Assembly (NCBI GenBank): GCA_016296345.1
Contig: JAEDJL010000003.1
Span: forward strand, 4,555-68,554
Direction of reading: 5' to 3'
DNA: 64,000 bases
Source of the DNA: Bacteroidales bacterium
GTDB taxonomy: Bacteria > Bacteroidota > Bacteroidia > Bacteroidales > P3
A model generated the notes under the pieces. The model made no database searches and had not been told where the DNA came from. It saw only the letters and a program-made list of their open reading frames with translations. Below are positions 1 through 64,000 of this stretch, one piece after another. The position numbers and the translations under genes were made by a program. Each line of letters begins with the position of its first letter. Position 1 is the first letter of the stretch.

Positions 1-247
1 AACCAATCCTCAAACCCGTATAAGACCCCGGACCGATTGAAAGAGCGACCGCAACAATATCGCCATAGCTCACACCATTGTCTTTCAACAGACAATCAAT
101 CAACACATTCAGCATTGCAGAATGAGAATTTGGCACATCGCTCTCTTTGAAAGCCACAACCCTGTTGTCAAGCGACAAAGCCACCGAACAAATCGAAGTT
201 GCAGTCTCAATCAACAGCATATAACCATCACAAGTCTTCTTTTCCAT
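1..247 (-). CDS. tsaB: tRNA t6A37 biosynthesis protein TsaB (YeaZ family), N-terminal part; gene runs off the left edge
   Basis: Manual minus-strand translation from ATG (CAT at 245-247): MEKKTCDGYMLLIETATSICSVALSLDNRVVAFKESDVPNSHSAMLNVLIDCLLKDNGVSYGDIVAVALSIGPGSYTGLRIG. The ETAT..CSVAL and GPGSYTGLRIG motifs are typical of TsaB/YeaZ. Confidence 0.75.
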   Translation of the reverse strand, partial: MEKKTCDGYMLLIETATSICSVALSLDNRVVAFKESDVPNSHSAMLNVLIDCLLKDNGVSYGDIVAVALSIGPGSYTGLRIG

Positions 248-258
248 TGTTTCAAATC

Positions 259-287
259 AAATAAAACGCCGTTTTGGCGGCAAAATT
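259..287. repeat. Single unit of the AAAACGSCGTTT dispersed repeat family
   Basis: aaataaaacgccgttttggcggcaaaatt lies between the divergent tsaB and tRNA-Leu. It has the same core as the 4-unit arrays elsewhere. Confidence 0.6.
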
Positions 288-330
288 AAAGAAAAAAAGC
301 CAAATAATTGGTCAATTCAAAACTTATTCG

Positions 331-338
331 TAATTTTG
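331..338 (+). promoter_or_regulatory. Bacteroidota -7 promoter box (TAnnTTTG) for tRNA-Leu
   Basis: TAATTTTG is followed by CACTCGCA, 10 nt before the tRNA 5' end. The same TTTGCACTCGCA string precedes the second tRNA at 41105-41116. Confidence 0.6.
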
Positions 339-348
339 CACTCGCAAA

Positions 349-432
349 GCCCGAGTGGTGGAATTGGTAGACACGCCACTTTGAGGGGGTGGTGTCGGTT
401 TCGACGTGCAAGTTCAAGTCTTGTCTCGGGTA
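349..432 (+). tRNA. tRNA-Leu (anticodon GAG), class II with long variable arm
   Basis: Hand-folded cloverleaf. Acceptor GCCCGAG/CTCGGGT, anticodon stem CCACT/GGTGG with loop TTGAGGG (GAG at positions 34-36), long variable arm, T arm GCAAG-TTCAAGT-CTTGT, discriminator A. No encoded CCA. Confidence 0.9.
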
Positions 433-453
433 CATTTTTCATGGTATTTATTG

Positions 454-487
454 AAACGCTTGTGTCTTTCGACCAAGCGTTTTTTTG
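454..487 (+). terminator. Rho-independent terminator after tRNA-Leu
   Basis: Stem AAACGCTTG (454-462) pairs with CAAGCGTTT (474-482), followed by a T run. Confidence 0.7.
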
Positions 488-505
488 TATCTTTTGTTTG
501 GAGTT

Positions 506-1114
506 ATGATTACTTACGGCGATTTTTTGGAACAAAAACAGATTGACACAATTGTGCGAACCATCGAAGCAGGTGGCATAATCATCATTCCCACAGATAG
601 TTTCTATTGTTTCGTTTGCGACATCAACAATCACAAAGCCGCTCAGAGGCTTGCAAGTCTTAAAAACAAAAAAATAGAAAAGGCAAGCTTTTCAATCCTT
701 TGCAGTAACATTTCTCAGGCTTCCGAATACACCAAACCTCTTACCAAGGAACAATTCATCACCTTGAAGAAAAACACTCCCGGAGCCTTCACTTTTATCT
801 TTCAAGCCTCAAACAAAGTACCCAAAATCTTCCTCACAAAAAAGCGAACCATAGGAATAAGAATACCAAACTGCAAGATAGCAACCCAAATTGCCGAAGC
901 AATGCAGCGACCGCTGCTCATAAGCTCTGTAAACCACCTTTGCCAAGAAGAAGACGACTATGCAAACGGAGAACTTCTCGAAGAAAAATACATTCATGAC
1001 GTGGAATTTGTCGTAGAGAGCGACATACCCTCACATCTGCCCTCAACAGTTGTCGATTATACCGACCAAGAACCGCAAATCGTACGTCAAGGAATGGCAA
1101 CTCTCGAACTATGA
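506..1114 (+). CDS. tsaC: L-threonylcarbamoyladenylate synthase, TsaC/YrdC/Sua5 family
   Basis: First ATG of ORF 485..1114. IIIIPTDSFYCFVCD, KNKKIEKASFSIL, GAFTFIF, IGIRIP and STVVDYT..PQIVRQG match the YrdC-domain pattern. Confidence 0.85.
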   Translation: MITYGDFLEQKQIDTIVRTIEAGGIIIIPTDSFYCFVCDINNHKAAQRLASLKNKKIEKASFSILCSNISQASEYTKPLTKEQFITLKKNTPGAFTFIFQASNKVPKIFLTKKRTIGIRIPNCKIATQIAEAMQRPLLISSVNHLCQEEDDYANGELLEEKYIHDVEFVVESDIPSHLPSTVVDYTDQEPQIVRQGMATLEL

Positions 1115-2448
1115 GAACAAGTCTTCTGTTTATACTCCTAATCTGCCCTCTTGCAAGTATGTCTCAAATAAAGAACTTGCAAGATATTGCAATGGAGTAT
1201 GTGAAAGGCGGACAATTCAAGCAGGCAACAGAATTTATTTCACAGACAGAGCAACTTGACGCCGACAGTGCAGAAGCCCTTCTGACAATCAAGGCATATT
1301 GTTACTACAAGCTAAGAAACAACAAAGAAGCACGCCAAACCCTTGCAACAATAGAAAGTTACGACATATCCACACCCGAAAGCGACATACTGAACCTACA
1401 TTACATCAACACAGACAAGGACTTCAACCTGCTCAAAGAGCGAAGCACAGAACTCTTGGAGCAAGACCCTCAAGTGTTTTACAACTCTCTGAAAATCCTT
1501 TCCGAAAAAGACCTCCGCAACATGGCGCAAAACTTGGAAAACAACATCAACACACTTGACGAAGACGAAGTTTTCGGCAACAAAACAGCCCTTGCAGTCA
1601 TGTACTTTGCCCTTTCGGACTACTCTCGCTGCTACAACGCACTCTCAAATGCCATAGAAGACTACCCGACAGGCTTTTCATATTATATGATGGGTAAGAT
1701 AAAAACACAAACGCAAGAATACATCTCGGCAACAGCCTACTTCAACCAAGCCGAAGCAGCAAATTTCAAAACCCTTTCGCTCTACAAAGACCGCAGCACG
1801 GCAAAAGGTCTCGGACAAGACTACAAAGGAGCGATAGAAGACCTTGATATATGCCTGCAATATGAACCCTCGGCAGAGTTATACTACCTCAGGGCAACCG
1901 CATACACCGCCTTGATGGAATACACACAAGCTCTGCAAGACATAAACACCGCCATATCAATCGAAGACACCGTTGCACAATACCACAATCAGAAAGGAAT
2001 AATCCAAACCAACATAGGAAATTATGCAGAAGCCATAATGGACTTTCAAACCGCCATGAGGCTGAACCCGAACCTCAACTACATTGACAACAATCTTGCA
2101 ATAGCACTCGAAAAAGCAGGATTTACCGAGCAAGCCGTGGCACATTACCAAAAGAGCATCAAACGCCACCCCGACCATGCCGACAGTTACTTCAACCTCG
2201 GCAGGATTGCATACGACAAAGGCAACTACAAGCAAGCCGCAAAGCTGCTGTTGAGAGCCAACGACCTCAATCCACGCTATGCAGACACCCAATACCTGTT
2301 GGGAATGGCATACATAAAAATCGGAAAAGCCGACCAAGGCTGCTTCTATCTCAACATGGCACAAGAAAACGGCAGCCAGCAAGCCTCACAAGCCATACAA
2401 ACCCACTGCAACGCCAATCCCGAACCCCAAACTCCCGAAAAATATTAA
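1111..2448 (+). CDS. Secreted tetratricopeptide-repeat (TPR) protein
   Basis: 445-aa ORF with an N-terminal signal-like segment (LLFILLICPLASMSQ). Multiple TPR-like A..Y..A....P.. repeats in the C-terminal half. The ATGA overlap with tsaC suggests co-transcription. Confidence 0.75.
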   Translation: MRTSLLFILLICPLASMSQIKNLQDIAMEYVKGGQFKQATEFISQTEQLDADSAEALLTIKAYCYYKLRNNKEARQTLATIESYDISTPESDILNLHYINTDKDFNLLKERSTELLEQDPQVFYNSLKILSEKDLRNMAQNLENNINTLDEDEVFGNKTALAVMYFALSDYSRCYNALSNAIEDYPTGFSYYMMGKIKTQTQEYISATAYFNQAEAANFKTLSLYKDRSTAKGLGQDYKGAIEDLDICLQYEPSAELYYLRATAYTALMEYTQALQDINTAISIEDTVAQYHNQKGIIQTNIGNYAEAIMDFQTAMRLNPNLNYIDNNLAIALEKAGFTEQAVAHYQKSIKRHPDHADSYFNLGRIAYDKGNYKQAAKLLLRANDLNPRYADTQYLLGMAYIKIGKADQGCFYLNMAQENGSQQASQAIQTHCNANPEPQTPEKY

Positions 2449-2469
2449 ATCAAACTACCATTAAAATAC

Positions 2470-3345
2470 CTACCACGGCACTCCATAATCGCAACACGCA
2501 GTTTCTGACAAATGCAAAACCGTATTGTCGGGAATGATGTTTGCTTTTATCAGCTTGTTTTGGTAAGTGTGTCTTATGGAAGGGCTTTCCAATTCTTCTC
2601 TTCTTGCTTTTGCCATATCCAAATACTCTTGCTCTTTTTCCAAGCCAAGAAATCTTCTCCCCAAAAGGCTTGCTGCCACACCGGTTGTGCCACTTCCGCA
2701 AAAGGGATCAAGTATCCACTCGTTTTCTCTTGTGCTTGCCTGAATGATACGAGATAACAGGGCAAGAGGTTTTTGTGTCGGGTGCTTGCCTTGCGATTTT
2801 TCCCAAGTTGAAACAGCCGACAGTTTCCACACATCGGTCATTTGTTTTCCATAGTTGAGACTTTTCATCAACCGGTAGTCGTAATAATGTGGTACTTTGG
2901 CATCTTTTCTTGCCCAAATCACAAATTCGGTCGAGTGAGTGAAGTATCGGCAAGATATATTGGGAGGTGGATTGGTTTTTACCCAAGTAATTATGTTCAA
3001 TATCTTAAATCCGAGAGCTGTCAGTTGTTGTTGAACGCTGAAAATGTTATGATGAGTTCCGCAAATCCAGATTGTACCGCTGTCTTTCAAGTGATTTCTG
3101 CACCTATACAGCCATTCAAAGTTGAAAGTGTCCATATCCGAAACAGAAGTCGGCTTATCCCACTGTCCTTTATCGACACAAACGATTTTTCCTGCATGAC
3201 AGCTTATTCCTCCGCTTGAAAGGAAATACGGAGGGTCTGCAAAAATACAGTCAAACTTGAATTCAAACTCATCAAGTAAAGTTTTACAGTCGCCTTTTAG
3301 CAAAGTAAAATCCCTGTTCTTAGACTTGTAGTAAGAAGTCAGCAT
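2470..3345 (-). CDS. Beta-class DNA N6-adenine methyltransferase (DpnA / M.MboI second-methylase type)
   Basis: Motif IV FADPPYF lies N-terminal and motif I ILDPFCGSGTTG lies C-terminal, which is the beta-class order. Last gene of the M-R-M operon. Its start overlaps the stop of the endonuclease gene by 1 nt (TAATG). Confidence 0.85.
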   Translation of the reverse strand: MLTSYYKSKNRDFTLLKGDCKTLLDEFEFKFDCIFADPPYFLSSGGISCHAGKIVCVDKGQWDKPTSVSDMDTFNFEWLYRCRNHLKDSGTIWICGTHHNIFSVQQQLTALGFKILNIITWVKTNPPPNISCRYFTHSTEFVIWARKDAKVPHYYDYRLMKSLNYGKQMTDVWKLSAVSTWEKSQGKHPTQKPLALLSRIIQASTRENEWILDPFCGSGTTGVAASLLGRRFLGLEKEQEYLDMAKARREELESPSIRHTYQNKLIKANIIPDNTVLHLSETACCDYGVPW

Positions 3346-4175
3346 TATTGCTCTTTCTTTAGCTCATTTATAAAATCAACAAGACTTGTGAAGTTATAAA
3401 CTCGCGGAATGTCCGCATAGGCTTCTGATAATTTTGTTCTCGCAGACCGCCAGCCTCTGCCATCTGTAACCCATACAAATTCAAAACCCTCAACCGAGTT
3501 TATTTTCTCTGCCAATTCTCTGAAAGAACGAGCGACTTCGTTGAGCTTTGAGCCACCCGAATTGAAGAAATTCACCTCTGCAAGAAACGTTGTCCCTTTT
3601 GAGGATACCACAAAGTCGAAACGCTTTTCATCGTCGCCAAGAACCTTTTGCACCTGCTCAAACTCATGAGATGATACTTCGGTTCTATACTTTATACCTT
3701 CGTTTTCAAATCTCTTTGCGAGCAAACGTTCGGTTATGTGTCCGCTTCTGTTTTTTCTTGCATTGGTATCCAAACCTGTTTCTACGCCAAAAACATAATC
3801 TACAAGGTTGTGGATTTCTTCATTTCTGAATACGTCTGCCAATCCTGTCTTTTCGAGAAACTTAATCACGCCCTCAACAGAAGTAAAAAGCGAACAAACC
3901 TTGCAGACTTGCCCGTTGTCGTCAATAAATGTTCTGTTTTCTTTCCTCCTTGTGGCAATCAGTATATCCAAAGCATCAAAAACACTTTTGTCTCTTTGCC
4001 AAAGCAATTCGACAGCCTTTTTCAAGTCTTGCTTTCCCAAAAGATAGTTCAACGAATTGAGGCTTATTTCCACCTGCTCGACATTTGAGCGAATTTTGTC
4101 GAAGTCCGAATAGAAGTCAAGCGACAGATTGCTTTCCAAAAGCTGCGACATAAACTTTTCAAAGTCCTTTTCCAT
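3345..4175 (-). CDS. Type II restriction endonuclease, DpnII/MboI family (predicted GATC)
   Basis: The C-terminal half (NLVDYVFGVETGLDTNARKNRSG ... KRFDFVV ... LAEVNFFNSGGSKLNEVARSF ... FVWVTDGRGW) closely parallels my recollection of the R.DpnII sequence. It is flanked by two methylase genes. Confidence 0.8.
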   Translation of the reverse strand: MEKDFEKFMSQLLESNLSLDFYSDFDKIRSNVEQVEISLNSLNYLLGKQDLKKAVELLWQRDKSVFDALDILIATRRKENRTFIDDNGQVCKVCSLFTSVEGVIKFLEKTGLADVFRNEEIHNLVDYVFGVETGLDTNARKNRSGHITERLLAKRFENEGIKYRTEVSSHEFEQVQKVLGDDEKRFDFVVSSKGTTFLAEVNFFNSGGSKLNEVARSFRELAEKINSVEGFEFVWVTDGRGWRSARTKLSEAYADIPRVYNFTSLVDFINELKKEQ

Positions 4176-4186
4176 ATTTCAAATCT

Positions 4187-5170
4187 TTATTTAAGCATAG
4201 AATACGCTTGTTCTTTTTCTGCAACAAGGCAAGTTTGCACCATTTCGGCAGCATTTTGTGTTTGAGAATAGTTGTATCCGAAGTTTCTCACGAGGATTTC
4301 AGTCAATTTTCCTCGCTTTGAGCCTACGGAATTGATACTTCTCGATGCCAAAACTCTGTGAATGTCATAAGAATGGTACAATTCATCAAAGAAATTATCT
4401 GATTTTACGGCAGCCTTGGGGTCAGAATTGCTCAACATAAAAGTATATCCGGCTTGCGAAACCTTGTCGCAAAATTGTTTAAGCCTCTTTTGCTCCAAAT
4501 CGTCGAAGTCTTCTTTGGAGTAATCGGTAAAAGAAGATGTGCTTGTCAAAGGTCGATATGGCGGATCGAAATAAAAGAAAGTATTTCCCTCGGCTTTCGG
4601 AAATGTTTGTTCAAAATCATCTGTGATTATCTCGACTTTTTGCAATAGTTCGCTGTCTTGCATTATCGTTTCCTTGCAACAAATCTGAGGATTGCGATAC
4701 CTGCCGAAAGGCACGTTGAATTGACCGCTTTTATTGACCCTGTAAAGTCCGTTAAAACAAGTCTTGTTCAGAAAAATAAACAATGTAGTATTCTCAATGT
4801 CAGAAAGATTTTTGCAATTATACCTTTGCCTTGCCTGCAAGAAGTATTCCTTTCGTTTTTCTTCCGTTTCCAAACCAAGATAGCTGCTTTCAAGCTCTTC
4901 AAGAGAGCGTATCAAATCACCGGCATGGTCTCTCACTGTGAGATAACACCTCATCAAATCAGGATTTATGTCATTTATCACAGCAGAATGAATATTTTCA
5001 AAATGCTGAAGCATAAAAAACAACATAGCACCGCCTCCCACAAAAGGTTCTATGTACTTTACCTTCTCCCAACGACAGAAATCTTGTGGCAAAAGGCTGT
5101 TTATCTGTTCGATAAGTTGCGTTTTGCCACCAACCCACTTGATAAAAGGCTTAGCTTTCGGCTTCAACAT
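4187..5170 (-). CDS. Alpha-class Dam-family DNA adenine methyltransferase (DpnM / M.MboIA type)
   Basis: KWVGGKTQLI and motif I EPFVGGGAMLF lie N-terminal, and motif IV FYFDPPYRP lies C-terminal. First gene of the operon. A TATCTTTG box lies about 55 nt upstream on the minus strand. Confidence 0.85.
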   Translation of the reverse strand: MLKPKAKPFIKWVGGKTQLIEQINSLLPQDFCRWEKVKYIEPFVGGGAMLFFMLQHFENIHSAVINDINPDLMRCYLTVRDHAGDLIRSLEELESSYLGLETEEKRKEYFLQARQRYNCKNLSDIENTTLFIFLNKTCFNGLYRVNKSGQFNVPFGRYRNPQICCKETIMQDSELLQKVEIITDDFEQTFPKAEGNTFFYFDPPYRPLTSTSSFTDYSKEDFDDLEQKRLKQFCDKVSQAGYTFMLSNSDPKAAVKSDNFFDELYHSYDIHRVLASRSINSVGSKRGKLTEILVRNFGYNYSQTQNAAEMVQTCLVAEKEQAYSMLK

Positions 5171-5322
5171 ATTGTTATCACTACTTTTGCGTTTGCTATT
5201 GCTTGCATATATCTTTCCTTTTGCAAAGATAGAGATTTTATTTCGACAAGCAAAGTCGGCAAGAGGGTTATTAAAAACTGCTCTTGCCGACTTTGGCTAT
5301 TTTGTTTCTTAATTGAGAGGGG

Positions 5323-5730
5323 TTATTCTTCGTTGTGGTCGTGGTTGCAGCCTTCCGAATGGGTGTGTTCGTGAGAGTGCGAACAGCCGCTGTCAAGTCC
5401 TTTGGCTGTATTCTTGCAACAAGCCGGCAGGTGTTCGATTGCTCGCTTGTTTGCTTGGTGGTGTTCGGTCTCAAAGCCTGCCTTGGCAAGGGCTTTCTCT
5501 ATTTTGTCCTGATTGGTCTTCTTTTCGTTATAGGTAACCAAGACCGATTTTGTTACAGAGTTGATTTGAAAACTCTCCACTCCCCTTTCGTATGCCAAAG
5601 TCTTCTCTATGATTGGGTCAGACTCCGAACAGCAGTATTTGGGAAGCGATATTTGAACTGTAACTTCCTGAGCCATTGCTCCCATTGCTCCGATTAGTGC
5701 AAAGATGCACGCCAAAAATAATTTCTTCAT
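5323..5730 (-). CDS. Secreted heavy-metal-associated (HMA)-like domain protein with a Cys/His-rich tail
   Basis: Signal peptide MKKLFLACIFALIGAMGAMAQ. Ferredoxin-like HMA pattern (VTVQISLPKYCCSES..IEKTL....GVESFQIN...KSVLVTY.....DKIEKALAKAGFE). Tail reads ACCKNTAKGLDSGCSHSHEHTHSEGCNHDHNEE. Confidence 0.7.
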   Translation of the reverse strand: MKKLFLACIFALIGAMGAMAQEVTVQISLPKYCCSESDPIIEKTLAYERGVESFQINSVTKSVLVTYNEKKTNQDKIEKALAKAGFETEHHQANKRAIEHLPACCKNTAKGLDSGCSHSHEHTHSEGCNHDHNEE

Positions 5731-5763
5731 TTGTGTTTGATTTTTTGTTATTTGTACTCCTAT

Positions 5764-5850
5764 TTCTAACTCGCCGTTTTGGCAAAATAAAACGCCGTTT
5801 TATTTCAGCAAAACGCCGTTTCAGTCGGACAAAACGGCGTTTTATTTTGT
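5764..5850. repeat. Four-unit copy of the 21-nt-phased AAAACGSCGTTT composite repeat
   Basis: Core centres at 5774, 5795, 5816 and 5837, exactly 21 nt apart. Units 3 and 4 can pair (aaaacgccgttt / aaacggcgtttt). Confidence 0.9.
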
Positions 5851-5871
5851 CATATCTTCACAACAGCTTAT

Positions 5872-8160
5872 CTACTTGATATTCAGCCTCAATCCAAGAT
5901 AAAACAAACGTCCCATAACGGGTGCATAGACCACCGAAGCGTCAAAGTGTTGTGTGAAAGGTTGGTCTGCACCGAACACAGGGGTGTCTTGCTTGTAGTC
6001 GGTGAGGTTTTCCGCTCCCACATAGACGTCAAAATTCTTGAACTTGCGGGTTATCTGTGCCAACATATAGATATATCCGGGTGCATACTCCTTGTCGTAG
6101 CCCACATTGAGCGGTACTCTCTGCTTTCCGTTGAATTGGGTTGTCAAGTCGAACATCCATTTGTCATACTTGGTCTTGTAGGACAATACAACCAAGCCTT
6201 TCCACTTTGAAACGTAAGGTTTTTGCATCAACTCTCCGTGATAGGTTGTCATAACGTCGTTATACCTTCCTGCCAAGCTGATATTAAATCCCTCCAACGG
6301 CTCTATGTTGATGTCAAGTTGGGCTGCATTGGAATAACTCTTGCCATCGAGGTTATAAAACCACACTTGGTTTGCGTTCTTGTCATAATCCACAACCACC
6401 TGATTGACGAAATTGGTGTGGTAATAGTCCAATGCTATTGACATTTCCCTGTCTCCCCAAATCTTAATGGTTTGTGAAAGGTTCAATCCTCCGTTCCATG
6501 CTTCTTCCATACCGAGTTTCTCTTCTATCTTGATGTCTCTCGAAGATGCAAGCAAGCCAAAGTTGTCTGCAATGAGGTTTGCACTTCTGAAACCCTTGCC
6601 TGCTGCTCCTCGGAATATCAAGTCGTCGGTAATTTTCCAACGAAAATGGAAACGAGGCGTGAAGATGTGTTTCTCATAGAAAGAGTTGTAGTCATATCTC
6701 GCACCGAGAGTAGCCACAAACTTGTTGGCATACTTGAAATTAAACTGACCGAATACACCGGGAACAACTTCCTGTTTGAAGAATTTATCTTTCATTCCCT
6801 CAATGTTTGATTGGAAAACCTCTGAACCAAGATATGGTCGGCTGAAAAGGTCTTCCCTTGTGTCCGAATAGCGGAAACTTGCACCAAAATCAACAGTATG
6901 TCCTGCCCAAATCTCGCTATTTACAAGCACATTGGCATAAACATCGCCCTCAGTGCCTTTGTAGTTGGTCAATCCGTAGTAGGCGTCTTGCTTAAAGTAG
7001 GTTGCAGAGAGCTGAGTGCCGAATGAGGAAGCGTTATTTAGCGGAGCGCCGTTCTTAGTAAAGAAGTGAATGCGGTCGGTTGTGCCTCCGAGACCATAAA
7101 TCGTGCTGTCGCCTCTCATATCCTTGGTAAAGTTCATGTCTCCTCCCACCCTGTCTTCGTGAGTGTAGTTAATCATAGTCTGAGAGCAAATTCCGTTCGG
7201 CACTTCGTACGTCCAGCGGTTTGCAAAGTTGATTTGGGTCTGCTTGGGATAGTCCATAAATCCGTCGCCATGGGGATATCCGTTTCTCGTTCCAAGATGG
7301 TCAAACGCCTTGAAACGATTTGTTGTGGCGTATGCAAAAACGCCTGTGGAGAGATGGTCATTGATTATGAAATTTGCCTTTGCACTCAATTCGCTTTTAA
7401 GCTCATTGTTTACGTAAGCGTTCAAAGAGAACAAGTCTCCTTTGTTTGGCTTTTCGTATTCGAGGTCTATGATTCCCGTAATGGTCTCATAGCCGTGCTT
7501 TACGGTGGCTACGCCTTTGCTTACGGAGATACTCTCCATCCAATTACCGGGAACGTATCCCAAACCGAAAGGTGCGGACAATCCTCTGAGAAATGGCATA
7601 TTTTCTAATAACAGTTGCGAATATACTCCGGTCAATCCCAAGAGCTGAATTTGCTTGCTGCCGCTCACAGCGTCCGAATAGCCCACATCAACCGAAGCAG
7701 AATTTTCAAAACTCTCCCCAAGGTTGCAACAAGCAAGGTGTTTGAGACCCTCAGCCGAGATTATCTCTTTTTGTTCCAAGCTCATTTTGGACATAAAGCT
7801 GCTCTTCATTCTCTCCTTTACCTCAACCACATTGAGCATTTCGGCAGAGAGCTGCATGGCTACCGATATTTCTGTTTTGTTTGCAACTTCCACTGTGTCG
7901 TTTTTGTAACCTGTGAAGCTGAAAACCAACTTTGTGTGTTTGTTGTTCTTTTTCTCTATTTTGAAATTGCCGTCTATGTCGGTGATTGTTCCTCCGCCTC
8001 CCTGCAACCAGTAAACGTTACAGCTCGGAAGGGTTTCCTTTGTCTTGTTGTCAAAAACCTTTCCCGTGATAGTCTGAGCTGCTGCACCGAAGGCAAGAAA
8101 GCACAGCACCGAAAGCATAAAAACTCTTTTGTTCATCATGTTTGATTTGTTTGATTTCAT
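5872..8160 (-). CDS. TonB-dependent outer-membrane receptor with CarboxypepD_reg-like N-terminal domain
   Basis: 762 aa. Signal peptide, ITGKVFDNKTKETLPSCNVYW (CarboxypepD_reg-like), plug and barrel regions, and a C-terminal aromatic-rich barrel end (GRLFYLGLRLNIK). The true start may be one of the internal Met codons 7-9. Confidence 0.85.
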   Translation of the reverse strand: MKSNKSNMMNKRVFMLSVLCFLAFGAAAQTITGKVFDNKTKETLPSCNVYWLQGGGGTITDIDGNFKIEKKNNKHTKLVFSFTGYKNDTVEVANKTEISVAMQLSAEMLNVVEVKERMKSSFMSKMSLEQKEIISAEGLKHLACCNLGESFENSASVDVGYSDAVSGSKQIQLLGLTGVYSQLLLENMPFLRGLSAPFGLGYVPGNWMESISVSKGVATVKHGYETITGIIDLEYEKPNKGDLFSLNAYVNNELKSELSAKANFIINDHLSTGVFAYATTNRFKAFDHLGTRNGYPHGDGFMDYPKQTQINFANRWTYEVPNGICSQTMINYTHEDRVGGDMNFTKDMRGDSTIYGLGGTTDRIHFFTKNGAPLNNASSFGTQLSATYFKQDAYYGLTNYKGTEGDVYANVLVNSEIWAGHTVDFGASFRYSDTREDLFSRPYLGSEVFQSNIEGMKDKFFKQEVVPGVFGQFNFKYANKFVATLGARYDYNSFYEKHIFTPRFHFRWKITDDLIFRGAAGKGFRSANLIADNFGLLASSRDIKIEEKLGMEEAWNGGLNLSQTIKIWGDREMSIALDYYHTNFVNQVVVDYDKNANQVWFYNLDGKSYSNAAQLDINIEPLEGFNISLAGRYNDVMTTYHGELMQKPYVSKWKGLVVLSYKTKYDKWMFDLTTQFNGKQRVPLNVGYDKEYAPGYIYMLAQITRKFKNFDVYVGAENLTDYKQDTPVFGADQPFTQHFDASVVYAPVMGRLFYLGLRLNIK

Positions 8161-8190
8161 ACCTTAGACACCCCTTTTGAGGATACCTTA

Positions 8191-8278
8191 CAACAAAACG
8201 CCGTTTCAGCGAAATAAAACGGCGTTTTGTTCTGCTGAAACGCCGATTTATTTTACCAAAACGGCGTTTCATTTTACC
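8191..8278. repeat. Four-unit copy of the 21-nt-phased composite repeat
   Basis: Core centres at 8201, 8222, 8243 and 8264, exactly 21 nt apart. Central base alternates C/G. Confidence 0.9.
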
Positions 8279-8327
8279 AACTTCTTATTTTCTTATTTTC
8301 AATCGAATAGATAGAGTATTTTATCTT

Positions 8328-9098
8328 CTAAAACCTGTCCCAATCTTTGGCAACGGGGAATTTTGTTCTGAAATCGGTCAAGCGATCCTTGTCCAAGTTG
8401 GCATAACAAACCTGTTCGCCGTCTTCGTCTGCAACAACCAACAATTTGCCTTTGAAATCCCTTACGACAGAGTGTCCTTGGTAGTTGTTGCCTTGGTTAT
8501 CCATTCCGCAGCGATTTACTCCCACAACATAGGCTTGGTTCTCTATCGAACGGGCTTCAAGCAACACGTCCCATTGACTTATTCTTAAATCCGTCCAACT
8601 TGCAACGCATAAAAGAATATCGTAATCGAACTCGCCTTCTTGGTATTTGTTTCTTGCCCAAAGCGGAAAACGTATGTCGTAACAAGTTATCAGTTTTATC
8701 TTCCAGCCCTTATATTCCAAAATGAGGTGCTTATTTCCGGGTGTTATCACCTTTGGTTCTTTTGAAAGGCAGAAAAGGTGTGCCTTGTCATAGTATTGGA
8801 TGCTGTTTTCAGTAACAAAGAAATGACGATTGTAGTAGTTCTCTCCCTCTTTTATGAAAAGACCTCCCGAAACCGCCATGTGCCTTTGCTCTGCAAGCTC
8901 TTTCATAAATTCCAATCCCTTTGAGGCTTCCATTGTTTCGGCATATTCGGTATCCATTGTGAAGCCTCCGGCAAACATTTCGGGCAACACCAACAAGTCG
9001 GTGTCCCAATCAAGTTTTGAAAGTATGGAACGATACCTCAAAAGGTTCTCGTCAATTTTGTTATCCTTCGTGTTTGCTTGAAAAATTGCTATTTTCAT
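8328..9098 (-). CDS. yafV: Carbon-nitrogen hydrolase family amidohydrolase (omega-amidase YafV-like)
   Basis: 256 aa. LPEMFAGGF, YDKAHLF, CYDIRFPLWARN and IENQAYVVGVNRCG parallel the E. coli YafV / nitrilase-superfamily Glu-Lys-Cys motifs. Confidence 0.8.
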   Translation of the reverse strand: MKIAIFQANTKDNKIDENLLRYRSILSKLDWDTDLLVLPEMFAGGFTMDTEYAETMEASKGLEFMKELAEQRHMAVSGGLFIKEGENYYNRHFFVTENSIQYYDKAHLFCLSKEPKVITPGNKHLILEYKGWKIKLITCYDIRFPLWARNKYQEGEFDYDILLCVASWTDLRISQWDVLLEARSIENQAYVVGVNRCGMDNQGNNYQGHSVVRDFKGKLLVVADEDGEQVCYANLDKDRLTDFRTKFPVAKDWDRF

Positions 9099-9141
9099 TC
9101 TCTTTATCGGTATTATTTTGTAATCAATTCTTTGTTTTGAT

Positions 9142-9660
9142 TTATCGACCCGAGCCGCAGTTGCACGGATGGTCCATTCTGATTTTTGCCAAAGGAAATA
9201 AGAGTTTTATGGCTTTTTGTTCCTTGAGTGTCATTTGAATAGCTCTCATGTCCAAGTAGCGTAAGTCCCATTTGGAAAGGGCTTGTGGCAAATTTCTGCA
9301 AGGATTGTCCCACATTATGAGGCTGTCTATCGACAGGCAGGCGAGACTTTCGGGAAGTGTTTCTATGTAATTGGACGACAAATCCAAGTATGTGAGTTTT
9401 GAAAGAAGAGAAAGGCTGTCCAAATTGCCCGAAAGGCTGTTGCGAGAGAGTATCAACTTTTTCAAATCTTTGAACTCGAACAACTCGGGCGGTAATTGTT
9501 TGAGACGACTTTTCGACAAATCCAAACACTCCACGCATTCGCCCGACTGCTTTGCCTGCTCGATGGATTTGAAACACCTTTGAGCCGACGCTCCTGCCGA
9601 AACCGCAATGCCAATCATGCACGCAAAACTACAAATCACCCAAAATTTTCTTTGCTTCAT
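9142..9660 (-). CDS. Secreted leucine-rich-repeat (LRR) protein
   Basis: Signal peptide (FWVICSFACMIGIAVSAGASAQ). Repeated LxxLxLxxNxL units (LKKLILSRNSLSGNLDSLSLLSKLTYLDLSSNYIETLP). Confidence 0.7.
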   Translation of the reverse strand: MKQRKFWVICSFACMIGIAVSAGASAQRCFKSIEQAKQSGECVECLDLSKSRLKQLPPELFEFKDLKKLILSRNSLSGNLDSLSLLSKLTYLDLSSNYIETLPESLACLSIDSLIMWDNPCRNLPQALSKWDLRYLDMRAIQMTLKEQKAIKLLFPLAKIRMDHPCNCGSGR

Positions 9661-10606
9661 CGCAATCTTTTTCTATCTGCTGTTTTAGTTCGTCCAAAGT
9701 CTCGAAACCCTTTTGGCAACGCAGGTATTCGATAAATTCTATCTCGATTTGTTTGCGGTAAATCTGCTCCGAAAAATTCAAGATATGCACTTCGCAACTT
9801 CTTTCGGCTTGGTCGATTGTGGGTTTGCCGCCCAAGTTCAGCACTCCGCCATATTGCCTGCCCTCATGCAGCACTCTGACTGCATAAACTCCGTCTTTTG
9901 GTAAGAGCTTTTCGGGATTTGGAGCTATGTTTGCGGTAGGAAAGCCGATTTGTCTGCCGATTTGTCTGCCTGCTTCTACATTTCCACAGATTGAATAGGG
10001 CTTTGAGAGCATCTTTTGAGCCAAAGACACATTTCCTTCTGCCAATAGTTTGCGTATCCGGGTCGAAGAGACTTCCAAACCTTCGCAAAGCACCTTGCAA
10101 TCGCTTCGTCGTACTCTCACTCCTTTGTATTCTCCTTTTGAAACGATGTCGTCAAACTCTCTGCTGCCTTTTCGTCCGAAGCGATTGTCGTATCCGACCA
10201 ACACCTCGCAGGGATTGATTTTTTCGATGAGCAAATCCAAAAATTTTGAGGCTTCCAAAGATGCCAACTGCTTGTCAAAATTCAGCCAAAGCAACCAATC
10301 TGCTCCGCAAGAGGCGATTTTTTGCACTCTTTCGTCCTGTGTGTCAAGCAAAGCGAAACCTCCGTCTGTTGCTCCGAGAACTTGGCGAGGGTGAACGGGG
10401 AAAGAAACCACCACACTCTCTGTATTGTCGGCAGAAGAAAGCGATACCAATTCGTGCAACAAGCATCTGTGTCCGGAATGTACCCCGTCAAACATTCCGA
10501 TTGTCAAAAAGGGACGCTTGTCCGACAACTTATACTTTTCAAACGCAATATCTTTCAAATTTTGTCTCTCTTTTTTGAATTTAACTTCGTCGAAAAACGC
10601 CTGCAA
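9629..10606 (-). CDS. ribF: Bifunctional riboflavin kinase / FAD synthetase
   Basis: 325 aa. GMFDGVHSGHRCLL (nucleotidyltransferase HxGH-type motif), GFPTANI, and the C-terminal riboflavin kinase pattern (VHILNF..QIY...IEIEF..YLR....F). Confidence 0.9.
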   Translation of the reverse strand: MQAFFDEVKFKKERQNLKDIAFEKYKLSDKRPFLTIGMFDGVHSGHRCLLHELVSLSSADNTESVVVSFPVHPRQVLGATDGGFALLDTQDERVQKIASCGADWLLWLNFDKQLASLEASKFLDLLIEKINPCEVLVGYDNRFGRKGSREFDDIVSKGEYKGVRVRRSDCKVLCEGLEVSSTRIRKLLAEGNVSLAQKMLSKPYSICGNVEAGRQIGRQIGFPTANIAPNPEKLLPKDGVYAVRVLHEGRQYGGVLNLGGKPTIDQAERSCEVHILNFSEQIYRKQIEIEFIEYLRCQKGFETLDELKQQIEKDCDEAKKILGDL

Positions 10607-10734
10607 AGGTAAGAAAACAAAACCGAACAGCCGTAAAACAGGGCGTTATTTCGGCTTTTGGAGCAATTTTAAGGGCTTAAACATTTTGATTTACGCCACT
10701 TTATCGTATCTTTGCACACAAAGAATTGAGTGAT

Positions 10735-12639
10735 ATGGTTCGACAATATATTATAGTGGCGATTGCGTTGTTTTCTTGCTCGGTTTGTTTGGCTCAAAGC
10801 AAGGCTGACAAAGATTTTGAGAAGATAAGAACTCTTCTTATCAGGCAAGAGAATGACAAAGCAGAGAAACAACTTCTCAAAATGGTAGAAAAATATCCCG
10901 ACTACCTGCCTGCACAGCTTGCCTTGGGCGAAGTGTATTTTGTTTCGGGCAACCATGCTCTTGCAAAGCCATATCTGCTTTTTGTTGCCTCGAATGACCC
11001 TGCCTTTGACCCAAATTGCCACATCAAATTGGCAGATATATATGAAAAGGAAGGCAAGACAGACAGTTGTGAGGCTGCTTTGAGAAATTATCTTGCCTTT
11101 TCGCCCGACAGAGAGCCTTATTTGAAAAAGCGAAAAGAAGTTCAACACCGCACAGACTGCCTCTTGTTTCGCAAAGAGGCTGTTTCCAATCCCGTAAACT
11201 TCGCTCCATACAATTTGGGGGCTGACATAAACAGCCAATTTGACGAATACCTGCCCACAATTACCGCCGACGAAAGTTCATTGCTCTTTACGCGAAGAGA
11301 GAAAGACCCTTTGACAAACAAATACGAAGAAGGATTTTATCTTTCCAAGGCAACAAATGGTCAATGGCAGAAAGCAGAACTGCTGCCCGGCGTTCTCAAT
11401 TCGCAATTCAACGAGGGAGCAGCCTGTATCTCCCCCGACGGACGCTATATCTACTTTACAAGATGCCATGCTCCCGACGGAGTCGGCAGTTGCGACATTT
11501 ATCGAAGCGAGAAAAAGGGAGATAGCTGGGGCGAAGCCGAAAATCTCGGAACAAATGTAAATTCTGCCTCATGGGACGCCCAACCTACGATAGCCTCTGA
11601 CGGAAGAACTCTCTTTTTTGCTTCCAATCGTCCGGGCGGAATGGGCGAAAGCGACATTTATTTCACATATCTGAAAGACGATGGCTCGTGGACAAAAGCC
11701 AAAAACTGCGGTGAAATCATCAATACCGAGGGTAAGGAAATTTCTCCTTTCATTCACCCCTCCAATCAGGTGCTTTACTTTGCTTCAAACTACCATTGCG
11801 GAATGGGAGGCTTGGATATATTTTACTCACAAATCGAAAACGGCAAATTTCTTCCCCCTCAAAATATGGGATACCCCATAAACACAGCCTCAGACGAGAG
11901 TTGCCTGATTGTATCTGCACAAGGCGATTATGCCATTTACGCAAGGCAGAGAGACGAAGGCAGAGGCGGCTTGGATTTGTACGCCTTTGAGCTTGACAAG
12001 AGCCTGCGTCCGCCTGCTGTTACTTACGTTTGCGGAAAGATAACGGACTTTGAGAGTGGCAAGGCGGTAAGGGCAAAAATCGAGGTGAGAAATCTCGATA
12101 ACACAAAGGTGGTTTGCTCTGCCATGTCGGACGATAGAAGCGGCGAATACTTGGTTTGTCTTCCTGTCGGTGCAGATTATGCTTTCTCGGCGTCATCTGA
12201 GGGCTACCTTTTCCACTCCGAGAATTTTTCTCTCAAAACTTCGGACGGCAAGACCCCATACCAAAAAGACATAGCGATGAAACAAATCAGCATCGGCTCG
12301 TCTTTGGTTCTCAACAACATATTTTACTCTACTGCAAGCAGCTCTCTGCTCAAAGAATCCTTTGCCGAGTTAAATACTTTGGTGAAATTGTTGGACGAAA
12401 ACCCTTCTCTGAAAGTTGAAATCGAGGGTCATACAGACAATGTGGGCAGTGAACAATACAACAACAAGCTTTCGCAAGAGCGAGCCGACGCAGTAAAAAA
12501 CTATTTGGTCGAAAAAGGCATAGCCGAGAGCCGTCTGAAAAGTCGCGGATATGGTTTTACCAAACCGATTGCCGACAACAGTACGGAAGAAGGACGGGCA
12601 AAAAACAGAAGAACTCAAATAAGGATAACAGAAAGATAG
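10735..12639 (+). CDS. OmpA-family periplasmic/outer-membrane protein with TPR and TolB-like (PD40) repeats
   Basis: ATG at 10735 yields signal peptide MVRQYIIVAIALFSCSVCLAQ. TPR region, repeated PD40-like segments (SPDGRYIYFT, ASDGRTLFFASNR), and a C-terminal OmpA domain (VEIEGHTDNVGSEQYNNKLSQERADAV..YL, GRAKNRRTQI). TATCTTTG box at 10707-10714. Confidence 0.85.
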   Translation: MVRQYIIVAIALFSCSVCLAQSKADKDFEKIRTLLIRQENDKAEKQLLKMVEKYPDYLPAQLALGEVYFVSGNHALAKPYLLFVASNDPAFDPNCHIKLADIYEKEGKTDSCEAALRNYLAFSPDREPYLKKRKEVQHRTDCLLFRKEAVSNPVNFAPYNLGADINSQFDEYLPTITADESSLLFTRREKDPLTNKYEEGFYLSKATNGQWQKAELLPGVLNSQFNEGAACISPDGRYIYFTRCHAPDGVGSCDIYRSEKKGDSWGEAENLGTNVNSASWDAQPTIASDGRTLFFASNRPGGMGESDIYFTYLKDDGSWTKAKNCGEIINTEGKEISPFIHPSNQVLYFASNYHCGMGGLDIFYSQIENGKFLPPQNMGYPINTASDESCLIVSAQGDYAIYARQRDEGRGGLDLYAFELDKSLRPPAVTYVCGKITDFESGKAVRAKIEVRNLDNTKVVCSAMSDDRSGEYLVCLPVGADYAFSASSEGYLFHSENFSLKTSDGKTPYQKDIAMKQISIGSSLVLNNIFYSTASSSLLKESFAELNTLVKLLDENPSLKVEIEGHTDNVGSEQYNNKLSQERADAVKNYLVEKGIAESRLKSRGYGFTKPIADNSTEEGRAKNRRTQIRITER

Positions 12640-12640
12640 A

Positions 12641-13564
12641 ATGACAGAGCAAAAACACGATTTGGAAGGATTGGATTTGATTTCCTTTTTCGGAGTGAAC
12701 GAAAAGAACCTCAATTTTTTGAGGATATTGTTTCCACGCTTGGTTTTGGTACAACGCAACTGCTCTTTGATTGTCAGAGGCGGCAAAGAAGATATGCAGG
12801 AGTTTGAAACATTTTTTCAAGACCTTGTTTGCCGTTACCACAGCGAGGGAACACTTGACGAAAACATCATTATGCAAACCAAAAATGGCGAAACAATGCC
12901 ACCGAAAGACGACGATGATGTTTTGGTTTATGCTTATGGCGGAGCAAAGATAAGAGCCAGAACAGCCAATCAGCGAAAAATGGTGGAGCAAATTGAGAAA
13001 AACGATATGCTTTTTGCTCTCGGACCTGCCGGAAGCGGCAAAACCTATACTGCGGTGGCACTTGCGGTCAGGGCTTTGAAGTCCAAGCAGGTCAAAAGGA
13101 TAGTTCTTACTCGTCCTGCGGTCGAAGCAGGAGAAAATCTCGGCTTTCTGCCCGGCGACATGAGGGAAAAACTCGACCCATACTTGCAACCGCTCTACGA
13201 TGCACTCAGAGATATGTTGAGTACTCAGCGTTTGGAACGACTGATTGAAGACAGGACGATAGAGATTGCCCCTTTGGCATTCATGAGAGGACGAACGCTT
13301 GACAATGCCTTCGTGATTTTGGACGAGGCACAGAACTCTACGGCAAACCAATTAAAGATGTTTCTCACCAGAATGGGCAGACATTCCAAGTTTATCATAA
13401 CCGGCGACAGCACTCAGGTCGATTTGCCAAAAAATCAAACCTCCGGACTTATTCCGACGGTCGAAAGATTAAAGCACATCAAGGAAATCTCGATTGTAAA
13501 CCTGACTTGCAGCGACATTGTGCGACATCCGTTGGTTACAAAGATAGTTGAGGCTTTGGATTGA
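12641..13564 (+). CDS. phoH: PhoH-family ATPase
   Basis: 307 aa. Walker A GPAGSGKTYTAVALAV, and RIVLTRPAVEAGE.LGFLPGD, FMRGRT and ILDEAQN are PhoH/YbeZ signatures. Confidence 0.9.
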   Translation: MTEQKHDLEGLDLISFFGVNEKNLNFLRILFPRLVLVQRNCSLIVRGGKEDMQEFETFFQDLVCRYHSEGTLDENIIMQTKNGETMPPKDDDDVLVYAYGGAKIRARTANQRKMVEQIEKNDMLFALGPAGSGKTYTAVALAVRALKSKQVKRIVLTRPAVEAGENLGFLPGDMREKLDPYLQPLYDALRDMLSTQRLERLIEDRTIEIAPLAFMRGRTLDNAFVILDEAQNSTANQLKMFLTRMGRHSKFIITGDSTQVDLPKNQTSGLIPTVERLKHIKEISIVNLTCSDIVRHPLVTKIVEALD

Positions 13565-13590
13565 GGCTTTTACCAATACCACACAAGGAA

Positions 13591-16500
13591 ATGAAAAGAT
13601 TGTTTTTTGCTCTTGTCATAGTTTTTTTTGCTTTTGAGAGTTTTTCTCAGTCGGTTATCCGTTTTGAACAAAACAAGGGTCAATGGGAAGACCAAGTGCT
13701 TTATATGGCAAGGCTTGAGGGCGGATTTGTTTTCGTCAGAGAAGACGGTTTGTTGTTCTCCTATTCTCCCAATGTGCCGCACAATCATGATGCAACTTTG
13801 CAGCAGAGTAATCACTCGGGTCATGCCTTTTTGCTAAGACCGTTCGGAATGCAAAATACCAAGCCTTGTGCCACCGACAGCCTGCAAGGATACAGCAACT
13901 ACTTTATCGGCAACGACCCTTCCAAGTGGCAGAGCAATGTGGCGGCGTTTTCTACCATATTATATAAAGATGTATATAGCGGAATTGATTGGAAAATTTA
14001 CTCCGACGGCGGAAGATTGAAACATGAGTTCATTGTAGCTCCCGGGGCTGACGTTTCGCAAATTCAAGTCGAATACAGAGGTGTCGAAAGCATGAGTATA
14101 ATCGACGGAAATTTGCATCTGAAACTCTCTGTCGGCACGGTAGTCGAGCAAAAGCCCGTTTCATTTCAGCAAAACGGCGATTTAATCGACCAAATCGGCG
14201 TTTCATTTCAGCAAAACGGCGTTTTGTTAAGCTATGATATTGAGACATTTAACCACGAGAAAGAATTGATAATAGATCCCGAGCTTGTATTCTCGACTTA
14301 TTCGGGTTCTGTGTCGGATAATTGGGGATTTACCGCAACCTATGACGATTATGGCAATCTCTATTCGGGTTCTATTGTTTCGGGAGTGTACTATCCCACA
14401 ACCGAAGGAGCGTTCAGCGACAATTTTGGCGGAGTATGGGATTGTGCAATAACGAAATACTCTTCCGACGGCTCACAAATGATTTTTTCTACTTACCTTG
14501 GCGGCAGCTACAGCGAGATGCCACACAGCATGATAGTCGATTCTCGTGGCGATTTGATAGTTTTCGGAACTACGGGCAGCTTTAATTTTCCCACAACCGA
14601 GTGTGCATACAGCCGTTGGTTCTCCGGAGGAACTGCGGTAACCTATGACGGAACTGTAACCTTTCCTCACGGAGTTGATATGTACATCAGCCGTTTCAGT
14701 TCGGACGGAACACAGCTCAATGCCTCAACCTACATTGGCGGAAGCGGCAATGACGGACTTAACTACCGCGACCGCTACAACTCATCGCAACTCTTGACAT
14801 ACATAGGCAACGATTCGCTCTACGCAAACTACGGAGACGGAGCCAGAGGCGAGCTTATAACAGACGATAGAAACAATATATATGTGGGAAGCAGCACTTT
14901 CTCTTCTGATTTTCCCACAACGGCAGGAGCTTTTCAAACCACATCGCACGGAGAGCAGGAAGGCGTGGTCTTAAAGTTGGATTACACCTTGGGAACTTTG
15001 CTTTTCTCCTCCTACATTGGCGGAAGCTCTGACGATGCCGTCTTCAGCATAGACACAGACGACCAATACAGACTTTATGTTACCGGAGGAACGGTCTCAA
15101 ACGACTTTCCGACAACACCGAACACCTACAACACCACCCACAACGGCGGAAGCACAGACGCATTCGTCGCCTTGGTGTCATACGATGGCTCTACGCTTCT
15201 TCGTTCCACCTATTTCGGTTCGTCAGAGTTTGATTTGTCCTATTTTGTTCGCACAGACCGCCACAACAATCCTCATATTTTCGGTCAGACAAAGGCAGAA
15301 GGAGCAACTCTTGTCCACAATGCACAATACAATATCCCAAACAGCGGTCAGTTCATAGCCAAATTCAAGCCTCTTTTGGACAGTTTGGAATTTAGTACGG
15401 TCTTTGGAACGGGCGATGGTCGCATAAACATTTCGCCAACCGGCTTTGCAGTCGATGTATGTGGCAGAATTTATGCCTCGGGTTGGGGAAGAATGTTCAA
15501 ATATCTGCCAAATCTGCCTCCTCAATTCGGAACAATGAATATGCAAACCACCTCCGATTGTTACCAAAGCAATACCGACGGTCAGGATTTCTACATTATA
15601 TCTTTACAAAACGATGCTTCTGCCTTGGATTATGCCACCTTTTTTGGAGAAGTCAGCACAACAAGTACCCGAGGAGCCGACCACGTCGATGGAGGTACCA
15701 GCCGGTTTGACAAAAAAGGCAATCTGTATCAAGTAGCCTGCGCAAGCTGCGGCGGAACAGACAATTTCCCTATTTATCCTGCCAATGTGTGGAGCAGCGA
15801 TAACGGTTCGACAAATTGCAATGCCGCTTCATTCAAATTTAATATTCATTCAGACTTTGCAGTTGCCGACTTCTCTATGCCGGACTTTGTTTGCTATCCC
15901 GACAGTGTGCGATTGGAAAACCGCGGACGGGCAGACAGATACCTATGGCTTTTTGGCGACGGAACATCTTCAACCGAGACCAATCCCACACACCATTATG
16001 CTCAAAGCGGAACTTATACCATTACGCAGATTGCATACATGGACAACGCATGTCGAAGTTCCGACACACTCTCTCGCACAATCATTTTATTGGATAACCA
16101 TACCGACACCCTTTCGGAGGTGATTGCCTGCGGCGGAGAGTTGGTTCAGATTGGTCTTACCGACTATCCGTCTTCCGATGTATCCTTTCAGTGGTATCCC
16201 CAGAGCGGTTTGAGCAGTCCGAACGTCCCCGACCCATATCTTTTGGTCTCTTTGCCTACCGATTATAGGCTTGTTATCACCACTTCTTCCTGCAACGATA
16301 CACTCTTGCAGCCTATCAGGTTGAGGGATATGTCTATTGACCTTCCCGACACTATACATTATTGCAATCAACCTTACTCTCTGCAACTTCCTTCGGACAT
16401 TCCTTCGTCCTATTCGGTCAGTGCATCATGGCAAAGCTCTCCCGAAGAAGTTATTGCGGCAGTTGGAGGCGTCATAACGATAGAACAGTCTCTTTCATCT

Positions 16501-17778
16501 TGGTTATACATCAACATAACAGAGGGTAATTGCAGCGGAAGGGATAGTGTGTATATGGATTACGGCGGAGGCTGGCTCAATGTGCAGACTGTGCCTGTCA
16601 GGTGCAACAGCGAAAGCAACGGATACGCCATTGCCACAACCGGAGGGCTTACTCAGCCGATTTTTTATTCGTGGAGTTGCAACCAAAGCGGCGAAGGCAT
16701 AGACTCTGTGGGAAATCTTTCTGCGGGAAGCTACACTCTTTCGGTTACTGACGCAAATGGTTGCAGTATATCGGAGCAATTTGTCATCGGTTCGACAGAT
16801 GACATTTCCGTTGTGCCGACCCACAGCGACAATCCTTGCCAAAACGTGTGTAATGCGGCAATCACTCTCGCTATTTCGGGCGGAAGTCAGCCCTATTCGG
16901 TGCAATGGGATAACAACATGACGGGAGAGCATATCGAAGGGCTGTGCAGCGGAATTTATGTCTATACTCTGACCGACGACACCGGCTGTTCTCTTACCGA
17001 CAGCATAGAAATCAAAGATATTGACACATTGCGTTTGGAGCTTTCGGCAACCCATAATAATTGTCCCGAAGGTTGCGGAGCTGTGATTTCGTCCGAAGTT
17101 TACGGAGGGCAAAATCCCTACACTTACTCTTGGAGCGAAGGCAGCAGCAGTGCCAATCTTACCAATGTCTGCTGCGGAGACTATTCTCTGAGCGTAAGTG
17201 ATGCAAATGGTTGCACAACAGCAGGAAGTATAACGGTGGATTATATTGATGCCTTTGCCGATTTTCAAATCGAAGCGAGCCAATCGAGGGTATTTGACGG
17301 TCAGAGCGTAATTCTTTCCTGCACTCCGATTGAGCAAATGCACTACTTGTGGACACCTTCCGAACATTTATCAACGCCATATATGCCTTCGACCGAAGCC
17401 ACAATGTATTCCACCACAACTTTTTATGTTTTTGTTAGCGACAATCATGGTTGCTCTCTCAAAGACAGCGTTGTTGTCGAGGTCGATGTGGTGAATTGCG
17501 GAAAGCCCAACCTATATGTGCCGAATATTTTCACGCCCAACGACGACGGAAAGAACGATAAGGTGTTTGTGAGCGGCGATTGGATTGAGGACTTTACCTT
17601 TGAGATTTTCGACCGTTGGGGAGAGAAAGTTTTTTCGACTTCCGACCTCAATGAGGGCTGGGACGGCACTTTCAATGGCAGAAAGTGTGATGCTGCGGTC
17701 TATTTTTACAAACTTGAAGTCCGCTGTCAGGGAGGCAAGACCTACATTGGCGGCGGCGACATTACCTTAATAAGATAA
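13591..17778 (+). CDS. Large secreted T9SS cargo: beta-propeller (SBBP-like) repeats, PKD domain, SprB-type repeats, type B (CHU_C/gliding-motility) C-terminal sorting domain
   Basis: ATG at 13591 yields signal peptide MKRLFFALVIVFFAFESFSQ. Repeated STYLGGS..D blocks, PKD (LWLFGDGTSSTETNPTHHYAQSGTYTIT), repeated Cys-bracketed ~75-aa modules (C.G..NG.I......GG..PY.YSW), and a C-terminus PNIFTPNDDGKNDKVFV...FEIFDRWGEKVF......GWDG...G......VYFY characteristic of type B CTDs. Confidence 0.85.
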   Translation: MKRLFFALVIVFFAFESFSQSVIRFEQNKGQWEDQVLYMARLEGGFVFVREDGLLFSYSPNVPHNHDATLQQSNHSGHAFLLRPFGMQNTKPCATDSLQGYSNYFIGNDPSKWQSNVAAFSTILYKDVYSGIDWKIYSDGGRLKHEFIVAPGADVSQIQVEYRGVESMSIIDGNLHLKLSVGTVVEQKPVSFQQNGDLIDQIGVSFQQNGVLLSYDIETFNHEKELIIDPELVFSTYSGSVSDNWGFTATYDDYGNLYSGSIVSGVYYPTTEGAFSDNFGGVWDCAITKYSSDGSQMIFSTYLGGSYSEMPHSMIVDSRGDLIVFGTTGSFNFPTTECAYSRWFSGGTAVTYDGTVTFPHGVDMYISRFSSDGTQLNASTYIGGSGNDGLNYRDRYNSSQLLTYIGNDSLYANYGDGARGELITDDRNNIYVGSSTFSSDFPTTAGAFQTTSHGEQEGVVLKLDYTLGTLLFSSYIGGSSDDAVFSIDTDDQYRLYVTGGTVSNDFPTTPNTYNTTHNGGSTDAFVALVSYDGSTLLRSTYFGSSEFDLSYFVRTDRHNNPHIFGQTKAEGATLVHNAQYNIPNSGQFIAKFKPLLDSLEFSTVFGTGDGRINISPTGFAVDVCGRIYASGWGRMFKYLPNLPPQFGTMNMQTTSDCYQSNTDGQDFYIISLQNDASALDYATFFGEVSTTSTRGADHVDGGTSRFDKKGNLYQVACASCGGTDNFPIYPANVWSSDNGSTNCNAASFKFNIHSDFAVADFSMPDFVCYPDSVRLENRGRADRYLWLFGDGTSSTETNPTHHYAQSGTYTITQIAYMDNACRSSDTLSRTIILLDNHTDTLSEVIACGGELVQIGLTDYPSSDVSFQWYPQSGLSSPNVPDPYLLVSLPTDYRLVITTSSCNDTLLQPIRLRDMSIDLPDTIHYCNQPYSLQLPSDIPSSYSVSASWQSSPEEVIAAVGGVITIEQSLSSWLYINITEGNCSGRDSVYMDYGGGWLNVQTVPVRCNSESNGYAIATTGGLTQPIFYSWSCNQSGEGIDSVGNLSAGSYTLSVTDANGCSISEQFVIGSTDDISVVPTHSDNPCQNVCNAAITLAISGGSQPYSVQWDNNMTGEHIEGLCSGIYVYTLTDDTGCSLTDSIEIKDIDTLRLELSATHNNCPEGCGAVISSEVYGGQNPYTYSWSEGSSSANLTNVCCGDYSLSVSDANGCTTAGSITVDYIDAFADFQIEASQSRVFDGQSVILSCTPIEQMHYLWTPSEHLSTPYMPSTEATMYSTTTFYVFVSDNHGCSLKDSVVVEVDVVNCGKPNLYVPNIFTPNDDGKNDKVFVSGDWIEDFTFEIFDRWGEKVFSTSDLNEGWDGTFNGRKCDAAVYFYKLEVRCQGGKTYIGGGDITLIR
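14146..14232. repeat. Four-unit composite repeat embedded in frame inside the T9SS cargo CDS
   Basis: Core centres at 14156, 14177, 14198 and 14219 (21-nt spacing). The 23-nt string cgtttcatttcagcaaaacggcg occurs twice. Encodes KPVSFQQNGDLIDQIGVSFQQNGVLLSY. Confidence 0.8.
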
Positions 17779-17782
17779 CACA

Positions 17783-18412
17783 ATGGCAAAGCAAAAGAAA
17801 TATTACGTTGTTTGGAACGGAAGAAAGTGCGGAGTGTTTGACAGTTGGGACGAGTGCAAACAATCGGTCAGCGGATTTGGAAAGGCAAAGTACAAAGCGT
17901 TTGACACTCTCTCCGAAGCAGAACAGGCATACGCCTCAAACCCCGACCGATACATCTTTTCAAAGCCCAAAACTCCCGAAGTGAAACAATCTTCCCTGAC
18001 GGCAGGACTTCCAATCCTCGATGCGATTGCAACAGACGCCGCTTGCAGCGGAAATCCGGGCGTCATGGAATACCGGGGTGTCTATATAAAAACAGGAAAG
18101 ACCCTCTTTCACTACAAACACTCCAAAGGAACGAACAACATCGGTGAGTTTCTCGGAATAGTTCACGGATTGTCATATCTCAAACGTCGAGGTCTCACAC
18201 AGCCTCTTTATACCGACAGCGTCAATGCAATCAAATGGGTAAGAGAAAAGAAGTGCAGAACCACCATGAAGCAGGACGAAAATAACAAAGACCTCTTTGA
18301 ATACATTGCCCGTGCCGAAAAGTGGTTGCAAGAGAACGACTACACAACCCAAATCCTCAAATGGGAAACCGATGTGTGGGGAGAAATTCCTGCCGACTTT
18401 GGTCGTAAATAA
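17783..18412 (+). CDS. rnhA: Ribonuclease HI with N-terminal hybrid-binding (RNase H1 N-terminal) domain
   Basis: N-terminal YYVVWNGRKCGVFDSWDECKQSV.GF..AKYKAF.T..EA. C-terminal RNase H fold (ATDAACSGNPG..EYRG, TNNIGEFLGIVHGL, YTDS..A..W). Confidence 0.85.
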   Translation: MAKQKKYYVVWNGRKCGVFDSWDECKQSVSGFGKAKYKAFDTLSEAEQAYASNPDRYIFSKPKTPEVKQSSLTAGLPILDAIATDAACSGNPGVMEYRGVYIKTGKTLFHYKHSKGTNNIGEFLGIVHGLSYLKRRGLTQPLYTDSVNAIKWVREKKCRTTMKQDENNKDLFEYIARAEKWLQENDYTTQILKWETDVWGEIPADFGRK

Positions 18413-18427
18413 TCCGAAAAAAGAATT

Positions 18428-18868
18428 TTACTCTTCTGCTTCGTAGCTCAAAAACCTGTCTTTGAAGTCTTGGCTTATCGGAGCGGAAGAATTGGTACGT
18501 TTGTCAAAGCCTGCAAGTATTGTTCTGCACGTTCCTTTCACTATTCCACGGTCTGTAATCAGGCGTTGGTGCATATACATCGAGCGATTGCCAAAACGGA
18601 CGAGTTTTGTCTCGACAAAAACTTTTTCTCCTTGAACAATGGGTGAGAAAAAGTTGTTTTCGGTGTTTACAATCACGACTACGACCTTTGTCCAGTCCAA
18701 CTGCTCTCCCATTACCTGCTCAAAATAGTTTATCCTACCCAAGTCGTAATACTGAGCCTGAAAAGAGTTGTTCACATGGTTCAAAGCATCGAGGTCGCTA
18801 AAACGAATTTGTACTTGCAGACGATGTTTGTAAGTGTCGTTTTCGGGTTTTATCTGTTCGGTGTCCAT
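18428..18868 (-). CDS. Acyl-CoA thioesterase, 4HBT/YbgC hotdog family
   Basis: Start taken at the internal Met (MDTEQIKP...), because a TATCTTTG box lies at 18887-18894 on the minus strand, upstream of it. RFSDLDALNHVNNS is the YbgC-type catalytic motif. Confidence 0.75.
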   Translation of the reverse strand: MDTEQIKPENDTYKHRLQVQIRFSDLDALNHVNNSFQAQYYDLGRINYFEQVMGEQLDWTKVVVVIVNTENNFFSPIVQGEKVFVETKLVRFGNRSMYMHQRLITDRGIVKGTCRTILAGFDKRTNSSAPISQDFKDRFLSYEAEE

Positions 18869-19007
18869 TGTTCGTATTATTTTGTGCAAAGATACGTCTA
18901 TTCTTTCTTTTTGTCGCAACAATCCTTGCGACATTTGCGGCAAAGCATTTTATCAAATATGCAATCTACTCTTTTGCAATCAGTTGAACACAACGCAAGT
19001 TTATCTT

Positions 19008-19095
19008 TGACAAAACGGCGTTTTGGCAAAATAAAATGGCGTTTCAGCCGGACAAAACGCCGTTTTATTTTCGTGAAACGCCGTTTTATTTTGAG
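19008..19095. repeat. Four-unit copy of the 21-nt-phased composite repeat
   Basis: Core centres at 19018, 19039, 19060 and 19081. Lies in the divergent promoter region between the thioesterase gene and holA. Confidence 0.9.
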
Positions 19096-19143
19096 CGAAA
19101 AGGCTCTGCGTTTTGGTATTTTTTCGTACTTTCGCACTCTGTT

Positions 19144-20151
19144 ATGGCTATATCGTTTGAAAACATAGAAAAAGACATTGCAAAGGGTGATTTGAAACCT
19201 GTTTATCTGCTTTGCGGAGATGAGTTCTACTATCCCGATTTGTTAAGCAAGAAGTTTGAAAATGAATTGCTTGACGAACAGGACCGAGACTTCAACATGA
19301 GTGTGTTTTATGGCAAAGATGCCTCTTGCGACAAGATAATCGAAGCAGCAAAGCAGTATCCCGTGATGGCTTCCCGCCGACTTGTCATGCTCAAAGAAGC
19401 TCAGACAATGGACAAACGGGAGCTGGCAAAGCTGGAAAGTTATGTCACAAAACCTCTTGCAAGCACTGTTTTGGTGATTGTGAACAACGGTAGCGGATTT
19501 CCTCCGGCTCTTGCAAACAAAATAAGCAAAACCGGAGTTGTTTTCGACTGCAAGAAGATAAAAGAAGACAAGATACCTCTTTGGATTGAGAGTTTTGTGA
19601 GACAAAAAGGCTTTTCAATCGAACCTCAGGCAGTGAAACTTATCTCAGACTACATCGGGAACAATCTGATGAACATTTCAAACGAACTATCCAAGCTGAT
19701 GATAGACCTTTCGGGCAGAAAGCAAATCACACCCGACGATGTGGCGTCCCATATCGGCATAAGCAAAGAATATAACGTCTTTGAGCTTCAAAAAGCTGTG
19801 GGAAGACTCGACTTCTCAAAGGCTGACAAATGCGTAAGTTACATGATTGCCAACCCGAAAGAAAATCCTTTTCAAGTAATCATTGCAACTCTTTTTACCT
19901 ACTTTTCAAAAATTTTGATAGTATCACAACTTGGCGAAAAAACACCCTCTGCGGTTGCGAGTGCAATCAAAGTTCCCTCCTTTTTTGCCTCGGACTACAT
20001 TGCCGCAACCAATGTTTTTCCGATGTGGAAGCTGATTAACAACATCTCTTTGATAAGAGAATATGACATGAAGAGCAAAGGGGTCGGACTTTCTCCATTT
20101 GACAGCGATGCAGACCTGCTTAGAGAACTCGTTTTCAAACTTATGCACTAA
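19144..20151 (+). CDS. holA: DNA polymerase III delta subunit
   Basis: Start at ATG 19144 (MAISFENIEKDIAKGDLKPVYLLCGDEFYY), since the upstream part of ORF 19036.. is repeat-derived. Length about 335 aa, with the typical delta N-terminal pattern. Confidence 0.8.
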   Translation: MAISFENIEKDIAKGDLKPVYLLCGDEFYYPDLLSKKFENELLDEQDRDFNMSVFYGKDASCDKIIEAAKQYPVMASRRLVMLKEAQTMDKRELAKLESYVTKPLASTVLVIVNNGSGFPPALANKISKTGVVFDCKKIKEDKIPLWIESFVRQKGFSIEPQAVKLISDYIGNNLMNISNELSKLMIDLSGRKQITPDDVASHIGISKEYNVFELQKAVGRLDFSKADKCVSYMIANPKENPFQVIIATLFTYFSKILIVSQLGEKTPSAVASAIKVPSFFASDYIAATNVFPMWKLINNISLIREYDMKSKGVGLSPFDSDADLLRELVFKLMH

Positions 20152-20163
20152 TAATTCAAGAAG

Positions 20164-22470
20164 ATGATGAAACAGATTAAGAGATTATTTACTTTTGTTG
20201 CTTTAATTCTGCTCTCTGTAGCAGGAGTTGCCCAAACCGGCTCGGTCAAAGGTTTTGTTTATGACAAGACTTCGGGAGAGCCTGTGGCGTTTACCAATGT
20301 TACAGTGGAGAATACGACAATCGGAGTGGTAACCGATGTAAACGGATACTTCGTTTTGACAAAACTCAAAGCAGGAAACCACACACTCAACATTGGTTCG
20401 ATTGGCTATGAAACGGTGCGTTATCCTATTACAATCAAAAAAGGCGAAGTTTTAAGCATCAAAGTAGATATTTCGCCCTCAATGACAGAACTTTCAACCG
20501 TCGAAATCAGCGGCAAGAAAGAGAATTTGAGATTGGAAAGTTTGGTTTCGGTCGAAAAAATCACCTCAAAGGACATACGACAAATCCCTTCGATTGGAGG
20601 AATGGCTGACTTGGCTCAATATATGCAGGTTTTGCCCGGCGTAGTCTTCTCGGGAGATCAGGGCGGACAGCTTTATGTCAGAGGTGGTTCGGCAATTCAA
20701 AATCGTGTACTCTTGGACGGAATGGTTGTTTACAACCCTTTTCACTCCATAGGCTTGTTTTCGGTTTTTGAAACCGACATTGTGCGAAACGCAGACGTCT
20801 ATACGGGAGGGTTCAATTCCCAATATGGAGGAGTATTGTCCTCTGTTATGGACATAACCACCAAAGATGGTAACAAGAAACGCACAAGCGGAAAGGTCGC
20901 AGCCTCAACTTTCGGAGCCAATTTGCTGCTTGAAGGTCCGATAATCAAGAGCGGGAAGGACAAAGGCTACTCCATGTCATACATTTTGACTGCAAAAAAT
21001 TCTTATCTCTCCAAAACATCAACCTCAATTTACTCTTATATGGATAAGGAACTGCCTTACGATTTTTTGGATCTTTATGGTAAACTGACCCTTGCAACAG
21101 ACAACGGCAGCAAACTTAATATCTTTGCACTGAACTTTACAGACAAGGTAAATCAATACGAAGCCATTGCCGATTTTGGCTGGAAGAACACGGCATTTGG
21201 AGCAAACTTTTTAATAGTTCCCGGAAGCAGCAGCTCGCTTGTCGAAGGTATTTTTGCCTATTCCGATTATACGATGAATATGTCAGAAAGCAATTCTTCT
21301 GCCTCTCAAATGAGCAATATCGGAGGCTTCAATGCTGGATTGAATGTAACGAATTTCTTTGGCGACAACAAGCTCAAATATGGTTTGAATATGCTCGGAA
21401 ACACCACAAAGACCGCTTACACTCAGTCAGATACCGTTGTAGATTATTCGTCCGAACTTGCAGCATACGCAATCTTCAAAGGAGTTTGGGGACGCTTGGT
21501 TTACGAACCGAGTGTACGCTTTTCGTATTACGCATCGCTCGCAAGCCTTGTGCCTGAGCCGAGATTGAACCTCAAACTCAATGTTTCGGACAACTTCCGT
21601 CTCAAAGCAGCAACCGGAATCTACTCTCAAATATTCATGGACACCAAGAGCGACAGAGATATTGTCAATCTGTTTACCGGTTATCTGACTTCAAGCCCCG
21701 ATTTGAACATTGTGGGAAGTTTTAACGGAGAGAAAATAACCTCCTACGTCCAAAAGTCAAACCATTTTATCTTTGGAGCAGAATATGACATCGCAAAGCA
21801 TTTGTCTCTCAACGTCGAAGTGTATTACAAGACCTTGTCAAATGTTGCAAGTTCAAACAAGGATCGTATGTATCCCGACGACATTGAACACGAAGATAAA
21901 CCCGAATATTTGAGAAAGGAATATATTGTGGAAAATGGTGAGGCTTACGGAGGCGATGTGTCGTTAAAGTATGACGACGGCAGGCTTTACCTTTGGGCAA
22001 TCTACTCTTTGGGAAAGGTTACCAAGACCAACGAAACTCAAACTTACTTTCCTCACTATGACCGCCGACATAATATCAACATTTTGCTCAATTATCAGTT
22101 TGGAAAGGACAGGAGCTTTGAGTTGAGTTTGCGTTGGAACTATGGAAGCGGCTTCCCATACACTCCTACTGCCGCAATGATTGAGCAACTCGACTTTTCG
22201 GGAGGTATTAACACCGATTATATCTACTCAAACGGAACTCTCACAACTATATATGGGGATTTGAACTCTTACCGTCTGCCCGATTATCACCGATTTGACG
22301 TCTCGGCAAAGAAACGATTTGACGTCGGCAAACGCTCAATCTTGGAAATAAACCTGAGCGTTACCAATGTATATAACCGAAACAACCTCTTTTACTATAA
22401 CAGAGTTACTGCCGAAAGAGTAGATCAGCTTCCTATCATGCCATCTTTGGGAATGAGCCTTACCTTTTGA
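20164..22470 (+). CDS. TonB-dependent outer-membrane receptor with CarboxypepD_reg-like N-terminal domain
   Basis: 768 aa. Signal peptide, GSVKGFVYDKTSGEPVAFTNV, plug (QVLPGV....GGQLYVRGG...N..LLDGM.VYNP.H), and a beta-barrel ending in LGMSLTF. Confidence 0.85.
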   Translation: MMKQIKRLFTFVALILLSVAGVAQTGSVKGFVYDKTSGEPVAFTNVTVENTTIGVVTDVNGYFVLTKLKAGNHTLNIGSIGYETVRYPITIKKGEVLSIKVDISPSMTELSTVEISGKKENLRLESLVSVEKITSKDIRQIPSIGGMADLAQYMQVLPGVVFSGDQGGQLYVRGGSAIQNRVLLDGMVVYNPFHSIGLFSVFETDIVRNADVYTGGFNSQYGGVLSSVMDITTKDGNKKRTSGKVAASTFGANLLLEGPIIKSGKDKGYSMSYILTAKNSYLSKTSTSIYSYMDKELPYDFLDLYGKLTLATDNGSKLNIFALNFTDKVNQYEAIADFGWKNTAFGANFLIVPGSSSSLVEGIFAYSDYTMNMSESNSSASQMSNIGGFNAGLNVTNFFGDNKLKYGLNMLGNTTKTAYTQSDTVVDYSSELAAYAIFKGVWGRLVYEPSVRFSYYASLASLVPEPRLNLKLNVSDNFRLKAATGIYSQIFMDTKSDRDIVNLFTGYLTSSPDLNIVGSFNGEKITSYVQKSNHFIFGAEYDIAKHLSLNVEVYYKTLSNVASSNKDRMYPDDIEHEDKPEYLRKEYIVENGEAYGGDVSLKYDDGRLYLWAIYSLGKVTKTNETQTYFPHYDRRHNINILLNYQFGKDRSFELSLRWNYGSGFPYTPTAAMIEQLDFSGGINTDYIYSNGTLTTIYGDLNSYRLPDYHRFDVSAKKRFDVGKRSILEINLSVTNVYNRNNLFYYNRVTAERVDQLPIMPSLGMSLTF

Positions 22471-22481
22471 CAATCAAGCAA

Positions 22482-22566
22482 TAACAAAACGGCGTTTCGC
22501 CAAAATAAATCGCCGTTTCAGCAAAATAAAACGCCGTTTTGTCGAACTGAAACGGCGTTTTGTTAC
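22482..22566. repeat. Four-unit copy of the 21-nt-phased composite repeat
   Basis: Core centres at 22492, 22513, 22534 and 22555. Lies between the convergent TonB receptor and pabC genes. Confidence 0.9.
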
Positions 22567-22587
22567 AAGTGAAACCAACTCTTGGTT

Positions 22588-23166
22588 TCAGAAGACGATT
22601 TCCACATCAAACGGATTGTCTTCTATGTCCAACATTGCGTTGATTAAATAGCAACATTGGTATGATTTGATGTCGTCAAGTGAGATTTTACGCTCTTCAA
22701 TCCTGCCTTTGTTTATCAGTTCCTGCCTTTTGCAACCGTTCAACAAGAAAGTGTTTGGCGTAAACAACAGGTCGTCTTGGCGAAAGACCACATTGCTGAA
22801 AGAAGTGTCGGTCACAAATCCGTTTTTCACTATGAGGACATCATCACTCTCGCCCCTCAATTCTCTGAGAGCGTTCAACTCTCTGCGGTCTGCGTATTTC
22901 AAATGATAGTCTATGGTGTTGCATTCTACAACTTTGAGCTTGCGTATTGGTCTCGGGGCATATCGGGAGAATTTTATGTCGAGAATTTTATCCGAATAGA
23001 CCACACTGCACTTGACTATGCCGCTTCTGTACTGCAAAGGCACGTCTATTGATGACAAATCGAAAGACTGCACCTTTGGTGAGGTGTAGTGCATTCTCCT
23101 ATTGTGAATGTGGGGCGAGAGAAGCTCACCCTCCTGCACCCTGAGGGTTTCCAAAAACTCTGTCAT
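22588..23166 (-). CDS. pabC: Aminodeoxychorismate lyase-like, class IV aminotransferase fold (short form)
   Basis: 192 aa. DDVLIVKNGFVTDTSFSNVVF......FTP....LNG..R is the class IV fold pattern. A 4-nt overlap with pabB suggests an operon. The assignment rests partly on context. Confidence 0.65.
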   Translation of the reverse strand: MTEFLETLRVQEGELLSPHIHNRRMHYTSPKVQSFDLSSIDVPLQYRSGIVKCSVVYSDKILDIKFSRYAPRPIRKLKVVECNTIDYHLKYADRRELNALRELRGESDDVLIVKNGFVTDTSFSNVVFRQDDLLFTPNTFLLNGCKRQELINKGRIEERKISLDDIKSYQCCYLINAMLDIEDNPFDVEIVF

Positions 23167-24146
23167 CTCTTTATGGGTAAATAAACCTTTTGAATAACTT
23201 CCTCATACTCCTTGTTGCAAAGGCTGTTGGTCGTTATGCCGCCTCCGCTTCGGAAATAGTAATCATCGTTCTGCTTTTCGATATAGCGAATAAGTACCGC
23301 AGTGTCCAAATCTTTGCCGTCAAAATATCCGAACACTCCTGTGTAAAAGCCTCTCGGTTCTTTCTCGGCTTGTTGTATCAGATTGACAGTTTCACTCTTT
23401 GGAGCGCCGCTTATGCTTCCCGCAGGAAGAAGAGAAAAAACCATATTACCCACATTATGCTGCCAATCGCATGGCAGATGTCCCGAAATAAGAGAACTGG
23501 TTTGAAGAATGCCGCCTCCGATAGTGTCAATGCGTTCGACATATCTGAATTTTTCCACACTGACATTACGACTTACCATGTTCAAATCATTTCTCATCAA
23601 ATCGACTATGGTAAAATGTTCCCTCAACTCCTTCTCGTCCGAAAGCAGAAGCCTCTCGGCATCGGGCAGATCGGCATTTATCGTTCCTTTCATGGGAAAA
23701 GTGTAAATCATATTGTTCTTTGTGCGGATAAAACTCTCGGGAGAGAAGCATACAAACCTGTTTGGAACGCACAACTTGTAGGGAGCATTGCAGCAATGGA
23801 AGAGTTCTTCCAACGAAAGATTGAGTTGTATTTTTGTCTTGGTGGTAAGATTGCACAAAAAGCTGTCTCCTCTTTGCAAACCGCCCTGCACCTTGGCAAA
23901 AGCCTCATAATAGTGCTGTGGGTCGCAGTATTTTATCTCCAAGTCTGCCTTTGCTCTCAGGCATTCGGCATACGAAGAACTGCAAGGGGCGTTTCCCCTC
24001 CCCTTTATCTCGAAAAGCAACTGCTTATTGTCCATATCATCAGACAAAAAGAGTGCTTCATGCTTCTCAAAGTCGAAAGCAAACACAAACTTCCTGCTCT
24101 TTGCTGCATAAAAGTTCATTCTTTCTACCGCTTCTCTTGTTTCCAT
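23163..24146 (-). CDS. pabB: Aminodeoxychorismate synthase component I (chorismate-binding enzyme, short form)
   Basis: Start taken at METREAVERM (CAT at 24144-24146). Chorismate-binding C-terminal signatures are present (PMKGT, SDEKELREHFTIVDLMRND, LLPAGSISGAPK, EPRGFYTGVFGYFD, IRY..., GGGIT). The upstream 212 aa of the 540-aa ORF are antisense to pabA and were discarded. Confidence 0.8.
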   Translation of the reverse strand: METREAVERMNFYAAKSRKFVFAFDFEKHEALFLSDDMDNKQLLFEIKGRGNAPCSSSYAECLRAKADLEIKYCDPQHYYEAFAKVQGGLQRGDSFLCNLTTKTKIQLNLSLEELFHCCNAPYKLCVPNRFVCFSPESFIRTKNNMIYTFPMKGTINADLPDAERLLLSDEKELREHFTIVDLMRNDLNMVSRNVSVEKFRYVERIDTIGGGILQTSSLISGHLPCDWQHNVGNMVFSLLPAGSISGAPKSETVNLIQQAEKEPRGFYTGVFGYFDGKDLDTAVLIRYIEKQNDDYYFRSGGGITTNSLCNKEYEEVIQKVYLPIKR

Positions 24147-24170
24147 CTGCCAAAATCTCAAAACAGACGG

Positions 24171-24178
24171 CAAAGATA
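24171..24178 (-). promoter_or_regulatory. -7 box (TATCTTTG on minus strand) for pabB-pabC
   Basis: Plus strand reads caaagata, 25 nt upstream of the pabB ATG. Confidence 0.5.
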
Positions 24179-24214
24179 CTAATTCTCCACAATATCTTGT
24201 CGGTAAATTTTCCC

Positions 24215-24222
24215 TATCTTTG
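24215..24222 (+). promoter_or_regulatory. -7 box (TATCTTTG) for pabA
   Basis: tatctttgcaagtgatATG. The box ends 8 nt before the start codon, implying a very short leader. Confidence 0.5.
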
Positions 24223-24230
24223 CAAGTGAT

Positions 24231-24815
24231 ATGAATATACTTTTGATAGATAACCGCGATTCGTTCGTTTATAATGTCAAGGCTCTGATTGAGCAGTGCA
24301 ATGTGGCAGACAGAGTGGATGTTGTACCGAATGACAAGATTGACTTCGGGCGTTTGGGCTACTACTCGGGGATTGTACTTTCGCCCGGTCCGGGAATACC
24401 GAACGAAGCCGCCGATATGCCAAAATTGATAGACATTTGCGAAAACACACACTCCATTTTGGGAATATGTCTCGGTCATCAGGCAATCGCAGAACACTTT
24501 GGAGCAAAATTGCACAACCTTCCGCACCCCCTGCACGGCAAACAAGGAAAGCTGAAGGTCGTTAAACCTGAGGATATTCTCCTTAGAGGATTGTCTTGTT
24601 GTGAAACGATAGGACACTATCACTCTTGGGTGGTAGCTTGGGAAGAGTTGCCCGAGTGCATCGAAGTTACGGCAACCGACAACGAGAATAACATAATGAG
24701 TTTCAGCCACAAAAGCAAGCCATTGTACGGTTTGCAATTTCACCCTGAGAGTTTCATGACAAGTTGCGGCAAAACGATTGTGCAAAATTGGCTCTTATCC
24801 TTACGCACAAAGTAA
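24231..24815 (+). CDS. pabA: Glutamine amidotransferase component II (aminodeoxychorismate/anthranilate synthase)
   Basis: 194 aa. MNILLIDNRDSFVYN, ILGICLGHQAI (catalytic Cys) and LQFHPES (His/Glu) are class I GATase TrpG/PabA signatures. Transcribed divergently from pabB. Confidence 0.9.
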   Translation: MNILLIDNRDSFVYNVKALIEQCNVADRVDVVPNDKIDFGRLGYYSGIVLSPGPGIPNEAADMPKLIDICENTHSILGICLGHQAIAEHFGAKLHNLPHPLHGKQGKLKVVKPEDILLRGLSCCETIGHYHSWVVAWEELPECIEVTATDNENNIMSFSHKSKPLYGLQFHPESFMTSCGKTIVQNWLLSLRTK

Positions 24816-24844
24816 ATCACAACAGCCAATTCTCATACCGCAAA

Positions 24845-24908
24845 AATAAAACGCCGATTTTTCAAAAAAAGTGGCGATTTTTCACCGAAAAAATGCCACT
24901 TTTTCAAG
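24845..24908. repeat. Degenerate three-unit copy of the composite repeat
   Basis: aaaacgccgattttt / aaagtggcgattttt / aaaatgccacttttt, with 20- and 22-nt spacing. Lies between the convergent pabA and SDR genes. Confidence 0.55.
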
Positions 24909-25001
24909 CACTAATCGGCAATTTGGTATAAGCAAAAAGCGAAGCTGCAAGACATAACGTCCGCCGCTTCGCCAAAGTCATATTATTAACCAATAAACCT
25001 G

Positions 25002-25745
25002 CTATACTGTCATACCGCCATCAACACTGAGAACTGCTCCATTGACGTATGCAGCCTCGTCGGAGGCAAGGAAGCAGAATGCGTTGGCGATATCTTCGGG
25101 TTTTCCAAGTCTTCCGACAGGTACTTTGGCAACCATGCCTGCCAAAACGTCTTCCGGCATCTTTGCAACCATGTCTGTGGCAATAAATCCGGGAGCTACG
25201 GCATTTACAGTAACGCCTTTTTTGCCCAACTCTCTGCAAAGGGTCTTTGTCATACCGATAACGCCTGCCTTTGTGGCAACATAGTTGGTTTGTCCGAAGT
25301 TTCCGTACAATCCGACAACGGAAGAAACATTGATAATCCTGCCCCAGCCTGCTTCAACCATATATTGGTTTACTGCCTTTGTACAATAGAATGTTCCTGT
25401 GAGGTTTATGTCGATTACGCTCTGCCATTGCTCCGGTGTCATCTTCTTCAATGTAGAGTCATTGGTAATTCCGGCGTTGTTAATCAAGATGTCAATTTTG
25501 CCGTTGGCATCAAAAACTCTCTTTGTTGCCGCAACAACTTGCTCATAGTTCGATGTATCAACTGCATCAAAGCAAATCGTGTAGCCTTCTTTTGCCATTG
25601 CTTCAACAAAAGCCTTACCTTTTTCGGCATTTCTTGCCCATACTGTTACCTTTGCACCTTCTTGTGCAAACTTTCTTGCAGCTGCCGCACCAATTCCGGC
25701 TGTTCCTCCGGTGATTATGGCAACCTTATTTTCCAATCTCTTCAT
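25002..25745 (-). CDS. Short-chain dehydrogenase/reductase (FabG / acetoacetyl-CoA reductase-like)
   Basis: 247 aa. TGGTAGIG cofactor motif, NNAG, and the catalytic S...Y...K context (YVATKAG). Confidence 0.85.
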   Translation of the reverse strand: MKRLENKVAIITGGTAGIGAAAARKFAQEGAKVTVWARNAEKGKAFVEAMAKEGYTICFDAVDTSNYEQVVAATKRVFDANGKIDILINNAGITNDSTLKKMTPEQWQSVIDINLTGTFYCTKAVNQYMVEAGWGRIINVSSVVGLYGNFGQTNYVATKAGVIGMTKTLCRELGKKGVTVNAVAPGFIATDMVAKMPEDVLAGMVAKVPVGRLGKPEDIANAFCFLASDEAAYVNGAVLSVDGGMTV

Positions 25746-25764
25746 TGCTGTTATGTTTTGTTTG

Positions 25765-26178
25765 TTAAAATCTATCGGTGTGCATCAATTTTGCCTCGCC
25801 TGTTATTACCTCTTTGCCGGTTTCCTCATCTGTCAAAGTGGTACGAATTAAGCCTCTGTGCTTTTCTTCGTTCACTTCTATGACTTCAAACTTTGCAACA
25901 TAGTTTCTGCCGACAAAAACAGGAGAACGAAAACTCATTTGCTGGCTCATGTAGATTGTTCCCTCGCCGGGCCAGATTGTTCCGAAAACTCGTGAAAAGA
26001 CCGCTCCTGCAAAGAAGCCGTGAACTATCGGTTTGCCGAATGGTGTCTTTGCTGCGTACTCCGGATTGATGTGAATGGGATTATTGTCAAGCGAACAGTC
26101 AGCAAAAGCGTTTACTTGCTCTTGTGTAAAGCTCGTTTTCAACTCGTATGTGTCGCCTTGCTTGATTTTTTCCATCAT
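25765..26178 (-). CDS. MaoC-like hotdog-fold protein (R-specific enoyl-CoA hydratase, or possibly 3-aminobutyryl-CoA ammonia-lyase)
   Basis: 137 aa. F...S.D.NPIHINPEYA......KPIVHG is the MaoC dehydratase motif. The specific role is inferred from the kamDE neighbourhood. Confidence 0.7.
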   Translation of the reverse strand: MMEKIKQGDTYELKTSFTQEQVNAFADCSLDNNPIHINPEYAAKTPFGKPIVHGFFAGAVFSRVFGTIWPGEGTIYMSQQMSFRSPVFVGRNYVAKFEVIEVNEEKHRGLIRTTLTDEETGKEVITGEAKLMHTDRF

Positions 26179-26192
26179 GTCGGGATTTGAGG

Positions 26193-26852
26193 TTATTGTT
26201 GCATTGGTTTCAAATCGTCGGCAATGATAAGGTCAGCTTCGGTTGCCGCTTTAACTTGCTCGACTGTAAATTCGGGGTGTATTTCCTTCAATACAATTCC
26301 TTCGGGAGTGATTTCCATTACACCCATTTCGGTGATTATCATATTGACCTGACCTTTGGCAGTGAGCGGAAGGGTACATTTTTTCAATATTTTCGGATTT
26401 CCCTTCGCCGTATGCTCCATTGCAAGAATTACTTTCTTGGCTCCTACAAGCAAATCCATGGCTCCGCCCATTCCGGGGATTTTTTTGCCGGGTATCATCC
26501 AGTTTGCCAAGTCTCCTTTCTCATCTACCTGCATTGCTCCCAAGATTGAAGCATCTACATGACCGCCTCTGATAATTCCAAAGGAGGTTGCCGAATCGAA
26601 AGTGGCAGCTCCGTCAATCATTGTAACGTGTCCGCCTCCTGCATTTATCAATTCAGGATCTTCCTCTCCTTCTTTTGCGTCAGAATCCATGCCAATCAAG
26701 CCATTCTCACTTTGCAAAAGCACCTTGACTCCAGGTTTCAAATAGTTGGGAATAAGTGTCGGTATTCCGATACCAAGATTTACCACATATCCGTCTTGAA
26801 GCTCCAAAGCAGCTCGCTTTGCTATCACTTCTCTTATTTGAGCTTTTTCCAT
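26193..26852 (-). CDS. 3-oxoacid / acetate-acetoacetate CoA-transferase subunit B
   Basis: 219 aa. NLGIGIPT and the SENG active-site Glu motif (LLQSENGLIGM) are present, and the length and pattern fit ScoB/AtoA. Confidence 0.85.
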   Translation of the reverse strand: MEKAQIREVIAKRAALELQDGYVVNLGIGIPTLIPNYLKPGVKVLLQSENGLIGMDSDAKEGEEDPELINAGGGHVTMIDGAATFDSATSFGIIRGGHVDASILGAMQVDEKGDLANWMIPGKKIPGMGGAMDLLVGAKKVILAMEHTAKGNPKILKKCTLPLTAKGQVNMIITEMGVMEITPEGIVLKEIHPEFTVEQVKAATEADLIIADDLKPMQQ

Positions 26853-26952
26853 AGCTTTTATGTTTTATTACTTTGTTTTCAAACAAGCGTTCGTCCGAAA
26901 GCTGCCTTGCGGGCAAACGCTTCTCATATTGGTTTATTGTGTCGGTGATTGA

Positions 26953-27741
26953 TTATTTTCCCATGCGGCGTGCCAACTCTTCTGCTATGTAAGAGGCAAC
27001 GTCATCGGCGTAGGTGTTCATTCCAAAGCCTGCATCATAACCCAATTCCTTCGCAAGCTCGTGAGTAATTCTCGCACCACCGCAACACAATATCACTTTA
27101 TCTCTCAAACCTTCGGCTTCCAACATCTCGACAAGCTCTGTCAAGTTTTGGATATGCACATCTTTTTGAGTAACTGTCTGAGACACCAAGAGAGCATCGG
27201 CTTTCATCTCCAAGGCTTTTGCAATAAACTCCTCGTTTGGCACTTGCGCTCCCATGTTCAAGGCTTCTATCATCTCATAACGCTCCAATCCGTAATGCCC
27301 TGCATAACCTTTCATATTCATTATGGCATCTATTCCAACCGTGTGAGCATCTGTACCTGTGGAAGCTCCGACAATGACAATCTTTCGTCCGATTTTTTCT
27401 TTGATGAACTCGTCTGTCTCGTGCATATCCATGACATTTGATTCCACTTTCGGAACATGGATTGTTGTATAATCGACTGTGTGAACCGTGCTGCCATAGC
27501 AGTTGAAAAAAGTGAAGCCTTTGGTCAATTCTTTGTAGAAAACTACTTGCGGATTCTCAAATCCCATTTTCTTCATCAACTGTTTTGCAGCCTCTATGGC
27601 TTCATCGCCACACGGAACGGGAAGTGTAAAACTCAACTGGGTCTTACCGTCGTTCATTGTGTCGCCGTATGGTTTTACTTTGGTGAGGTCAAGCTCCGTA
27701 TCGAAGTTTTTTGCCTCCATTGAATAAAGTCCGCCGCTCAT
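26953..27741 (-). CDS. kamE: Lysine 5,6-aminomutase beta subunit (B12-binding)
   Basis: 262 aa. MSGGLYSME...LDL..VKPYGDTMNDGK.QLSFTLP and GASTGTDAHTVGIDAIMNMKGYAGHYGLERYEMI closely parallel the clostridial KamE sequence as I remember it, including the DxHxxG B12 motif. Confidence 0.9.
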   Translation of the reverse strand: MSGGLYSMEAKNFDTELDLTKVKPYGDTMNDGKTQLSFTLPVPCGDEAIEAAKQLMKKMGFENPQVVFYKELTKGFTFFNCYGSTVHTVDYTTIHVPKVESNVMDMHETDEFIKEKIGRKIVIVGASTGTDAHTVGIDAIMNMKGYAGHYGLERYEMIEALNMGAQVPNEEFIAKALEMKADALLVSQTVTQKDVHIQNLTELVEMLEAEGLRDKVILCCGGARITHELAKELGYDAGFGMNTYADDVASYIAEELARRMGK

Positions 27742-29306
27742 TATCTTTGTCCTCCTTTTCCTTTCATTAAATCAATAAACGGATTGTAGTAGTTGTCGCC
27801 TTTTTCAAACACTCCCGACAATCCTTTTCCACCATTGAACGGACGTTTTATGTCCGCAAAGATACCTTTCTCCAAAGCAGAGAAGAGACCCTCCTTTGTC
27901 ATTTTTTCCAACAGCTCTATGGCATCGTCCAACACCTTTTTGGCTCTTGTCTGCATGATACCGTCTTTCTTAAACTCCACATCGTCTCCAAGGTTCTTCA
28001 TATTGCGGAAGATGTATTGAGCATTCTCGATAGACAAGTAACGGTCAGACATGAAAGGAGTGTGAATTGCCTCGGTCATCATACCCAAAAGTTGCAATCC
28101 CTGCCCTGTCCAAATAGCTATTTCGTTAAACAAAGCGTCTTGAATGTGTCCTCGGAATATGTTTCCGGTCATAAACTTTGTCGGAGGCATATATTTCAAA
28201 GGTGCCTTAGGGAAAATCTCTCTTATCATCTGAGCTTGAGCCAACTCATACAAGAATCCGTTTTCCAAATCGGGCGTCATCTCAAACGCATGACCCAATC
28301 CCATTTGTTCTTCGGGCAATCCTGCTGCAAAAGCAAGCTGTTCGTTGATAAGGTCTGAGGCTAAAACTGTGTGTGCCTGCTCAAAAGCATCGGCTGTTGT
28401 GAGGTAATTGTCTTCTCCTGTGTTGATTATAACGCCTGCAAAGCCGTTTATCACTCTCGAAAAGTACTGATCGATAAGTGTTCTCTGCATATTGATGTCG
28501 CGGAACAAGATACCGTAAAGTGCATCGTTCAACATGACGTCCAAACCTTCCAATGCACCCATTACAGCAATCTCCGGCATACACAAACCCGAGCAATAGT
28601 TGCACAATCTGATGTAACGACCTACCTCTTCGCCCACTTCGTCCAACGCCTTACGCATTATGCGGAAGTTTTCCTGAGTTGCGAAAGTTCCACCAAAGCC
28701 TTCGGTAGTTGCACCGTAAGGAACATAGTCCAAAAGCGACTGACCTGTTGTACGTATCACGGCAATGATGTCTGCACCCTGCCTTGCACCTGCCTGAGCC
28801 TGCACAACGTCCTCATAGATGTTACCTGTTGCCACTATAATATATAGGTATGGTTTTTTGCCTTCGCCTATGGTCTCTATGTAGTTCTCTCTTCGGCGGC
28901 GGTTGGCTTTAATTCGCTCCATCGACTGCTCGATAAAAGGTTGCAAAGCCTCCTTTGCCTTTTGTGCATCGCCCTGAGGGAGAGTTGTAATATCGAGAGT
29001 GCCTGCCGCTGTCTGCTCTGCAATCTCGCAAGGGGTCTTTCCTGTCTGCAATACTGCGTTACCCAACACCGGAAGGATACCATTTGCCAACATACCCTTG
29101 TCTTTGACAAAATCGACCAACACATTTGGCAAAGGAACGCCGCTTTGGTCAATTCCATCTACCCCCATCAAACGGCACAACGTCCTTTCGCAGGCAACGG
29201 TCGAATAACCATCGACAAAATCCTGCACTTGGTCGGAGATTACCTTCGCAAGCTCCTTTGCGTGTGCCACCTTGTTAAAATCCAAGCCTAATTTGCTCTT
29301 TTCCAT
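27741..29306 (-). CDS. kamD: Lysine 5,6-aminomutase alpha subunit
   Basis: 521 aa. Its stop overlaps the kamE start by 1 nt. The size and the N-terminal pattern (LDF..V..A..LA..I...VQDFVD.YSTVA.ERT..RL.G.DG) fit KamD. Confidence 0.85.
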   Translation of the reverse strand: MEKSKLGLDFNKVAHAKELAKVISDQVQDFVDGYSTVACERTLCRLMGVDGIDQSGVPLPNVLVDFVKDKGMLANGILPVLGNAVLQTGKTPCEIAEQTAAGTLDITTLPQGDAQKAKEALQPFIEQSMERIKANRRRRENYIETIGEGKKPYLYIIVATGNIYEDVVQAQAGARQGADIIAVIRTTGQSLLDYVPYGATTEGFGGTFATQENFRIMRKALDEVGEEVGRYIRLCNYCSGLCMPEIAVMGALEGLDVMLNDALYGILFRDINMQRTLIDQYFSRVINGFAGVIINTGEDNYLTTADAFEQAHTVLASDLINEQLAFAAGLPEEQMGLGHAFEMTPDLENGFLYELAQAQMIREIFPKAPLKYMPPTKFMTGNIFRGHIQDALFNEIAIWTGQGLQLLGMMTEAIHTPFMSDRYLSIENAQYIFRNMKNLGDDVEFKKDGIMQTRAKKVLDDAIELLEKMTKEGLFSALEKGIFADIKRPFNGGKGLSGVFEKGDNYYNPFIDLMKGKGGQR

Positions 29307-29439
29307 ATCTCGTAGTGTAGTTATTATTTTTTCATTCTTGTTGCACCGTCTGCCGTGTTATCACCAAAGAGTTTCGACACGACACACCAAAGCGACTGCA
29401 AAAGTACGAAAAAGATAAGTAATTGCAAAATCAATTCAC

Positions 29440-29477
29440 AAAAAAAGGCGGTAGTTTCCTACTCTACCGCCAAAAAA
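29440..29477 (-). terminator. Rho-independent terminator downstream of the 29496..30155 OMP gene
   Basis: Stem GGCGGTAG (29447-29454) pairs with CTACCGCC (29464-29471). On the minus strand it is followed by TTTTTTT. Confidence 0.7.
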
Positions 29478-29495
29478 GTTCATATTCTCGCTTTC

Positions 29496-30155
29496 TTACC
29501 TGCCCAAAACAGCCTTATTCACCTTTTTCATGTCCAAAGGCACGCCCGCAGAAATCTCAAACGGCAACACATCTATTCTTTTGCCGCTGTTGGCACTTGT
29601 TGTGTTGGTAATGGTCGGTCTGTACGTAAAAGCAAGAGAAACATCGTCCAAAATCCATCTCAATCTTATCGGAACACAGCCCGATATCTGTGCAATGACA
29701 TCATAAGATGAAAGATTGGTGTTTCCATTTGAAGGAATTTTGAAGTAATATCCCCCATACTCGCCTCCAATTCCCACCGAAAGAGAAAGCATCGAGAAAA
29801 CATCTTCGGTATTGAAGATATAATTGTAACCAATACCCACACTAAGTTTGAAAGATGTCGAAAAACAACTGTTGTCTCCTGTTTCTCTCAACATTCCCCA
29901 ATCGATTGCATAATCTGCCTCCAACGAAAGACCTGTTTTCGTGCTGATTGAAGAGTATCGATTTCCCAATCCGAAAGCAACCGAAGGCAAATTGGTCTGT
30001 GCAACCTTGGCTCTGCCTGTTCCGAAAGAGACAGAAGCGTATGGTTCGACCACTTTAATCTTCTCGCTTTGCTGAGCAAAGACACCGAATGAACATACTG
30101 CCATGCCGTTCAAGGCACATACGGCAATGCAAACAAGTTTTGCTATTTTTTTCAT
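29496..30155 (-). CDS. Small outer-membrane beta-barrel protein
   Basis: 219 aa. Signal peptide (KLVCIAVCALNGMAVCSFGVFAQQ). Alternating-hydrophobic beta-strand pattern with Gly/Tyr-rich strands, and a terminal aromatic-containing strand. Confidence 0.6.
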   Translation of the reverse strand: MKKIAKLVCIAVCALNGMAVCSFGVFAQQSEKIKVVEPYASVSFGTGRAKVAQTNLPSVAFGLGNRYSSISTKTGLSLEADYAIDWGMLRETGDNSCFSTSFKLSVGIGYNYIFNTEDVFSMLSLSVGIGGEYGGYYFKIPSNGNTNLSSYDVIAQISGCVPIRLRWILDDVSLAFTYRPTITNTTSANSGKRIDVLPFEISAGVPLDMKKVNKAVLGR

Positions 30156-30427
30156 CGTACTTTTGTTTTTAATGGTTAAGTTTTCCTTTAATTACATCGG
30201 TGTAAAGATATAGTTTTTTTTAATACGACCATGACAAAAATTCAATCAATCTAATCAAATCGGCAAATCAGTCCTTGCAATGCTTTAATCTGCAATACCT
30301 TATACCGAATTAAAAACATCAAATCGGCATTTCGAGTGTTTTTTTACAAAGATATTTTGCCGATTGGAAGATTTGGCATATCTTTGCGGCGTTAAACGAC
30401 TTAGTAATAAACAAAACAATTATCATT

Positions 30428-30787
30428 ATGAAGAAAATATTTTGCACAATCGCCGTGACAATGTTTGCCTGCTCGGCTTTCGCTCAACAAAAAGTTGAAG
30501 CAAATTATGTGGAAGCAGGAGTAAATGAAAACGACCCTTCGACTTACAAAGCAAAAGAGGTCGTAATGCCTGACGGAAAGAAGGAAACAGTGTTGTTTAA
30601 GAAGAAACACTTCAACCAAGAGAATGTAAAAATCAGCTCTTCTTCCGCAACAGCTCTTTCAATCGAAGACATGATGGCTGTAATCGAGAGAAAGAAAAAG
30701 CAACACGAGTGTGTGAAAGAAATGTACGAAGAAGACGGATTGTACTATATGCTTTTCACCAAGTGTAACACCGAAGGAAAACAATAA
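30428..30787 (+). CDS. Small secreted hypothetical protein
   Basis: 119 aa with signal peptide MKKIFCTIAVTMFACSAFAQQ. A TATCTTTG box lies about 40 nt upstream. No recognisable domain. Confidence 0.55.
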   Translation: MKKIFCTIAVTMFACSAFAQQKVEANYVEAGVNENDPSTYKAKEVVMPDGKKETVLFKKKHFNQENVKISSSSATALSIEDMMAVIERKKKQHECVKEMYEEDGLYYMLFTKCNTEGKQ

Positions 30788-30845
30788 TTCGGCTTTTAAG
30801 ATACAATAAGAAGGCATCTTCTTTCGTTGTATTTTGAAGCGGAAA

Positions 30846-30930
30846 AATTGAAACGCCGTTTTGCTCGAGCGAAACGGCGTTTTATTCTGCCAAAACGCCG
30901 TTTTATTTCACTGAAACGCCGTTTTGTCAG
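30846..30930. repeat. Four-unit copy of the 21-nt-phased composite repeat
   Basis: Core centres at 30856, 30877, 30898 and 30919. Confidence 0.9.
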
Positions 30931-30975
30931 AGCGTTTGCAAGAGGCTTTGTTTCAGATATTTATAACATAGATAT

Positions 30976-31248
30976 ATGAGTTTGTTTCAGACAAGAAAAC
31001 CAAGACAATTTGAGTATAAACCTCGTTTTTACGACCCCGAAAAGGAAGAGTTGGAGCGTTTGAAAGCAAAGTATGGCGATGTCGAAGGGACAGAATATAA
31101 GCGTCGAATCGACTTTCGTTCTGCAATGAAGACGAAAAAAGATGAGAAAATCGGCAAACCTGTGTCGGGATTGAAGATTATACTCATCGCTTCTCTGATT
31201 ATAGCTATCTTATACTTTCTTTTGTACGTGGTAGAAACATGGCAATAG
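30976..31248 (+). CDS. Small C-terminally membrane-anchored hypothetical protein
   Basis: 90 aa. Charged N-terminal part plus one C-terminal TM helix (LKIILIASLIIAILYFLLYVV). Overlaps the mutL start by 10 nt. Confidence 0.5.
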   Translation: MSLFQTRKPRQFEYKPRFYDPEKEELERLKAKYGDVEGTEYKRRIDFRSAMKTKKDEKIGKPVSGLKIILIASLIIAILYFLLYVVETWQ

Positions 31249-33020
31249 AAATTTTGGACAGCGTTGTGGCAAATCAGATTGCCGCAGGAGAAGTGGTAAA
31301 CCGTCCCTCGTCGGTCGTAAAGGAGCTTTTGGAAAACTCAATCGACTCCGGAGCAGCCCGAGTTCAGTTGGTGATAAAAGATGCCGGCAGAACGCTCATT
31401 CAGGTGAGCGACAATGGTTGCGGAATGGACAGAGAAGATGCTCAAAAGTGCTTTCTGCCCCACGCAACCAGCAAGATACGCACTTCGGAAGACATGATGA
31501 AACTCCGCACAATGGGTTTCAGAGGCGAGGCTCTTGCATCTATTGCCGCAATTTCGCAAGTCGAACTCAAAACTCGCCGAGAGCAGGACGAAACAGGCAC
31601 AAAGGTCATAATAGAAGGCGGAGAGATAAAACAGGTTTCGGACGTTGCTTGTCCGGCAGGCACTTGTATCTCGGTCAAGAACATATTTTACAATACTCCT
31701 GCAAGGCGTAACTTCCTCAAAAGCGACCAAATAGAAAACAGCCACGTCAATGACGAATTTTTGAGGGTCGCTCTGATTAAGCCGGAAGTCGCTTTCGGCT
31801 ATGTGAACAACGAAAGAAATATGCACAACCTCACAACGGGCAACGCAAAGAAGAGAATAATCGACCTTTTCGGCTCATCGCTTTCGGGCAAGCTCATTCC
31901 GCTGAACGAAAGCCTCGATTTGGTCAAGATAGGAGGCTTTGTGTGTTCGGCAGACTTTGCAAAGAAGAACAAATCGTGGCAGTATTTCTTCGTAAACGGA
32001 CGATTTATGAAGAACAATTACTTTGCCAATGCGGTAGAGAGGGCTTTTGGCAACCTGCTTGGCGAAAAGACCTACCCTGCTTTCTTCATTACGCTCGACC
32101 TTCCGCCCGAAAACATAGATGTAAACATACATCCGACAAAGACAGAGGTCAAATTTTTGGACGACAAGATGATTTACTCCGTTCTGCACGCCGCAACAAA
32201 ACGCGGTCTCGGGCAGTATGCTCTCTCAAACGAGATTTCGTTCACCAAACCTGCCATAGAATTTCCGCAGGTGTCCGCTTCAACTCCTCTTCCCAAGGCT
32301 CCGCAAATTCGCTTTGACCCTTCGTTCAATCCTTTTGACACTTCGGACTCCCGACCGCTCACTATGTTGCAGGAAAAGCCTGTTGTGCAACCCTCTCTCT
32401 TTGAGAAAGACATTCCCGAGCTTGTCCCCACTCCCACAAACCGCCCTGCGGAAAGAGAAAACAGAGAACTCAACCTCATGCAGGTGGCAGAGCGATATAT
32501 TGTTGTCCGAAGCAAGGAGTCTGTGCTACTGATTGACCAGAGCAGAGCGTCGCAAAGGGTGATTTACGAAAGCGTCCTCGGAGGCGAAACTCCCAAAACC
32601 CTGTGCCAAAACCTTGCAACACCCATAAAACACTTCTTTGCACCTCACATAAGTTTCCAACTTGTGGAACTGCTTCCTGCCTTGGAGAGCTATGGAATGA
32701 AGATGGAGTATGACAAGACGGACGGAGGATTTTTCCTTGTGGCAAAATCGCCTTCAAACAGTGCGGAAGAGTGTTTCGAGACGGCTCAAAACCTTGTCGA
32801 AGACAAGCAAAACTGCTTTGCCTCAGGCTCTCAAAACGAGAAAAGAGCCATGATGATTGCACAAAAGAACAAAATACCTTACGGACAGGTGCTTTCCAAC
32901 CAACAAATGCAGACATTGATTTCCCAGCTGTTCAGTTGCAGAGAGTGTAACCTCACTCCCGAGGGAAAAAAGATAATAATCAGACTGACAACAGACGACT
33001 TGGACAAGATGTTCGAGTAG
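31239..33020 (+). CDS. mutL: DNA mismatch repair protein MutL
   Basis: 593 aa. IAAGEVV.RP.SVVKELLENS.D, GCGM, RTMGFRGEALASI and the GHKL ATPase motifs are present, plus a C-terminal dimerisation region. Confidence 0.95.
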   Translation: MAIEILDSVVANQIAAGEVVNRPSSVVKELLENSIDSGAARVQLVIKDAGRTLIQVSDNGCGMDREDAQKCFLPHATSKIRTSEDMMKLRTMGFRGEALASIAAISQVELKTRREQDETGTKVIIEGGEIKQVSDVACPAGTCISVKNIFYNTPARRNFLKSDQIENSHVNDEFLRVALIKPEVAFGYVNNERNMHNLTTGNAKKRIIDLFGSSLSGKLIPLNESLDLVKIGGFVCSADFAKKNKSWQYFFVNGRFMKNNYFANAVERAFGNLLGEKTYPAFFITLDLPPENIDVNIHPTKTEVKFLDDKMIYSVLHAATKRGLGQYALSNEISFTKPAIEFPQVSASTPLPKAPQIRFDPSFNPFDTSDSRPLTMLQEKPVVQPSLFEKDIPELVPTPTNRPAERENRELNLMQVAERYIVVRSKESVLLIDQSRASQRVIYESVLGGETPKTLCQNLATPIKHFFAPHISFQLVELLPALESYGMKMEYDKTDGGFFLVAKSPSNSAEECFETAQNLVEDKQNCFASGSQNEKRAMMIAQKNKIPYGQVLSNQQMQTLISQLFSCRECNLTPEGKKIIIRLTTDDLDKMFE

Positions 33021-33025
33021 AAAGA

Positions 33026-33065
33026 AAATCTGCACCCTGCTTTCTTTGTTGCAGAGTGCAGATTT
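33026..33065. terminator. Bidirectional hairpin between convergent mutL and the 2-hydroxyacid dehydrogenase gene
   Basis: AAATCTGCAC (33026-33035) pairs with GTGCAGATTT (33056-33065). Confidence 0.6.
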
Positions 33066-33088
33066 GGTATTCTGTAAAGCCCTTTGGA

Positions 33089-34024
33089 CTATTTGCTTTC
33101 GATGTATTGGTCCAAGTTTTGCAGGATTATGTCTATCCTTATGTCGAAACTCTCCCTTGTTGCAAAGGCAACGTGTGGCAAAAGCAAGGTATTCTTTGCT
33201 CCAAGAAGGGGATTGTCCGCTTTCAAAGGCGGTTCGCTGTCGTAAACGTCGATTGCAGCTGCCGCAATCCGTCCTTGGTTCAAGCAGTCTGCCAAGGCTT
33301 TGTTGTCAATCACCCCTCCGCGAGAAGTATTGACCACTATGGCAGAGGGTTTGCACAAAGCTAGCATCTCGGAGCTGATAAGACCCTTTGTTTGCTTGGT
33401 CAGAGGAGTGTGAAGCGAGATAATGTCGCTGCGTTTCATCAATTCCTCCAACGAAGTGTACTCTATATTCATGTCAATAGCCTCCTGCCGCTGCGAACGC
33501 GAGTAGGCAATAATCTGACAGCCGAAGACTTTGAGCAGTTGTGCCGTCCTGAGTCCTATTGCTCCCGTTCCGACAATGCCGACCGTCTTGCCGCAAAGCT
33601 CTCTTCCCAAGATATTGTTCCTGCCTTGAAGAGAACGAGTTGCAGCATCAAAAGGCGTCATCTTGCGATAAACATCGAGCATCATTCCCACAGCCAATTC
33701 TGCCACTGCCTGCGTAGCATAGCCCGAGGCATTGCGGATTTGTATTCCTCTTTGGCTGCAATAGTCTTGGTCTATGTGGTCCAAGCCCGTGAAAGCGACG
33801 TTCAAGAACTTCAATTCGGGACATTGTTCCAACACATTGCGACCAAGAGGGATATTGGACACCATTACGACTTCCGCACCCTTCATTCTTTCGACAAGGG
33901 TCGCCTCATCTTCCTTTCGGTCGGGGAAAACGACCAACTCACAACCCTTTTTCTCATATTTTCGAGCCAATTCCGCTGCCCTTTCGGGGCTTATTCCCAT
34001 AGGCTCTACTGCAACAATTTTCAT
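33089..34024 (-). CDS. D-isomer-specific 2-hydroxyacid dehydrogenase family (glycerate/phosphoglycerate dehydrogenase-like)
   Basis: Start taken at MKIVAVEP (CAT at 34022-34024). NAD motif GIVGTGAIG, and the catalytic region INTSRGGVID..AL and AAIDV are present. Confidence 0.85.
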   Translation of the reverse strand: MKIVAVEPMGISPERAAELARKYEKKGCELVVFPDRKEDEATLVERMKGAEVVMVSNIPLGRNVLEQCPELKFLNVAFTGLDHIDQDYCSQRGIQIRNASGYATQAVAELAVGMMLDVYRKMTPFDAATRSLQGRNNILGRELCGKTVGIVGTGAIGLRTAQLLKVFGCQIIAYSRSQRQEAIDMNIEYTSLEELMKRSDIISLHTPLTKQTKGLISSEMLALCKPSAIVVNTSRGGVIDNKALADCLNQGRIAAAAIDVYDSEPPLKADNPLLGAKNTLLLPHVAFATRESFDIRIDIILQNLDQYIESK

Positions 34025-34106
34025 ATAACTTGGTATTGAATTATCAGTTTTTTGTTTCTGTTTTGCAAAGATAGCCATTTTCTTTTGCCCTTGTCCTGTG
34101 TTGCGA

Positions 34107-34192
34107 AAATAAAACGGCGATTTGCAGAAATAAATCGCCGTTTTATTCTGACAAAACGCCGTTTTATTTTGTTGAAACGGCGTTTTATTTCA
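34107..34192. repeat. Four-unit copy of the 21-nt-phased composite repeat
   Basis: Core centres at 34117, 34138, 34159 and 34180. Confidence 0.9.
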
Positions 34193-34229
34193 AGCATTGC
34201 AAGAGACTGTAATTCAAAACGATAAAATT

Positions 34230-34267
34230 CCAAAAAAGAAAGAGGCTGTCCATACGGACAAAGCCTC
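34230..34267 (-). terminator. Rho-independent terminator downstream of efp
   Basis: On the minus strand, GAGGCTTTGTCC-GTAT-GGACAGCCTC is followed by TTTCTTTTTTGG. Confidence 0.6.
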
Positions 34268-34321
34268 CTTCGGTCAACGGTGTCTGCCCAAAGGGCAGCC
34301 TAACATCAATAATTAAAGAAA

Positions 34322-34885
34322 TTATTTTACTCTCTCGGCATATTCAGCCGTCCTTGTGTCGATTTTAATTCTCTCTCCCGTTTCGATAAACAAAGGAATA
34401 CGAACTTTTGCTCCCGTTTCGACAGTTGCATCTTTCATTGCGTTTGTGGCAGTGTTGCCTTTCACTCCGGGTTCTGTGTAAGTTACTTCCATTTCTACAA
34501 AAGGCGGCAACTCACAAGAAAGAGGTGTTTCGGTGTCTGCGTGAACTATTATCTCAACATACTGTCCTTCTTTGAGGAATTGAGGAGCGTTTATCATGCT
34601 TTCCTCAATGTTTATCTGCTCATAGGTTTCTGCGTGCATGAAATTGTAACCTGTGTCATCTTTGTAAAGATATGTGTAAGGTCTTCTCTCGACTCTGCAA
34701 GTGTCAATCTTGCAACCGGCAGGAAAAGTATGCTCCAAAGTTCTGCCTGTCTTGAAGCTCTTCAATTTAGTTCTCACAAATGCACTTCCTTTTCCCGGTT
34801 TGACGTGCAGAAACTCCACTACAGAAAATAAATCGTTGTTCAATTCGATGCACAAACCGTTCTTAATGTCTGCTGTTGTTGCCAT
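34322..34885 (-). CDS. efp: Translation elongation factor P
   Basis: 187 aa. [42 protein letters not shown] is the canonical EF-P N-terminus. Confidence 0.95.
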
Positions 34886-34949
34886 ATTTAATTTTTTGTT
34901 TGTCTATCTGCCGTGCAGATAGGTGTTAAGTATTTGTGTTATTTAATTC

Positions 34950-35216
34950 TTACTGATTTGTTTCTTGCTTTTGGTTTTGCAAATTCTCCACTCTGCGTTC
35001 CAAAAAGTCGTTTTCGTCTTTCAACCGGGTGTATTCCTTTTCGTAAAACGAGGCTTTCATGCCCGAAGAAAGCATTCTCAAAATGCAGACTGCAAGCAAT
35101 GCAAAGGCTGCATCTTCAACACGTTTGAAGCCTACGAAGAAATAGTAAATCACTACGCCGATTATGCCGACGTATGACAAGATTTCGAGTATTTTTGCTG
35201 CTTTTAGTGCTTTCAT
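34950..35216 (-). CDS. Small membrane protein with C-terminal coiled-coil-like tail (hypothetical)
   Basis: Start at the second Met (MKALKAAKILEILSYVGIIGVVIYYFFVGF). Two hydrophobic helices followed by a charged tail. Confidence 0.45.
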   Translation of the reverse strand: MKALKAAKILEILSYVGIIGVVIYYFFVGFKRVEDAAFALLAVCILRMLSSGMKASFYEKEYTRLKDENDFLERRVENLQNQKQETNQ

Positions 35217-35345
35217 TTTGACTTGTTTCGGCGTGCAAAGGTACATTTTTTTTTGGTATTTCCAAAAAATATACGCTTTTTTGGCTATCTTTGCCGAACG
35301 TTTGCCCGTTATGGGTTTTCAAAAAGGGACAAAAACATTAACATT

Positions 35346-36284
35346 ATGAGAAAAGCAAGTATAGGACTTTTGTTTGCGATTTTGCTTTGGGGCTTTGGGG
35401 CTTCTGCACAGAACACAAGCCGAATGGACGATGCCAAATTGACGGAATTTTCCTACAAGTTGAGCAAATTACCTTTCAGTGAGAGAAACGTAATCGACAC
35501 TGCGTGCAGGTTATTTGAGACTATGTTTAAGGGAGATGCCGACAATGCCGACTGGGGCTACCAAATTTTGTATTTTTATCACGAGTTGAGTTGCGAAGAC
35601 AAGACTACAACGCTGCACAAGACCTTTTCGGAAGAAGAAATCAGGGCTTTGGTTCACAAAGACATCAAAGTACTCGGCGGATTGGTCTCTGACATGAAAC
35701 GTTTTGAGAACGAGTATGGAAAATATGGCTATAGAATAATGTCGTATGAGGATACCTCGTATGCAATCGAAGTTCAGCCGGGCTTTTTGTACGACAAATT
35801 CAAAAAGATGCTCACTCCCGAATATGCATACTACCGCGGATTGTGGATAAAAGAGCATGACATTCCTGCAATATGGCACGCAACCCTTGCAATTCCCCTT
35901 TCGGAAGTGTTCAAACGCATAGAATGGAGAGACGAATTCCTCGAAAAAAATCCCGATTTCATAAGAGAAGACCTTGTAACAAGAGAAATCGAGCGTCTTT
36001 GCTTCATTGTTACCAAGGGATTGGAGAATACGTCGGTTTATGACGAGAAAGATGTCATCAAACCCGAGTATAAAGACGCTCTTCAGGCATATTACCGCTC
36101 CCACAAGCAGACAAAATGGGGCAAATACATGACTGACTACGTTCATTTGCTTGCTCTGAACAAGTATCGCAACAGTTACAAAATCGATTCTTGGGTTTTG
36201 GAACACCTCTTCCCCGAAGGCAGGAAGAATATCGACCCTTTGTTGAAGTACAAGGACATTTTGATTGATAATATCGTTGAATAA
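35346..36284 (+). CDS. Secreted hypothetical protein
   Basis: ATG at 35346 yields signal peptide MRKASIGLLFAILLWGFGASAQ. A TATCTTTG box lies near 35285. No domain recognised. Confidence 0.6.
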   Translation: MRKASIGLLFAILLWGFGASAQNTSRMDDAKLTEFSYKLSKLPFSERNVIDTACRLFETMFKGDADNADWGYQILYFYHELSCEDKTTTLHKTFSEEEIRALVHKDIKVLGGLVSDMKRFENEYGKYGYRIMSYEDTSYAIEVQPGFLYDKFKKMLTPEYAYYRGLWIKEHDIPAIWHATLAIPLSEVFKRIEWRDEFLEKNPDFIREDLVTREIERLCFIVTKGLENTSVYDEKDVIKPEYKDALQAYYRSHKQTKWGKYMTDYVHLLALNKYRNSYKIDSWVLEHLFPEGRKNIDPLLKYKDILIDNIVE

Positions 36285-36293
36285 AATTTTTGT

Positions 36294-38462
36294 TTGAAGA
36301 AAAAAGAGATGAAAAGACTGACAGTTTTTCTTGCAGCCTTGCTTTTTGGCTGCGGTTTGATGGCTCAAGAAATTACGCTTGAAGACATTTGGAAAAATGG
36401 AACGTTTCGTTCCAAAGGCATTGCGGGCATTCGCTCGATGAAAAACGGAGAAAATTATTGCATTTTGACCTCTGAGGGTATCGAAAAGTACTCTTACAAA
36501 GACGGAAAGAAGATTGAAACTATGCTTTCGTTCGATGGCTTGAAGTTCTCGGGCGAAAACGAATATGTATTCGAATATTCGTTCAGCCAAGACGAGAACA
36601 AGGTGCTTTTGGCTACCAATCCGCAGTTCATTTACAGGCGTTCATACACTGCAAACTACTATGTGTATGATTTTTCTGCCAAAACGCTCACCCCTGTTGC
36701 CAAAACTCCGGTACGTCTTGCCGAATTTTCACCAAAGGCAGACCGTGTGGCTTACGTCAAAGACAACAATATATATATGGTAAGCCTTGCCGACATGACA
36801 ACTACCCAAATCACTTCGGACGGAGAGTTTAACAAAATAATATATGGAACAACCGACTGGGTGTATGAGGAAGAATTTGCAATAACAAAGGGATTTTTTT
36901 GGAGCAATGACGGAAGCAAAATTGCATTCTATCGCTTTGACGAAAGCAAAGTAAGAGAATATACAATACCTTACTATGGCGATTTATACCCTCGCCAATA
37001 TACTTACAAATATCCGAAAGCCGGAGAGGCAAATTCGGTTGTCGATGTGATGGTTTATGATTTGGCTTCGGCAACAACTCACACTATCGACCTCGGACCA
37101 AACAAAGATATTTATGTTCCGAGACTTCAATGGACGCTGAACGACGAGGTGTTTATTCACAAGCTCAACAGACATCAAAATCACTACGAGTTGTTCACCG
37201 TAAACTGCAACAACTACAAGTTAAACAAGGTTTACGACGAGCGAAACGAGTGTTACATTGAGCAGGCAGAAGATGTGATTTTCCTAAACGACAAGAAGAA
37301 CTTCATCATTCGCAGCGAGAGAAATGGTTATATGAACCTTTACAAAGTCAATCTCTACACCAAAGAAATTGTTCCTTTGACCGACGGACAATATGATGTG
37401 GATATGGTATGTCATGTCGATGAAAAGAATAACAAAATCTACTATACGGCAGCACAAAGCGAGGCTTACAATCGCGAACTCTTGGTTGTAGATGGCAAAA
37501 AGAAAGTAAGAAAACTTTCGGGCAAGGTTGGAACATACACAGCCGACTTTTCAGCTAACGGAAAGTACTACATATCGTCCTATTCCGACACGGACACACC
37601 CACAATCTACACAATAAACGACAATAACGGCAAAACGCTCGTAACACTCGAAGACAACAAAGACCTGAAAGCCACTTTGGCAAAATATGGTAAGGAACGC
37701 AAAGAATTTGGCAAGTTTACAACCTCCGGCGGAGAGCAGTTGAACTATTGGATGATAAAACCTGCAAAAATGGAAGCAGGAAAGAAGTATCCTCTTTTGA
37801 TGTATGTGTATGGCGGACCTGGCAGTCAGGAAGTTCTCAACTCACAAAGCCGTTCTGCTGACTATATGTGGTTCAGAATGTTGGCACAAAAAGGCTACGT
37901 TATCGCCTGTGTAGATGGACGAGGCACGGGAGCAAGAGGCGAAAAGTTCAAAAAATGCACCTATATGGAGCTTGGAAAATATGAGACCGAAGACCAAATC
38001 GAGGCAGCAAAGTACTTTGGTTCGCTTCCTTTCATAGACAAAGAAAGGATAGGCATCTTTGGTTGGAGCTACGGGGGATATATGTCCACACTCTGCATAA
38101 CCAAGGGAGCGGAATACTTCAAGACTGCAATAGCTGTTGCACCTGTTACAAATTGGAGGTACTATGACAATGTATATACAGAACGTTTCATGCGTACTCC
38201 TCAGGAGAATGCAGACGGATACGACCTAAATTCGCCAATCAATCATGTCGATAAGCTCAAAGGCAACTACCTTCTTATTCATGGCACGGCTGACGACAAT
38301 GTTCACTACCAAAACTCCATGGATTTGATAACTGCCCTCATCAAGGCAAACAAACAATTTGAGCATTTTGCATATCCAAACAAAGACCACGGCATCTATG
38401 GCGGCAACACCCGACTACATCTTTATACTTTGATGACCGACTTTATTCTTCGCAAGTTGTAG
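36294..38462 (+). CDS. Dipeptidyl-peptidase IV (S9B serine peptidase)
   Basis: 722 aa. Signal peptide, an N-terminal DPPIV beta-propeller pattern (DWVYEEEF), and the catalytic GWSYGGY with a C-terminal Asp/His context (HGTADDNVH...DH). Confidence 0.9.
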   Translation: MKKKEMKRLTVFLAALLFGCGLMAQEITLEDIWKNGTFRSKGIAGIRSMKNGENYCILTSEGIEKYSYKDGKKIETMLSFDGLKFSGENEYVFEYSFSQDENKVLLATNPQFIYRRSYTANYYVYDFSAKTLTPVAKTPVRLAEFSPKADRVAYVKDNNIYMVSLADMTTTQITSDGEFNKIIYGTTDWVYEEEFAITKGFFWSNDGSKIAFYRFDESKVREYTIPYYGDLYPRQYTYKYPKAGEANSVVDVMVYDLASATTHTIDLGPNKDIYVPRLQWTLNDEVFIHKLNRHQNHYELFTVNCNNYKLNKVYDERNECYIEQAEDVIFLNDKKNFIIRSERNGYMNLYKVNLYTKEIVPLTDGQYDVDMVCHVDEKNNKIYYTAAQSEAYNRELLVVDGKKKVRKLSGKVGTYTADFSANGKYYISSYSDTDTPTIYTINDNNGKTLVTLEDNKDLKATLAKYGKERKEFGKFTTSGGEQLNYWMIKPAKMEAGKKYPLLMYVYGGPGSQEVLNSQSRSADYMWFRMLAQKGYVIACVDGRGTGARGEKFKKCTYMELGKYETEDQIEAAKYFGSLPFIDKERIGIFGWSYGGYMSTLCITKGAEYFKTAIAVAPVTNWRYYDNVYTERFMRTPQENADGYDLNSPINHVDKLKGNYLLIHGTADDNVHYQNSMDLITALIKANKQFEHFAYPNKDHGIYGGNTRLHLYTLMTDFILRKL

Positions 38463-38486
38463 AAGAATACGACCAACAAAAACAAA

Positions 38487-39815
38487 ATGCACAAAGACCT
38501 TGAAGCATTTGTAAACAAGCAAAACTTGTTTGGAAAAGACGACAGAATTCTCTTGGCACTGAGCGGCGGAGTGGATTCTGTCGTTTTGGCTACTCTGATG
38601 CTTGAATGCGGCTATCATTTTTCGGCAGCTCACTGCAATTTTCACCTGCGTGGCAACGAGAGCATGAGAGACGAAGACTTTGTGAGGGCGTGGGCAAAAG
38701 AGCATGATGTGGAGTTGTTTGTAAAAGACTTCGACACATTTGGCTATATGCAGCAAAAGAAAATCTCTTTGGAAATGGCAGCACGCGAACTTCGCTACTT
38801 GTGGTTTGAAGAGCTGATTACAAGCAAGGGTTTTGACTGTCTTGCAACGGCTCATCATGCAGACGATTCGGCAGAAACCTTTTTTATCAATCTGCTGAGA
38901 GGAACGGGGATTGCAGGTCTGCACGGCATACTGCCAAAGAGCGGAAATATAGTCCGTCCGCTTCTTTTTGCCACTCGCAAACGCATTGCCGAGTTTGCCG
39001 AGCAAAGAAACATTGCCTTTGTTGAGGATTCGACCAACAGCCAGACTAAATTTTTGAGAAACAAAATCCGACATCAACTCTTCCCTTTGCTAAGAGAGAT
39101 TGCCCCTTCGTTTGATGAAACAATCGCAAAAGACATCGAACGCCTCAGAGAAACAGAGATGGTTTACTCTCAAGCTGTCAAGCAGTTACAAAACGAGCTT
39201 TTGAGCGAACAAAACGGCGTTTTAATTCTCCAAATCGCCGATTTATTACGCCAAAAGCCCGAAAGACTTTTGCTGTACGAAATTTTGTCTCAATACGGCT
39301 TCAACGAGAGCAGCTGCAACGACATTCTTTCGACATTAAACGCAGAGTCGGGCAGGCAGTTTGTGAGCAAAACTCACCGCATTGTCAAAGACCGCACCCG
39401 ACTTTTGATAACGCCAATAGAAAGTAGCAATTCAAAACAACAATACCTTATCGCCGAAGACCAAGACTGCATACAAGAACCATTTAATGCCCAAATCCAA
39501 AGCCTGAACGCAAAAGAGCATTTCACAATATGCAGGGAAAGGAACATCGCAATGATAGACAAAGACGCTCTGCACTTCCCTTTGGTTTTGCGACACTGGA
39601 AAGCAGGCGACAAATTCGTCCCCTTGGGAATGAAAAAGCCCAAAAAGCTCAGCGATTTCTTCACTGCCGAAAAGTATTCCCTTGTAGAGAAGCAACAGCA
39701 GTGGCTTTTGTGCAGCAATGATGAAATAGTATGGGTTGCAGGCAGGCGGTTGGACGAGCGATTTAAGGTATCGGACAGCACAAAGAACATATTAAAAATA
39801 CAAATCAATCAATAA
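38487..39815 (+). CDS. tilS: tRNA(Ile)-lysidine synthase
   Basis: 442 aa. PP-loop LALSGGVDSVVL, AHCNFHLRG, ATAHHADD and RPLL are TilS signatures. Confidence 0.9.
   Translation: MHKDLEAFVNKQNLFGKDDRILLALSGGVDSVVLATLMLECGYHFSAAHCNFHLRGNESMRDEDFVRAWAKEHDVELFVKDFDTFGYMQQKKISLEMAARELRYLWFEELITSKGFDCLATAHHADDSAETFFINLLRGTGIAGLHGILPKSGNIVRPLLFATRKRIAEFAEQRNIAFVEDSTNSQTKFLRNKIRHQLFPLLREIAPSFDETIAKDIERLRETEMVYSQAVKQLQNELLSEQNGVLILQIADLLRQKPERLLLYEILSQYGFNESSCNDILSTLNAESGRQFVSKTHRIVKDRTRLLITPIESSNSKQQYLIAEDQDCIQEPFNAQIQSLNAKEHFTICRERNIAMIDKDALHFPLVLRHWKAGDKFVPLGMKKPKKLSDFFTAEKYSLVEKQQQWLLCSNDEIVWVAGRRLDERFKVSDSTKNILKIQINQ
39187..39270. repeat. Four-unit composite repeat embedded in frame inside tilS
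   Basis: Core centres at 39197, 39218, 39239 and 39260 (21-nt spacing). Encodes QNELLSEQNGVLILQIADLLRQKPER. Confidence 0.75.
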
Positions 39816-39849
39816 ACAACAATAGTATCATGAAAAGAGGACTATTTTT

Positions 39850-41061
39850 TTGTTTTCTGCCCTGTTTGTTGCCAACGCAGCAGTGCAAGGTCAGAATTCT
39901 GACATTCAAACCTTTGTTTCACAAATCAATAAAGACAGCTTGCAAGCCAATGTTCAAGCCTTGCAGGACTTCGGAACTCGTTACGCATTCAGCAACAACC
40001 GCCGACAGGTGGCAGAGTACCTTTGCGAGCGTCTGCAATCCTACGGCTTTGAGGCAAAGTTAGATTCCTTTCACTTGGAAATGGAATACCCCTACTCCTC
40101 AGGAATAATGAATGACACATGGCAATATAACGTTGCAGGCAAAAAGCGTGGAGCTTGGGCAAAAGACACAACCGTCCACTTGGGAGCGCACTACGATGCA
40201 GTATCTTTCAAAGAAGGATTTGAAGACTTTATAAACGTTGCACCCGGAGCCGATGACAATGCCTCGGGAGTGGCAGCCCTTTTGGAGATTGCCCGAATTA
40301 CAGCAGCAAACAACCTTCAACCCATAAAAACACTTGTGTTTAACTTCTTTGCTGCCGAAGAACAAGGACTGAAAGGCAGCAACCACACAATAAACAGCAT
40401 ATCCACACCAATGTGGAAAGAAGACATCGTGGCAATGATAAATCTCGATATGGTGGGATACTGCACCACGGAAGCCGACGGAGCAACTGCCAACATAATC
40501 ACCTATTACAACAGCAGCGAACTTACAGATATGGCAGTGGAATTTGCAAACACCTACACCACTCTCACACCCAACACCACAACAGACTACTATATGCAAT
40601 CCGATTCCTATTCCTACAACAGCTATGGGGTAAGGAGTGTATTCCTTTCAGAGTATGAGTTCACGCCTCACTATCACACCGAAAGAGATGTGTTTTCCAC
40701 TTTGAACTTTGACTATTTAGAGCAACTCTCTCGCCTTGCCGCCGCTTTGATGTACGAATGCGGAGTTCACAATGACTATGGCACGGTGTCAATCGGAGAT
40801 ATTATTAAAGCAGAAGACTTTGATGTTACTCTGCTCGGCAATCCTGCACAAGGCACAATCCGCTTCCAAACAAAGGGAGCAAGAGAAGATTGTGATGTTG
40901 TTTTGTACGACTTGGAAGGAAGAAAGATTGCTCAAACCACAGTCGGCAAAGGCGAAAACAACTCCTGCATGGCGATTGAAGGAATAAAGAGCGGAATTTA
41001 CATCTTAAAATTCAGCTGTGGCAATCAGACGATTAGCAAGAAAATAACGATATTGCAGTAA
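39850..41061 (+). CDS. M28-family aminopeptidase with T9SS type A C-terminal sorting domain; its N-terminal signal peptide is split off by a T7 tract
   Basis: M28 metal-ligand context (HLGAHYDAV, APGADDNASGVAALLE, FFAAEEQGL.GS, LDMVG, YHT..D). C-terminus GIYILKFSCGNQTISKKITILQ. This frame has no ATG upstream. ATG 39830 (MKRGLFF...) is in another frame (see finding). Confidence 0.8.
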   Translation: MFSALFVANAAVQGQNSDIQTFVSQINKDSLQANVQALQDFGTRYAFSNNRRQVAEYLCERLQSYGFEAKLDSFHLEMEYPYSSGIMNDTWQYNVAGKKRGAWAKDTTVHLGAHYDAVSFKEGFEDFINVAPGADDNASGVAALLEIARITAANNLQPIKTLVFNFFAAEEQGLKGSNHTINSISTPMWKEDIVAMINLDMVGYCTTEADGATANIITYYNSSELTDMAVEFANTYTTLTPNTTTDYYMQSDSYSYNSYGVRSVFLSEYEFTPHYHTERDVFSTLNFDYLEQLSRLAAALMYECGVHNDYGTVSIGDIIKAEDFDVTLLGNPAQGTIRFQTKGAREDCDVVLYDLEGRKIAQTTVGKGENNSCMAIEGIKSGIYILKFSCGNQTISKKITILQ

Positions 41062-41100
41062 AAAAAGAGCAAAAAATTTTGGTGTTTTTCAAAAAGTTAG

Positions 41101-41108
41101 TACCTTTG
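41101..41108 (+). promoter_or_regulatory. -7 box (TACCTTTG) for the CAT-anticodon tRNA
   Basis: tacctttgcactcgca shares TTTGCACTCGCA with the tRNA-Leu promoter. Confidence 0.6.
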
Positions 41109-41140
41109 CACTCGCATTCGGAACAACGAAACACCGAATT

Positions 41141-41214
41141 GGTCCCATAGCTCAGTTGGTTAGAGCATCTGACTCATAATCAGGGGGTCCTAGGTTCGAG
41201 CCCTAGTGGGACCA
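41141..41214 (+). tRNA. tRNA with CAT anticodon; elongator type, probably tRNA-Ile2 (lysidine), alternatively tRNA-Met
   Basis: Hand-folded: GGTCCCA-TA-GCTC-AGTTGGTTA-GAGC-A-TCTGA-CTCATAA-TCAGG-GGGTC-CTAGG-TTCGAGC-CCTAG-TGGGACC-A. The G1-C72 pair excludes an initiator. C4-G69 and C5-G68 match the TilS identity pairs known from E. coli tRNA-Ile2. Confidence 0.9.
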
Positions 41215-41220
41215 CAAGCA

Positions 41221-41261
41221 AATAGAGGAATTGCGTTCGGCAATTCCTCTATTTATTTTTT
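41221..41261 (+). terminator. Rho-independent terminator after the tRNA
   Basis: AATAGAGGAATTGC (41221-41234) pairs with GCAATTCCTCTATT (41240-41253), followed by TATTTTTT. Confidence 0.8.
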
Positions 41262-41383
41262 CATTTCCCAAAATCAAATCAAAAATTCATAAAACCAAAC
41301 TAATTCGTTTAATAAACTTCGGGGCGGGTTTGATGTGTTCAAACTCCGCCCCGATAAGTCAAAGAGGGGTTGTATTCAAATCA

Positions 41384-42139
41384 TTATAGGAAAAATATCA
41401 AACCACTCTCCACCGTGCCTCCAACTTTTCTTGTTCTCTGAATAAGTGAAGCCGGATTAGACCTTTCATATAAGACCTCTTGTCCGCTATACTTGTAAAA
41501 CAATGACCATTCCAACCTGTGTTTGAACACTTCAAAGCCGAATGATGTTCCCAAATAGAACGTTTCGAAAACCGAATTTTGCTTATTAAGTTGCATTGTT
41601 TCAAAGCGATTGTCGTCCAATATTTCAAAACCGGCAGGTATAATATCGGTGCTTAGAACACAAGCTGCTCCTGCTCCCAAAAAGAAACTCCACTCTGTTT
41701 TTGGTGCAGCGGCAATCGAATAAGACAAAAGCAGCGGAACTTCCAAATAATTAAAGCCTGTCTCACCATTTGATGAATAATAATGCCGAACATCATCAAT
41801 AAACAAGAATGAAAATTCGGGACATCTGTAAGCATAGCTCAACTTTGCCGTAAGAGCAAAGTGCTTTGAAAACCTATATCTGTAATCCAAATCTATGGAA
41901 AAGTAAGTCGATACTCTTGCTGCTGACATTTCAAACATTTCATAGCCGTTTGCCAATATGGAAGATGCCATGTTAATTGCACCGAGCGATGAATTATCGC
42001 TGTCAAACAAGGAGGTGCTTACCCCAATTCCGAAATTGTGTTTCTTAAACTTCAATCCGCCGTTACATTTTTCACTTTGTGCAAAAAGCACTGTACAAGA
42101 GAGCAAAACAACTCCGAGTACCCAAAATTTTTTCTTCAT
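41384..42139 (-). CDS. Outer-membrane beta-barrel protein (hypothetical)
   Basis: 251 aa. Signal peptide (FWVLGVVLLSCTVLFAQ), alternating beta-strand pattern, and C-terminal GLIFFL. Confidence 0.6.
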   Translation of the reverse strand: MKKKFWVLGVVLLSCTVLFAQSEKCNGGLKFKKHNFGIGVSTSLFDSDNSSLGAINMASSILANGYEMFEMSAARVSTYFSIDLDYRYRFSKHFALTAKLSYAYRCPEFSFLFIDDVRHYYSSNGETGFNYLEVPLLLSYSIAAAPKTEWSFFLGAGAACVLSTDIIPAGFEILDDNRFETMQLNKQNSVFETFYLGTSFGFEVFKHRLEWSLFYKYSGQEVLYERSNPASLIQRTRKVGGTVESGLIFFL

Positions 42140-42212
42140 CTCTTAATGTTTTTCTTGTTGTTACAAATTATTTCTTTCTGCATTTACAGTCCACATAATG
42201 CCAAATACCTTG

Positions 42213-42220
42213 CAAAGATA
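42213..42220 (-). promoter_or_regulatory. -7 box (TATCTTTG on minus strand) for the OMP gene
   Basis: Plus strand reads caaagata, about 74 nt upstream of the ATG at 42139. Confidence 0.5.
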
Positions 42221-42244
42221 TAGCTTATTCCGCCAAAAAACAAC

Positions 42245-42261
42245 AAAAAAAAAAAAAAAAA
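42245..42261. repeat. A17 (T17 on the coding strand of neighbouring genes) homopolymer tract
   Basis: 17 consecutive A counted directly. They lie 25-41 nt upstream of the -7 box of the OMP gene. Confidence 0.9.
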
Positions 42262-42281
42262 CGATTTTTTATCAACCTGTC

Positions 42282-42387
42282 AATAAAAATCGGATTTTAA
42301 TCAAATCAAAACGGCATTTTAGCGGAATAGAACGCAGTTTGATTTTGCCAAAACGCCGTTTCAGCATAATAAAAGGGCGTTTTGCAA
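42282..42387. repeat. Degenerate five-unit copy of the composite repeat
   Basis: Core-like centres at 42292, 42314, 42335, 42356 and 42377 (spacings 22, 21, 21, 21). Several cores are mutated. Confidence 0.65.
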
Positions 42388-42487
42388 CTCTTCTCGGCTC
42401 ACAAGAAATAAAAAAGGTCCGAAAACAACCGGACCTTACGAAAACAAATGATCATGAAAACTCCAATATTGTAATTCAATCCAAAGA

Positions 42488-43921
42488 TTACTCGTTGATT
42501 AACTTCTCTATTTCGTCCAAATCTGCCCTGAAACGTTTGTCGGTATCGTAACTGTTTTGAACAGACTTGCAAGCGTGCAGAACGGTTGCGTGATCTTTGT
42601 TGCCACATTTTGAACCTATGGTTGCAAGAGAGTTTTGTGTGTGCTTACGAGAAAGATACATCGAAATATGTCTTGCTGCCACCACATTGCCTTTTCGAGT
42701 TTTTGAAAGCATCAGGCTTATCGGAATGGAGAAATAATCACATACCACTTTTTGTATGTATTCTATCGACATCTCTCTTGAAGAACTCTTGACAAACTTG
42801 TCTATCAGTTCTTTGGCAAGCTCTATTGTGATACCTGATTTGTTGATTGAGCTTTGGAAAAGAAGAGATATTAGCACTCCTTCCAACTCTCTGACGCTTG
42901 TGCTGACGTTGTAGGCAAGGTATTCGATGACATCTTCCGGCACATTGTCAATTCCGTCTTTCAAGAGCTTGCGTTTGATGATTTCTATGCGGGTCGGTGC
43001 GTCCGGCACTTGCAAATCGGCACTCAATCCCCACTTCAAACGCGATATTACACGCTGTTCCAAACCAGAAAGCTCGGCAGGAGACTTATCGGAGGTGATT
43101 ATGAGCTGCTTACCTGCCGAATGTAGTCCGTTAAATATCTGAAAAAACACGTCTTGTGTCCCTTGCTTGTTGGCAAAGAACTGAATATCGTCAATAATCA
43201 GCACATCAATCATCATTTGGTAGAATTGAAGAAAATCGTTTGTCGTTTTGTTCTTCACACTGTCCACATACTGCTGAAAAAACTGCTCTGCACTGATGTA
43301 TAAGACCGTCTTGTCGGGATAACGTTGCTTTGTCTCCAAGCCAATGGCATGAACAAGGTGCGTTTTTCCCAATCCCACATTACCATATATGAAAAGAGGG
43401 TTAAAAGCTGTCTTTCCGGGATTTTGAGCCACCGCATAACCGGCAGAACGTGCCAAACGATTGCAAGCACCCTCTACAAAATTATCAAAGGAGTAGTTCT
43501 CGTCAAGCTGAGAGTTCACTTTGATTTTCTTCAAACCCGGAATGACAAACGGATTTGGGAAACCTTTTACGTCTGTGTCCATATTCATAGGTATTGTGGT
43601 CGATCTGTTTTGTGTGGCTTTCCTGTCGTTTGAAGGAAGTTTGACATCTGCTCCCACAGCCGAGCTGTCAATCACCGTAGAGTAGATGAGCTTGCCTCCT
43701 TCTCCCAATTCCTTCTTGATGGCAGCTCGCAATTCGTTGATGTAATTTGCTTCCAACCACTCACAAAAGAACATACTCGGCACTTTGAGTGTCAATGTGT
43801 CGTCTTGAAGAGCCAACGGCTTCAATGGAACGAACCATGTCTCAAATATGTGCTTGTCGGGCAATATATCCTTTATGAAGTCCAAACAATTTTGCCAAAC
43901 TTGATTACAATCCTTTTGCAT
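42488..43921 (-). CDS. dnaA: Chromosomal replication initiator protein DnaA
   Basis: 477 aa. N-terminal W..CL..I pattern, AAA+ Walker A GNVGLGKTHLVHAIG, IIDDIQF, and C-terminal domain IV (HISMYL.R..T..SL..IG...G.KDHATVLHA). Confidence 0.95.
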   Translation of the reverse strand: MQKDCNQVWQNCLDFIKDILPDKHIFETWFVPLKPLALQDDTLTLKVPSMFFCEWLEANYINELRAAIKKELGEGGKLIYSTVIDSSAVGADVKLPSNDRKATQNRSTTIPMNMDTDVKGFPNPFVIPGLKKIKVNSQLDENYSFDNFVEGACNRLARSAGYAVAQNPGKTAFNPLFIYGNVGLGKTHLVHAIGLETKQRYPDKTVLYISAEQFFQQYVDSVKNKTTNDFLQFYQMMIDVLIIDDIQFFANKQGTQDVFFQIFNGLHSAGKQLIITSDKSPAELSGLEQRVISRLKWGLSADLQVPDAPTRIEIIKRKLLKDGIDNVPEDVIEYLAYNVSTSVRELEGVLISLLFQSSINKSGITIELAKELIDKFVKSSSREMSIEYIQKVVCDYFSIPISLMLSKTRKGNVVAARHISMYLSRKHTQNSLATIGSKCGNKDHATVLHACKSVQNSYDTDKRFRADLDEIEKLINE

Positions 43922-44349
43922 AATTTCAGTTCTACTTTACGGTTCTGTGTTTTAATTTCGTCGTTTCAGTTGCGAAAAAGGAAGTTTGCAGAAACACAGA
44001 AAACACATTCCTACCTTTCCTTTTCACGATTGCAAAGGTACATCTTTTGTTGTGGAAAATATTTATCGATTTTGTTTTGGAAAATTCCGAATTTATTCTT
44101 ATAGCTTCGGCGAGTATTTTTGTCCCTTTTTGGAGATTTTCTTCGCTATCGAGATTTCTACTTTTCTATATGCTTGAATTGCAACTTAAAAACACTTTTT
44201 ACGCAAGTGCAACGAACTCTCATACGAAAATATTCGCAATTAAAAAAATTTTCAAAGGACTTTTTTCAACACGAACCTGCAATTTTTTTGACCAAACTCA
44301 CAATCTGACAATCAGTAACTTGCAAAAATTTTATTGAGCTGAGGAGTAG

Positions 44350-44967
44350 TTATACACTTGCCAAAAATTCAAATTCCACATTTTGCAGCTTGGAAATTTC
44401 TTCCACAAAATTATCTTCGTCTTCTCGGTTTATCAAAATCTCGATTGAGCATTGTGTGTCAAAATTGTGGTTTCTCTGCAAGGCGTCATGGCGTTTCAAA
44501 AGCCCCATGACGGCATTCATTTTCTCATATTGAAAGGTTATTTTGTAGAGTTGTCGAACTTTTTTTTCAACAATCGAAGCCTCTGCAAGGCATACCTCTG
44601 CTGATGCCTTGTAGGCTTTAATCAGTCCGCTCACTCCGAGTTTTGTGCCTCCGAAGTAGCGAACCACCACTACCAAAACATTGGTCAGATTGTTTGAAAG
44701 CAACTGTCCGTAAATCGGTTTGCCTGCCGTCGAAGATGGTTCGCCGTCGTCGCACATTCTGTACTCTTCTTTGTCGAACCCGATGACGTAAGCATAGCAA
44801 TGATGTGTCGCATCGTAATACTTTTTCTTCAATTCGGAAAGGATTTCCTTCACTTGAGAAACACTTTCGACCGGATAGGCAAAGGCAAGGAACTTACTGC
44901 CTTTTTCTTTGTACAATCCCTCGCATGGACTTTCTATTGTAAGGTAGCTGTCTGCCATAACGGACAA
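44350..44967 (-). CDS. yigZ: IMPACT/YigZ family (UPF0029) protein
   Basis: 205 aa. EKGSKFLAFAYPV and ATHHCYAY....D.GEP..TAG.PI are YigZ signatures. Confidence 0.8.
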   Translation of the reverse strand: MSVMADSYLTIESPCEGLYKEKGSKFLAFAYPVESVSQVKEILSELKKKYYDATHHCYAYVIGFDKEEYRMCDDGEPSSTAGKPIYGQLLSNNLTNVLVVVVRYFGGTKLGVSGLIKAYKASAEVCLAEASIVEKKVRQLYKITFQYEKMNAVMGLLKRHDALQRNHNFDTQCSIEILINREDEDNFVEEISKLQNVEFEFLASV

Positions 44968-44971
44968 TCTT

Positions 44972-46198
44972 CTATCGGCTCAACATCGGGATAACTCTCC
45001 CAAGAGAAGAAAGCAAAATGTCAATTTCTTCTTTTGTGGTGTAGAGTGCAAAGGAGGCTCTTGCCGTTCCGGGAATATTAAAGTGCTTCATTACCGGCTG
45101 GGCGCAGTGATGTCCTGTGCGGATTGCAACTCCCAACTGGTCCAAAAGCGTTCCCACATCAAAAGGGTGAACATTCTCCACATTAAAAGAAAGACAGCCT
45201 GCCTTGGAAGCTTTTTCGGCATAAACCCTCACTCCTTTTATCGATTTGAGACCCTCTTGTGCATAGTTCAATATCTCTTGTTCGTGAGCAAACACTTCGT
45301 CAAGGTCGAGAGCATTCAAGAAATCCAATGCCGCACCCAAGCCTATGACATCGGCAACCGACGGAGTGCCGGCTTCAAACCTGTATGGCGGAACGTTGAA
45401 TGTAGTCTTGTCAAAATCGACGCTCTCAATCATCTCCCCTCCTCCCTGATAGGGCGGAAGAGTGCTTAAAATCTCCTCACGACCATAGACAATGCCGATA
45501 CCCATGGGGGCATAAAGCTTGTGAGCCGAGAAACAATAGAAATCGCAATCCATTTTCTTTACATCGACCTTTGAATGCACAATACCCTGAGCTCCATCTA
45601 CAATGATTCTGAGGTCTTTCTCTCCAAGGCTTCTTGCCAAGGGAATAATCTTGTCAAGAGGGTGAACAACTCCGAGGGAGTTTGAGACTTGTGCAAGGGA
45701 AAGTATCTTGGTTCGTTTGTTGATAAGGCTTTCCAACTTGTCGATTTGCAACTCTCCGTTGTCGTCAATCGGGATTACTTTGATGAGAAGACGGCGTTTT
45801 TGGGCGGCAATCTGCCATGGAACAATGTTTGAGTGGTGTTCGCTCTCTGTAAGCAGTATCTCATCGCCCTCATTCATCGACTGAGTAAGGGTTTCGGCAA
45901 GCAGGTTCAAGCCTTCTGTCGTTCCTCTTGTGTAGATAATCTCGCTGCTCTTGCTTGCACACAGGTAATCCCTCACCTTAGCTCTCACATTCTCGAACAT
46001 ATCGGTCGCCTTTTGGCTCAAAGTGTGAACACCTCGGTGAACATTGGCATTGTGATGAAGATAATAATCGCTCATCGCCTCAATCACACAGCGAGGTTTC
46101 TGTGTTGTTGCCGCATTGTCAAGATATACCAATGGTTTTCCGTTCACTTTCTCTTCCAAAACGGGAAACTCTTTCCTCAAAGTCGCCAAATCCATCAT
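44972..46198 (-). CDS. sufS: Cysteine desulfurase, SufS-type (class V aminotransferase)
   Basis: 408 aa. FP......NGKPLVYLDNAATTQKP, HHSN..PW, SAHKLY.P.G.G, and RTGHHCAQP (catalytic Cys). Confidence 0.9.
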   Translation of the reverse strand: MMDLATLRKEFPVLEEKVNGKPLVYLDNAATTQKPRCVIEAMSDYYLHHNANVHRGVHTLSQKATDMFENVRAKVRDYLCASKSSEIIYTRGTTEGLNLLAETLTQSMNEGDEILLTESEHHSNIVPWQIAAQKRRLLIKVIPIDDNGELQIDKLESLINKRTKILSLAQVSNSLGVVHPLDKIIPLARSLGEKDLRIIVDGAQGIVHSKVDVKKMDCDFYCFSAHKLYAPMGIGIVYGREEILSTLPPYQGGGEMIESVDFDKTTFNVPPYRFEAGTPSVADVIGLGAALDFLNALDLDEVFAHEQEILNYAQEGLKSIKGVRVYAEKASKAGCLSFNVENVHPFDVGTLLDQLGVAIRTGHHCAQPVMKHFNIPGTARASFALYTTKEEIDILLSSLGRVIPMLSR

Positions 46199-46258
46199 CT
46201 CTTACAAGATTTTATCGTTCTATAAATCAATTACTTAAATTCAATCTTCGCAACACTA

Positions 46259-46345
46259 AGACAAAACGCAGTTTTGGTAGAATGAAACACCGTTTCATTC
46301 TGCTAAAACGCCGTTTTATTCTGCTGAAACGAAGAGTTGTTTTGC
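46259..46345. repeat. Four-unit, partly degenerate copy of the composite repeat
   Basis: Core centres at 46269, 46290, 46311 and 46332 (21-nt spacing). Confidence 0.8.
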
Positions 46346-46365
46346 TCAAAGAAAACAATGTGTTG

Positions 46366-46797
46366 CTACATTATCATTTCCATGCGTTGCTTGAGCGTTT
46401 CGACCAAGGTGTCTGCCGCCTTTGCAAGCTGTTTTTTGACCATCATCGCCATCATTTGAGGAACGTCCAACTCAATCGTTGCCTTCACATTACATTTGTA
46501 TGGTTCTGTCTTTTCAAAGTCTATGGTCAGCAAAAAATTAAACGGCATGGACGAAGGTACATCGGTATCATTTGTTATCACAAGACGCTCATTAGGAACT
46601 CTTGAAAGCATCTTGATGCCGAAATCGCCCATGTTCTTAATCGTAAAGCTGCACTTGTCTTCGGTAGATTTGAAGTTGTCGATTTTATCGTTCGCCATCA
46701 TCGAAAAATTCGAGAAGTTCTTCAAATAATCGTACACAAACTCAACGTTTCTCTTTATTTCGGTCGTCTTACTCTCTGTTTTAATCATGTCAATCAA
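46366..46797 (-). CDS. Hypothetical protein, possibly SRPBCC/START-like fold
   Basis: 143 aa. The beta-rich pattern with a long C-terminal helix resembles CoxG/polyketide-cyclase-like proteins. Weak, composition-level inference only. Confidence 0.4.
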   Translation of the reverse strand: MIDMIKTESKTTEIKRNVEFVYDYLKNFSNFSMMANDKIDNFKSTEDKCSFTIKNMGDFGIKMLSRVPNERLVITNDTDVPSSMPFNFLLTIDFEKTEPYKCNVKATIELDVPQMMAMMVKKQLAKAADTLVETLKQRMEMIM

Positions 46798-46862
46798 CTA
46801 AAAAGGGCGTTACATTCGTATTATAACGCCCGTGTTCTTTAATCTGTTTTAATGTACAATCG

Positions 46863-47516
46863 TTATTTCATTCTCTGTTCTGACCACAATTCGGGATTTT
46901 CCCTCCATTTGGTGAGCGAAATCAAGTCTTCCTGACTTATAAAGCTCTCTTCGGCTGCCAAATCTATCAATGTATGATAGTCTGTTATGGTGTTGAGAAG
47001 CACATCCTTTGTTTCAAACGCCTGCTTTGCCACTTCGAGATTATAAGTAAAGATTGCAGCCATTCCTTTTACGCTGCAACCTGCCTCTCTCAAAGCATCA
47101 ACAACCTGCAAACTACTCTTACCCGTGGAAATCAAGTCTTCGATAACCACAATAGACTGTCCGCTTTTCAAATCGCCCTCAATCTTGTTGCCCAAACCGT
47201 GCTTTTTCTCTTCGGGACGCACATATACAAAAGGCTTTCCGAGGTCTTGTGCAACCAAGACACCCTGTGCAATTCCTCCTGTGGCAACACCGGCAATCAC
47301 ATCGACGTCTGCGTACAGCTCATTGACGATTGCAACGAACTGTTGGCGGATAAAAGTTCTGATGTCAGGATATGACAAAGTTACTCTGTTGTCGCAATAA
47401 ATTGGCGACTTTCTTCCGGAAGCCCAAGTGAAGGGGCTTTCATTATTCAACTTTATTGCTTTAATTTGCAATAAAAATCGAGCTGCTTGTTTAGCTGTTT
47501 CTTTATTCAAAATCAT
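46863..47516 (-). CDS. pyrE: Orotate phosphoribosyltransferase
   Basis: Start at MILNKETAKQ (CAT at 47514-47516). FTWASGRKSPIYCDNR and the PRPP motif VVIEDLISTGKS are present. TACCTTTG lies immediately upstream, implying a leaderless or very short leader. Confidence 0.9.
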   Translation of the reverse strand: MILNKETAKQAARFLLQIKAIKLNNESPFTWASGRKSPIYCDNRVTLSYPDIRTFIRQQFVAIVNELYADVDVIAGVATGGIAQGVLVAQDLGKPFVYVRPEEKKHGLGNKIEGDLKSGQSIVVIEDLISTGKSSLQVVDALREAGCSVKGMAAIFTYNLEVAKQAFETKDVLLNTITDYHTLIDLAAEESFISQEDLISLTKWRENPELWSEQRMK

Positions 47517-47517
47517 G

Positions 47518-48159
47518 ATGCAAAGGTACAACATTTTCAATAAATACAATAGGATTTGTATCCTAAATGAACAATCCGGTGTTTTTTTTCATTCGGACGA
47601 AAGGGTGATAGAATGTACTCCCGAGACGATAAATTCAATCGATTTTCGCAGTTTTTTTGAGGACGATTGCCGACAAAATATCATAATTTTTGTTAAAAGT
47701 TTACCCTTGGAGGAAGTTTTTTTCAAGGCAACGGAAGGCTTGGTTTTCGTTCAGGCTGCAGGAGGCTTGGTTCGCAACAGTGCAAATGAGTATCTGTTCA
47801 TCTATCGTGCCGGACATTGGGACTTGCCCAAGGGACATAGAGAGCAGGGTGAGGATTTGGACTTTACGGCAACAAGAGAGGTTGAAGAAGAAACGGGAGT
47901 TGGCTCTCTCAAATTGGGCGAAAAGATAGGCGTTACCTACCATACATATATGATGAAGGGCAGACGCGAAATCAAAGAGACACATTGGTACGATATGTTC
48001 TCGGACTGCACCGACAAACTCACCCCTCAAAAAGAGGAAGGGATAACAAAAGCCCTCTGGATTTCAAAAGCAAAAGTCCAAACCTTGGGTCGAAAGATTT
48101 ACCCTTCACTCCGACATTTGCTTTCAACTATCGGCTTTGCGTTCGACAAGACATTGTAG
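47518..48159 (+). CDS. NUDIX hydrolase with an N-terminal extension
   Basis: Nudix box GHWDLPKGHREQGEDLDFTATREVEEETGV. The start is uncertain: ATG 47515/47518 overlaps the pyrE start on the other strand. Confidence 0.7.
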   Translation: MQRYNIFNKYNRICILNEQSGVFFHSDERVIECTPETINSIDFRSFFEDDCRQNIIIFVKSLPLEEVFFKATEGLVFVQAAGGLVRNSANEYLFIYRAGHWDLPKGHREQGEDLDFTATREVEEETGVGSLKLGEKIGVTYHTYMMKGRREIKETHWYDMFSDCTDKLTPQKEEGITKALWISKAKVQTLGRKIYPSLRHLLSTIGFAFDKTL

Positions 48160-49419
48160 AGTGATACGGCTCTTCTGCTCTATCAAGATGCGATATTGCT
48201 CGGTATTCAGGGCGTTTGAAACCGAATTTTCTTCGTAGTGCCTTATCGTAAGCAGACAAAGGGAGTTGTTATATCTGACAACGTACGATTGTTGCAAGGT
48301 TTCGATAATCTCGGGCAGCAGATTGTCATTTCTGTCAAAGCAAACCGAGAAGCTCAAAGCCGAATTTTGCATCATGTTCACCTTTATTCCGAAGGTGGAA
48401 AGGACTTCAAAAATTTTGGAAATATTCTCTTCGGCAATGAAAGAGAAGTCTTTGGGATACACCGATAGCAAAGTCTGATTGTCTTTGAAGATATAGTTAG
48501 GCACAAGCGGACAAAGAGCCTTGCAAGCATAGATTACAGTTCCCTTGTCTTGCGGATTGTTGAAGCTCTTTACATATAATGGTATCTGTTTGTTCTCCAA
48601 AGGCTTGATTGTCTTGGGGTGAATAATCGATGCTCCATAGTATGAGAGTTCTATTGCTTCCTTGTATGGCACTGTTTCGAGAAGAACGGTATTTTTCATC
48701 TTCTTGGGGTCGGCGTTCATCACGCCCGACACATCTTTCCATATCGTCATGCTTTCGGCATCGGAGCAATAGGCAAAAATTGCTGCCGAAAAGTCCGAAC
48801 CCTCTCTGCCGAGCGTTGTTATATACCCTTCTTTGGTCGAACCGATAAAGCCTTGCGTCAAAACCGTATCGCAAACATCAAAAAGCGGAAGCAGGTTTTG
48901 CTTTATCAAAGTTTCGGTTTGCTTCCATTTGAGGTCGGAAGTGCGAAAATTGTTGTCCGTCTTGATAAAATCGGGAGCTGCAACATGACGATGAGAAAAG
49001 CCTTCGGCACTCATATATGAGGAAATGATACTTGTCGATAGCCTCTCTCCGTAAGACACAATGCTGTCATACAAAAAGTCGTAGTCGTTAGGGTTGAGCG
49101 TAAGTATCTTTGCCCTGCACTCTTCGACCATAAGAGCGACCAATGAGCGGCAAGCCATACGGTCATTCTCCTTTGTAAACAAACCATCGATTATTTCAAA
49201 ATGATAAGAGAGCAAAGCCTCAAAATCCTTCTCCTCCACACGGTGTTCATTGTGCCAAAGATTGACCACTTTCTCCAAAGCATTGGTCGTTTTTCCCATT
49301 GCCGAAACTACAACTATGCGTTTACGGCTCTCACTGCCCAATATGGACAACACATTCTTCACTGCCGAGGAGGTATTGACCGAAGCCCCTCCGAATTTCT
49401 CCACATATATCTTTTGCAT
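48124..49419 (-). CDS. lysC: Aspartate kinase
   Basis: Start at MQKIYVEKFGGASV (CAT at 49417-49419). KFGG.S, VVVSAMGKTTN, and C-terminal ACT-like repeats. Confidence 0.85.
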   Translation of the reverse strand: MQKIYVEKFGGASVNTSSAVKNVLSILGSESRKRIVVVSAMGKTTNALEKVVNLWHNEHRVEEKDFEALLSYHFEIIDGLFTKENDRMACRSLVALMVEECRAKILTLNPNDYDFLYDSIVSYGERLSTSIISSYMSAEGFSHRHVAAPDFIKTDNNFRTSDLKWKQTETLIKQNLLPLFDVCDTVLTQGFIGSTKEGYITTLGREGSDFSAAIFAYCSDAESMTIWKDVSGVMNADPKKMKNTVLLETVPYKEAIELSYYGASIIHPKTIKPLENKQIPLYVKSFNNPQDKGTVIYACKALCPLVPNYIFKDNQTLLSVYPKDFSFIAEENISKIFEVLSTFGIKVNMMQNSALSFSVCFDRNDNLLPEIIETLQQSYVVRYNNSLCLLTIRHYEENSVSNALNTEQYRILIEQKSRITLQCLVERKADS

Positions 49420-49459
49420 ATCCTCCGATTTTGACCACAAAACTACAAAAAAAACAGCT

Positions 49460-49482
49460 ATCTCGGCGTTTTATTTTGCCAT
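49460..49482. repeat. Single unit of the AAAACGSCGTTT repeat family
   Basis: ctatctcggcgttttattttgcc lies in the divergent lysC/ftsX promoter region. Confidence 0.5.
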
Positions 49483-49522
49483 AAAGTGCTTTTTTTGTAC
49501 CTTTGCCCGATATTTTTTTGAT

Positions 49523-50401
49523 ATGAGTACAAGACATAAACACAAATCATTCATTCTTTGGAGCGTAAACTTCTCCACGGTATTGAGCATCTCGCTTGTG
49601 ATGTTTCTGTTGGGCTTCATAACCTTGTTTATTTACCATACCTACACCACAAGTCAGCAAATCAAAGAGCAGGTTTCCTTTACCGTATATCTCAACCTTG
49701 ACACCGATGAGCAGCAGGCAAAAGATTTGGAGAACGAAATCAAGAAAAATCCAAAGGTCAAATCGACTCGCTTCATCTCTTCGGAGCAGGCGGCACAAAT
49801 GATGAACAAAGTAATGGGAGAAGACCACCTTTCGGTATTGGATTCTGTCAATCCCTATCAGGCATCTATCGAAGTAAACCTCAAAGCCCAAGCTCTGAAA
49901 ATTTCGGAAATTAAACAATTTATCGTAACCGTCGAAGCAAAAGACATTGTCGATGTTGTAGATTATCGTCATGACCTTGTAACCGACATCAATGACGCAA
50001 TTTACAACATAAGTGCCTTTATCTTCGTCCTCTTTTTGTGTTTGCTCTTCATAGCAGTTACTCTTATCAACCACACAATTCGACTTACGATAAATAGCAA
50101 GCGTTTGCAAATACGCTCAATGGAACTTGTCGGAGCAAAAGCGGGATTTATTCGCCGACCGTTTGTTGTCAGAGGAGTGGTTTTGGGACTTATCGGTTCT
50201 CTTGTTGCCGACGGATTGCTCACAGGGGTACTCTATTGGGTCTATTCGGGCATCAAAGGCTTGGTATTGGCAGAACATATAAAGATATACGCACTTGTGG
50301 GAATTGCAATCGTGGTTTTGGGAGTACTTCTCTCCTTCTGCTTTACCTACAATGCCGTTCGCAAGAGCATGAACCTTAACAGCAGCAAATTATACAAGTA
50401 G
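49523..50401 (+). CDS. ftsX: Cell-division ABC-transporter permease-like protein FtsX
   Basis: ATG at 49523, with TACCTTTG at 49497-49504. N-terminal TM helix, periplasmic domain (FTVYL......A..L...I.....V.S..FIS.E.A), and three C-terminal TM helices. Confidence 0.8.
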   Translation: MSTRHKHKSFILWSVNFSTVLSISLVMFLLGFITLFIYHTYTTSQQIKEQVSFTVYLNLDTDEQQAKDLENEIKKNPKVKSTRFISSEQAAQMMNKVMGEDHLSVLDSVNPYQASIEVNLKAQALKISEIKQFIVTVEAKDIVDVVDYRHDLVTDINDAIYNISAFIFVLFLCLLFIAVTLINHTIRLTINSKRLQIRSMELVGAKAGFIRRPFVVRGVVLGLIGSLVADGLLTGVLYWVYSGIKGLVLAEHIKIYALVGIAIVVLGVLLSFCFTYNAVRKSMNLNSSKLYK

Positions 50402-50414
50402 AAAAATAATCGAA

Positions 50415-50666
50415 ATGGAAAAAACAAACAAACCTCAGGAAGACACAAAAAGAGATTTCGTCTTCGGAAAATGGAATTACATCATAATGGGCATAGGCTT
50501 GGTCATCTTGGCAATAGGATACATATTGTTGAGCGGCGGAGGCAGCAACAACCCCGACCAATTCAGCGAAGCTTTGTTCAACAGCCGCCGAATGTTGTGG
50601 GCTCCTGTCTTTATAGTAGGAGGATTAGTTGTAGAAGTTTATGCAATCATGAAAAAAGCAAAGTAA
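50415..50666 (+). CDS. Small two-TM membrane protein (DUF3098-like)
   Basis: 83 aa. [22 protein letters not shown] and a second TM helix. As far as I recall, the ftsX-small TM gene-uppP-truB order is a conserved Bacteroidota arrangement. Confidence 0.65.
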
Positions 50667-50670
50667 CACA

Positions 50671-51465
50671 ATGGATACAATACAAGCAATCATCATTTCG
50701 ATAGTCGAAGGACTGACAGAATTTCTGCCGGTCTCCTCAACAGGACACATGATTATCACTCAGGGAATTTTGGGCGTCAAAAGCGATGAGTTTGTCAAGC
50801 TCTTCACGGTCTGCATTCAGTTTGGAGCAATTCTTTCCGTCCTTGTGATGTATTGGAAGCGTTTCTTCCAGACTTGGGAATTCTATTGGAAACTCTTGGT
50901 GGCTTTTCTGCCTGCCGCAATCATCGGTTTTTTGGCAGGAGACTTGATTGACAGCTTCTTGGAGAACGTATGGGTGGTATCCATCATGCTTGTAATCGGA
51001 GGAGTGTTCATGTTGTTTGTCGATAAGTGGTTCAACAATCCTGCAAAAGACCAGACTATCACCTACAAAAAGAGCTTTATGATAGGTTTGGCTCAATGTG
51101 TTGCAATGATTCCGGGAGTAAGCCGCTCGATGGCAACAATCGTCGGAGGTATGACCCAAAAGCTCTCACGCAAAACAGCCGCCGAGTTCTCGTTCTTCCT
51201 TGCAGTGCCAACCATGGCAGCCGCTTCGGGCTACAAACTGCTCAAAGCCTTTACTTCCGAAAGCGGAATGCAACTTTTGAGCGACAATTTGACAACGCTT
51301 TTGATAGGAAATCTTGTTGCGTTTGTTGTTGCCATTTTGGCAATTAAGTTTTTTATCAACTTTCTTACAAAGTATGGTTTTAAGGCATTCGGATATTACA
51401 GAATTGTTGTAGGCTTGCTGATAATCATACTGATGTTTTGCGGAATTCCATTGGAGGTTGCGTAG
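50671..51465 (+). CDS. uppP: Undecaprenyl-diphosphate phosphatase
   Basis: 264 aa. [14 protein letters not shown] and PG.SRS are BacA/UppP signatures. Confidence 0.95.
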
Positions 51466-52169
51466 TGAGAATAGACCTTGAACAAGGAGGATACCTGCTG
51501 TTGAACAAACCATACGAGTGGAGTTCGTTTCAAGCCACCAAAAAGGTACAGTTTATCCTCAAGAAGCACTTCAATACCAAGAAGATAAAAATAGGACACG
51601 CAGGAACGCTTGACCCTTTGGCAACAGGGCTGCTGATTTTGTGCGTAGGCAGATATACCAAACGCATAGAGGAGTTTCAAGCCAAGGAGAAAGAATACAC
51701 CGGAGTGTTCACTCTCGGAGGCACGACGGCAAGTTACGACAAAGAAAAGCCGATTGACGCAACCTATCCCACCGAACACATCACCAAAGAAAGCATTTTG
51801 CAAGCAGCAGAGAGCTTTCTCGGCGAGCAGATGCAAACTCCGCCAATCTTTTCGGCAATAAAAGTGGGTGGAGTAAGAGCATACAGCAAAGCAAGAGACG
51901 GAAAGGAAATAGAGATAAAGCAACGCAAGATAAGCATATCCGAGTTTGAAATAACCGATGTGCAGATGCCCGAAGTGGCATTTCGTATCAAATGTTCAAA
52001 AGGAACATACATTCGCTCTATAGCAAGAGACTTTGGCGAAAGACTGCAATCGGGAGCATATCTCTCGTCGCTTTGCAGAACCAAAATCGGCGAACACTCC
52101 ATAGATGAAGCTCTCTCGATAGACCAAATAACAGAACTCTACCCTCCGCAATCACCTTTGCAGAGCTAA
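51465..52169 (+). CDS. truB: tRNA pseudouridine-55 synthase
   Basis: LLLNKP..WSS, the catalytic HAGTLDPLATG.L, and PP.FSA.K..G.RAY. The start is uncertain: GTG 51465 overlaps the uppP stop, or TTG 51438 as in the ORF track. Confidence 0.85.
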   Translation: MRIDLEQGGYLLLNKPYEWSSFQATKKVQFILKKHFNTKKIKIGHAGTLDPLATGLLILCVGRYTKRIEEFQAKEKEYTGVFTLGGTTASYDKEKPIDATYPTEHITKESILQAAESFLGEQMQTPPIFSAIKVGGVRAYSKARDGKEIEIKQRKISISEFEITDVQMPEVAFRIKCSKGTYIRSIARDFGERLQSGAYLSSLCRTKIGEHSIDEALSIDQITELYPPQSPLQS

Positions 52170-52252
52170 ACTCCGCAATCAAGCCGAAAAAAAAGACAAG
52201 CTGGACGCTACATATCAAATTCGGCAACTTAAACAACTCGAAACACACGACA

Positions 52253-53710
52253 ATGAGGAGCATTGAAAAAAATCAAATACTGACAGGATTGAAGGTAATC
52301 GGGCTTCTGTTGATGATAGAAGCGGGATTTATGTTTGTTTCTCTCATTGCAGCACTTTGGTATGGGCAGGGCGATGCTCAAAGCATCTTTTTGTCGGTAC
52401 TGATAACCCTTTCGACAGGAGCATTGCTTCGCTTTGCAATACGCCCGCAGAAGATTGACATCGACCGACGCCTCGGCATTTTGATAGTTGCCTCAATCTG
52501 GTTGATAATGACCCTTTTCGGCACACTGCCCTACCTGATTGGCGGATACTCAAAGGACTTTACCACCGCAGCTCTTGAAACCATGTCGGGATTTACCACA
52601 ACCGGAGCGAGCAACCTTGACGACATAGAAGCCCTTCCGAAAGGCATACTGCTGTGGAGAAGTCTCACCCACTGGATTGGAGGAGTGGGAATTGTGGTAA
52701 TAGTCATTTCGTTCATTCCTTCGATTGGAGGCGGAGCTATGGCACTGTTTTCTGCCGAGAGTGCAGGACCGAGCAAAACAAAAATCTCGCCTCACATAGG
52801 AACAACAGGCAAAATAATCTGCGGAGTCTATTTTGTGCTGACCGCAATCTGCTGCATAGTATATATTTTGTGCGGAATGGACTTTTTTGACGCCATTAAC
52901 CATGCTTTTTCTACCCTTGCCTCGGGCGGATATTCCACAAAAAACTCCTCTGCCGCCGCATTCTCGCCACTTTTGCAGTATATGATGATACTTTTCATGA
53001 TTCCTGCCGGAACGAACTTCATCTTGATATACTATTGTATCAAAGGACAGTTCTCTCACCTGAGAAAGAGCGAAGAATTTAAGGTATATCTGCTGACGAT
53101 ACTCATTGCTGCCTTGATAATATTTGCATGGATTTTGCCACAAAGCCCGAGCGTGGAATATGCTTTCAGAAGTGCTTTGTTCCATACGGTAAGTTTCATA
53201 TCCTCGACAGGATTTGTGTTGGACGATTACTCACTCTGGCCGCTGCCTGCGGTACTTATTTTGGTCTTTCTTATGTTCTGTGGCTCTATGAGCGGCTCTA
53301 CGTCGGGAGGACTTAAATTGGTGAGAATGATATTGCTGTTCAAAAATGCAAGAAGGATAATCAAGCGTGGTGTTCACTCTTCTGCATATCTGCCACTGAA
53401 AATGGACGGCAAGATTGTGCAGGACAATGTGATGAACAACGTAATGGTCATCTTCCTTATGTTCATTATCACCCTCATTGTAACCATGTTTGCACTCGTT
53501 TTGAGCGGTTTTGGCATGGAAGAGGCGTTCAGCTCCGCCATAACCTGCGTTTCCAACATAGGACCAACCCTCGGCGAATACGGAGGCTTCGGTTCGTTTG
53601 CCAATGCACCTGTTGCATCAAAATGGATTTTGTTTGTGTCAATGTATTTGGGAAGATTGGAAATTGCAACCGTACTCGTACTCTTCTCTCCTTCGTTTTG
53701 GAGAAAATAA
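52253..53710 (+). CDS. trkH: TrkH/KtrB-family potassium uptake permease
   Basis: 485 aa polytopic protein. Repeated selectivity-filter-like motifs (SGFTTTGAS, LASGGYST, ISSTGF, SNIGPTLG). Confidence 0.9.
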   Translation: MRSIEKNQILTGLKVIGLLLMIEAGFMFVSLIAALWYGQGDAQSIFLSVLITLSTGALLRFAIRPQKIDIDRRLGILIVASIWLIMTLFGTLPYLIGGYSKDFTTAALETMSGFTTTGASNLDDIEALPKGILLWRSLTHWIGGVGIVVIVISFIPSIGGGAMALFSAESAGPSKTKISPHIGTTGKIICGVYFVLTAICCIVYILCGMDFFDAINHAFSTLASGGYSTKNSSAAAFSPLLQYMMILFMIPAGTNFILIYYCIKGQFSHLRKSEEFKVYLLTILIAALIIFAWILPQSPSVEYAFRSALFHTVSFISSTGFVLDDYSLWPLPAVLILVFLMFCGSMSGSTSGGLKLVRMILLFKNARRIIKRGVHSSAYLPLKMDGKIVQDNVMNNVMVIFLMFIITLIVTMFALVLSGFGMEEAFSSAITCVSNIGPTLGEYGGFGSFANAPVASKWILFVSMYLGRLEIATVLVLFSPSFWRK

Positions 53711-53743
53711 ATCACCACAGCAAGACCCTGAACAACAAAAAAA

Positions 53744-53772
53744 GCTCTCGTCCATGGAGAAAAGACGAGAGC
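53744..53772 (+). terminator. Hairpin downstream of trkH
   Basis: GCTCTCGTC (53744-53752) pairs with GACGAGAGC (53764-53772). The following T run is weak. Confidence 0.45.
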
Positions 53773-53994
53773 AAAAGGTTTAATTTAGTTTTATAGCAAC
53801 ATCGTAGTGTGCAAATCAATCTACAGACCGAAAGAACTCCCGGCTCTTTCTATATCTACCTTCGATTGCAAAGGTATCACCTTTTGGCAAACAAGATGTT
53901 GCAATGCTTCAAAACAAAATGTCAAATCTTCAAAAACATTATAAGTGTTTATAAGTTAGCAAGCTATATTCCGAACTTTTTGTAAATTTGCAAA

Positions 53995-55122
53995 ATGATA
54001 CAAACAGATTTTTACGTTTTGACACTTTGTTTCCTTTCCGGAACTACGGCATGTTTGATGTTGCTATGCCATTTCATGCTCAAAAGAAAAGGATACAAGT
54101 ATCGGTTTCAAAAGATACTCTCCGTGGTATTGTGTTGCCACGCTTTGGCATTTTTCAACAACTATTTTGTAATGTTGTTCGGCAAATCAGAAAATGCAGA
54201 CTTTATAAACACATTATTTCTCACCTACGACTTCTGCGTAAGCAGTCTGTGGATAGTTTTTATCATCGATTTGATCTCTCCAAAACTCTACAAGCTCAAA
54301 CACCTTCTCACCATACCCGGCACATTTGTGCTTTCAATCATAATATATGCCATAACAGGCAGCGACTACATTTATTTCTTCGACTTGTCTCTCACCTGCC
54401 TCTTAGTAATCGTGTTCTATATCATCTTGGAAATAAGAGTGAAGCGATACACATCAACGCTGAAACAAAACATCTCCGACCTTCAATACTTCGACCTGCA
54501 ATGGGTTTGTGTGGTATTGAGGGTTCTGCTTGTCATGGCAAGCGTATGGATTGCCGAAAGCATAGTTCAAAAATCGTGGTTCTCGACCGAACACAACTCA
54601 AACAACCTGATAATCGATATTCTCTGGTGTCTGATTGCCGGAATTGTCGCCCTGTATATCACAAAGAGTGCAATGAACCAACAAATCTACACCATAAACA
54701 GCGAAAGCAAAGACACAAATAAAGCAAACGACAACCCTTCGCAAGAAAAAGCATATTACGCAAAGGCAATCAAACAAAACATCGACGAGATTATCCTAAG
54801 CAAACAATACTACCTGAACAAAGACCTCTCACTCAACTCACTTGCCTCACTGCTCGGCACAAACAGACAATACCTGTCGAGCTATATCAAGAACATCAAG
54901 CATTCCACGTTTTACGACTATGTGAATGAGTTTCGTCTTTCGTCAGTTCTCGAAAAACTGAACGCAACCGACAACTTGAAACAAGTCGATTGGGAAGAGA
55001 TTATCGGCTCTTGCGGCTTCAACTCCTACTCCACATTTTTGAGAGTATTCAAAAAACGCTTCAAGATGTTGCCTTCAAAATACGTCAAAGAGCTGCAAAA
55101 GAGCAAATCTCCCGACAAATAA
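53995..55122 (+). CDS. Membrane-anchored AraC-family transcriptional regulator
   Basis: 375 aa. About six N-terminal hydrophobic helices, then an AraC HTH pair (LSLNSLASLLGTNRQYLSSYIK......F.DYVN.FRL ... SCGFNSYSTFLRVFKK.F...PS.Y). TAAATTTG lies at 53983-53990, 4 nt before the ATG. Confidence 0.8.
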   Translation: MIQTDFYVLTLCFLSGTTACLMLLCHFMLKRKGYKYRFQKILSVVLCCHALAFFNNYFVMLFGKSENADFINTLFLTYDFCVSSLWIVFIIDLISPKLYKLKHLLTIPGTFVLSIIIYAITGSDYIYFFDLSLTCLLVIVFYIILEIRVKRYTSTLKQNISDLQYFDLQWVCVVLRVLLVMASVWIAESIVQKSWFSTEHNSNNLIIDILWCLIAGIVALYITKSAMNQQIYTINSESKDTNKANDNPSQEKAYYAKAIKQNIDEIILSKQYYLNKDLSLNSLASLLGTNRQYLSSYIKNIKHSTFYDYVNEFRLSSVLEKLNATDNLKQVDWEEIIGSCGFNSYSTFLRVFKKRFKMLPSKYVKELQKSKSPDK

Positions 55123-55188
55123 CCACCCAAGTTACATTCCTCTACCCTTTCATGACGATATAATGACGTGATTTGCAATTACGCTTTG

Positions 55189-55372
55189 TATCTTTTTACG
55201 CTTTTGCCCCTGCAGGGCGTTGCTAATCCTCCATTTTCTTCGGGAAACGTATTGGCATTATCTCTCATACCATATTTTCGGGCGGTATTGGCATTGTTTT
55301 ATTTCTATACATCTTCGGGCTGAAAGTCCGAAAAGCACACAGCTCGGGGCAGAGCGAAAGCGTCGCCCCGAG
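55189..55372 (+). repeat. Copy A of a ~200-nt structured repeat element (direct repeat with copy B at 61714..61954)
   Basis: Shares tatctttttacgcttttgcccctgcagggcg (31 nt) and cgggctgaaagtccgaaaagca.a.cagctcggggcagagcg with copy B. Contains the palindrome GCCCTGCAGGGC and two hairpins capped by GAAA loops (tcgggc-tgaaa-gtccga; ctcggggc..gagc-GAAA-gcgtc-gccccgag). Confidence 0.8.
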
Positions 55373-55491
55373 TTAATAATACCTTACAATAATCGCCATG
55401 TAGGGTCAAAAGCGTTCTTATACTACCACATATAAGAGGCAGTTTTGCGTAAATCACCAAAAAAAAATTGCACGATTAAAGCGAAATTTTA

Positions 55492-55499
55492 TATCTTTG
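55492..55499 (+). promoter_or_regulatory. -7 box (TATCTTTG), candidate promoter of the two-gene cassette, implying a ~385-nt leader
   Basis: ttatatctttgcaagc. No other TAnnTTTG box was seen between here and the ATG at 55892. Confidence 0.4.
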
Positions 55500-55776
55500 C
55501 AAGCTGAAAACCAACAAAAAGAAAGGAGACAAAAGAAACAGAAAGTAAAAGACATTAGAATTAGTACATTTTATTAGACATATAAAAGCGTTTTTGCTTA
55601 TACTCGTAGATGTGAAACTTGGAACATTTCATAAAATCAACTGGTAGTTAAGCCAAGAACGCTCGCGATTATTATCGTGGGCTTTTCTTGTTCAGTTGAT
55701 TAGGTAGTTCCAAGACCTCACATTACAATAAGAAATCAAGTCCCACGACTTTTTTATGTCCGTACGTCAAGAAAAA

Positions 55777-55801
55777 GCAAAGCAAAGCAAAGCAAAGCAA
55801 A
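55777..55801. repeat. (GCAAA)5 pentanucleotide microsatellite followed by degenerate GTAAA/CAAA units
   Basis: gcaaagcaaagcaaagcaaagcaaa counted directly, about 90 nt upstream of the ATG at 55892. Confidence 0.9.
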
Positions 55802-55891
55802 GTAAACAAACAAATCAAAGAAAAAAATCGCCTTGGGGACTTGGGCGGAGTAAAAAAAACAGATTTTAGAAACAATTAAAAATTTATCGAA

Positions 55892-56857
55892 ATGAAAAGG
55901 ACATTTTTATTGATTTGCACCATACTATGTGCAAACGTGCTTATGGCACAAGAACAGTTAGCAGTATTGAGACATAACGACTCTACAAGCGTCTTTTATG
56001 GGCAATCTGCATTCGTACAAGCCTACACAGCCGCAACACACGGCGACATCATCACCCTATCAGACGGAATATTCACCGCACCAGGCAGTGTACGAAAAGG
56101 AATCACCGTCAGAGGAAACGGAGCCGTTGCAGATACTGCACGAAGAAGCACAGGAACTTATTTTATGGAAAATTTTCAAGTTGCTCAATTGGGAGATTCA
56201 TTACAATTCTCAGCAGAAGGAATTTATTTTAATTATTTTAATTCACACCAATCCTACGACATAAAACTTACAAGGTGTTATATGAAGTATTTTTCTCAAA
56301 ATGGTGGTGTGCAAGCAACTAATTGTATAATAAAAGGTACTGCAGACGGTACTTCATCTCAAAATAATACATATACTAACTGTGTTATAAATAATAATGG
56401 TACTAATTATTATATTCCTAATTTCGTAATTTGTAATCATTGTATAATATCAGGAAATGATTCTTATAGTTATTCTTCTTATCAATTTAACAATTGTGTG
56501 GTAAGAAAAAGCGGTGGTAATGATACTATCCTTAATGGTGCTGTAAATTATAGCGTTCTTATTGGTTTTACTGGTACTAATAGTCCTACTTCTTCTGGGA
56601 ATGTTGCGATGAGTCTTAGTGATGTGTTTGAAAATTGGAATGGAAATAGTCTTCCTACTGATTTAGAGACATACGTTTTGAAGTCTTCTGTTTCTGATAG
56701 CATTCAAAGTTTGGACGGAAGTGAGGTTGGAATTTTTGGGGGCTTTATGCCTTTTGATTGGAGACCGTCTTATAGTATTATTAAGAGGTTTAATGTTGCT
56801 AATCGTACTACTGCGGACGGAAAGTTGAGTGTGGACATTGAGGTAATAAGTGAATAA
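55892..56857 (+). CDS. Secreted hypothetical protein, probably right-handed parallel beta-helix-like
   Basis: 321 aa. Signal peptide MKRTFLLICTILCANVLMAQ, then GDIITLSDGIF...GITVRGNG. A periodic (T/N)NC(I/V)I motif recurs (TNCIIKG, TNCVINN, CNHCIISG, NNCVVRK). No T9SS CTD recognised. Confidence 0.6.
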   Translation: MKRTFLLICTILCANVLMAQEQLAVLRHNDSTSVFYGQSAFVQAYTAATHGDIITLSDGIFTAPGSVRKGITVRGNGAVADTARRSTGTYFMENFQVAQLGDSLQFSAEGIYFNYFNSHQSYDIKLTRCYMKYFSQNGGVQATNCIIKGTADGTSSQNNTYTNCVINNNGTNYYIPNFVICNHCIISGNDSYSYSSYQFNNCVVRKSGGNDTILNGAVNYSVLIGFTGTNSPTSSGNVAMSLSDVFENWNGNSLPTDLETYVLKSSVSDSIQSLDGSEVGIFGGFMPFDWRPSYSIIKRFNVANRTTADGKLSVDIEVISE

Positions 56858-56868
56858 ATCTTACAGCA

Positions 56869-59800
56869 ATGAGACGTTGCTTTTTAATTTTACTTTGTCT
56901 GCTTTTGTCTGTGGGTTTGCAGGCTCAAAACAGCTTTCTTTTGCAATATTGGTTAGACAGAGACTACTCCGATAGGCAAAGCATAGCATTTGAGGGCAAT
57001 GGCTTGCAGGCAGAGTTGGATTTTGCAGACTTAAACGAAGGACTTCACTCCTTAGACTTGCAGGTGCAAGACACAGGCGGTTGGTCTTCGCCCGCTTCTT
57101 TCACTTTTTTGAAGCTTAGCACAGCTTTGCAAGATGGAGAAGTGGCGAATGCTACCTATAAGTATTGGGTAGATAGAGACAGCACCGATTTTGTTTCGGG
57201 TTCTCTAAGCAATGGAACAATTTTGCTCGACCTTGCCGATTTGGAAACAGGTTTGCATAGACTTAATGTGTTGGTTGAGCAAGCGGGAAGCCCTTCTTAC
57301 GTTAATTGTTTCTCTTTTTTGAAAATCAACGACACGCTTTCTTCCTCCGGAGCGGGAGATTTGACTTATAAGTGTTGGTTTGATAATAATTTCGATTCTT
57401 TACAAAGTGGAAGTGTGGGAAATGGTGTTGTGCTGTTGGAGACTGCTTGGCTCGAAACAGGCATTCATACGGTGAATGTGATTGTTGAGCGTGGGGGAGT
57501 TGCTTCTTACATCAATAGTTATTCGTTTTTGAAACTCGATGAGTTGTTTTCGCAAGACGATATTACTTCGGCTACTTTTAAATATTGGTTTGACGGAGAT
57601 ATTGCTTCGGCTCAGAGTGGCAATGTTGCTGATGGGAATGTGCTTTTGGAGACTGCCGGGCTTGAAGCGGGCATTCATACGGTGAATGTGATTATTGAGT
57701 GTGGCGGAGTTACTTCTTACGTTAATAATTATTCGTTTTTGAAACTCAATGAGTTGTTTTCGCAAGACGGTATTGCTTTGGCAACTTATAAGTATTGGTT
57801 TGATGGTGATTTTGCTTCGGCTCAAAGTGGCAATGTTGCTGATGGGAATGTGCTTTTGGAGACTGCTGGGCTTGAAAGCGGGTTGCACACTATTGATGTG
57901 ATTGTGGAAGTAAACGGTGTTCACTCTTTTGTTTCTTCTTATATGTTCTATAAGTTGGAAGATGTGCTTGCGGAAGGTGCAAACGGTGGGGCGTTGTCTT
58001 ATAGTTATTGGTTCGATGAGGATTTTGCCGATAGAAGAACAGGTACTTTAAGCAATGGAAATCTTATTCTTGAAACCGATTCTTTGCCTGCGGGTATTCA
58101 TTATGTCAATATTCAGGTGAACAACTCTACTCCTTCGGCTTTGTCAAGGCATATCTTCTTTAAGGAGCCTTTGGGTGGTTTGGGTGTTTGCAAGTATGAG
58201 TATTGGTTGAATGATGACTTTTCTTCTCGCACTGCGGTAACGGTTAATCCTCCTTCTGCGGACTATGAACTTGTTTCTCTTATGCCTATGGATACGGTGG
58301 CGTTCAATCCGATGTCGATGTACTTCGAACCGAACGAGGGAAGCCCTATTGTGTATGCTCAAAACAAGATTCACTTCCGTTTTTGGAACAATTTGGATTT
58401 CTTTTCCGACACTGTGAAGACGTATGTGGATATGATGGTTTCGCGTTTTGTGATTGCTGATACTATTGAGCGGAACACTACCGAACTAATCGCTACTCCT
58501 TCGGGCGAAGATATTCATTGGTTTATGTTACATTCAGAGATTGGGGATTCTATTGCGTTTAAGGCAGACAAAGGTTGTGCTTTGCAGTTGTTTAATCCTG
58601 CGGGCGAGAGGGTTATGTCGTCTTCCGGTATTGATGTTTTGGATTGGAATAGTCTTACTTCTATGGAAAGCGGTTGGTATCACTTGGCTGTGTCTAATGG
58701 TTCGACAAATAATCCTAATTTAAACGTGTCTTATTTCCGTTTAGGCAAGTTTGATGTTGTGGATTATGACGTTGATAGAGTCGGAAACGGTGGTTACACA
58801 AATATAAACTATGTTGGAAATGGTTTTGATAGCCTTAACACTGTGATGTACATAAATGCGTTGAACGATACTATCACTCACGTTCAAATAGGACACGAAA
58901 CAAATAATCATACGAGTGTTTTGTTTAATTTCAGCGGAGCAGACACAGGAGTTTATCGTGCTGTATTTGTGTTTAACGACTATGTACTGACAATAGACAG
59001 TGCTTTAACAATCGAAACTGCAAGAGATATTATCTTGACTTCAAATGTAAGTTTCCCGGAAAGCTTTTTGAGAGGTTCAAAAGTAAAATACACTGTCACT
59101 ATAACTAATACAGGAAATATGACAGCAAGTAATGTTCCTTTCTATACTTATATAGGGACGCCAGGTCGTATAGATACTATAATGATGAGTGGAAATGTTT
59201 CCTTTATTCGTTATGGTGGATTGGATTTACCAAAAATTGATGAGGATGTTTATTATGGAGATTTGCCTGAAAACGAAGGAAATGAAATAAGAAATTGGGC
59301 AAATAATTGGGATGAAGAACATGGAGATTTAGCACATTTCTTCCTTTCTGAAACTAACGATGAAGAAACCGGAGAAGAAGTAACAGTAAGAAGTAATTAT
59401 CATTATATTACTCTTGCTCCTTACGAAACAAGAACTCTTGAATTGGAAATAGAATCAAATGAAGAAGTAGAAGTGTGGATTACTATCCCTGATACTATTC
59501 CTCCTATTTATATTCCAAATCCAAATGAGCCAGAACCTGACCCAAGTAATCCTAATCTTTCATGGAGAGACCAATTTTGTTGTGTAAAAGATAAAGTTGA
59601 TTGTATTATAGATGCTGTAAGTACTGGTTTTGATTTAGCAAGTACACTCAGTGGAGTATTTGCTCCTGGCACACCTGTTGCAACAATAACTTCTGTTGCA
59701 AATTGTATTTTTTCTATGTTCAATTTTGCGTATTCAAATATTGGGGCAAGATTATGTCCAAATCAAGTAAATGATTTGATAACGGAAGGACTTAATACAG

Positions 59801-61635
59801 TAAAAGCTCCTTTATCTCTTGCGAGTATGGGAGTAGGTTGCTTTTCTGCTATGAAGAATGCTTTGGGTATTAATTTTATTGCAGGTGGTGGAACAAGAGC
59901 CTTAGAACAAATAACCTGTTTATTAAGTGGAGCAAATATTGCAACCACTTCATTTTCTTGTACAGAATCTTTTGGAAGAAAGAATTCTGATTGTTTACCA
60001 CAACCACGTAAAGGTGGAAAGTCTAACCCTGTTTATTCTTTTGACCCTAATGAAATCTACGGTTACATTGCTGAATCGGGCAGTTTGGCTGTGGGTAGTG
60101 AGGTTGAAGAATTATTCTATACTATTCAGTTTGAAAACGACACTGTTTTTGCTTCTTCAAATGCAAGTAATGTTTACTTGACTGATAGTTTGGATAGCGA
60201 TTTGTTTGATTTGTCTTCTTTCAAATCCAGAAAAGTAATAATTGGTAGCAAGGAAATAACTTTGAATGGAGAGAAAGAATTTACAAGAACAATGGATATG
60301 CGTCCTGACATTAATTGTTTGGCTCAAATTAGTTTGAGTTTTGATTCTGTAAATGGCGTTGCTTCTTGGGCATTCTCTACTCTCGATCCTATTACCTTGG
60401 AGGAAATAAACATTCCAAGCAGAGGTTTCTTGCCGGTTAATTACTATGGTGAGGGAATAGGTGAAGTGATGTTTACTATCAATAGGAAGACTAATCTTGC
60501 GGATAGTACTTTGATTCCAAATTATGCTACTATTATTTTTGACAATAACGAGGGTATAAATACTTCTCTTTGGCAAAATGTTGTTGATGTTACTCCTCCA
60601 CAAAGTAGTGTAAGCAATATTGCAATTACTGATACTATGGCAACACTAACTGTAACTGCAAGCGATAATATTTCGGGAGTGTGGAAGTATAATGTGTTTG
60701 CTCAATATGGTACTACTGCCGAATGGGAAAGTATTGCAGAAAACATTCCTATTGACAGCATGGTTTCAGTCAGGGTTTATGATGGATTGAATACAGGTTT
60801 CGTTTCTATCGCTATTGACTCTGCAGGAAACATGGAAAACAAGCCAATGTTGAGAGATAACGACATATTTGCTTTGCATGTTTATACTGAAACAAATCCT
60901 GAGCGAGGTTATGTTAGCGGTTTGGGTAGTTATGATAGTTTGAGTGTTGTTGAAATCACAGCAGTACCGAATAGTTGTTATAGTTTTGTAAGTTGGAATG
61001 ACGGAAATACCAACAATCCGAGAACATTTACCCTTACAAAAGATACTTGCCTTACTGCTATATTTGAAAGCATCGACTTCTCAAACAGCATTACTGCTGC
61101 AATTTGCGAGGGAAGCACCTACACCGAGAACGGCTTCAATGTAAGCGAGGCAGGAGTTTACACTCAGAACTTGCAAACCGCAAATGGTTGTGATAGCACG
61201 GTAACTTTGACCTTGACCGTAAACCCTGTTTATAATATCACTATTGATGCGACAATCAATCAAGGTGATGTATATCAGGAAAACGGATTTGACGTGAGCG
61301 AGGCAGGTGTTTACACTCAGAACTTGCAAAGCGTAAATGGTTGCGACAGTGTGATAGTGTTGAACTTGACCGTGAACTCATCGCTTGGCGATGTGGTTGC
61401 AAACTCGATTGAAGTCGCTTTGTATCCTAACCCTGCAGAGGACTATACCGTTTTGAAAGTGCAAGGCTTGAAGGAGCAAACCAAAGTAGCTTTGTTTGAC
61501 ATAAGAGGTCGCAAACTAAGAGAGTTTGACCTTGCTGTAGGAACGGAGAGCATAAGGCTTGACCTTCGAGACCTGCCAAGCGGAGTTTATACTCTCATGA
61601 TTGGAAACACCACAAAGAAACTCATTGTCGAATAA
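56869..61635 (+). CDS. 1588-aa multidomain T9SS cargo (adhesin-like): 6-7 tandem ~68-aa repeats, PPC-like and CARDB-like modules, Cys-rich hydrophobic module, Ig-like modules, two GCDS modules, type A C-terminal sorting domain
   Basis: Signal peptide MRRCFLILLCLLLSVGLQAQ. Repeats of Y.YW.D.D......G...NG...L....L..G.H...V.V....... S...F.K. C-terminus LYPNPAEDYTVLKVQGL......LFDIRGRKL......ESIRLDLRDLPSGVYTLMIGNTTKKLIVE is typical of a type A CTD. Confidence 0.85.
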   Translation: MRRCFLILLCLLLSVGLQAQNSFLLQYWLDRDYSDRQSIAFEGNGLQAELDFADLNEGLHSLDLQVQDTGGWSSPASFTFLKLSTALQDGEVANATYKYWVDRDSTDFVSGSLSNGTILLDLADLETGLHRLNVLVEQAGSPSYVNCFSFLKINDTLSSSGAGDLTYKCWFDNNFDSLQSGSVGNGVVLLETAWLETGIHTVNVIVERGGVASYINSYSFLKLDELFSQDDITSATFKYWFDGDIASAQSGNVADGNVLLETAGLEAGIHTVNVIIECGGVTSYVNNYSFLKLNELFSQDGIALATYKYWFDGDFASAQSGNVADGNVLLETAGLESGLHTIDVIVEVNGVHSFVSSYMFYKLEDVLAEGANGGALSYSYWFDEDFADRRTGTLSNGNLILETDSLPAGIHYVNIQVNNSTPSALSRHIFFKEPLGGLGVCKYEYWLNDDFSSRTAVTVNPPSADYELVSLMPMDTVAFNPMSMYFEPNEGSPIVYAQNKIHFRFWNNLDFFSDTVKTYVDMMVSRFVIADTIERNTTELIATPSGEDIHWFMLHSEIGDSIAFKADKGCALQLFNPAGERVMSSSGIDVLDWNSLTSMESGWYHLAVSNGSTNNPNLNVSYFRLGKFDVVDYDVDRVGNGGYTNINYVGNGFDSLNTVMYINALNDTITHVQIGHETNNHTSVLFNFSGADTGVYRAVFVFNDYVLTIDSALTIETARDIILTSNVSFPESFLRGSKVKYTVTITNTGNMTASNVPFYTYIGTPGRIDTIMMSGNVSFIRYGGLDLPKIDEDVYYGDLPENEGNEIRNWANNWDEEHGDLAHFFLSETNDEETGEEVTVRSNYHYITLAPYETRTLELEIESNEEVEVWITIPDTIPPIYIPNPNEPEPDPSNPNLSWRDQFCCVKDKVDCIIDAVSTGFDLASTLSGVFAPGTPVATITSVANCIFSMFNFAYSNIGARLCPNQVNDLITEGLNTVKAPLSLASMGVGCFSAMKNALGINFIAGGGTRALEQITCLLSGANIATTSFSCTESFGRKNSDCLPQPRKGGKSNPVYSFDPNEIYGYIAESGSLAVGSEVEELFYTIQFENDTVFASSNASNVYLTDSLDSDLFDLSSFKSRKVIIGSKEITLNGEKEFTRTMDMRPDINCLAQISLSFDSVNGVASWAFSTLDPITLEEINIPSRGFLPVNYYGEGIGEVMFTINRKTNLADSTLIPNYATIIFDNNEGINTSLWQNVVDVTPPQSSVSNIAITDTMATLTVTASDNISGVWKYNVFAQYGTTAEWESIAENIPIDSMVSVRVYDGLNTGFVSIAIDSAGNMENKPMLRDNDIFALHVYTETNPERGYVSGLGSYDSLSVVEITAVPNSCYSFVSWNDGNTNNPRTFTLTKDTCLTAIFESIDFSNSITAAICEGSTYTENGFNVSEAGVYTQNLQTANGCDSTVTLTLTVNPVYNITIDATINQGDVYQENGFDVSEAGVYTQNLQSVNGCDSVIVLNLTVNSSLGDVVANSIEVALYPNPAEDYTVLKVQGLKEQTKVALFDIRGRKLREFDLAVGTESIRLDLRDLPSGVYTLMIGNTTKKLIVE
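56938..58190 (+). repeat. Tandem ~204-nt (68-codon) repeats inside the large CDS; the three central copies (about 57355-57975) are near-identical at the DNA level
   Basis: Direct comparison shows long identical strings, for example ggcattcatacggtgaatgtgatt, ttattcgtttttgaaactc, gagttgttttcgcaagacg and agtggcaatgttgctgatgggaatgtgcttttggagactgc, recurring at a ~204-nt period. Confidence 0.85.
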
Positions 61636-61713
61636 CGACAAAAACTGATTAAACATTTTCTTTTGGGGAGTTGTAAGGCGTGATGCCTTGCAGCTCTTTT
61701 TTGTTTGAAACAC

Positions 61714-61954
61714 TATCTTTTTACGCTTTTGCCCCTGCAGGGCGAAAGTTCCGTTGGTGGGCTTATCCCCTACGCGTTGCTTCGCTTTGCGTAGGGCTGT
61801 TCGCAGGCTGCCCCTGCAGGGCGTTGGGGCGTTGGTCGTTGTTCAGCTCTTATGCTTTTCCAACGTATTGATGTCGTTCTTTTCTTCATTATACCCTCGG
61901 GCTGAAAGTCCGAAAAGCAATCAGCTCGGGGCAGAGCGTCAGCATCGCAACGAG
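61714..61954 (+). repeat. Copy B of the ~200-nt repeat element (expanded and partly degenerate)
   Basis: Same 5' 31-mer and same cgggctgaaagtccgaaaagca...cagctcggggcagagcg block as copy A. The gcccctgcagggcg palindrome is duplicated (61731 and 61810) around an insert holding the hairpin ccctacgc...gcgtaggg. The 3' hairpin is decayed. Confidence 0.8.
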
Positions 61955-62183
61955 ATACAAAGCCTTTGACAGGGTGCAGCCGAATATCACCTTTGTTCTC
62001 TAATTCATGAGTATATTTGGATAGAAGTAAAAAGAAATAATTCAAGAAATTATTGACAAAATGGAAAAATCATAGAAAATAATCGTTAATTTTGCAATGA
62101 CAAATGGAAGTTATGAACGTTTCTAAGCAGGCTGCAGACAGATGTTTTGGAACACCACCCAATGACGTTATAGTACAAACATT

Positions 62184-63563
62184 ATGAGTAAGATTACAAC
62201 AAAAGAATGTCAGAATGTTGAACACAAACGTAGCTGGCAAGATGAATATCTAAAATGGATTTGTGGATTTGCGAATGCCCAAGGTGCTGTCATGTATTTT
62301 GGGGTAGATGACAACCTTGAAGTATATGGGCTAAAGAACACCAAGAAACTAATGGAAGACATCCCCAACAAAATAGTCAATAGTATGGGATTAGTGGTTG
62401 ATGTAAACCTCTATGAGCAAGATGGATTAGAATATATAGAGGTAACAATATCTCCAAGTAATGTTCCTATCAGTTACAAGGGTAAGTATTATTATCGTTC
62501 CGGCAGTACCATGCAGGAATTGAATGGTTCTGCTTTACAGCAATTCATCTTGAAGAAGATGGGACGTTCATGGGACGACATCACAAATGACCGTGCTACG
62601 ATGGAGGATATAGACCGAAAAGCTGTAGAGTACTTCCTGCGTAAAGGAATAGAAGCTCAACGTATTCCGGAAAGCGAGCTTAATTCATCAACAGAAGAGG
62701 TGCTGACAAACCTAAGACTTGTTGATGATAATGGCTTTCTCAAAAATGCAGCTATCTTACTTTTTGGCAAGAATCCGCTTAAATTTTTCCCAAGCGTCAG
62801 GTTTAAGATTGGTCGCTTTGGAAAAGATGAAGCCGACCTGATGTTCCAAGATGTCATAGAAGGTAATATCATACAAATGGCAGATCGTGTTATGGAAGCT
62901 CTCCAAGCCAAATATCTTGTGTCGCCGGTACGTTTTGAGGGTATGCAACGTTATGAGACATTGGAAATCCCCAAGGAGGCTTTACGAGAAATACTATACA
63001 ATGCCATTGCTCATAAAGACTATACAGGACCGGATATACAAATACATGTCTATAACGACTTAATAGAGATTTGGAACGAAGGTACACTACCTGAGGGGTA
63101 TGATGAAAATGTACTATACAATAAGCATTCTTCCAAACCTCGCAATAGAAATATTGCTGACACAATGTTTAAGGCAGGTTTTATTGATACATGGGGACGT
63201 GGTTACAAAAAGATACGTGACGGATTTGAAATGGCAGGTATGCCTATGCCAAAAGTACAAAACTTCTGTGGTGGTGTGCAGGTTACGATAGAACGAACAC
63301 GATTTATGCAAATGTCAAGTGCAACTAATAATGGCGGTAATTTTGGCGGTAGTGGCGGCAGTTTGGCGGTAGTACAACTATCAGAAAGACAAAGGAGAAT
63401 ATGCAATACGATAAAAGACAATCCCAAAGTAACTGTTGAACAGATGGCATCAGCATTGTCAATAGCAAAGAGAACGTTAGAACGTGAACTATCAGCGTTA
63501 CAGAAAATGGGAGTATTGCTTCGAGAAGGTAATACCAGTGCAGGGCATTGGGTAATCATTTAG
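62184..63563 (+). CDS. AlbA_2 (Schlafen-like) domain / HATPase_c_4 / C-terminal winged-HTH protein (often annotated as RecG-like putative DNA-binding protein)
   Basis: 459 aa. N-terminal E.Q.VE.K.S......KWICGFANAQGAVMYFGVDD...V.G (AlbA_2 pattern), central LREILYNAIAHKDY......I.V......IEIWN.G.LP....PRNRNIADTMFKAGFIDTWGRGYKKI, and a C-terminal HTH (TVEQMASALSIAKRTLERELSALQKMGVL). Confidence 0.75.
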   Translation: MSKITTKECQNVEHKRSWQDEYLKWICGFANAQGAVMYFGVDDNLEVYGLKNTKKLMEDIPNKIVNSMGLVVDVNLYEQDGLEYIEVTISPSNVPISYKGKYYYRSGSTMQELNGSALQQFILKKMGRSWDDITNDRATMEDIDRKAVEYFLRKGIEAQRIPESELNSSTEEVLTNLRLVDDNGFLKNAAILLFGKNPLKFFPSVRFKIGRFGKDEADLMFQDVIEGNIIQMADRVMEALQAKYLVSPVRFEGMQRYETLEIPKEALREILYNAIAHKDYTGPDIQIHVYNDLIEIWNEGTLPEGYDENVLYNKHSSKPRNRNIADTMFKAGFIDTWGRGYKKIRDGFEMAGMPMPKVQNFCGGVQVTIERTRFMQMSSATNNGGNFGGSGGSLAVVQLSERQRRICNTIKDNPKVTVEQMASALSIAKRTLERELSALQKMGVLLREGNTSAGHWVII

Positions 63564-63864
63564 AAATAAAACAAACAACTTTGTTATTACTCACATTGTA
63601 TCGTGGGAAGAAGAAAGCGAAGAATATATCGCCAAATTCACCGAAGAGTAATCTTTTTATAATTTTGTATTCCGCAACACTGATTAGATTTCCGCAAGCA
63701 AATTATTTAACATTTGGCGACCTTTTAAGCCGAAATGCCGGCGATTTTTCGGGGTCGGTCGATGTTCGGGTCGATTTTTTCGAGTATTTGAGCGTTAAGC
63801 AATTATCTGTATTTCAAGTGTTTGCAAAATATGTGTTGATTTGGGTGAAATAAGTGAGGCTTTT

Positions 63865-63961
63865 TTTGAAAAAAGACGAAGTCTTTTGCTCACTAAGTCT
63901 TCGTCTTTTGAGTCGTAAGTCTTCGTCTTTTTTCAAAAAGACTTCATGTTAGTGAGCAAAA
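63865..63961. repeat. Interleaved inverted and direct repeats near the right edge
   Basis: IR1 is tttgaaaaaagacgaag (63865-63881) with cttcgtcttttttcaaa (63921-63937). IR2 is ttttgctcactaa (63884-63896) with ttagtgagcaaaa (63949-63961). The direct repeat aagtcttcgtctttt occurs at about 63896 and 63917. Confidence 0.75.
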
Positions 63962-64000
63962 ACCCTTATGTTGTTGCAGCAAGACTAAACCTTGCTCCGA

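Follow-up and report, generated by a model that had tools for sequence, protein, structure and literature searches.

The closest family-level comparison for the repeat described here, as an earlier reading of its sequence had proposed, is with the REP and BIME sequences of Enterobacteria and Pseudomonas. BIMEs bind gyrase, IHF and Pol I on duplex DNA, and enterobacterial REPs are species-specific, yet are often found at the same sites. Some REPs are intragenic, many of these in genes for replication and repair, and a link between BIMEs and gyrase is on record (PMC3733652). REP sequences are reported to coevolve with their RAYT genes, and those of Bacteroidetes subclass 2.6 are hairpins of ~16-30 nt that mostly have 3-nt loops and carry no GTAG (PMC6006769).

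Here we describe a dispersed repeat in a stretch of 64,000 nucleotides (the window) from an uncultured gut Bacteroidales. A first-pass annotation had listed 13 loci with near-palindromic cores in 21-nt phase, and had suggested an iteron-like array for a dimeric DNA-binding or nucleoid protein, or a REP- or MITE-like element. That interpretation is partly supported by the present analysis. Coding copies, polymorphism in unit number and genus-specific core variants were absent from the annotation.

Results

Both strands of the 64-kb window together contain 35 matches to the core AAAACGSCGTTT, compared with 0.04 expected from shuffles, and Tandem Repeats Finder independently returned a period of 21, with 0% indels in 9 of 10 period-21 rows; the enriched, phased repeat noted earlier is real. 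Within arrays the centre-to-centre distance is exactly 21 nt, without indels (chaining allowed ≤2 mismatches to the core; Table 1). The arrays recur approximately every 4 kb, and ~45 units per 49.5 kb correspond to a density of ~1 unit per 1.1 kb. Across 38 arrays (137 units) of this lineage, the mode is four units per array (26 arrays), and the centre base is C in 77 units, G in 59, A in one and T in none. The 21-bp unit consensus, N R N Y R AAACG S CGTTT Y R N Y N, is near-palindromic, with palindromy reaching positions ±7, and it lacks a GTAG or CGTC tetranucleotide tag. Half-spacers are of two types, and a weak consensus exists at the level of whole arrays. Some intergenic arrays have a flanking extension, GCNTTGCAAGAGRCT, in common, and after the array at 30846-30929 this shared extension reads GCGTTTGCAAGAGGCT.

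Table 1. Repeat loci in the 64-kb window, with unit composition, centre positions and genomic context.
Position	Strand	Units (centre bases)	Centres	21-nt chain at centre	Context
259-287		single canonical unit AAATAAAACGCCGTTTTGGCG	269		upstream of tRNA-Leu (349-433)
5764-5847		four (C C C G)	5774/5795/5816/5837	5774	tandem (-,-) intergenic, downstream of TonB-dependent receptor gene
8191-8274		four (C G C G)	8201/8222/8243/8264	8201	
14146-14229	+	four		14156	inside DUF7948/T9SS protein gene (13591-17778, +)
19008-19091		four (G G C C)		19018	between divergent gene starts: thioesterase-like gene (18428-18943, -) and unscanned ORF with plausible start ATG 19146 (+)
22482-22565		four (G C C G)		22492	between convergent genes
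24844-24908		one canonical unit plus degenerate GTGGCGATTTTT / AATGCCACTTTTT modules	24854		
30846-30929		four (C G C C)		30856	tandem (+,+) intergenic, upstream of mutL
34107-34190		four (G C C G)		34117	130 nt past efp stop codon
39186-39248	+	two to three recognisable	39196/39217/39238		inside tilS (38487-39815, +)
42283-42387		five degenerate		42314	downstream of dnaA (42488-43921, -)
46259-46342		three plus terminal variant TGCTGAAACGAAGAGTTGTTT		46269	
49460-49482		remnant of one unit CTCGGCGTTTTATTTTGCC			

The list of the first-pass annotation calls for several corrections. The tilS array has two to three recognisable units with centres one base from those given, the array at 14156 has a degenerate first unit (AAAGCCCGTTT), and the fourth unit at 46332 is a variant (AAACGAAGAGTT); in addition, 42283-42387 consists of five degenerate units. 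The loci at 259-287, 24845-24908 and 49460-49482 each comprise a single unit or a remnant. The array beside dnaA is not special, and the ORF whose plausible start is at 19146, beyond the array between divergent genes, presumably encodes DNA polymerase III delta (holA).

The 21-bp phasing sets the cores on one face of the helix, as had been proposed, and the 10.5-nt periodicity of AA/TT exceeds that of shuffles, being 5-14 times as strong. The centre base follows no fixed order: opposite centres in neighbouring units occurred in 14, 13 and 17 of 30 arrays, versus 15 expected. Unit orientation within clusters is thus random, not alternating, and the 21-nt register is fixed. Because the C and G centres of neighbours are uncorrelated, hairpins are not selected, and the pairing of neighbouring units into stems, suggested earlier, is not the organising principle of the arrays.

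Over 0-49.5 kb the arrays are evenly spaced (CV 0.32 versus 0.93 for random placement; P = 4e-5 against a uniform distribution, P = 0.036 against choice among intergenic gaps), and the two coding arrays occupy the two largest gaps between intergenic arrays (P = 0.003, post hoc). The even spacing is significant for this interval only, being lost once the tail of 14.5 kb without arrays is counted in, and it fails in L121, which has an array-free stretch of 12.9 kb. A strain-variable island at 55-64 kb carries no arrays.

All copies had been taken to be intergenic, but two of the 13 window loci lie inside ORFs (Table 1). The DUF7948 array, which reads EQKPVSF QQNGDLI DQIGVSF QQNGVLL, leaves protein length unchanged relative to 8 homologues and is also conserved in L101; the tilS array (..EQNGVLI LQIADLL...) leaves length unchanged relative to 10 homologues and is conserved in 92-98% strains. 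Related strains contain at least six further arrays inside ORFs, including those of glycogen synthase, RecN and SbcC. The glycogen synthase array adds 0 residues relative to homologues, and for the SbcC array a comparison with family profiles reveals no net gain; all four SbcC centres are C, so no unit is able to pair with another. RecN agrees with its profile to within 4 residues, but in an explicit alignment two units overlie native residues and two are added (14 aa of the 28-aa array). Three of the four explicitly aligned coding arrays (DUF7948, TilS and glycogen synthase) therefore add no residues, and RecN adds half. Six arrays fall in the coding frame of a recognised protein with a family-profile match, and in these the frame is CAA AAC GSC GTT, encoding Q N G/A V. 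These comparisons indicate that several in-gene arrays replace native codons instead of being inserted.

The 21-nt phasing extends beyond the window. Multi-unit arrays occur in at least 14 Bacteroidales MAGs, on >25 contigs in one of them and on dozens of contigs in related genomes. The core need not be a palindrome, since AAACAGCCTTT or AAACAAAGAAW, in both orientations, serves as the core in related genomes with the 21-nt phase unchanged. In sister genera (TilS 57-63% identical), 21-nt-phased arrays of three to four units have other cores; these follow efp in L116, L118 and L130, and tRNA-Met in L116, L129 and L130. Several core types are found within one genome (L116; Hm464_bin103), and in other MAGs the arrays are embedded in dispersed repeats of 370-670 bp. 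IMG/VR viral contigs yielded only two matches, both plain two-core hairpins. Rfam gave no repeat-family match in the window: only a tRNA was matched at gathering threshold, and a permissive search returned only sub-threshold chance matches.

Between strains, unit number changes in steps of 21 or 42 nt. The site at 8191-8274 has three units in L101 (a 92%-identical strain) versus four in the window, and the site at 24844-24908 has three canonical units in L104 (98.5%-identical), a difference of 42 nt; the spacer of the array at 34107-34190 shows multi-base patch differences among 98.5% strains. Arrays also occur at synteny or rearrangement breakpoints and at contig ends: synteny with 92-95% strains stops at 34107-34190, a 1-kb indel in L122 has its breakpoint at the array at 42283-42387, contigs L105 and L106 end at 24844-24908, and contig L121, from a related strain, ends at 46259-46342. 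In L123, dnaA has a Fic gene on its far side. The presence/absence polymorphism envisaged earlier was not seen, every comparable array being at the same site across 92-98% strains.

Discussion

The arrays have a regular, exactly phased anatomy, lie apart from terminators and contain randomly oriented units; some coding copies add no length, strains are polymorphic, and sister genera carry different cores at corresponding positions. We tentatively read them, with somewhat less than even confidence, as a Bacteroidales counterpart of REP/BIME: a four-site, one-face protein platform on duplex DNA that evolves in concert by recombination. The exact two-turn spacing would bring four sites, with their A- and T-tracts in phase, onto one face of the helix, and because they share that face such sites may form a curved, cooperative platform for a sequence-reading protein. 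As in BIMEs, candidates for this protein would be DNA gyrase or a nucleoid-associated protein that works where transcription units end and within long ones. The arrays would function on double-stranded DNA and not as RNA or single-strand hairpins. Maintenance and homogenisation would proceed mainly by recombination-type copying, through gain or loss of units in 21/42-nt steps, patchy gene conversion between arrays and overwriting of tolerant coding segments; such copying would result in concerted evolution, in which positions are conserved but each genus has its own core. The arrays do not fit cut-and-paste insertion.

Several observations run counter to this protein-platform reading. The array of protein sites envisaged by the first-pass annotation is retained, but its dimeric protein is weakened because non-palindromic cores, which argue against a simple symmetric dimer, occur at the same 21-nt phase in related genomes. 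Coexisting core types would be expected of selfish repeat families more than of a single host function, the shared extension suggests copying as a longer element, dispersed repeats enclose arrays in other MAGs, and even spacing is limited to part of the window, with a long array-free stretch in a related strain.

Bidirectional intrinsic terminators or RNA-stabilising hairpins, in which inverted neighbours would pair into stems of 12-19 bp between A and T runs, are suggested by the strong single-strand folding of the arrays (z-scores -3.3 to -8.1), by the position of most arrays downstream of at least one gene, and by two-unit inverted pairs with the same core that resemble ordinary terminators in other genomes and phage contigs. 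We nevertheless consider this quite improbable. Terminator-like hairpins already stand between stop codon and array after efp (34261-34246, -) and dnaA (42437-42414, -), so the arrays there are not the terminators, and in sister genera visual inspection points to similar hairpins after tRNA-Met and efp. One array is located between divergent gene starts (Table 1) and others inside ORFs, opposite centres in neighbours are not enriched, and termination needs neither strict 21-nt phasing nor a four-unit mode; the earlier view that the arrays are not simply terminators holds. That each is an 84-nt non-autonomous transposon (MITE) moved by a DDE transposase is extremely improbable: the copies are dispersed, similar in length and in part share flanks, but flanks are in general unrelated and contain no conserved target-site duplications or terminal inverted repeats distinct from the units, length differences come in 21/42-nt steps, three coding copies have no added length, and a Pfam scan of 20 window ORFs showed no transposase. 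The MITE option raised at first is not supported.

A selfish REPIN/RAYT element is unlikely but well worth bearing in mind. Each unit would be a single-strand hairpin (9-bp stem, 3-nt loop), and a single-copy Y1 (HUH) transposase of Bacteroidetes RAYT subclass 2.6 would recognise and multiply units or doublets, leading to BIME-like accumulation with no host function. Unit size and quasi-palindromy fit REPs, and several core types per genome, flanking extensions shared by some arrays and the longer dispersed repeats that enclose others agree with this reading; in-gene REPs, often in repair genes, are known (PMC3733652), RecN and SbcC carry arrays here, and REP-RAYT coevolution has been reported (PMC6006769). 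Against this, a regex search for a RAYT-like HUH...Y motif found none in 1.05 Mb of window and related loci, the guide tetranucleotide is absent, units are randomly oriented without a doublet signal, coding arrays leave length unchanged in three cases, one coding array (SbcC) has no hairpin potential, and comparable arrays of 92-98% strains show no presence/absence polymorphism. An uptake-signal-like or self-marking motif under molecular drive, in which a bias at an uptake, recombination or self/non-self step favours motif-bearing alleles and arrays, in-gene ones and genus-specific cores included, build up in place, strikes us as rather improbable. It would agree with coding copies that leave length unchanged, occupy protein segments tolerant of change and keep to one reading frame, with cores that differ among genera at conserved positions, and with the density and even spacing of arrays over 0-49.5 kb, where coding arrays fill the two largest gaps; the array-free strain-variable island and the two plain hairpins in viral contigs point the same way. 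However, known uptake sequences are single 9-12-mers and not phased four-unit arrays, none was reported for Bacteroidetes in the literature searched, the even spacing disappears with the array-free tail and in L121, and core types coexist in one genome.

Comparison with Known Systems

Plasmid iterons and centromere repeats, such as the four 20-bp repeats of pSK41 parC, are a possible lead. Like the arrays, they have ~20-22-bp repeats, three to five in number and two turns apart, with cooperative binding on one face; they differ in occupying one locus per replicon, as direct repeats beside a rep or par gene, whereas the arrays are found at ~13 loci per 64 kb of chromosome with units in either orientation. 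Iterons in the replication sense, one of the earlier suggestions, are not supported, given 13 loci in 64 kb and arrays on dozens of contigs in related genomes.

The Rickettsia palindromic elements and intragenic REPs are likewise in-frame palindromic repeats of ~20-30 residues in conserved proteins. Such elements have been described as residue-adding insertions; of the four cases aligned here, three add none and RecN adds only half of its array.

DNA uptake sequences (DUS of Neisseriaceae, USS of Pasteurellaceae) share with the repeat a strongly over-represented 12-mer, occurrence in coding DNA without indels and in tolerant frames, genus-specific core variants and frequent inverted pairs; a further likeness is that the repeat is missing from the strain-variable island at 55-64 kb and nearly missing from viral contigs. 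Uptake sequences are single motifs, in contrast to phased arrays of four 21-bp units, and here several core types are present per genome.

REP/BIME sequences differ from the arrays in their GTAG or CGTC tag, in alternating rather than random orientation, and in lying next to stop codons, where the arrays lie beyond terminator-like hairpins. Their hallmarks include an extragenic location and a cognate RAYT gene flanked by units, whereas 2 of 13 window loci and at least six related-strain arrays are in ORFs, three coding copies overwrite native codons with no added length, and no RAYT was linked in the 1.05 Mb scanned by regex; strict 21-bp phasing with a preference for four units is particular to the arrays. 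Both are short imperfect palindromes of high copy number, mostly intergenic, clustered in both orientations with fixed linkers, and changing by whole units, and both have some copies in genes, often DNA-repair genes (PMC3733652). A further parallel is that position is kept while unit sequence differs between taxa, as it does here at four sister-genus loci.

Anatomy and phasing of the arrays

The 12-mer AAAACGSCGTTT has 35 matches on the two strands of the window, compared to 0.04 expected from dinucleotide-preserving shuffles; the arrays are real and far above chance. The exact 21-nt phasing described in the first-pass annotation was borne out both by a scan allowing up to two mismatches, in which nine arrays have their unit centres linked at intervals of exactly 21 nt, and independently by Tandem Repeats Finder, which returned a period of 21 with 0% indels in nine of ten period-21 rows (see table). 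The locus coordinates assigned earlier were mostly right, with three corrections: the tilS site was one base off (centres 39196/39217/39238, with only two to three recognizable units), some of the supposed fourth cores are degenerate or variant, and three loci are single units or remnants. Adjoining one single canonical unit is a different inverted pair, AAAGTGGCGATTTTT ... AAAATGCCACTTTTT, which may be a diverged core variant of the array unit.

Unit statistics were compiled from 38 arrays (137 units) pooled from the window and from loci of SFPR01 (MAG W3P37.035). Four units per array is the mode (26 arrays); the other twelve comprise six three-unit arrays, five two-unit arrays and a single five-unit array. 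The consensus, N R N Y R AAACG S CGTTT Y R N Y N, is palindromic out to positions ±7. Core positions other than the centre are 85-99% conserved, mostly >96%, and the centre base is C in 77 units, G in 59, A in one and T in none; being nearly always C or G, the centre is no more variable than the rest of the core. The simplest reading is that the unit is present in both orientations and that the centre base alone reveals which, a reading confirmed by related MAGs, whose non-palindromic cores (AAACAGCCTTT and its complement AAAGGCTGTTT) occur both ways at the same 21-nt phase. The arrays as a whole also have a weak orientation, which does not depend on the unit centres. Half-spacers are of two kinds (TATTT/AAATA or a GC-containing pentamer), and the central spacer occurs as CAGTCGGACA and as the reverse complement of CAGTCGGACA. 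AA/TT dinucleotides show a 10.5-nt periodicity 5-14 times that of shuffles, from which the arrays are predicted to be intrinsically curved.

Positions of arrays and associated features (window coordinates unless an L handle, denoting a locus or contig fetched from another genome, is given)
Feature	Position	Strand	Context
Phased arrays, first centres	5774, 8201, 14156, 19018, 22492, 30856, 34117, 42314, 46269		≤2-mismatch scan
Coding array	14146-14229		Inside 1395-aa DUF7948/T9SS protein gene
Coding array	39186-39248		Inside tilS
Coding array, related strains			1412-aa glycogen synthase/phosphorylase fusion
Coding arrays, related strains			RecN; SbcC
Coding arrays, related strains			BioC-like protein; glucosaminidase-like protein
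Coding array, related strains			Third ORF without family match, tentatively read as radical-SAM-like
Inverted pair	24865-24908		Adjoins single canonical unit
Run of ~18 A	42245-42262		Just upstream of degenerate dnaA-side array
Terminator-like hairpin	34261-34246	minus	efp stop codon to array
Terminator-like hairpin	42437-42414	minus	dnaA stop codon to array
dnaA, 477 aa	42488-43921	-	DnaA_N, Bac_DnaA, Bac_DnaA_C
Second dispersed repeat	55189-55375, 61714-61957		Direct copies
6.5-kb segment			321-aa gene; 1588-aa T9SS-sorted protein gene
(AAAGC) x 10.6	55774-55824		Intergenic
Tandem 210-nt repeats	57364-57993		Inside 1588-aa T9SS-sorted gene
Schlafen/AlbA_2 + HATPase_c_4 protein	62184-63563	+	Edge of variable region
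Flank-extension copies	30931-30960, 34193-34225; L107 ~6950-6975; L109 ~13340-13360		Window lineage
Array-bearing long repeats	L029 5454-5914, L063 3269-3710, L075 5378-5745		MAG RGIG9858
Array-bearing long repeat	L095 1775-2414		Onthomorpha
One-orientation tandem arrays	L096 ~1256-1470; L016 ~575-760; L099 ~197-360		Related cores
Sister-genus core	L118		AAACGCCSTTT
Sister-genus cores	L116		AAACAAAGAAW and AAATCAAGAAA; also one AAACGGCGTYT array
Sister-genus core	L129		ATCAAAGAAAA
Sister-genus core	L130		GAATCWWGATTC

Hairpins and terminators

Single-stranded, the arrays all fold well, though the topology differs from one to the next. The first-pass annotation held that the C/G centre flips without fixed order and that neighbouring units can pair into stems. 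Among 30 distinct four-unit arrays, neighbouring centres are opposite in 14, 13 and 17 cases versus 15 expected, which agrees with the first statement and goes against the second as an organizing principle: with no excess of opposite centres, pairing between units is not selected. Fifteen arrays are 2:2 balanced, compared to 11.2 expected (P = 0.11), and the common variants GATTT and AAATC meet a compensating change in the partner unit at about the chance rate, judged by eye.

Terminator-like hairpins lie between stop codon and array at both efp and dnaA, and similar ones, identified by eye, precede the arrays after tRNA-Met and efp in sister genera. The array at 19008 is located between divergent gene starts, and intergenic regions without arrays hold what appear by eye to be ordinary GC-rich hairpin terminators. 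For these reasons, and as already proposed from the sequence, the arrays are elements distinct from terminators, situated mostly in the spacer DNA past them.

Arrays inside genes

The coding arrays add no residues to TilS relative to its homologues, none to glycogen synthase (27 aa compared to 25-27 in a variable loop) and none to the DUF7948 domain, in which family-conserved residues stay in place; SbcC shows no net gain against family profiles. In RecN, explicit alignment with homologues reveals 14 additional aa, equivalent to two units; the array's other two units coincide with native residues. A 21-nt unit spans seven codons, which keeps every unit of an array in one frame: CAA AAC GSC GTT (Q N G/A V) in six of six arrays inside recognized, profile-matched proteins and also in the glucosaminidase-like protein, and K T P/A F in the ORF without a family match. 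Judged by where they sit, the arrays of RecN and SbcC seem to fall in coiled-coil regions; in the SbcC array all four centres are C, making a hairpin impossible there.

Overwriting and the expansion of units, rather than an inserted 84-nt element, gave rise to the coding copies. Ancient insertion as the origin of arrays that add no length was rejected for DUF7948, where the Pfam profile spans the array without an insert. Di Nocera et al. (PMC3733652) described REPs within genes, many of them for replication and repair; the RecN and SbcC arrays resemble these in gene type, but the REP cases were described as insertions.

Variation among strains

Exact-protein look-ups yielded two orthologous sets, from strains 98.0-98.6% and 92-95% identical to the window. 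The first-pass annotation had suggested looking for presence/absence polymorphism at orthologous sites; there was none among the strain-comparable arrays, each of which is at the same site in every strain compared, and the differences lie in unit number, spacers and centres. A 92% strain has three units at site 8191, where the window has four, and at 24845 the window is without two of the three units found in a 98.5% strain. At 34107 the spacer between units 3 and 4 is TTTGT, CCAGC or CCGAC among 98.5% strains with nearly identical flanks, indicating patchy conversion. Centres of the efp-side array read C G G C in the window; those of its orthologue in the 92-95% strains read G C G G. These comparisons directly support maintenance of the arrays by recombination (unit slippage, conversion and overwriting).

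Synteny with the 92-95% strains stops exactly at the efp-side array. The array at 42283-42387 is the breakpoint of a 1-kb indel in one related strain (L122), and in another (L123) a Fic gene is on dnaA's far side; contigs of related strains stop at arrays 24845 and 46259. The arrays mark rearrangement breakpoints and assembly breaks, and are relevant to the reading of metagenome-assembled genomes.

Spacing and the array-free tail

Distances between successive loci, 13 in all over 0-49.5 kb, are 2.4-6.0 kb, and their CV is 0.32 versus 0.93 for random points (P = 4e-5). For intergenic arrays only, P = 0.036 versus random choice among 22 intergenic gaps; the two coding arrays occupy the two largest gaps (P = 0.003, post hoc). 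The window's last 14.5 kb contain no array, and when this tail is counted as an interval the CV is ~0.64 (hand calculation), which is not expected to be significant. Even spacing is suggestive, not established; as a general rule it is weakened by the array-free tail and by 12.9 kb without an array in a 94.6% strain (L121).

Within the tail, 55.2-64 kb varies among strains: in five strains of 98% identity the contigs stop at ~55.2 kb, which marks the region as strain-variable or repeated. Here two copies of a second dispersed repeat bound a 6.5-kb segment; the copies have in common an identical 31-nt stretch (TATCTTTTTACGCTTTTGCCCCTGCAGGGCG) and a 78-nt stretch that is 81% identical. Inside the 1588-aa gene a 210-nt (70-aa) repeat occurs three times in tandem, the other copies being 80% and 63% identical to the first, and the pentanucleotide microsatellite nearby could be a slippage or phase-variation tract. 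Schlafen/AlbA_2 + HATPase_c_4 proteins, one of which is encoded at the region's edge, are typical of defence or mobile islands. Given dnaA and the GC-skew profile (window 1-64000: mostly negative or near zero to ~56 kb, positive beyond), the window probably includes the replication origin or lies close to it; no array occurs in the 428 nt upstream of dnaA (43921-44350).

Relatives and core turnover

TilS homologues and contig titles place the window in uncultured Bacteroidales. A scan of 185,579 species genomes for a pair of cores at 21-nt distance gave at least 101 stretches; among the matches listed, most come from Bacteroidales MAGs of rumen, hindgut and termite gut, many of them from W3P37.035, one block of which is 92% identical to window 7.7-15.8 kb. 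Single matches in Variovorax, Clostridia and other taxa are isolated inverted pairs resembling ordinary hairpin terminators and were treated as unrelated; viral contigs gave only two matches, both plain two-core hairpins. Like the initial inspection, which recognized no named family, Rfam returned only tRNA for the window in a gathering search (and sub-threshold chance matches, e.g. to microRNA models, in a permissive one) and only tRNAs for ten loci of other MAGs, and the literature searched (core sequence; Bacteroidales repeats, MITEs and uptake sequences) holds no description of these arrays.

Some MAGs have their arrays within longer dispersed repeats (370-670 bp, non-coding) that give no Rfam match and are 78-96% identical to one another, also between the RGIG9858 and Onthomorpha MAGs. 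Four arrays of the window lineage, two of them in the window, have the flank GCNTTGCAAGAGRCT / extension GCNTTGCAAGAGRCTKTWWTTCA in common, which suggests that the GCNTTGCAAGAGRCTKTWWTTCA-flanked arrays are a subfamily copied as a longer element of ~115 nt. From the long repeats and the common flank it follows that some arrays are also copied as part of a larger piece. Long tandem arrays of 21-nt units, five to nine head to tail in one orientation, were seen in an uncultured Bacteroidales, in a Flavobacterium MAG and, within an open frame, in a Verrucomicrobiaceae MAG.

Four sister-genus loci (TilS 57-63% identical) all carry 21-nt phased arrays of three to four units in both orientations. In L116 and L130 these lie both past the efp hairpin and downstream of tRNA-Met, in L118 past the efp hairpin and in L129 downstream of tRNA-Met. 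The differing cores are given in the table; the window lineage retains a terminal variant unit, AAACGAAGAGTT, that bridges the sister-genus forms. On this comparison, array architecture and positions are old, and the core sequence has turned over in concert. Enterobacterial palindromic units behave similarly, their sequences turning over while positions are often kept. REPs are reported to coevolve with their RAYT genes (PMC6006769). If confirmed, genus-specific cores at conserved positions would permit direct comparison of repeat and candidate reader protein across genera, and could test whether such repeats are selfish or host-serving.

Interpretation and comparison with known systems

The arrays are of a known kind, dispersed palindromic-unit clusters. 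Such repeats are well studied in Proteobacteria and hardly in Bacteroidales, a dominant gut order. The closest are REP/BIME, in keeping with the REP-like option of the first-pass annotation; its MITE and iteron suggestions, and a terminator reading, each fail tested features. Exact phasing, irrelevant orientation, unselected hairpins, the persistence in genes of arrays incapable of forming hairpins, and location past terminators lead us to favour a role on duplex DNA, with the array a predicted four-site, one-face and probably curved binding platform. BIMEs bind gyrase and IHF, and by analogy the role could be topological or architectural, exerted at transcription-unit ends and within long units.

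It is possible, if somewhat doubtful, that the arrays constitute a genome-wide "punctuation" system of uncultured gut and rumen Bacteroidales, in which phased 4 x 21-bp arrays would co-evolve with a reader protein, DNA-level drive or selection would fix positions across genera as the core changes, and arrays would be written into tolerant coding segments where intergenic space is lacking. Candidate functions would include topological relief, chromosome organization, uptake and self-marking of DNA; we know of no described system with this combination of properties. A single-strand mechanism driven by RAYT, the Y1 (HUH) transposase tied to REPs, seems unlikely. A RAYT motif regex found no match in 1.05 Mb of loci, which is not decisive, and a RAYT subclass whose REPs are atypical is known from Bacteroidetes (PMC6006769). 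An uptake-signal-like drive, which would account for coding copies and genus-specific cores but is without precedent as phased arrays, we consider quite improbable.

Unusual, and undescribed in the literature searched, are the strict two-turn phasing, the four-unit preference, the coding copies that replace native codons without length change, and the core turnover at fixed positions. The first three stand out among REP-like elements, and phasing, unit number and codon replacement suggest that some force acts at the level of the DNA sequence and that a reader protein exists.

What the first reader, a model, noticed from the sequence alone, without database searches (positions are those of the whole stretch)
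53995..61954. Two-gene surface-protein cassette bracketed by direct copies of a ~200-nt structured element and preceded by a membrane-bound AraC regulator
Copy A (55189-55372) and copy B (61714-61954) share two blocks in the same orientation: an identical 31-mer (tatctttttacgcttttgcccctgcagggcg) and a block of about 45 nt (cgggctgaaagtccgaaaagca..cagctcggggcagagcg). Together they bracket about 6.3 kb holding only two genes, the beta-helix-like gene 55892..56857 and the 1588-aa T9SS cargo gene.

Copy A folds into two hairpins with GAAA loops, which hints that the element is transcribed as a structured RNA. Copy B is expanded by an internal duplication of the GCCCTGCAGGGC palindrome, and its 3' hairpin is decayed. 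Immediately upstream is a regulator with about six TM helices fused to an AraC HTH. Immediately downstream is an AlbA_2/Schlafen-like gene with visibly different, AT-richer codon usage.

Direct repeats flanking a cassette allow excision or replacement by homologous recombination. I saw no integrase, transposase or target-site duplication, so mobility is unproven.
Basis: partly seen in the sequence, partly recalled or inferred. Interest (0 to 1): 0.65.

Follow-up and report, generated by a model that had tools for sequence, protein, structure and literature searches.

The report
REP-like repeats beside variable surface genes
The two "direct repeats" are ordinary members of a large family of hairpin-rich intergenic repeats found across gut Bacteroidales and linked to a small tyrosine (IS200-like) transposase; the genes between them do differ between strains, but the swap points lie inside the genes' own conserved ends, not in the repeats.

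Summary
The repeats are real: the 31-mer and the 22-mer are exact at the stated coordinates. They are not cassette-specific.

- **What each copy is.** Each is a tail-to-tail pair of ~110-nt three-hairpin units. Block 2, with the "GAAA" hairpins, is a reverse-oriented unit.
- **Family.** At least 153 units were found in about 40 Prevotella, Prevotellaceae, Paludibacteraceae and other Bacteroidales assemblies. They lie between unrelated housekeeping genes. Their stems are kept by compensatory changes. No Rfam family matches.
- **Transposase link.** In four independent lineages, inverted units tightly flank a 148-aa Y1 (HUH) transposase gene, the RAYT/REP arrangement. The protein carries the "subclass 1.2" signature, a subclass published as lacking REPs. 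One subfamily also sits inside a 325-bp MITE with 8-bp target duplications.
- **Strain comparison.** In another strain (97.6% identical), doublet A and the leader are kept. A different T9SS cargo gene replaces the two genes. Homology resumes inside the sorting-domain-coding 3' end. Doublet B and the AlbA_2 gene are missing.
- **Related species.** AraC is directly followed by rplS.

The locus is therefore a variable cargo slot, and the repeats are bystanders. The most interesting by-product is the link between this repeat family and the Y1 transposase.

The parts
53995..55122 (+). Membrane-anchored AraC-family regulator (375 aa). It is a conserved core gene, not part of the variable segment.
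   Evidence: It has HTH_18/HTH_AraC at residues 283-365 and about 7 hydrophobic segments. It lies in the same synteny (FtsX-DUF3098-BacA-TruB-TrkH-AraC) in the conspecific strain and in the sister species, where rplS follows directly.
55189..55308 (+). Doublet A, forward unit, truncated. The head ACGCTTTTGCCCCTGCAGGGCG lies at 55198-55219, and hairpins 2 and 3 are deleted or decayed.
   Evidence: The covariance model R1 scores 31 bits, E 6e-9, with only the head aligned. Alignment with copy B and L013 shows the 79 nt between the two 15-mers are missing.
55293..55415 (-). Doublet A, reverse unit, complete. Hairpin 3 lies at 55317-55329, hairpin 2 at 55343-55372, and a degenerate head at 55394-55415.
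   Evidence: R1 scores 60.9 bits, E 1e-19, and this unit was not in the seed alignment. In strain L118 the head is intact, giving a perfect 22-nt inverted repeat with the forward head.
55421..55891 (+). Conserved promoter and leader region of the cargo operon. A Bacteroidetes-type -7 box TAtcTTTG lies at 55492-55499, a terminator-like hairpin at 55661-55682, and a (GCAAA)n microsatellite at about 55770-55800. This region holds the left boundary of the strain-variable segment.
   Evidence: The region up to 55770 lies inside the 97.6%-identical block shared with L118, although the leader itself scores only about 82% over 358 nt. Positions 55817-55861 are also kept in L118. A 78%-identical copy lies next to a doublet in L013. 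Depth is 4-5 times the baseline. Hairpin. The -7 box comes from sequence inspection (inference).
55892..56857 (+). Gene for a 321-aa secreted protein of unknown family, with a signal peptide. It is part of the variable segment.
   Evidence: ORF. No Pfam or NCBIfam hit. GC3 is 0.25. It is absent from L118, and depth is 0 in X4 and X5.
56869..61635 (+). Gene for a 1588-aa T9SS cargo protein. Its 5' 4.2 kb is strain-specific. Its 3' end from 61091 (51-aa repeats plus the C-terminal sorting domain) is shared with the alternative cargo gene.
   Evidence: It has Por_Secre_tail, DUF7619 and Flg_new_2. L118:16798-17438 equals window 61091-61731 at 93%.
61665..61699 (+). Intrinsic-terminator-like hairpin with a T-run, belonging to the cargo gene. 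It lies upstream of doublet B.
   Evidence: Terminator scan. It is conserved in L118.
61714..61846 (+). Doublet B, forward unit, canonical and complete. The head lies at 61723-61744, hairpin 2 at 61768-61796, and hairpin 3 at 61810-61822.
   Evidence: R1 scores 71.7 bits; this unit is a seed member. It has the same subtype as L013 and L086.
61875..62037 (-). Doublet B, reverse unit, decayed. Hairpin 3 lies at 61899-61911, hairpin 2 at about 61925-61954 is broken, and the head is lost.
   Evidence: R1 scores 21.3 bits, E 2e-5. It is 81% identical to the reverse unit of doublet A.
62184..63563 (+). AlbA_2/Schlafen-like, HATPase_c_4 and HTH gene. Together with the interior of doublet B (61732-63644) it is an indel relative to strain L118.
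   Evidence: Pfam. It is absent from L118, where a 45-nt mini-palindrome with the same ACGCTTTTG...CAAAAGCGT foot occupies the site.

Best explanation
**The repeats.** Each "copy" is a tail-to-tail doublet (-> <-) of a ~110-nt REP-like unit.
- The unit is built from three GC-rich hairpins: the head GCTTTTGCCCCTGCAGGGCG, hairpin 2 such as CCCAGGGC..GCCCTGGG, and hairpin 3 such as GGCCTTTCAGGCC.
- Units of this family are scattered through intergenic DNA of many gut and rumen Bacteroidales. They usually occur as inverted doublets.
- Inverted units flank a small single-domain Y1 HUH transposase gene of the IS200 superfamily (subclass 1.2 signature). This is how REP sequences flank RAYT genes.

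**Most likely mechanism (inferred).** The Y1 enzyme recognises the hairpins in single-stranded DNA and copies or moves doublets without target duplication. Some doublets are further spread as passengers inside TIR/TSD MITEs. At this locus the doublets are passive residents of two intergenic spaces. Doublet A lies between the AraC stop codon and the cargo promoter. Doublet B lies behind the cargo terminator. At most they act as insulators, extra terminators or recombination-prone DNA.

**The two-gene "cassette".** It is one allele of a strain-variable T9SS-cargo slot. Alleles share a conserved promoter/leader and a conserved 3' end coding for repeats and the sorting domain. Both shared ends are multi-copy sequences. 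Replacement most likely occurs by homologous recombination through those shared gene ends. Doublet B plus the AlbA_2 gene is a separate insertion/deletion at a REP site.

**Shown versus inferred.** Shown: family membership, stem covariation, intergenic dispersal, the Y1 flanking arrangement, the strain differences and their boundaries. Inferred: that Y1 moves the units, and that recombination uses the leader and the sorting-domain-coding end.
For: **Anatomy.** The covariance model finds exactly four units in 64 kb: 61723-61846 (+), 55293-55415 (-), 55198-55308 (+) and 61875-62037 (-).

**Family.**
Most hits came from Bacteroidales MAGs, with several per genome.
- 153 units with E <= 1e-3 were found in 80 stretches.
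- Of 62 adjacent pairs, 48 are head-to-head, 7 tail-to-tail and 7 tandem.

**Structure.** 96% of cells are paired. Ten of 17 pairs show double changes. None of 500 shuffles reached the observed score. Slid controls gave 25-60% pairing.

**Context.**
- 52 of 61 copies are free of long ORFs, and divergent flanks are rare.
- 107 neighbouring proteins fall in 116 Pfam families with no cargo enrichment.
- No Rfam match.

**Y1 link.**
- L074 ORF 667-1110 matches Y1_Tnp at E 3e-13. It lies between units at 549-660 (-) and 1115-1226 (+).
- Homologues in L197, L194/L195 and L196 are flanked the same way, with E 1e-6 to 1e-18.
- The motifs DH[IV]H, WQ and Y---Q--HH match subclass 1.2 (PMC6006769).

**MITE passenger.** A 325-bp element has at least 5 copies at 95-98% identity, with TIRs and 8-bp TSDs in 4 of 4 copies.

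**Locus.**
- L118 against the window gives boundaries at 55770/55861, 61091, 61731 and 63645.
- L118 has only doublet A and a mini-palindrome at site B.
- The sister species has no repeat and no cassette, and no unit there.
- Depth is 0 to low over the cassette in X4 and X5. Depth is 3-8 times baseline over the leader, the sorting-domain-coding end and the doublets.
- Every Logan contig retrieved through AraC variants of this species (about ten samples) breaks at the head of site A.
Against: - No Y1 gene was found in the window or in the conspecific 21-kb locus. The rest of this genome could not be searched, so a cognate transposase in this organism is unproven.
- The window's doublets are tail-to-tail, the minority arrangement (7 of 62 pairs).
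- There is no GTAG or CGTC tag as in classical REPs.
- The Y1 protein is closer to IS200 TnpA than to canonical RAYTs.
- The 8-bp TSDs show that at least one subfamily moves by a DDE-type route instead.
- Only one full-length conspecific comparison spans the whole locus.
- A short contig joining 55381 to 61721 exists in two metagenomes. It could still reflect a cassette-less arrangement in some strain.
- The copy number of the family in this particular genome is known only roughly. There are four units in 64 kb and a 3-5-fold depth excess.
Confidence: 0.75

Rival explanations
1. The two same-orientation copies are the functional bracket of a mobile or exchangeable cassette. Homologous recombination between them excises or swaps the 6.3-kb segment.
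For: - The 31-nt and 22-nt blocks are perfectly identical.
- The segment between them varies between strains.
- Short contigs in X1 and X4 join 55381 to 61721, skipping 6339 nt, at about single-copy depth.
Against: - The replacement boundaries in L118 lie 350-620 nt inside the repeats, in the leader and in the sorting-domain-coding region.
- L118 has no doublet B.
- The 55381->61721 joint is not at homologous positions of the two copies.
- That joint also occurs in the source sample X1. There the flanks and the cassette have the same depth (7.3-7.5), so the joint must come from another locus.
- The family lies next to unrelated genes everywhere else.
Confidence: 0.1
2. The units are genes or cis-elements for a structured RNA, such as an sRNA, a 3'-UTR stabiliser, or a terminator/antiterminator. 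They would be selected at the RNA level.
For: - Stems show strong compensatory covariation.
- The units lie downstream of genes.
- A gut metatranscriptome has family-like contigs at high depth. One of them runs from a cargo stop codon into a head.
Against: - Units occur in both orientations, mostly as inverted pairs.
- G.U-type and A.C-type departures are balanced once the loop-closing pairs are set aside: 8 against 7.
- Folding z-scores are only about -1.9.
- No Rfam family matches.
- The cargo gene has its own terminator before doublet B.
- The RNA evidence comes from relatives, and DNA carry-over is possible.
Confidence: 0.1
3. The elements are classical MITEs, deletion derivatives of a DDE insertion sequence. 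Their heads would be the terminal inverted repeats.
For: - The outer heads of tail-to-tail doublets are 22/22 (L118) and 22/24 (L013) inverted repeats.
- One subfamily is bounded by TIRs and 8-bp TSDs.
- A census of Bacteroidota MITEs exists (PMC11602168).
Against: - No TSD flanks the window, L118 or L013 doublets.
- The TIRs of the TSD-bearing elements lie outside the units and differ between subfamilies: GGGTCTTCCGGAATTTGGAGTGA, GAGGGTGTGTCAAAA and TCCTGTGCGG. The hairpin core stays conserved, which is the opposite of the usual MITE pattern.
- No DDE transposase was seen next to any copy.
Confidence: 0.05

Closest known systems
REP / REPIN elements with RAYT (TnpA_REP) transposases of Proteobacteria (Nunvar 2010; Bertels & Rainey 2011, PMC3116915; Ton-Hoang 2012)
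   Same: - They are GC-rich extragenic palindromes kept by compensatory changes.
- They have many copies per genome.
- They occur mostly as inverted doublets.
- A small Y1 HUH transposase gene is flanked by inverted copies.
- No target duplication is seen at the doublets.
   Different: - The unit is about 110 nt with three hairpins, rather than one 20-40-nt hairpin.
- There is no GTAG or CGTC tag.
- The associated protein carries the subclass 1.2 signature (IS200-like) rather than class 2 TnpA_REP.
- Both head-to-head and tail-to-tail doublets occur.
- Some copies ride inside TSD-forming MITEs.
Subclass 1.2 TnpA_Y1 proteins (Quentin et al. 2018, PMC6006769)
   Same: - The proteins are 148 aa long.
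- They have the DH[IV]H, WQ and Y---Q--HH motifs and a conserved C-terminus.
- They occur in Bacteroidetes at low copy number.
   Different: That paper lists the subclass as generally lacking terminal secondary structures, and its REP column reads "no". Here 4 of 5 lineages examined are flanked by inverted multi-hairpin units that are also dispersed elsewhere.
BIMEs of E. coli and modular repeats such as pneumococcal BOX, Neisseria Correia and ERIC elements (from my own knowledge)
   Same: - They are modular mosaics of short palindromic units in alternating orientation.
- They sit in intergenic DNA, often after genes.
- They are proposed to affect termination, mRNA stability and recombination.
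   Different: There is no sequence similarity. Correia elements have TA duplications and a defined 26-bp TIR. BOX elements have A-B-C modules with no known transposase.
IS200/IS605 insertion sequences
   Same: They use the same transposase superfamily, with hairpin-based recognition and no TSD.
   Different: In IS200/IS605 the end hairpins lie on the same strand, and the whole element, gene included, is multi-copy. Here the flanks are inverted, the non-coding units vastly outnumber the gene, and the gene sits between housekeeping genes.
Variable T9SS cargo / surface-protein loci with conserved 5' and 3' ends, i.e. allelic replacement by recombination in shared flanks (from my own knowledge)
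   Same: - The leader and the C-terminal sorting-domain region are conserved.
- The middle part is strain-specific.
- GC3 is low.
- The shared ends are multi-copy.
   Different: No dedicated recombinase, invertase or silent-cassette array was seen. Only two full alleles were compared.

Membership tests
REP/REPIN-RAYT system | Short GC-rich extragenic palindromes whose stems are kept by compensatory substitutions | tested here: met
   Across 66 units, 96% of cells are paired and 10 of 17 pairs show double changes. None of 500 shuffles reached the observed score. 52 of 61 copies lie outside long ORFs.
REP/REPIN-RAYT system | Many dispersed copies per genome | tested here: inconclusive
   Lower bounds in other genomes are 23 units in RGIG4240, 17 in RGIG8039 and 17 in the Hadza Prevotella MAG. 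For the window's own genome there are only 4 units in 64 kb and a 3-5-fold depth excess. The whole genome was not available.
REP/REPIN-RAYT system | Units occur predominantly as inverted doublets (REPINs) | tested here: met
   55 of 62 adjacent pairs are inverted: 48 head-to-head and 7 tail-to-tail. Both window sites are inverted doublets.
REP/REPIN-RAYT system | A Y1 (HUH) transposase gene flanked by inverted copies of the same repeat | tested here: met
   This holds in L074, L197, L194/L195 and L196. In L198-L200 only one side is flanked. It was not found in the window's own genome fragment.
REP/REPIN-RAYT system | Conserved 5' GTAG (or CGTC) tag next to the hairpin | tested here: not met
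   The head is preceded by GCTTTT or ACTTTT. No GTAG or CGTC appears in the alignment.
REP/REPIN-RAYT system | The transposase belongs to the class 2 TnpA_REP (RAYT) clades and is single-copy and vertically inherited | tested here: not met
   The motifs DH[IV]H, WQ and YI--Q--HH and the 148-aa length fit subclass 1.2 of class 1 (PMC6006769). Copy number and inheritance were not tested. L197 carries two Y1 genes.
MITE (DDE-mobilised) | Terminal inverted repeats | tested here: met
   The outer heads are 22/22 (L118) and 22/24 (L013) inverted repeats. In the window doublet A has 3 mismatches, and in doublet B the right head is lost.
MITE (DDE-mobilised) | Target-site duplication flanking the element | tested here: not met
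   No TSD is seen at the window, L118 or L013 doublets. The 8-bp TSDs occur only at a 325-bp composite with other TIRs in a Prevotella MAG.
Integron gene cassette / attC | attC recombination sites at cassette ends together with an integron integrase or a cassette array | tested here: not met
   The flanking ORFs scanned against Pfam (49250-55122 and 62184-63563) include no integrase, and there is no array. The units occur singly between housekeeping genes. attC structure was not modelled.
Described structured RNA (Rfam 15) | Match to a curated covariance model | tested here: not met
   Only tRNA was found at the gathering threshold in the window and in 10 canonical loci. Nothing better than E 0.4 was found at the elements.

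The most novel reading that the evidence does not exclude
The three-hairpin units would be the cognate REPs of subclass-1.2 Y1 transposases, forming a REPIN/RAYT-type partnership across Bacteroidales for a transposase subclass published as having no repeats. At this locus the inner inverted pair has the same topology as the Y1 gene's own flanks. That pair is the reverse unit of doublet A (head at 55394-55415) and the forward unit of doublet B (head at 61723-61744). The 6.3-kb cargo operon between them could therefore be a Y1-mobilisable, cargo-carrying REPIN. More loosely, REP doublets could seed accessory-gene slots. The probability given is for the cargo-carrying reading. I rate the Y1-REP partnership itself at about 0.6.
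Probability: 0.07. Interest if true: 0.7.

Novelty: new member of a known kind. Interest (0 to 1): 0.4.

Why it matters
**For the finding as posed.** It removes a tempting but wrong reading. Identical repeats on both sides of a variable gene pair do not make a mobile cassette here. The repeats are a genome-wide family, and the swap points lie elsewhere.

**Beyond the finding.**
- It defines a widespread, apparently undescribed REP-like family in Prevotella and other gut and rumen Bacteroidales. This family breaks short-read assemblies: every retrieved Logan contig of this locus ends in it.
- It gives a candidate substrate to a Y1 transposase subclass that had none.
- It supplies a covariance model and clear test cases, including a cultured carrier, Xylanibacter rodentium.
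- It flags a strain-variable T9SS cargo slot with a conserved leader. That is relevant to surface variation in gut Bacteroidales.

Tried and rejected
- **Rfam.** Searches at gathering and E-value thresholds on the window and on 10 canonical loci found only tRNA.
- **Long-range antiterminator idea.** I considered pairing between block 1 and block 2. Block 2 proved to be a reverse-oriented unit, so the complementarity is simply head against head.
- **Strand asymmetry of wobble pairs** as a test for RNA. The counts are balanced, so it is uninformative.
- **The contig joint 55381->61721** as an "empty site". I rejected it as evidence because it is also present in the source sample, where flank depth equals cassette depth.
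- **The "goes back" joints 61826->55242.** These are aligner ambiguity over the shared 18-mer, not circle junctions.
- **Exact 22-mer of block 2 in the metagenome collection.** It gave 0 hits. The degenerate pattern gave 62 loci, mostly human-gut Prevotella doublets, and none from this species.
- **Viral contigs.** There were only 2 hits, so no phage link.
- **TSD search** at the window, L118 and L013 doublets. None was found.
- **Hadza-type TIR in the window.** It is absent.
- **Neighbour-gene enrichment.** There is none, apart from 6 DnaJ-domain hits, which I think (not checked) come from a DnaJ-like tandem array in L031.
- **Logan contigs of about ten further samples.** All stop at the head of site A, so they add no allele information.
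- **Literature.** No paper in the held library contains the hairpin motifs.
Full report
**1. Observation.**
- The 31-mer TATCTTTTTACGCTTTTGCCCCTGCAGGGCG is exact at 55189-55219 and 61714-61744. The 22-mer CGGGCTGAAAGTCCGAAAAGCA is exact at 55316-55337 and 61898-61919. Both lie on the + strand, and no shuffle gave a match.
- Block 2 extends to 78 nt at 81% identity. The sequence between the two blocks does not align.
- Between the copies lie only a 321-aa ORF without family hits and a 1588-aa T9SS cargo ORF.
- Upstream is an AraC-type regulator with about 7 hydrophobic segments. Downstream is an AlbA_2/HATPase_c_4/HTH gene.
- GC3 is low for all three accessory genes (0.25, 0.33, 0.35), against 0.51-0.55 for core genes.

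**2. What the repeats are.**
About a third were chance hits inside genes of unrelated phyla. The rest came from about 40 Prevotella, Prevotellaceae, Paludibacteraceae and other Bacteroidales assemblies, often with several copies per contig and in both orientations.
- The copies share a unit: the head GCTTTTGCCCCTGCAGGGCG, about 22 variable nt, hairpin 2, about 12 nt, then hairpin 3.
- On 66 units, 96% of cells pair and 10 of 17 pairs show changes on both sides. Examples are CCCAGGGC, CTCGGGGC, CTTAGGGC and CCCTACGC, each with the matching partner. None of 500 shuffles reached the observed covariation. Slid controls pair at 25-60%.
- A covariance model (R1) run over the whole window without filters finds four units and nothing else:
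  - 61723-61846 (+), 71.7 bits;
  - 55293-55415 (-), 60.9 bits, not in the seed alignment;
  - 55198-55308 (+), 31 bits, head only;
  - 61875-62037 (-), 21 bits, head lost.
Its "GAAA" loops are the complement of the family's TTTC loops. Each "copy" is a tail-to-tail doublet.
- Copy B is the canonical form, the same subtype as L013 and L086. Copy A lacks the 79 nt between the two identical 15-mers TGCCCCTGCAGGGCG.
- No Rfam family matches, either in the window or in ten canonical loci.

**3. Distribution and context of the family.**
- R1 finds 153 units in 80 stretches totalling 570 kb. Lower bounds per MAG are 17-23 units.
- Of 62 adjacent pairs, 48 are head-to-head with 9-60-nt spacers, 7 are tail-to-tail and 7 are tandem.
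- 52 of 61 copies avoid long ORFs. Flanking genes are mostly tandem or convergent.
- The 107 neighbouring proteins fall into 116 Pfam families, essentially housekeeping, with no T9SS enrichment.
- Departures from Watson-Crick pairing are symmetric between strands. The structure is therefore not demonstrably an RNA feature.
- Only two hits occur in viral contigs.
- A degenerate hairpin-3 pattern retrieves 62 further metagenomic loci. Most are human-gut Prevotella head-to-head doublets at many different sites, some with nested insertions.

**4. Link to a transposase.**
- In L074 a 148-aa ORF lies between a reverse and a forward unit, with the heads facing the gene. One head ends 18 nt before the start codon. 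The other begins just after the stop.
- The ORF is a Y1_Tnp protein (E 3e-13) with an HUH motif and a catalytic tyrosine.
- Homologues were fetched from other genomes. Those from a Bacteroidales MAG (L197), two Prevotella MAGs (L194/L195) and a JGI contig (L196) are flanked in the same way by inverted units, with E 1e-6 to 1e-18. A Muribaculaceae homologue is flanked on one side only.
- Control loci without repeats give no hits.
- The proteins share DH[IV]H, WQ, YI--Q--HH and a YDE[RK]Y C-terminus. This is the signature of subclass 1.2 of Quentin et al. 2018. That paper describes the subclass as low-copy, found in Bacteroidetes and Cyanobacteria, and generally lacking terminal secondary structures (PMC6006769).
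- A Y1 gene between inverted copies of a dispersed palindromic repeat defines the REP-RAYT arrangement. Head-to-head doublets correspond to REPINs.
- Two classical features are not met. There is no GTAG or CGTC tag, and the protein is not a class 2 TnpA_REP.
- I therefore say the family works like a REP/REPIN-RAYT system. I file it as a new member of that kind rather than as a canonical one.
- No Y1 gene lies in the window or in the conspecific locus. The rest of this genome could not be searched.

**5. A second route of spread.**
- In a Hadza Prevotella MAG the doublet is the interior of a 325-bp element. It is present at 95-98% identity in at least five sites.
- That element is bounded by the TIRs GGGTCTTCCGGAATTTGGAGTGA and TCACTCCAAATCACGGATGAACC. 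Perfect 8-bp target duplications flank it in 4 of 4 sites.
- Other subfamilies carry different outer repeats, while the hairpin core stays conserved.
- I read this as REP doublets riding inside DDE-type MITEs.
- The window, L118 and L013 doublets have no such TIRs and no duplication.

**6. The locus in other genomes.**
- *Source.* The organism is a pig-gut Bacteroidales, Candidatus Onthomorpha sp..
- *Conspecific MAG contig L118.*
  - It is 97.6% identical to window 43995-55770. That block covers AraC, an intact doublet A with perfect 22-nt inverted heads, and most of the leader, which is itself only about 82% identical.
  - After the leader it carries a single 1828-aa LRR_5/Por_Secre_tail gene in place of the two window genes.
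  - Homology resumes at window 61091, inside the 3' coding region. It runs through the terminator to 61731, the first 9 nt of the head.
  - A 45-nt mini-palindrome with the same ACGCTTTTG...CAAAAGCGT foot then replaces window 61732-63644, that is, the interior of doublet B plus AlbA_2.
  - Homology resumes again at 63645. R1 finds only doublet A in L118.
- *Sister species.* AraC is 84% identical and upstream synteny is intact, but rplS follows AraC after 135 nt. There is no repeat and no cassette.
- *Related pig-gut strains X4 and X5.*
  - The flanks have full depth.
  - Positions 56011-57612 have depth 0, and the rest of the cassette has low depth.
  - The leader, the sorting-domain-coding end and the doublets have 3-8 times the baseline.
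- The segment is therefore a variable cargo slot. Its exchange points lie in the shared leader and the shared 3' end. Doublet B plus AlbA_2 is a separate indel.
- A leader-like sequence also lies next to a doublet in another MAG, L013.

**7. Local function.**
- Doublet A lies between the AraC stop codon (55122) and a Bacteroidetes-type -7 box at 55492-55499 (sequence inspection).
- Doublet B lies after the cargo gene's own terminator at 61665-61699.
- A gut metatranscriptome contains family-like contigs. One runs from a cargo stop codon into a head. This comes from relatives and is weak evidence.
- The doublets may insulate or terminate transcription, but nothing here shows it.

**8. Verdict.**
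- The finding itself is ordinary, a pair of dispersed REP-like repeats.
- The by-product is moderately interesting. It is an apparently undescribed Bacteroidales REP family with three-hairpin units, tied to subclass-1.2 Y1 transposases.

Noticed in passing
window 5770-5860, 8190-8300, 14130-14240, 19010-19100, 22480-22570, 30845-30940, 34106-34200, 39170-39260, 42285-42380, 46260-46350: A second, much more abundant intergenic repeat occurs in this window. It forms short tandem arrays of 3-5 units with a 21-nt period (about AAAACGCCGTTTTATTTCAGC). The CGCCG and CGGCG cores alternate, so neighbouring units can pair. It appears in both orientations in at least ten intergenic regions, and also in L118.
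   Followed up: no
window 55421-55891: The long leader upstream of the cargo operon is conserved in the other strain and, at 78%, in another MAG. It is about 4-5 times over-represented in metagenome depth and abundant in one metatranscriptome (55491-55604). It holds a terminator-like hairpin at 55661-55682 about 200 nt before the start codon. This could mean an attenuator or a small RNA.
   Followed up: partly
window 55770-55800: A (GCAAA)n microsatellite lies in the leader. Contigs from several metagenomes skip 38-52 nt here, so its length varies between strains or paralogues.
   Followed up: no
window 63645-63998; L118 17493-17846; L013 4414-4718: Another conserved non-coding element ("elem2") lies here. 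It is 93% identical in the conspecific strain and 80% in another MAG. In L118 and L013 it lies about 20-45 nt after a palindromic element. Depth is 15-17 times the baseline. It contains its own inverted repeats (AAAAAAGACGAAGTCTTTTG...). Its function is unknown.
   Followed up: partly
L118 17430-17474: The 45-nt mini-palindrome ACGCTTTTGAGGCTGTCTAACAAGTTTAGGCAGCCTCAAAAGCGT occupies site B in the other strain. It shares the 9-nt foot of the doublet heads but has a different interior. It may be a solo or minimal REP, or the footprint of an exchange.
   Followed up: no
L132 vs L171, L161 vs L185, L183 vs L134 (human-gut Prevotella contigs): At the same chromosomal sites, alleles differ. One carries a full head-to-head doublet. 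The other has a second element, bounded by GAGGGTGTGTCAAAA inverted repeats, inserted right after hairpin 3. This looks like nested mobile elements that target the units.
   Followed up: partly
L197 935-1408: A second, 51%-identical Y1 transposase gene lies 1.5 kb from the first in the same contig. No R1 units flank it, so it may have a different cognate repeat.
   Followed up: no
window 57364-57993 and 61126-61377; L118 14558-16927: The cargo genes contain coding tandem repeats. The window gene has three 210-nt units and two 153-nt units. The alternative allele in L118 has about 16 copies of the 153-nt unit, so repeat number varies widely between alleles.
   Followed up: no
L032 2851-4371; L032 1374-2711; L036 4589-5755: Accessory-looking genes lie between repeat doublets in Prevotella MAGs. 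One is a Ro60/TROVE-vWA protein and two are AAA_14/DUF4143 ATPases. This hints that the doublets often border accessory genes.
   Followed up: no
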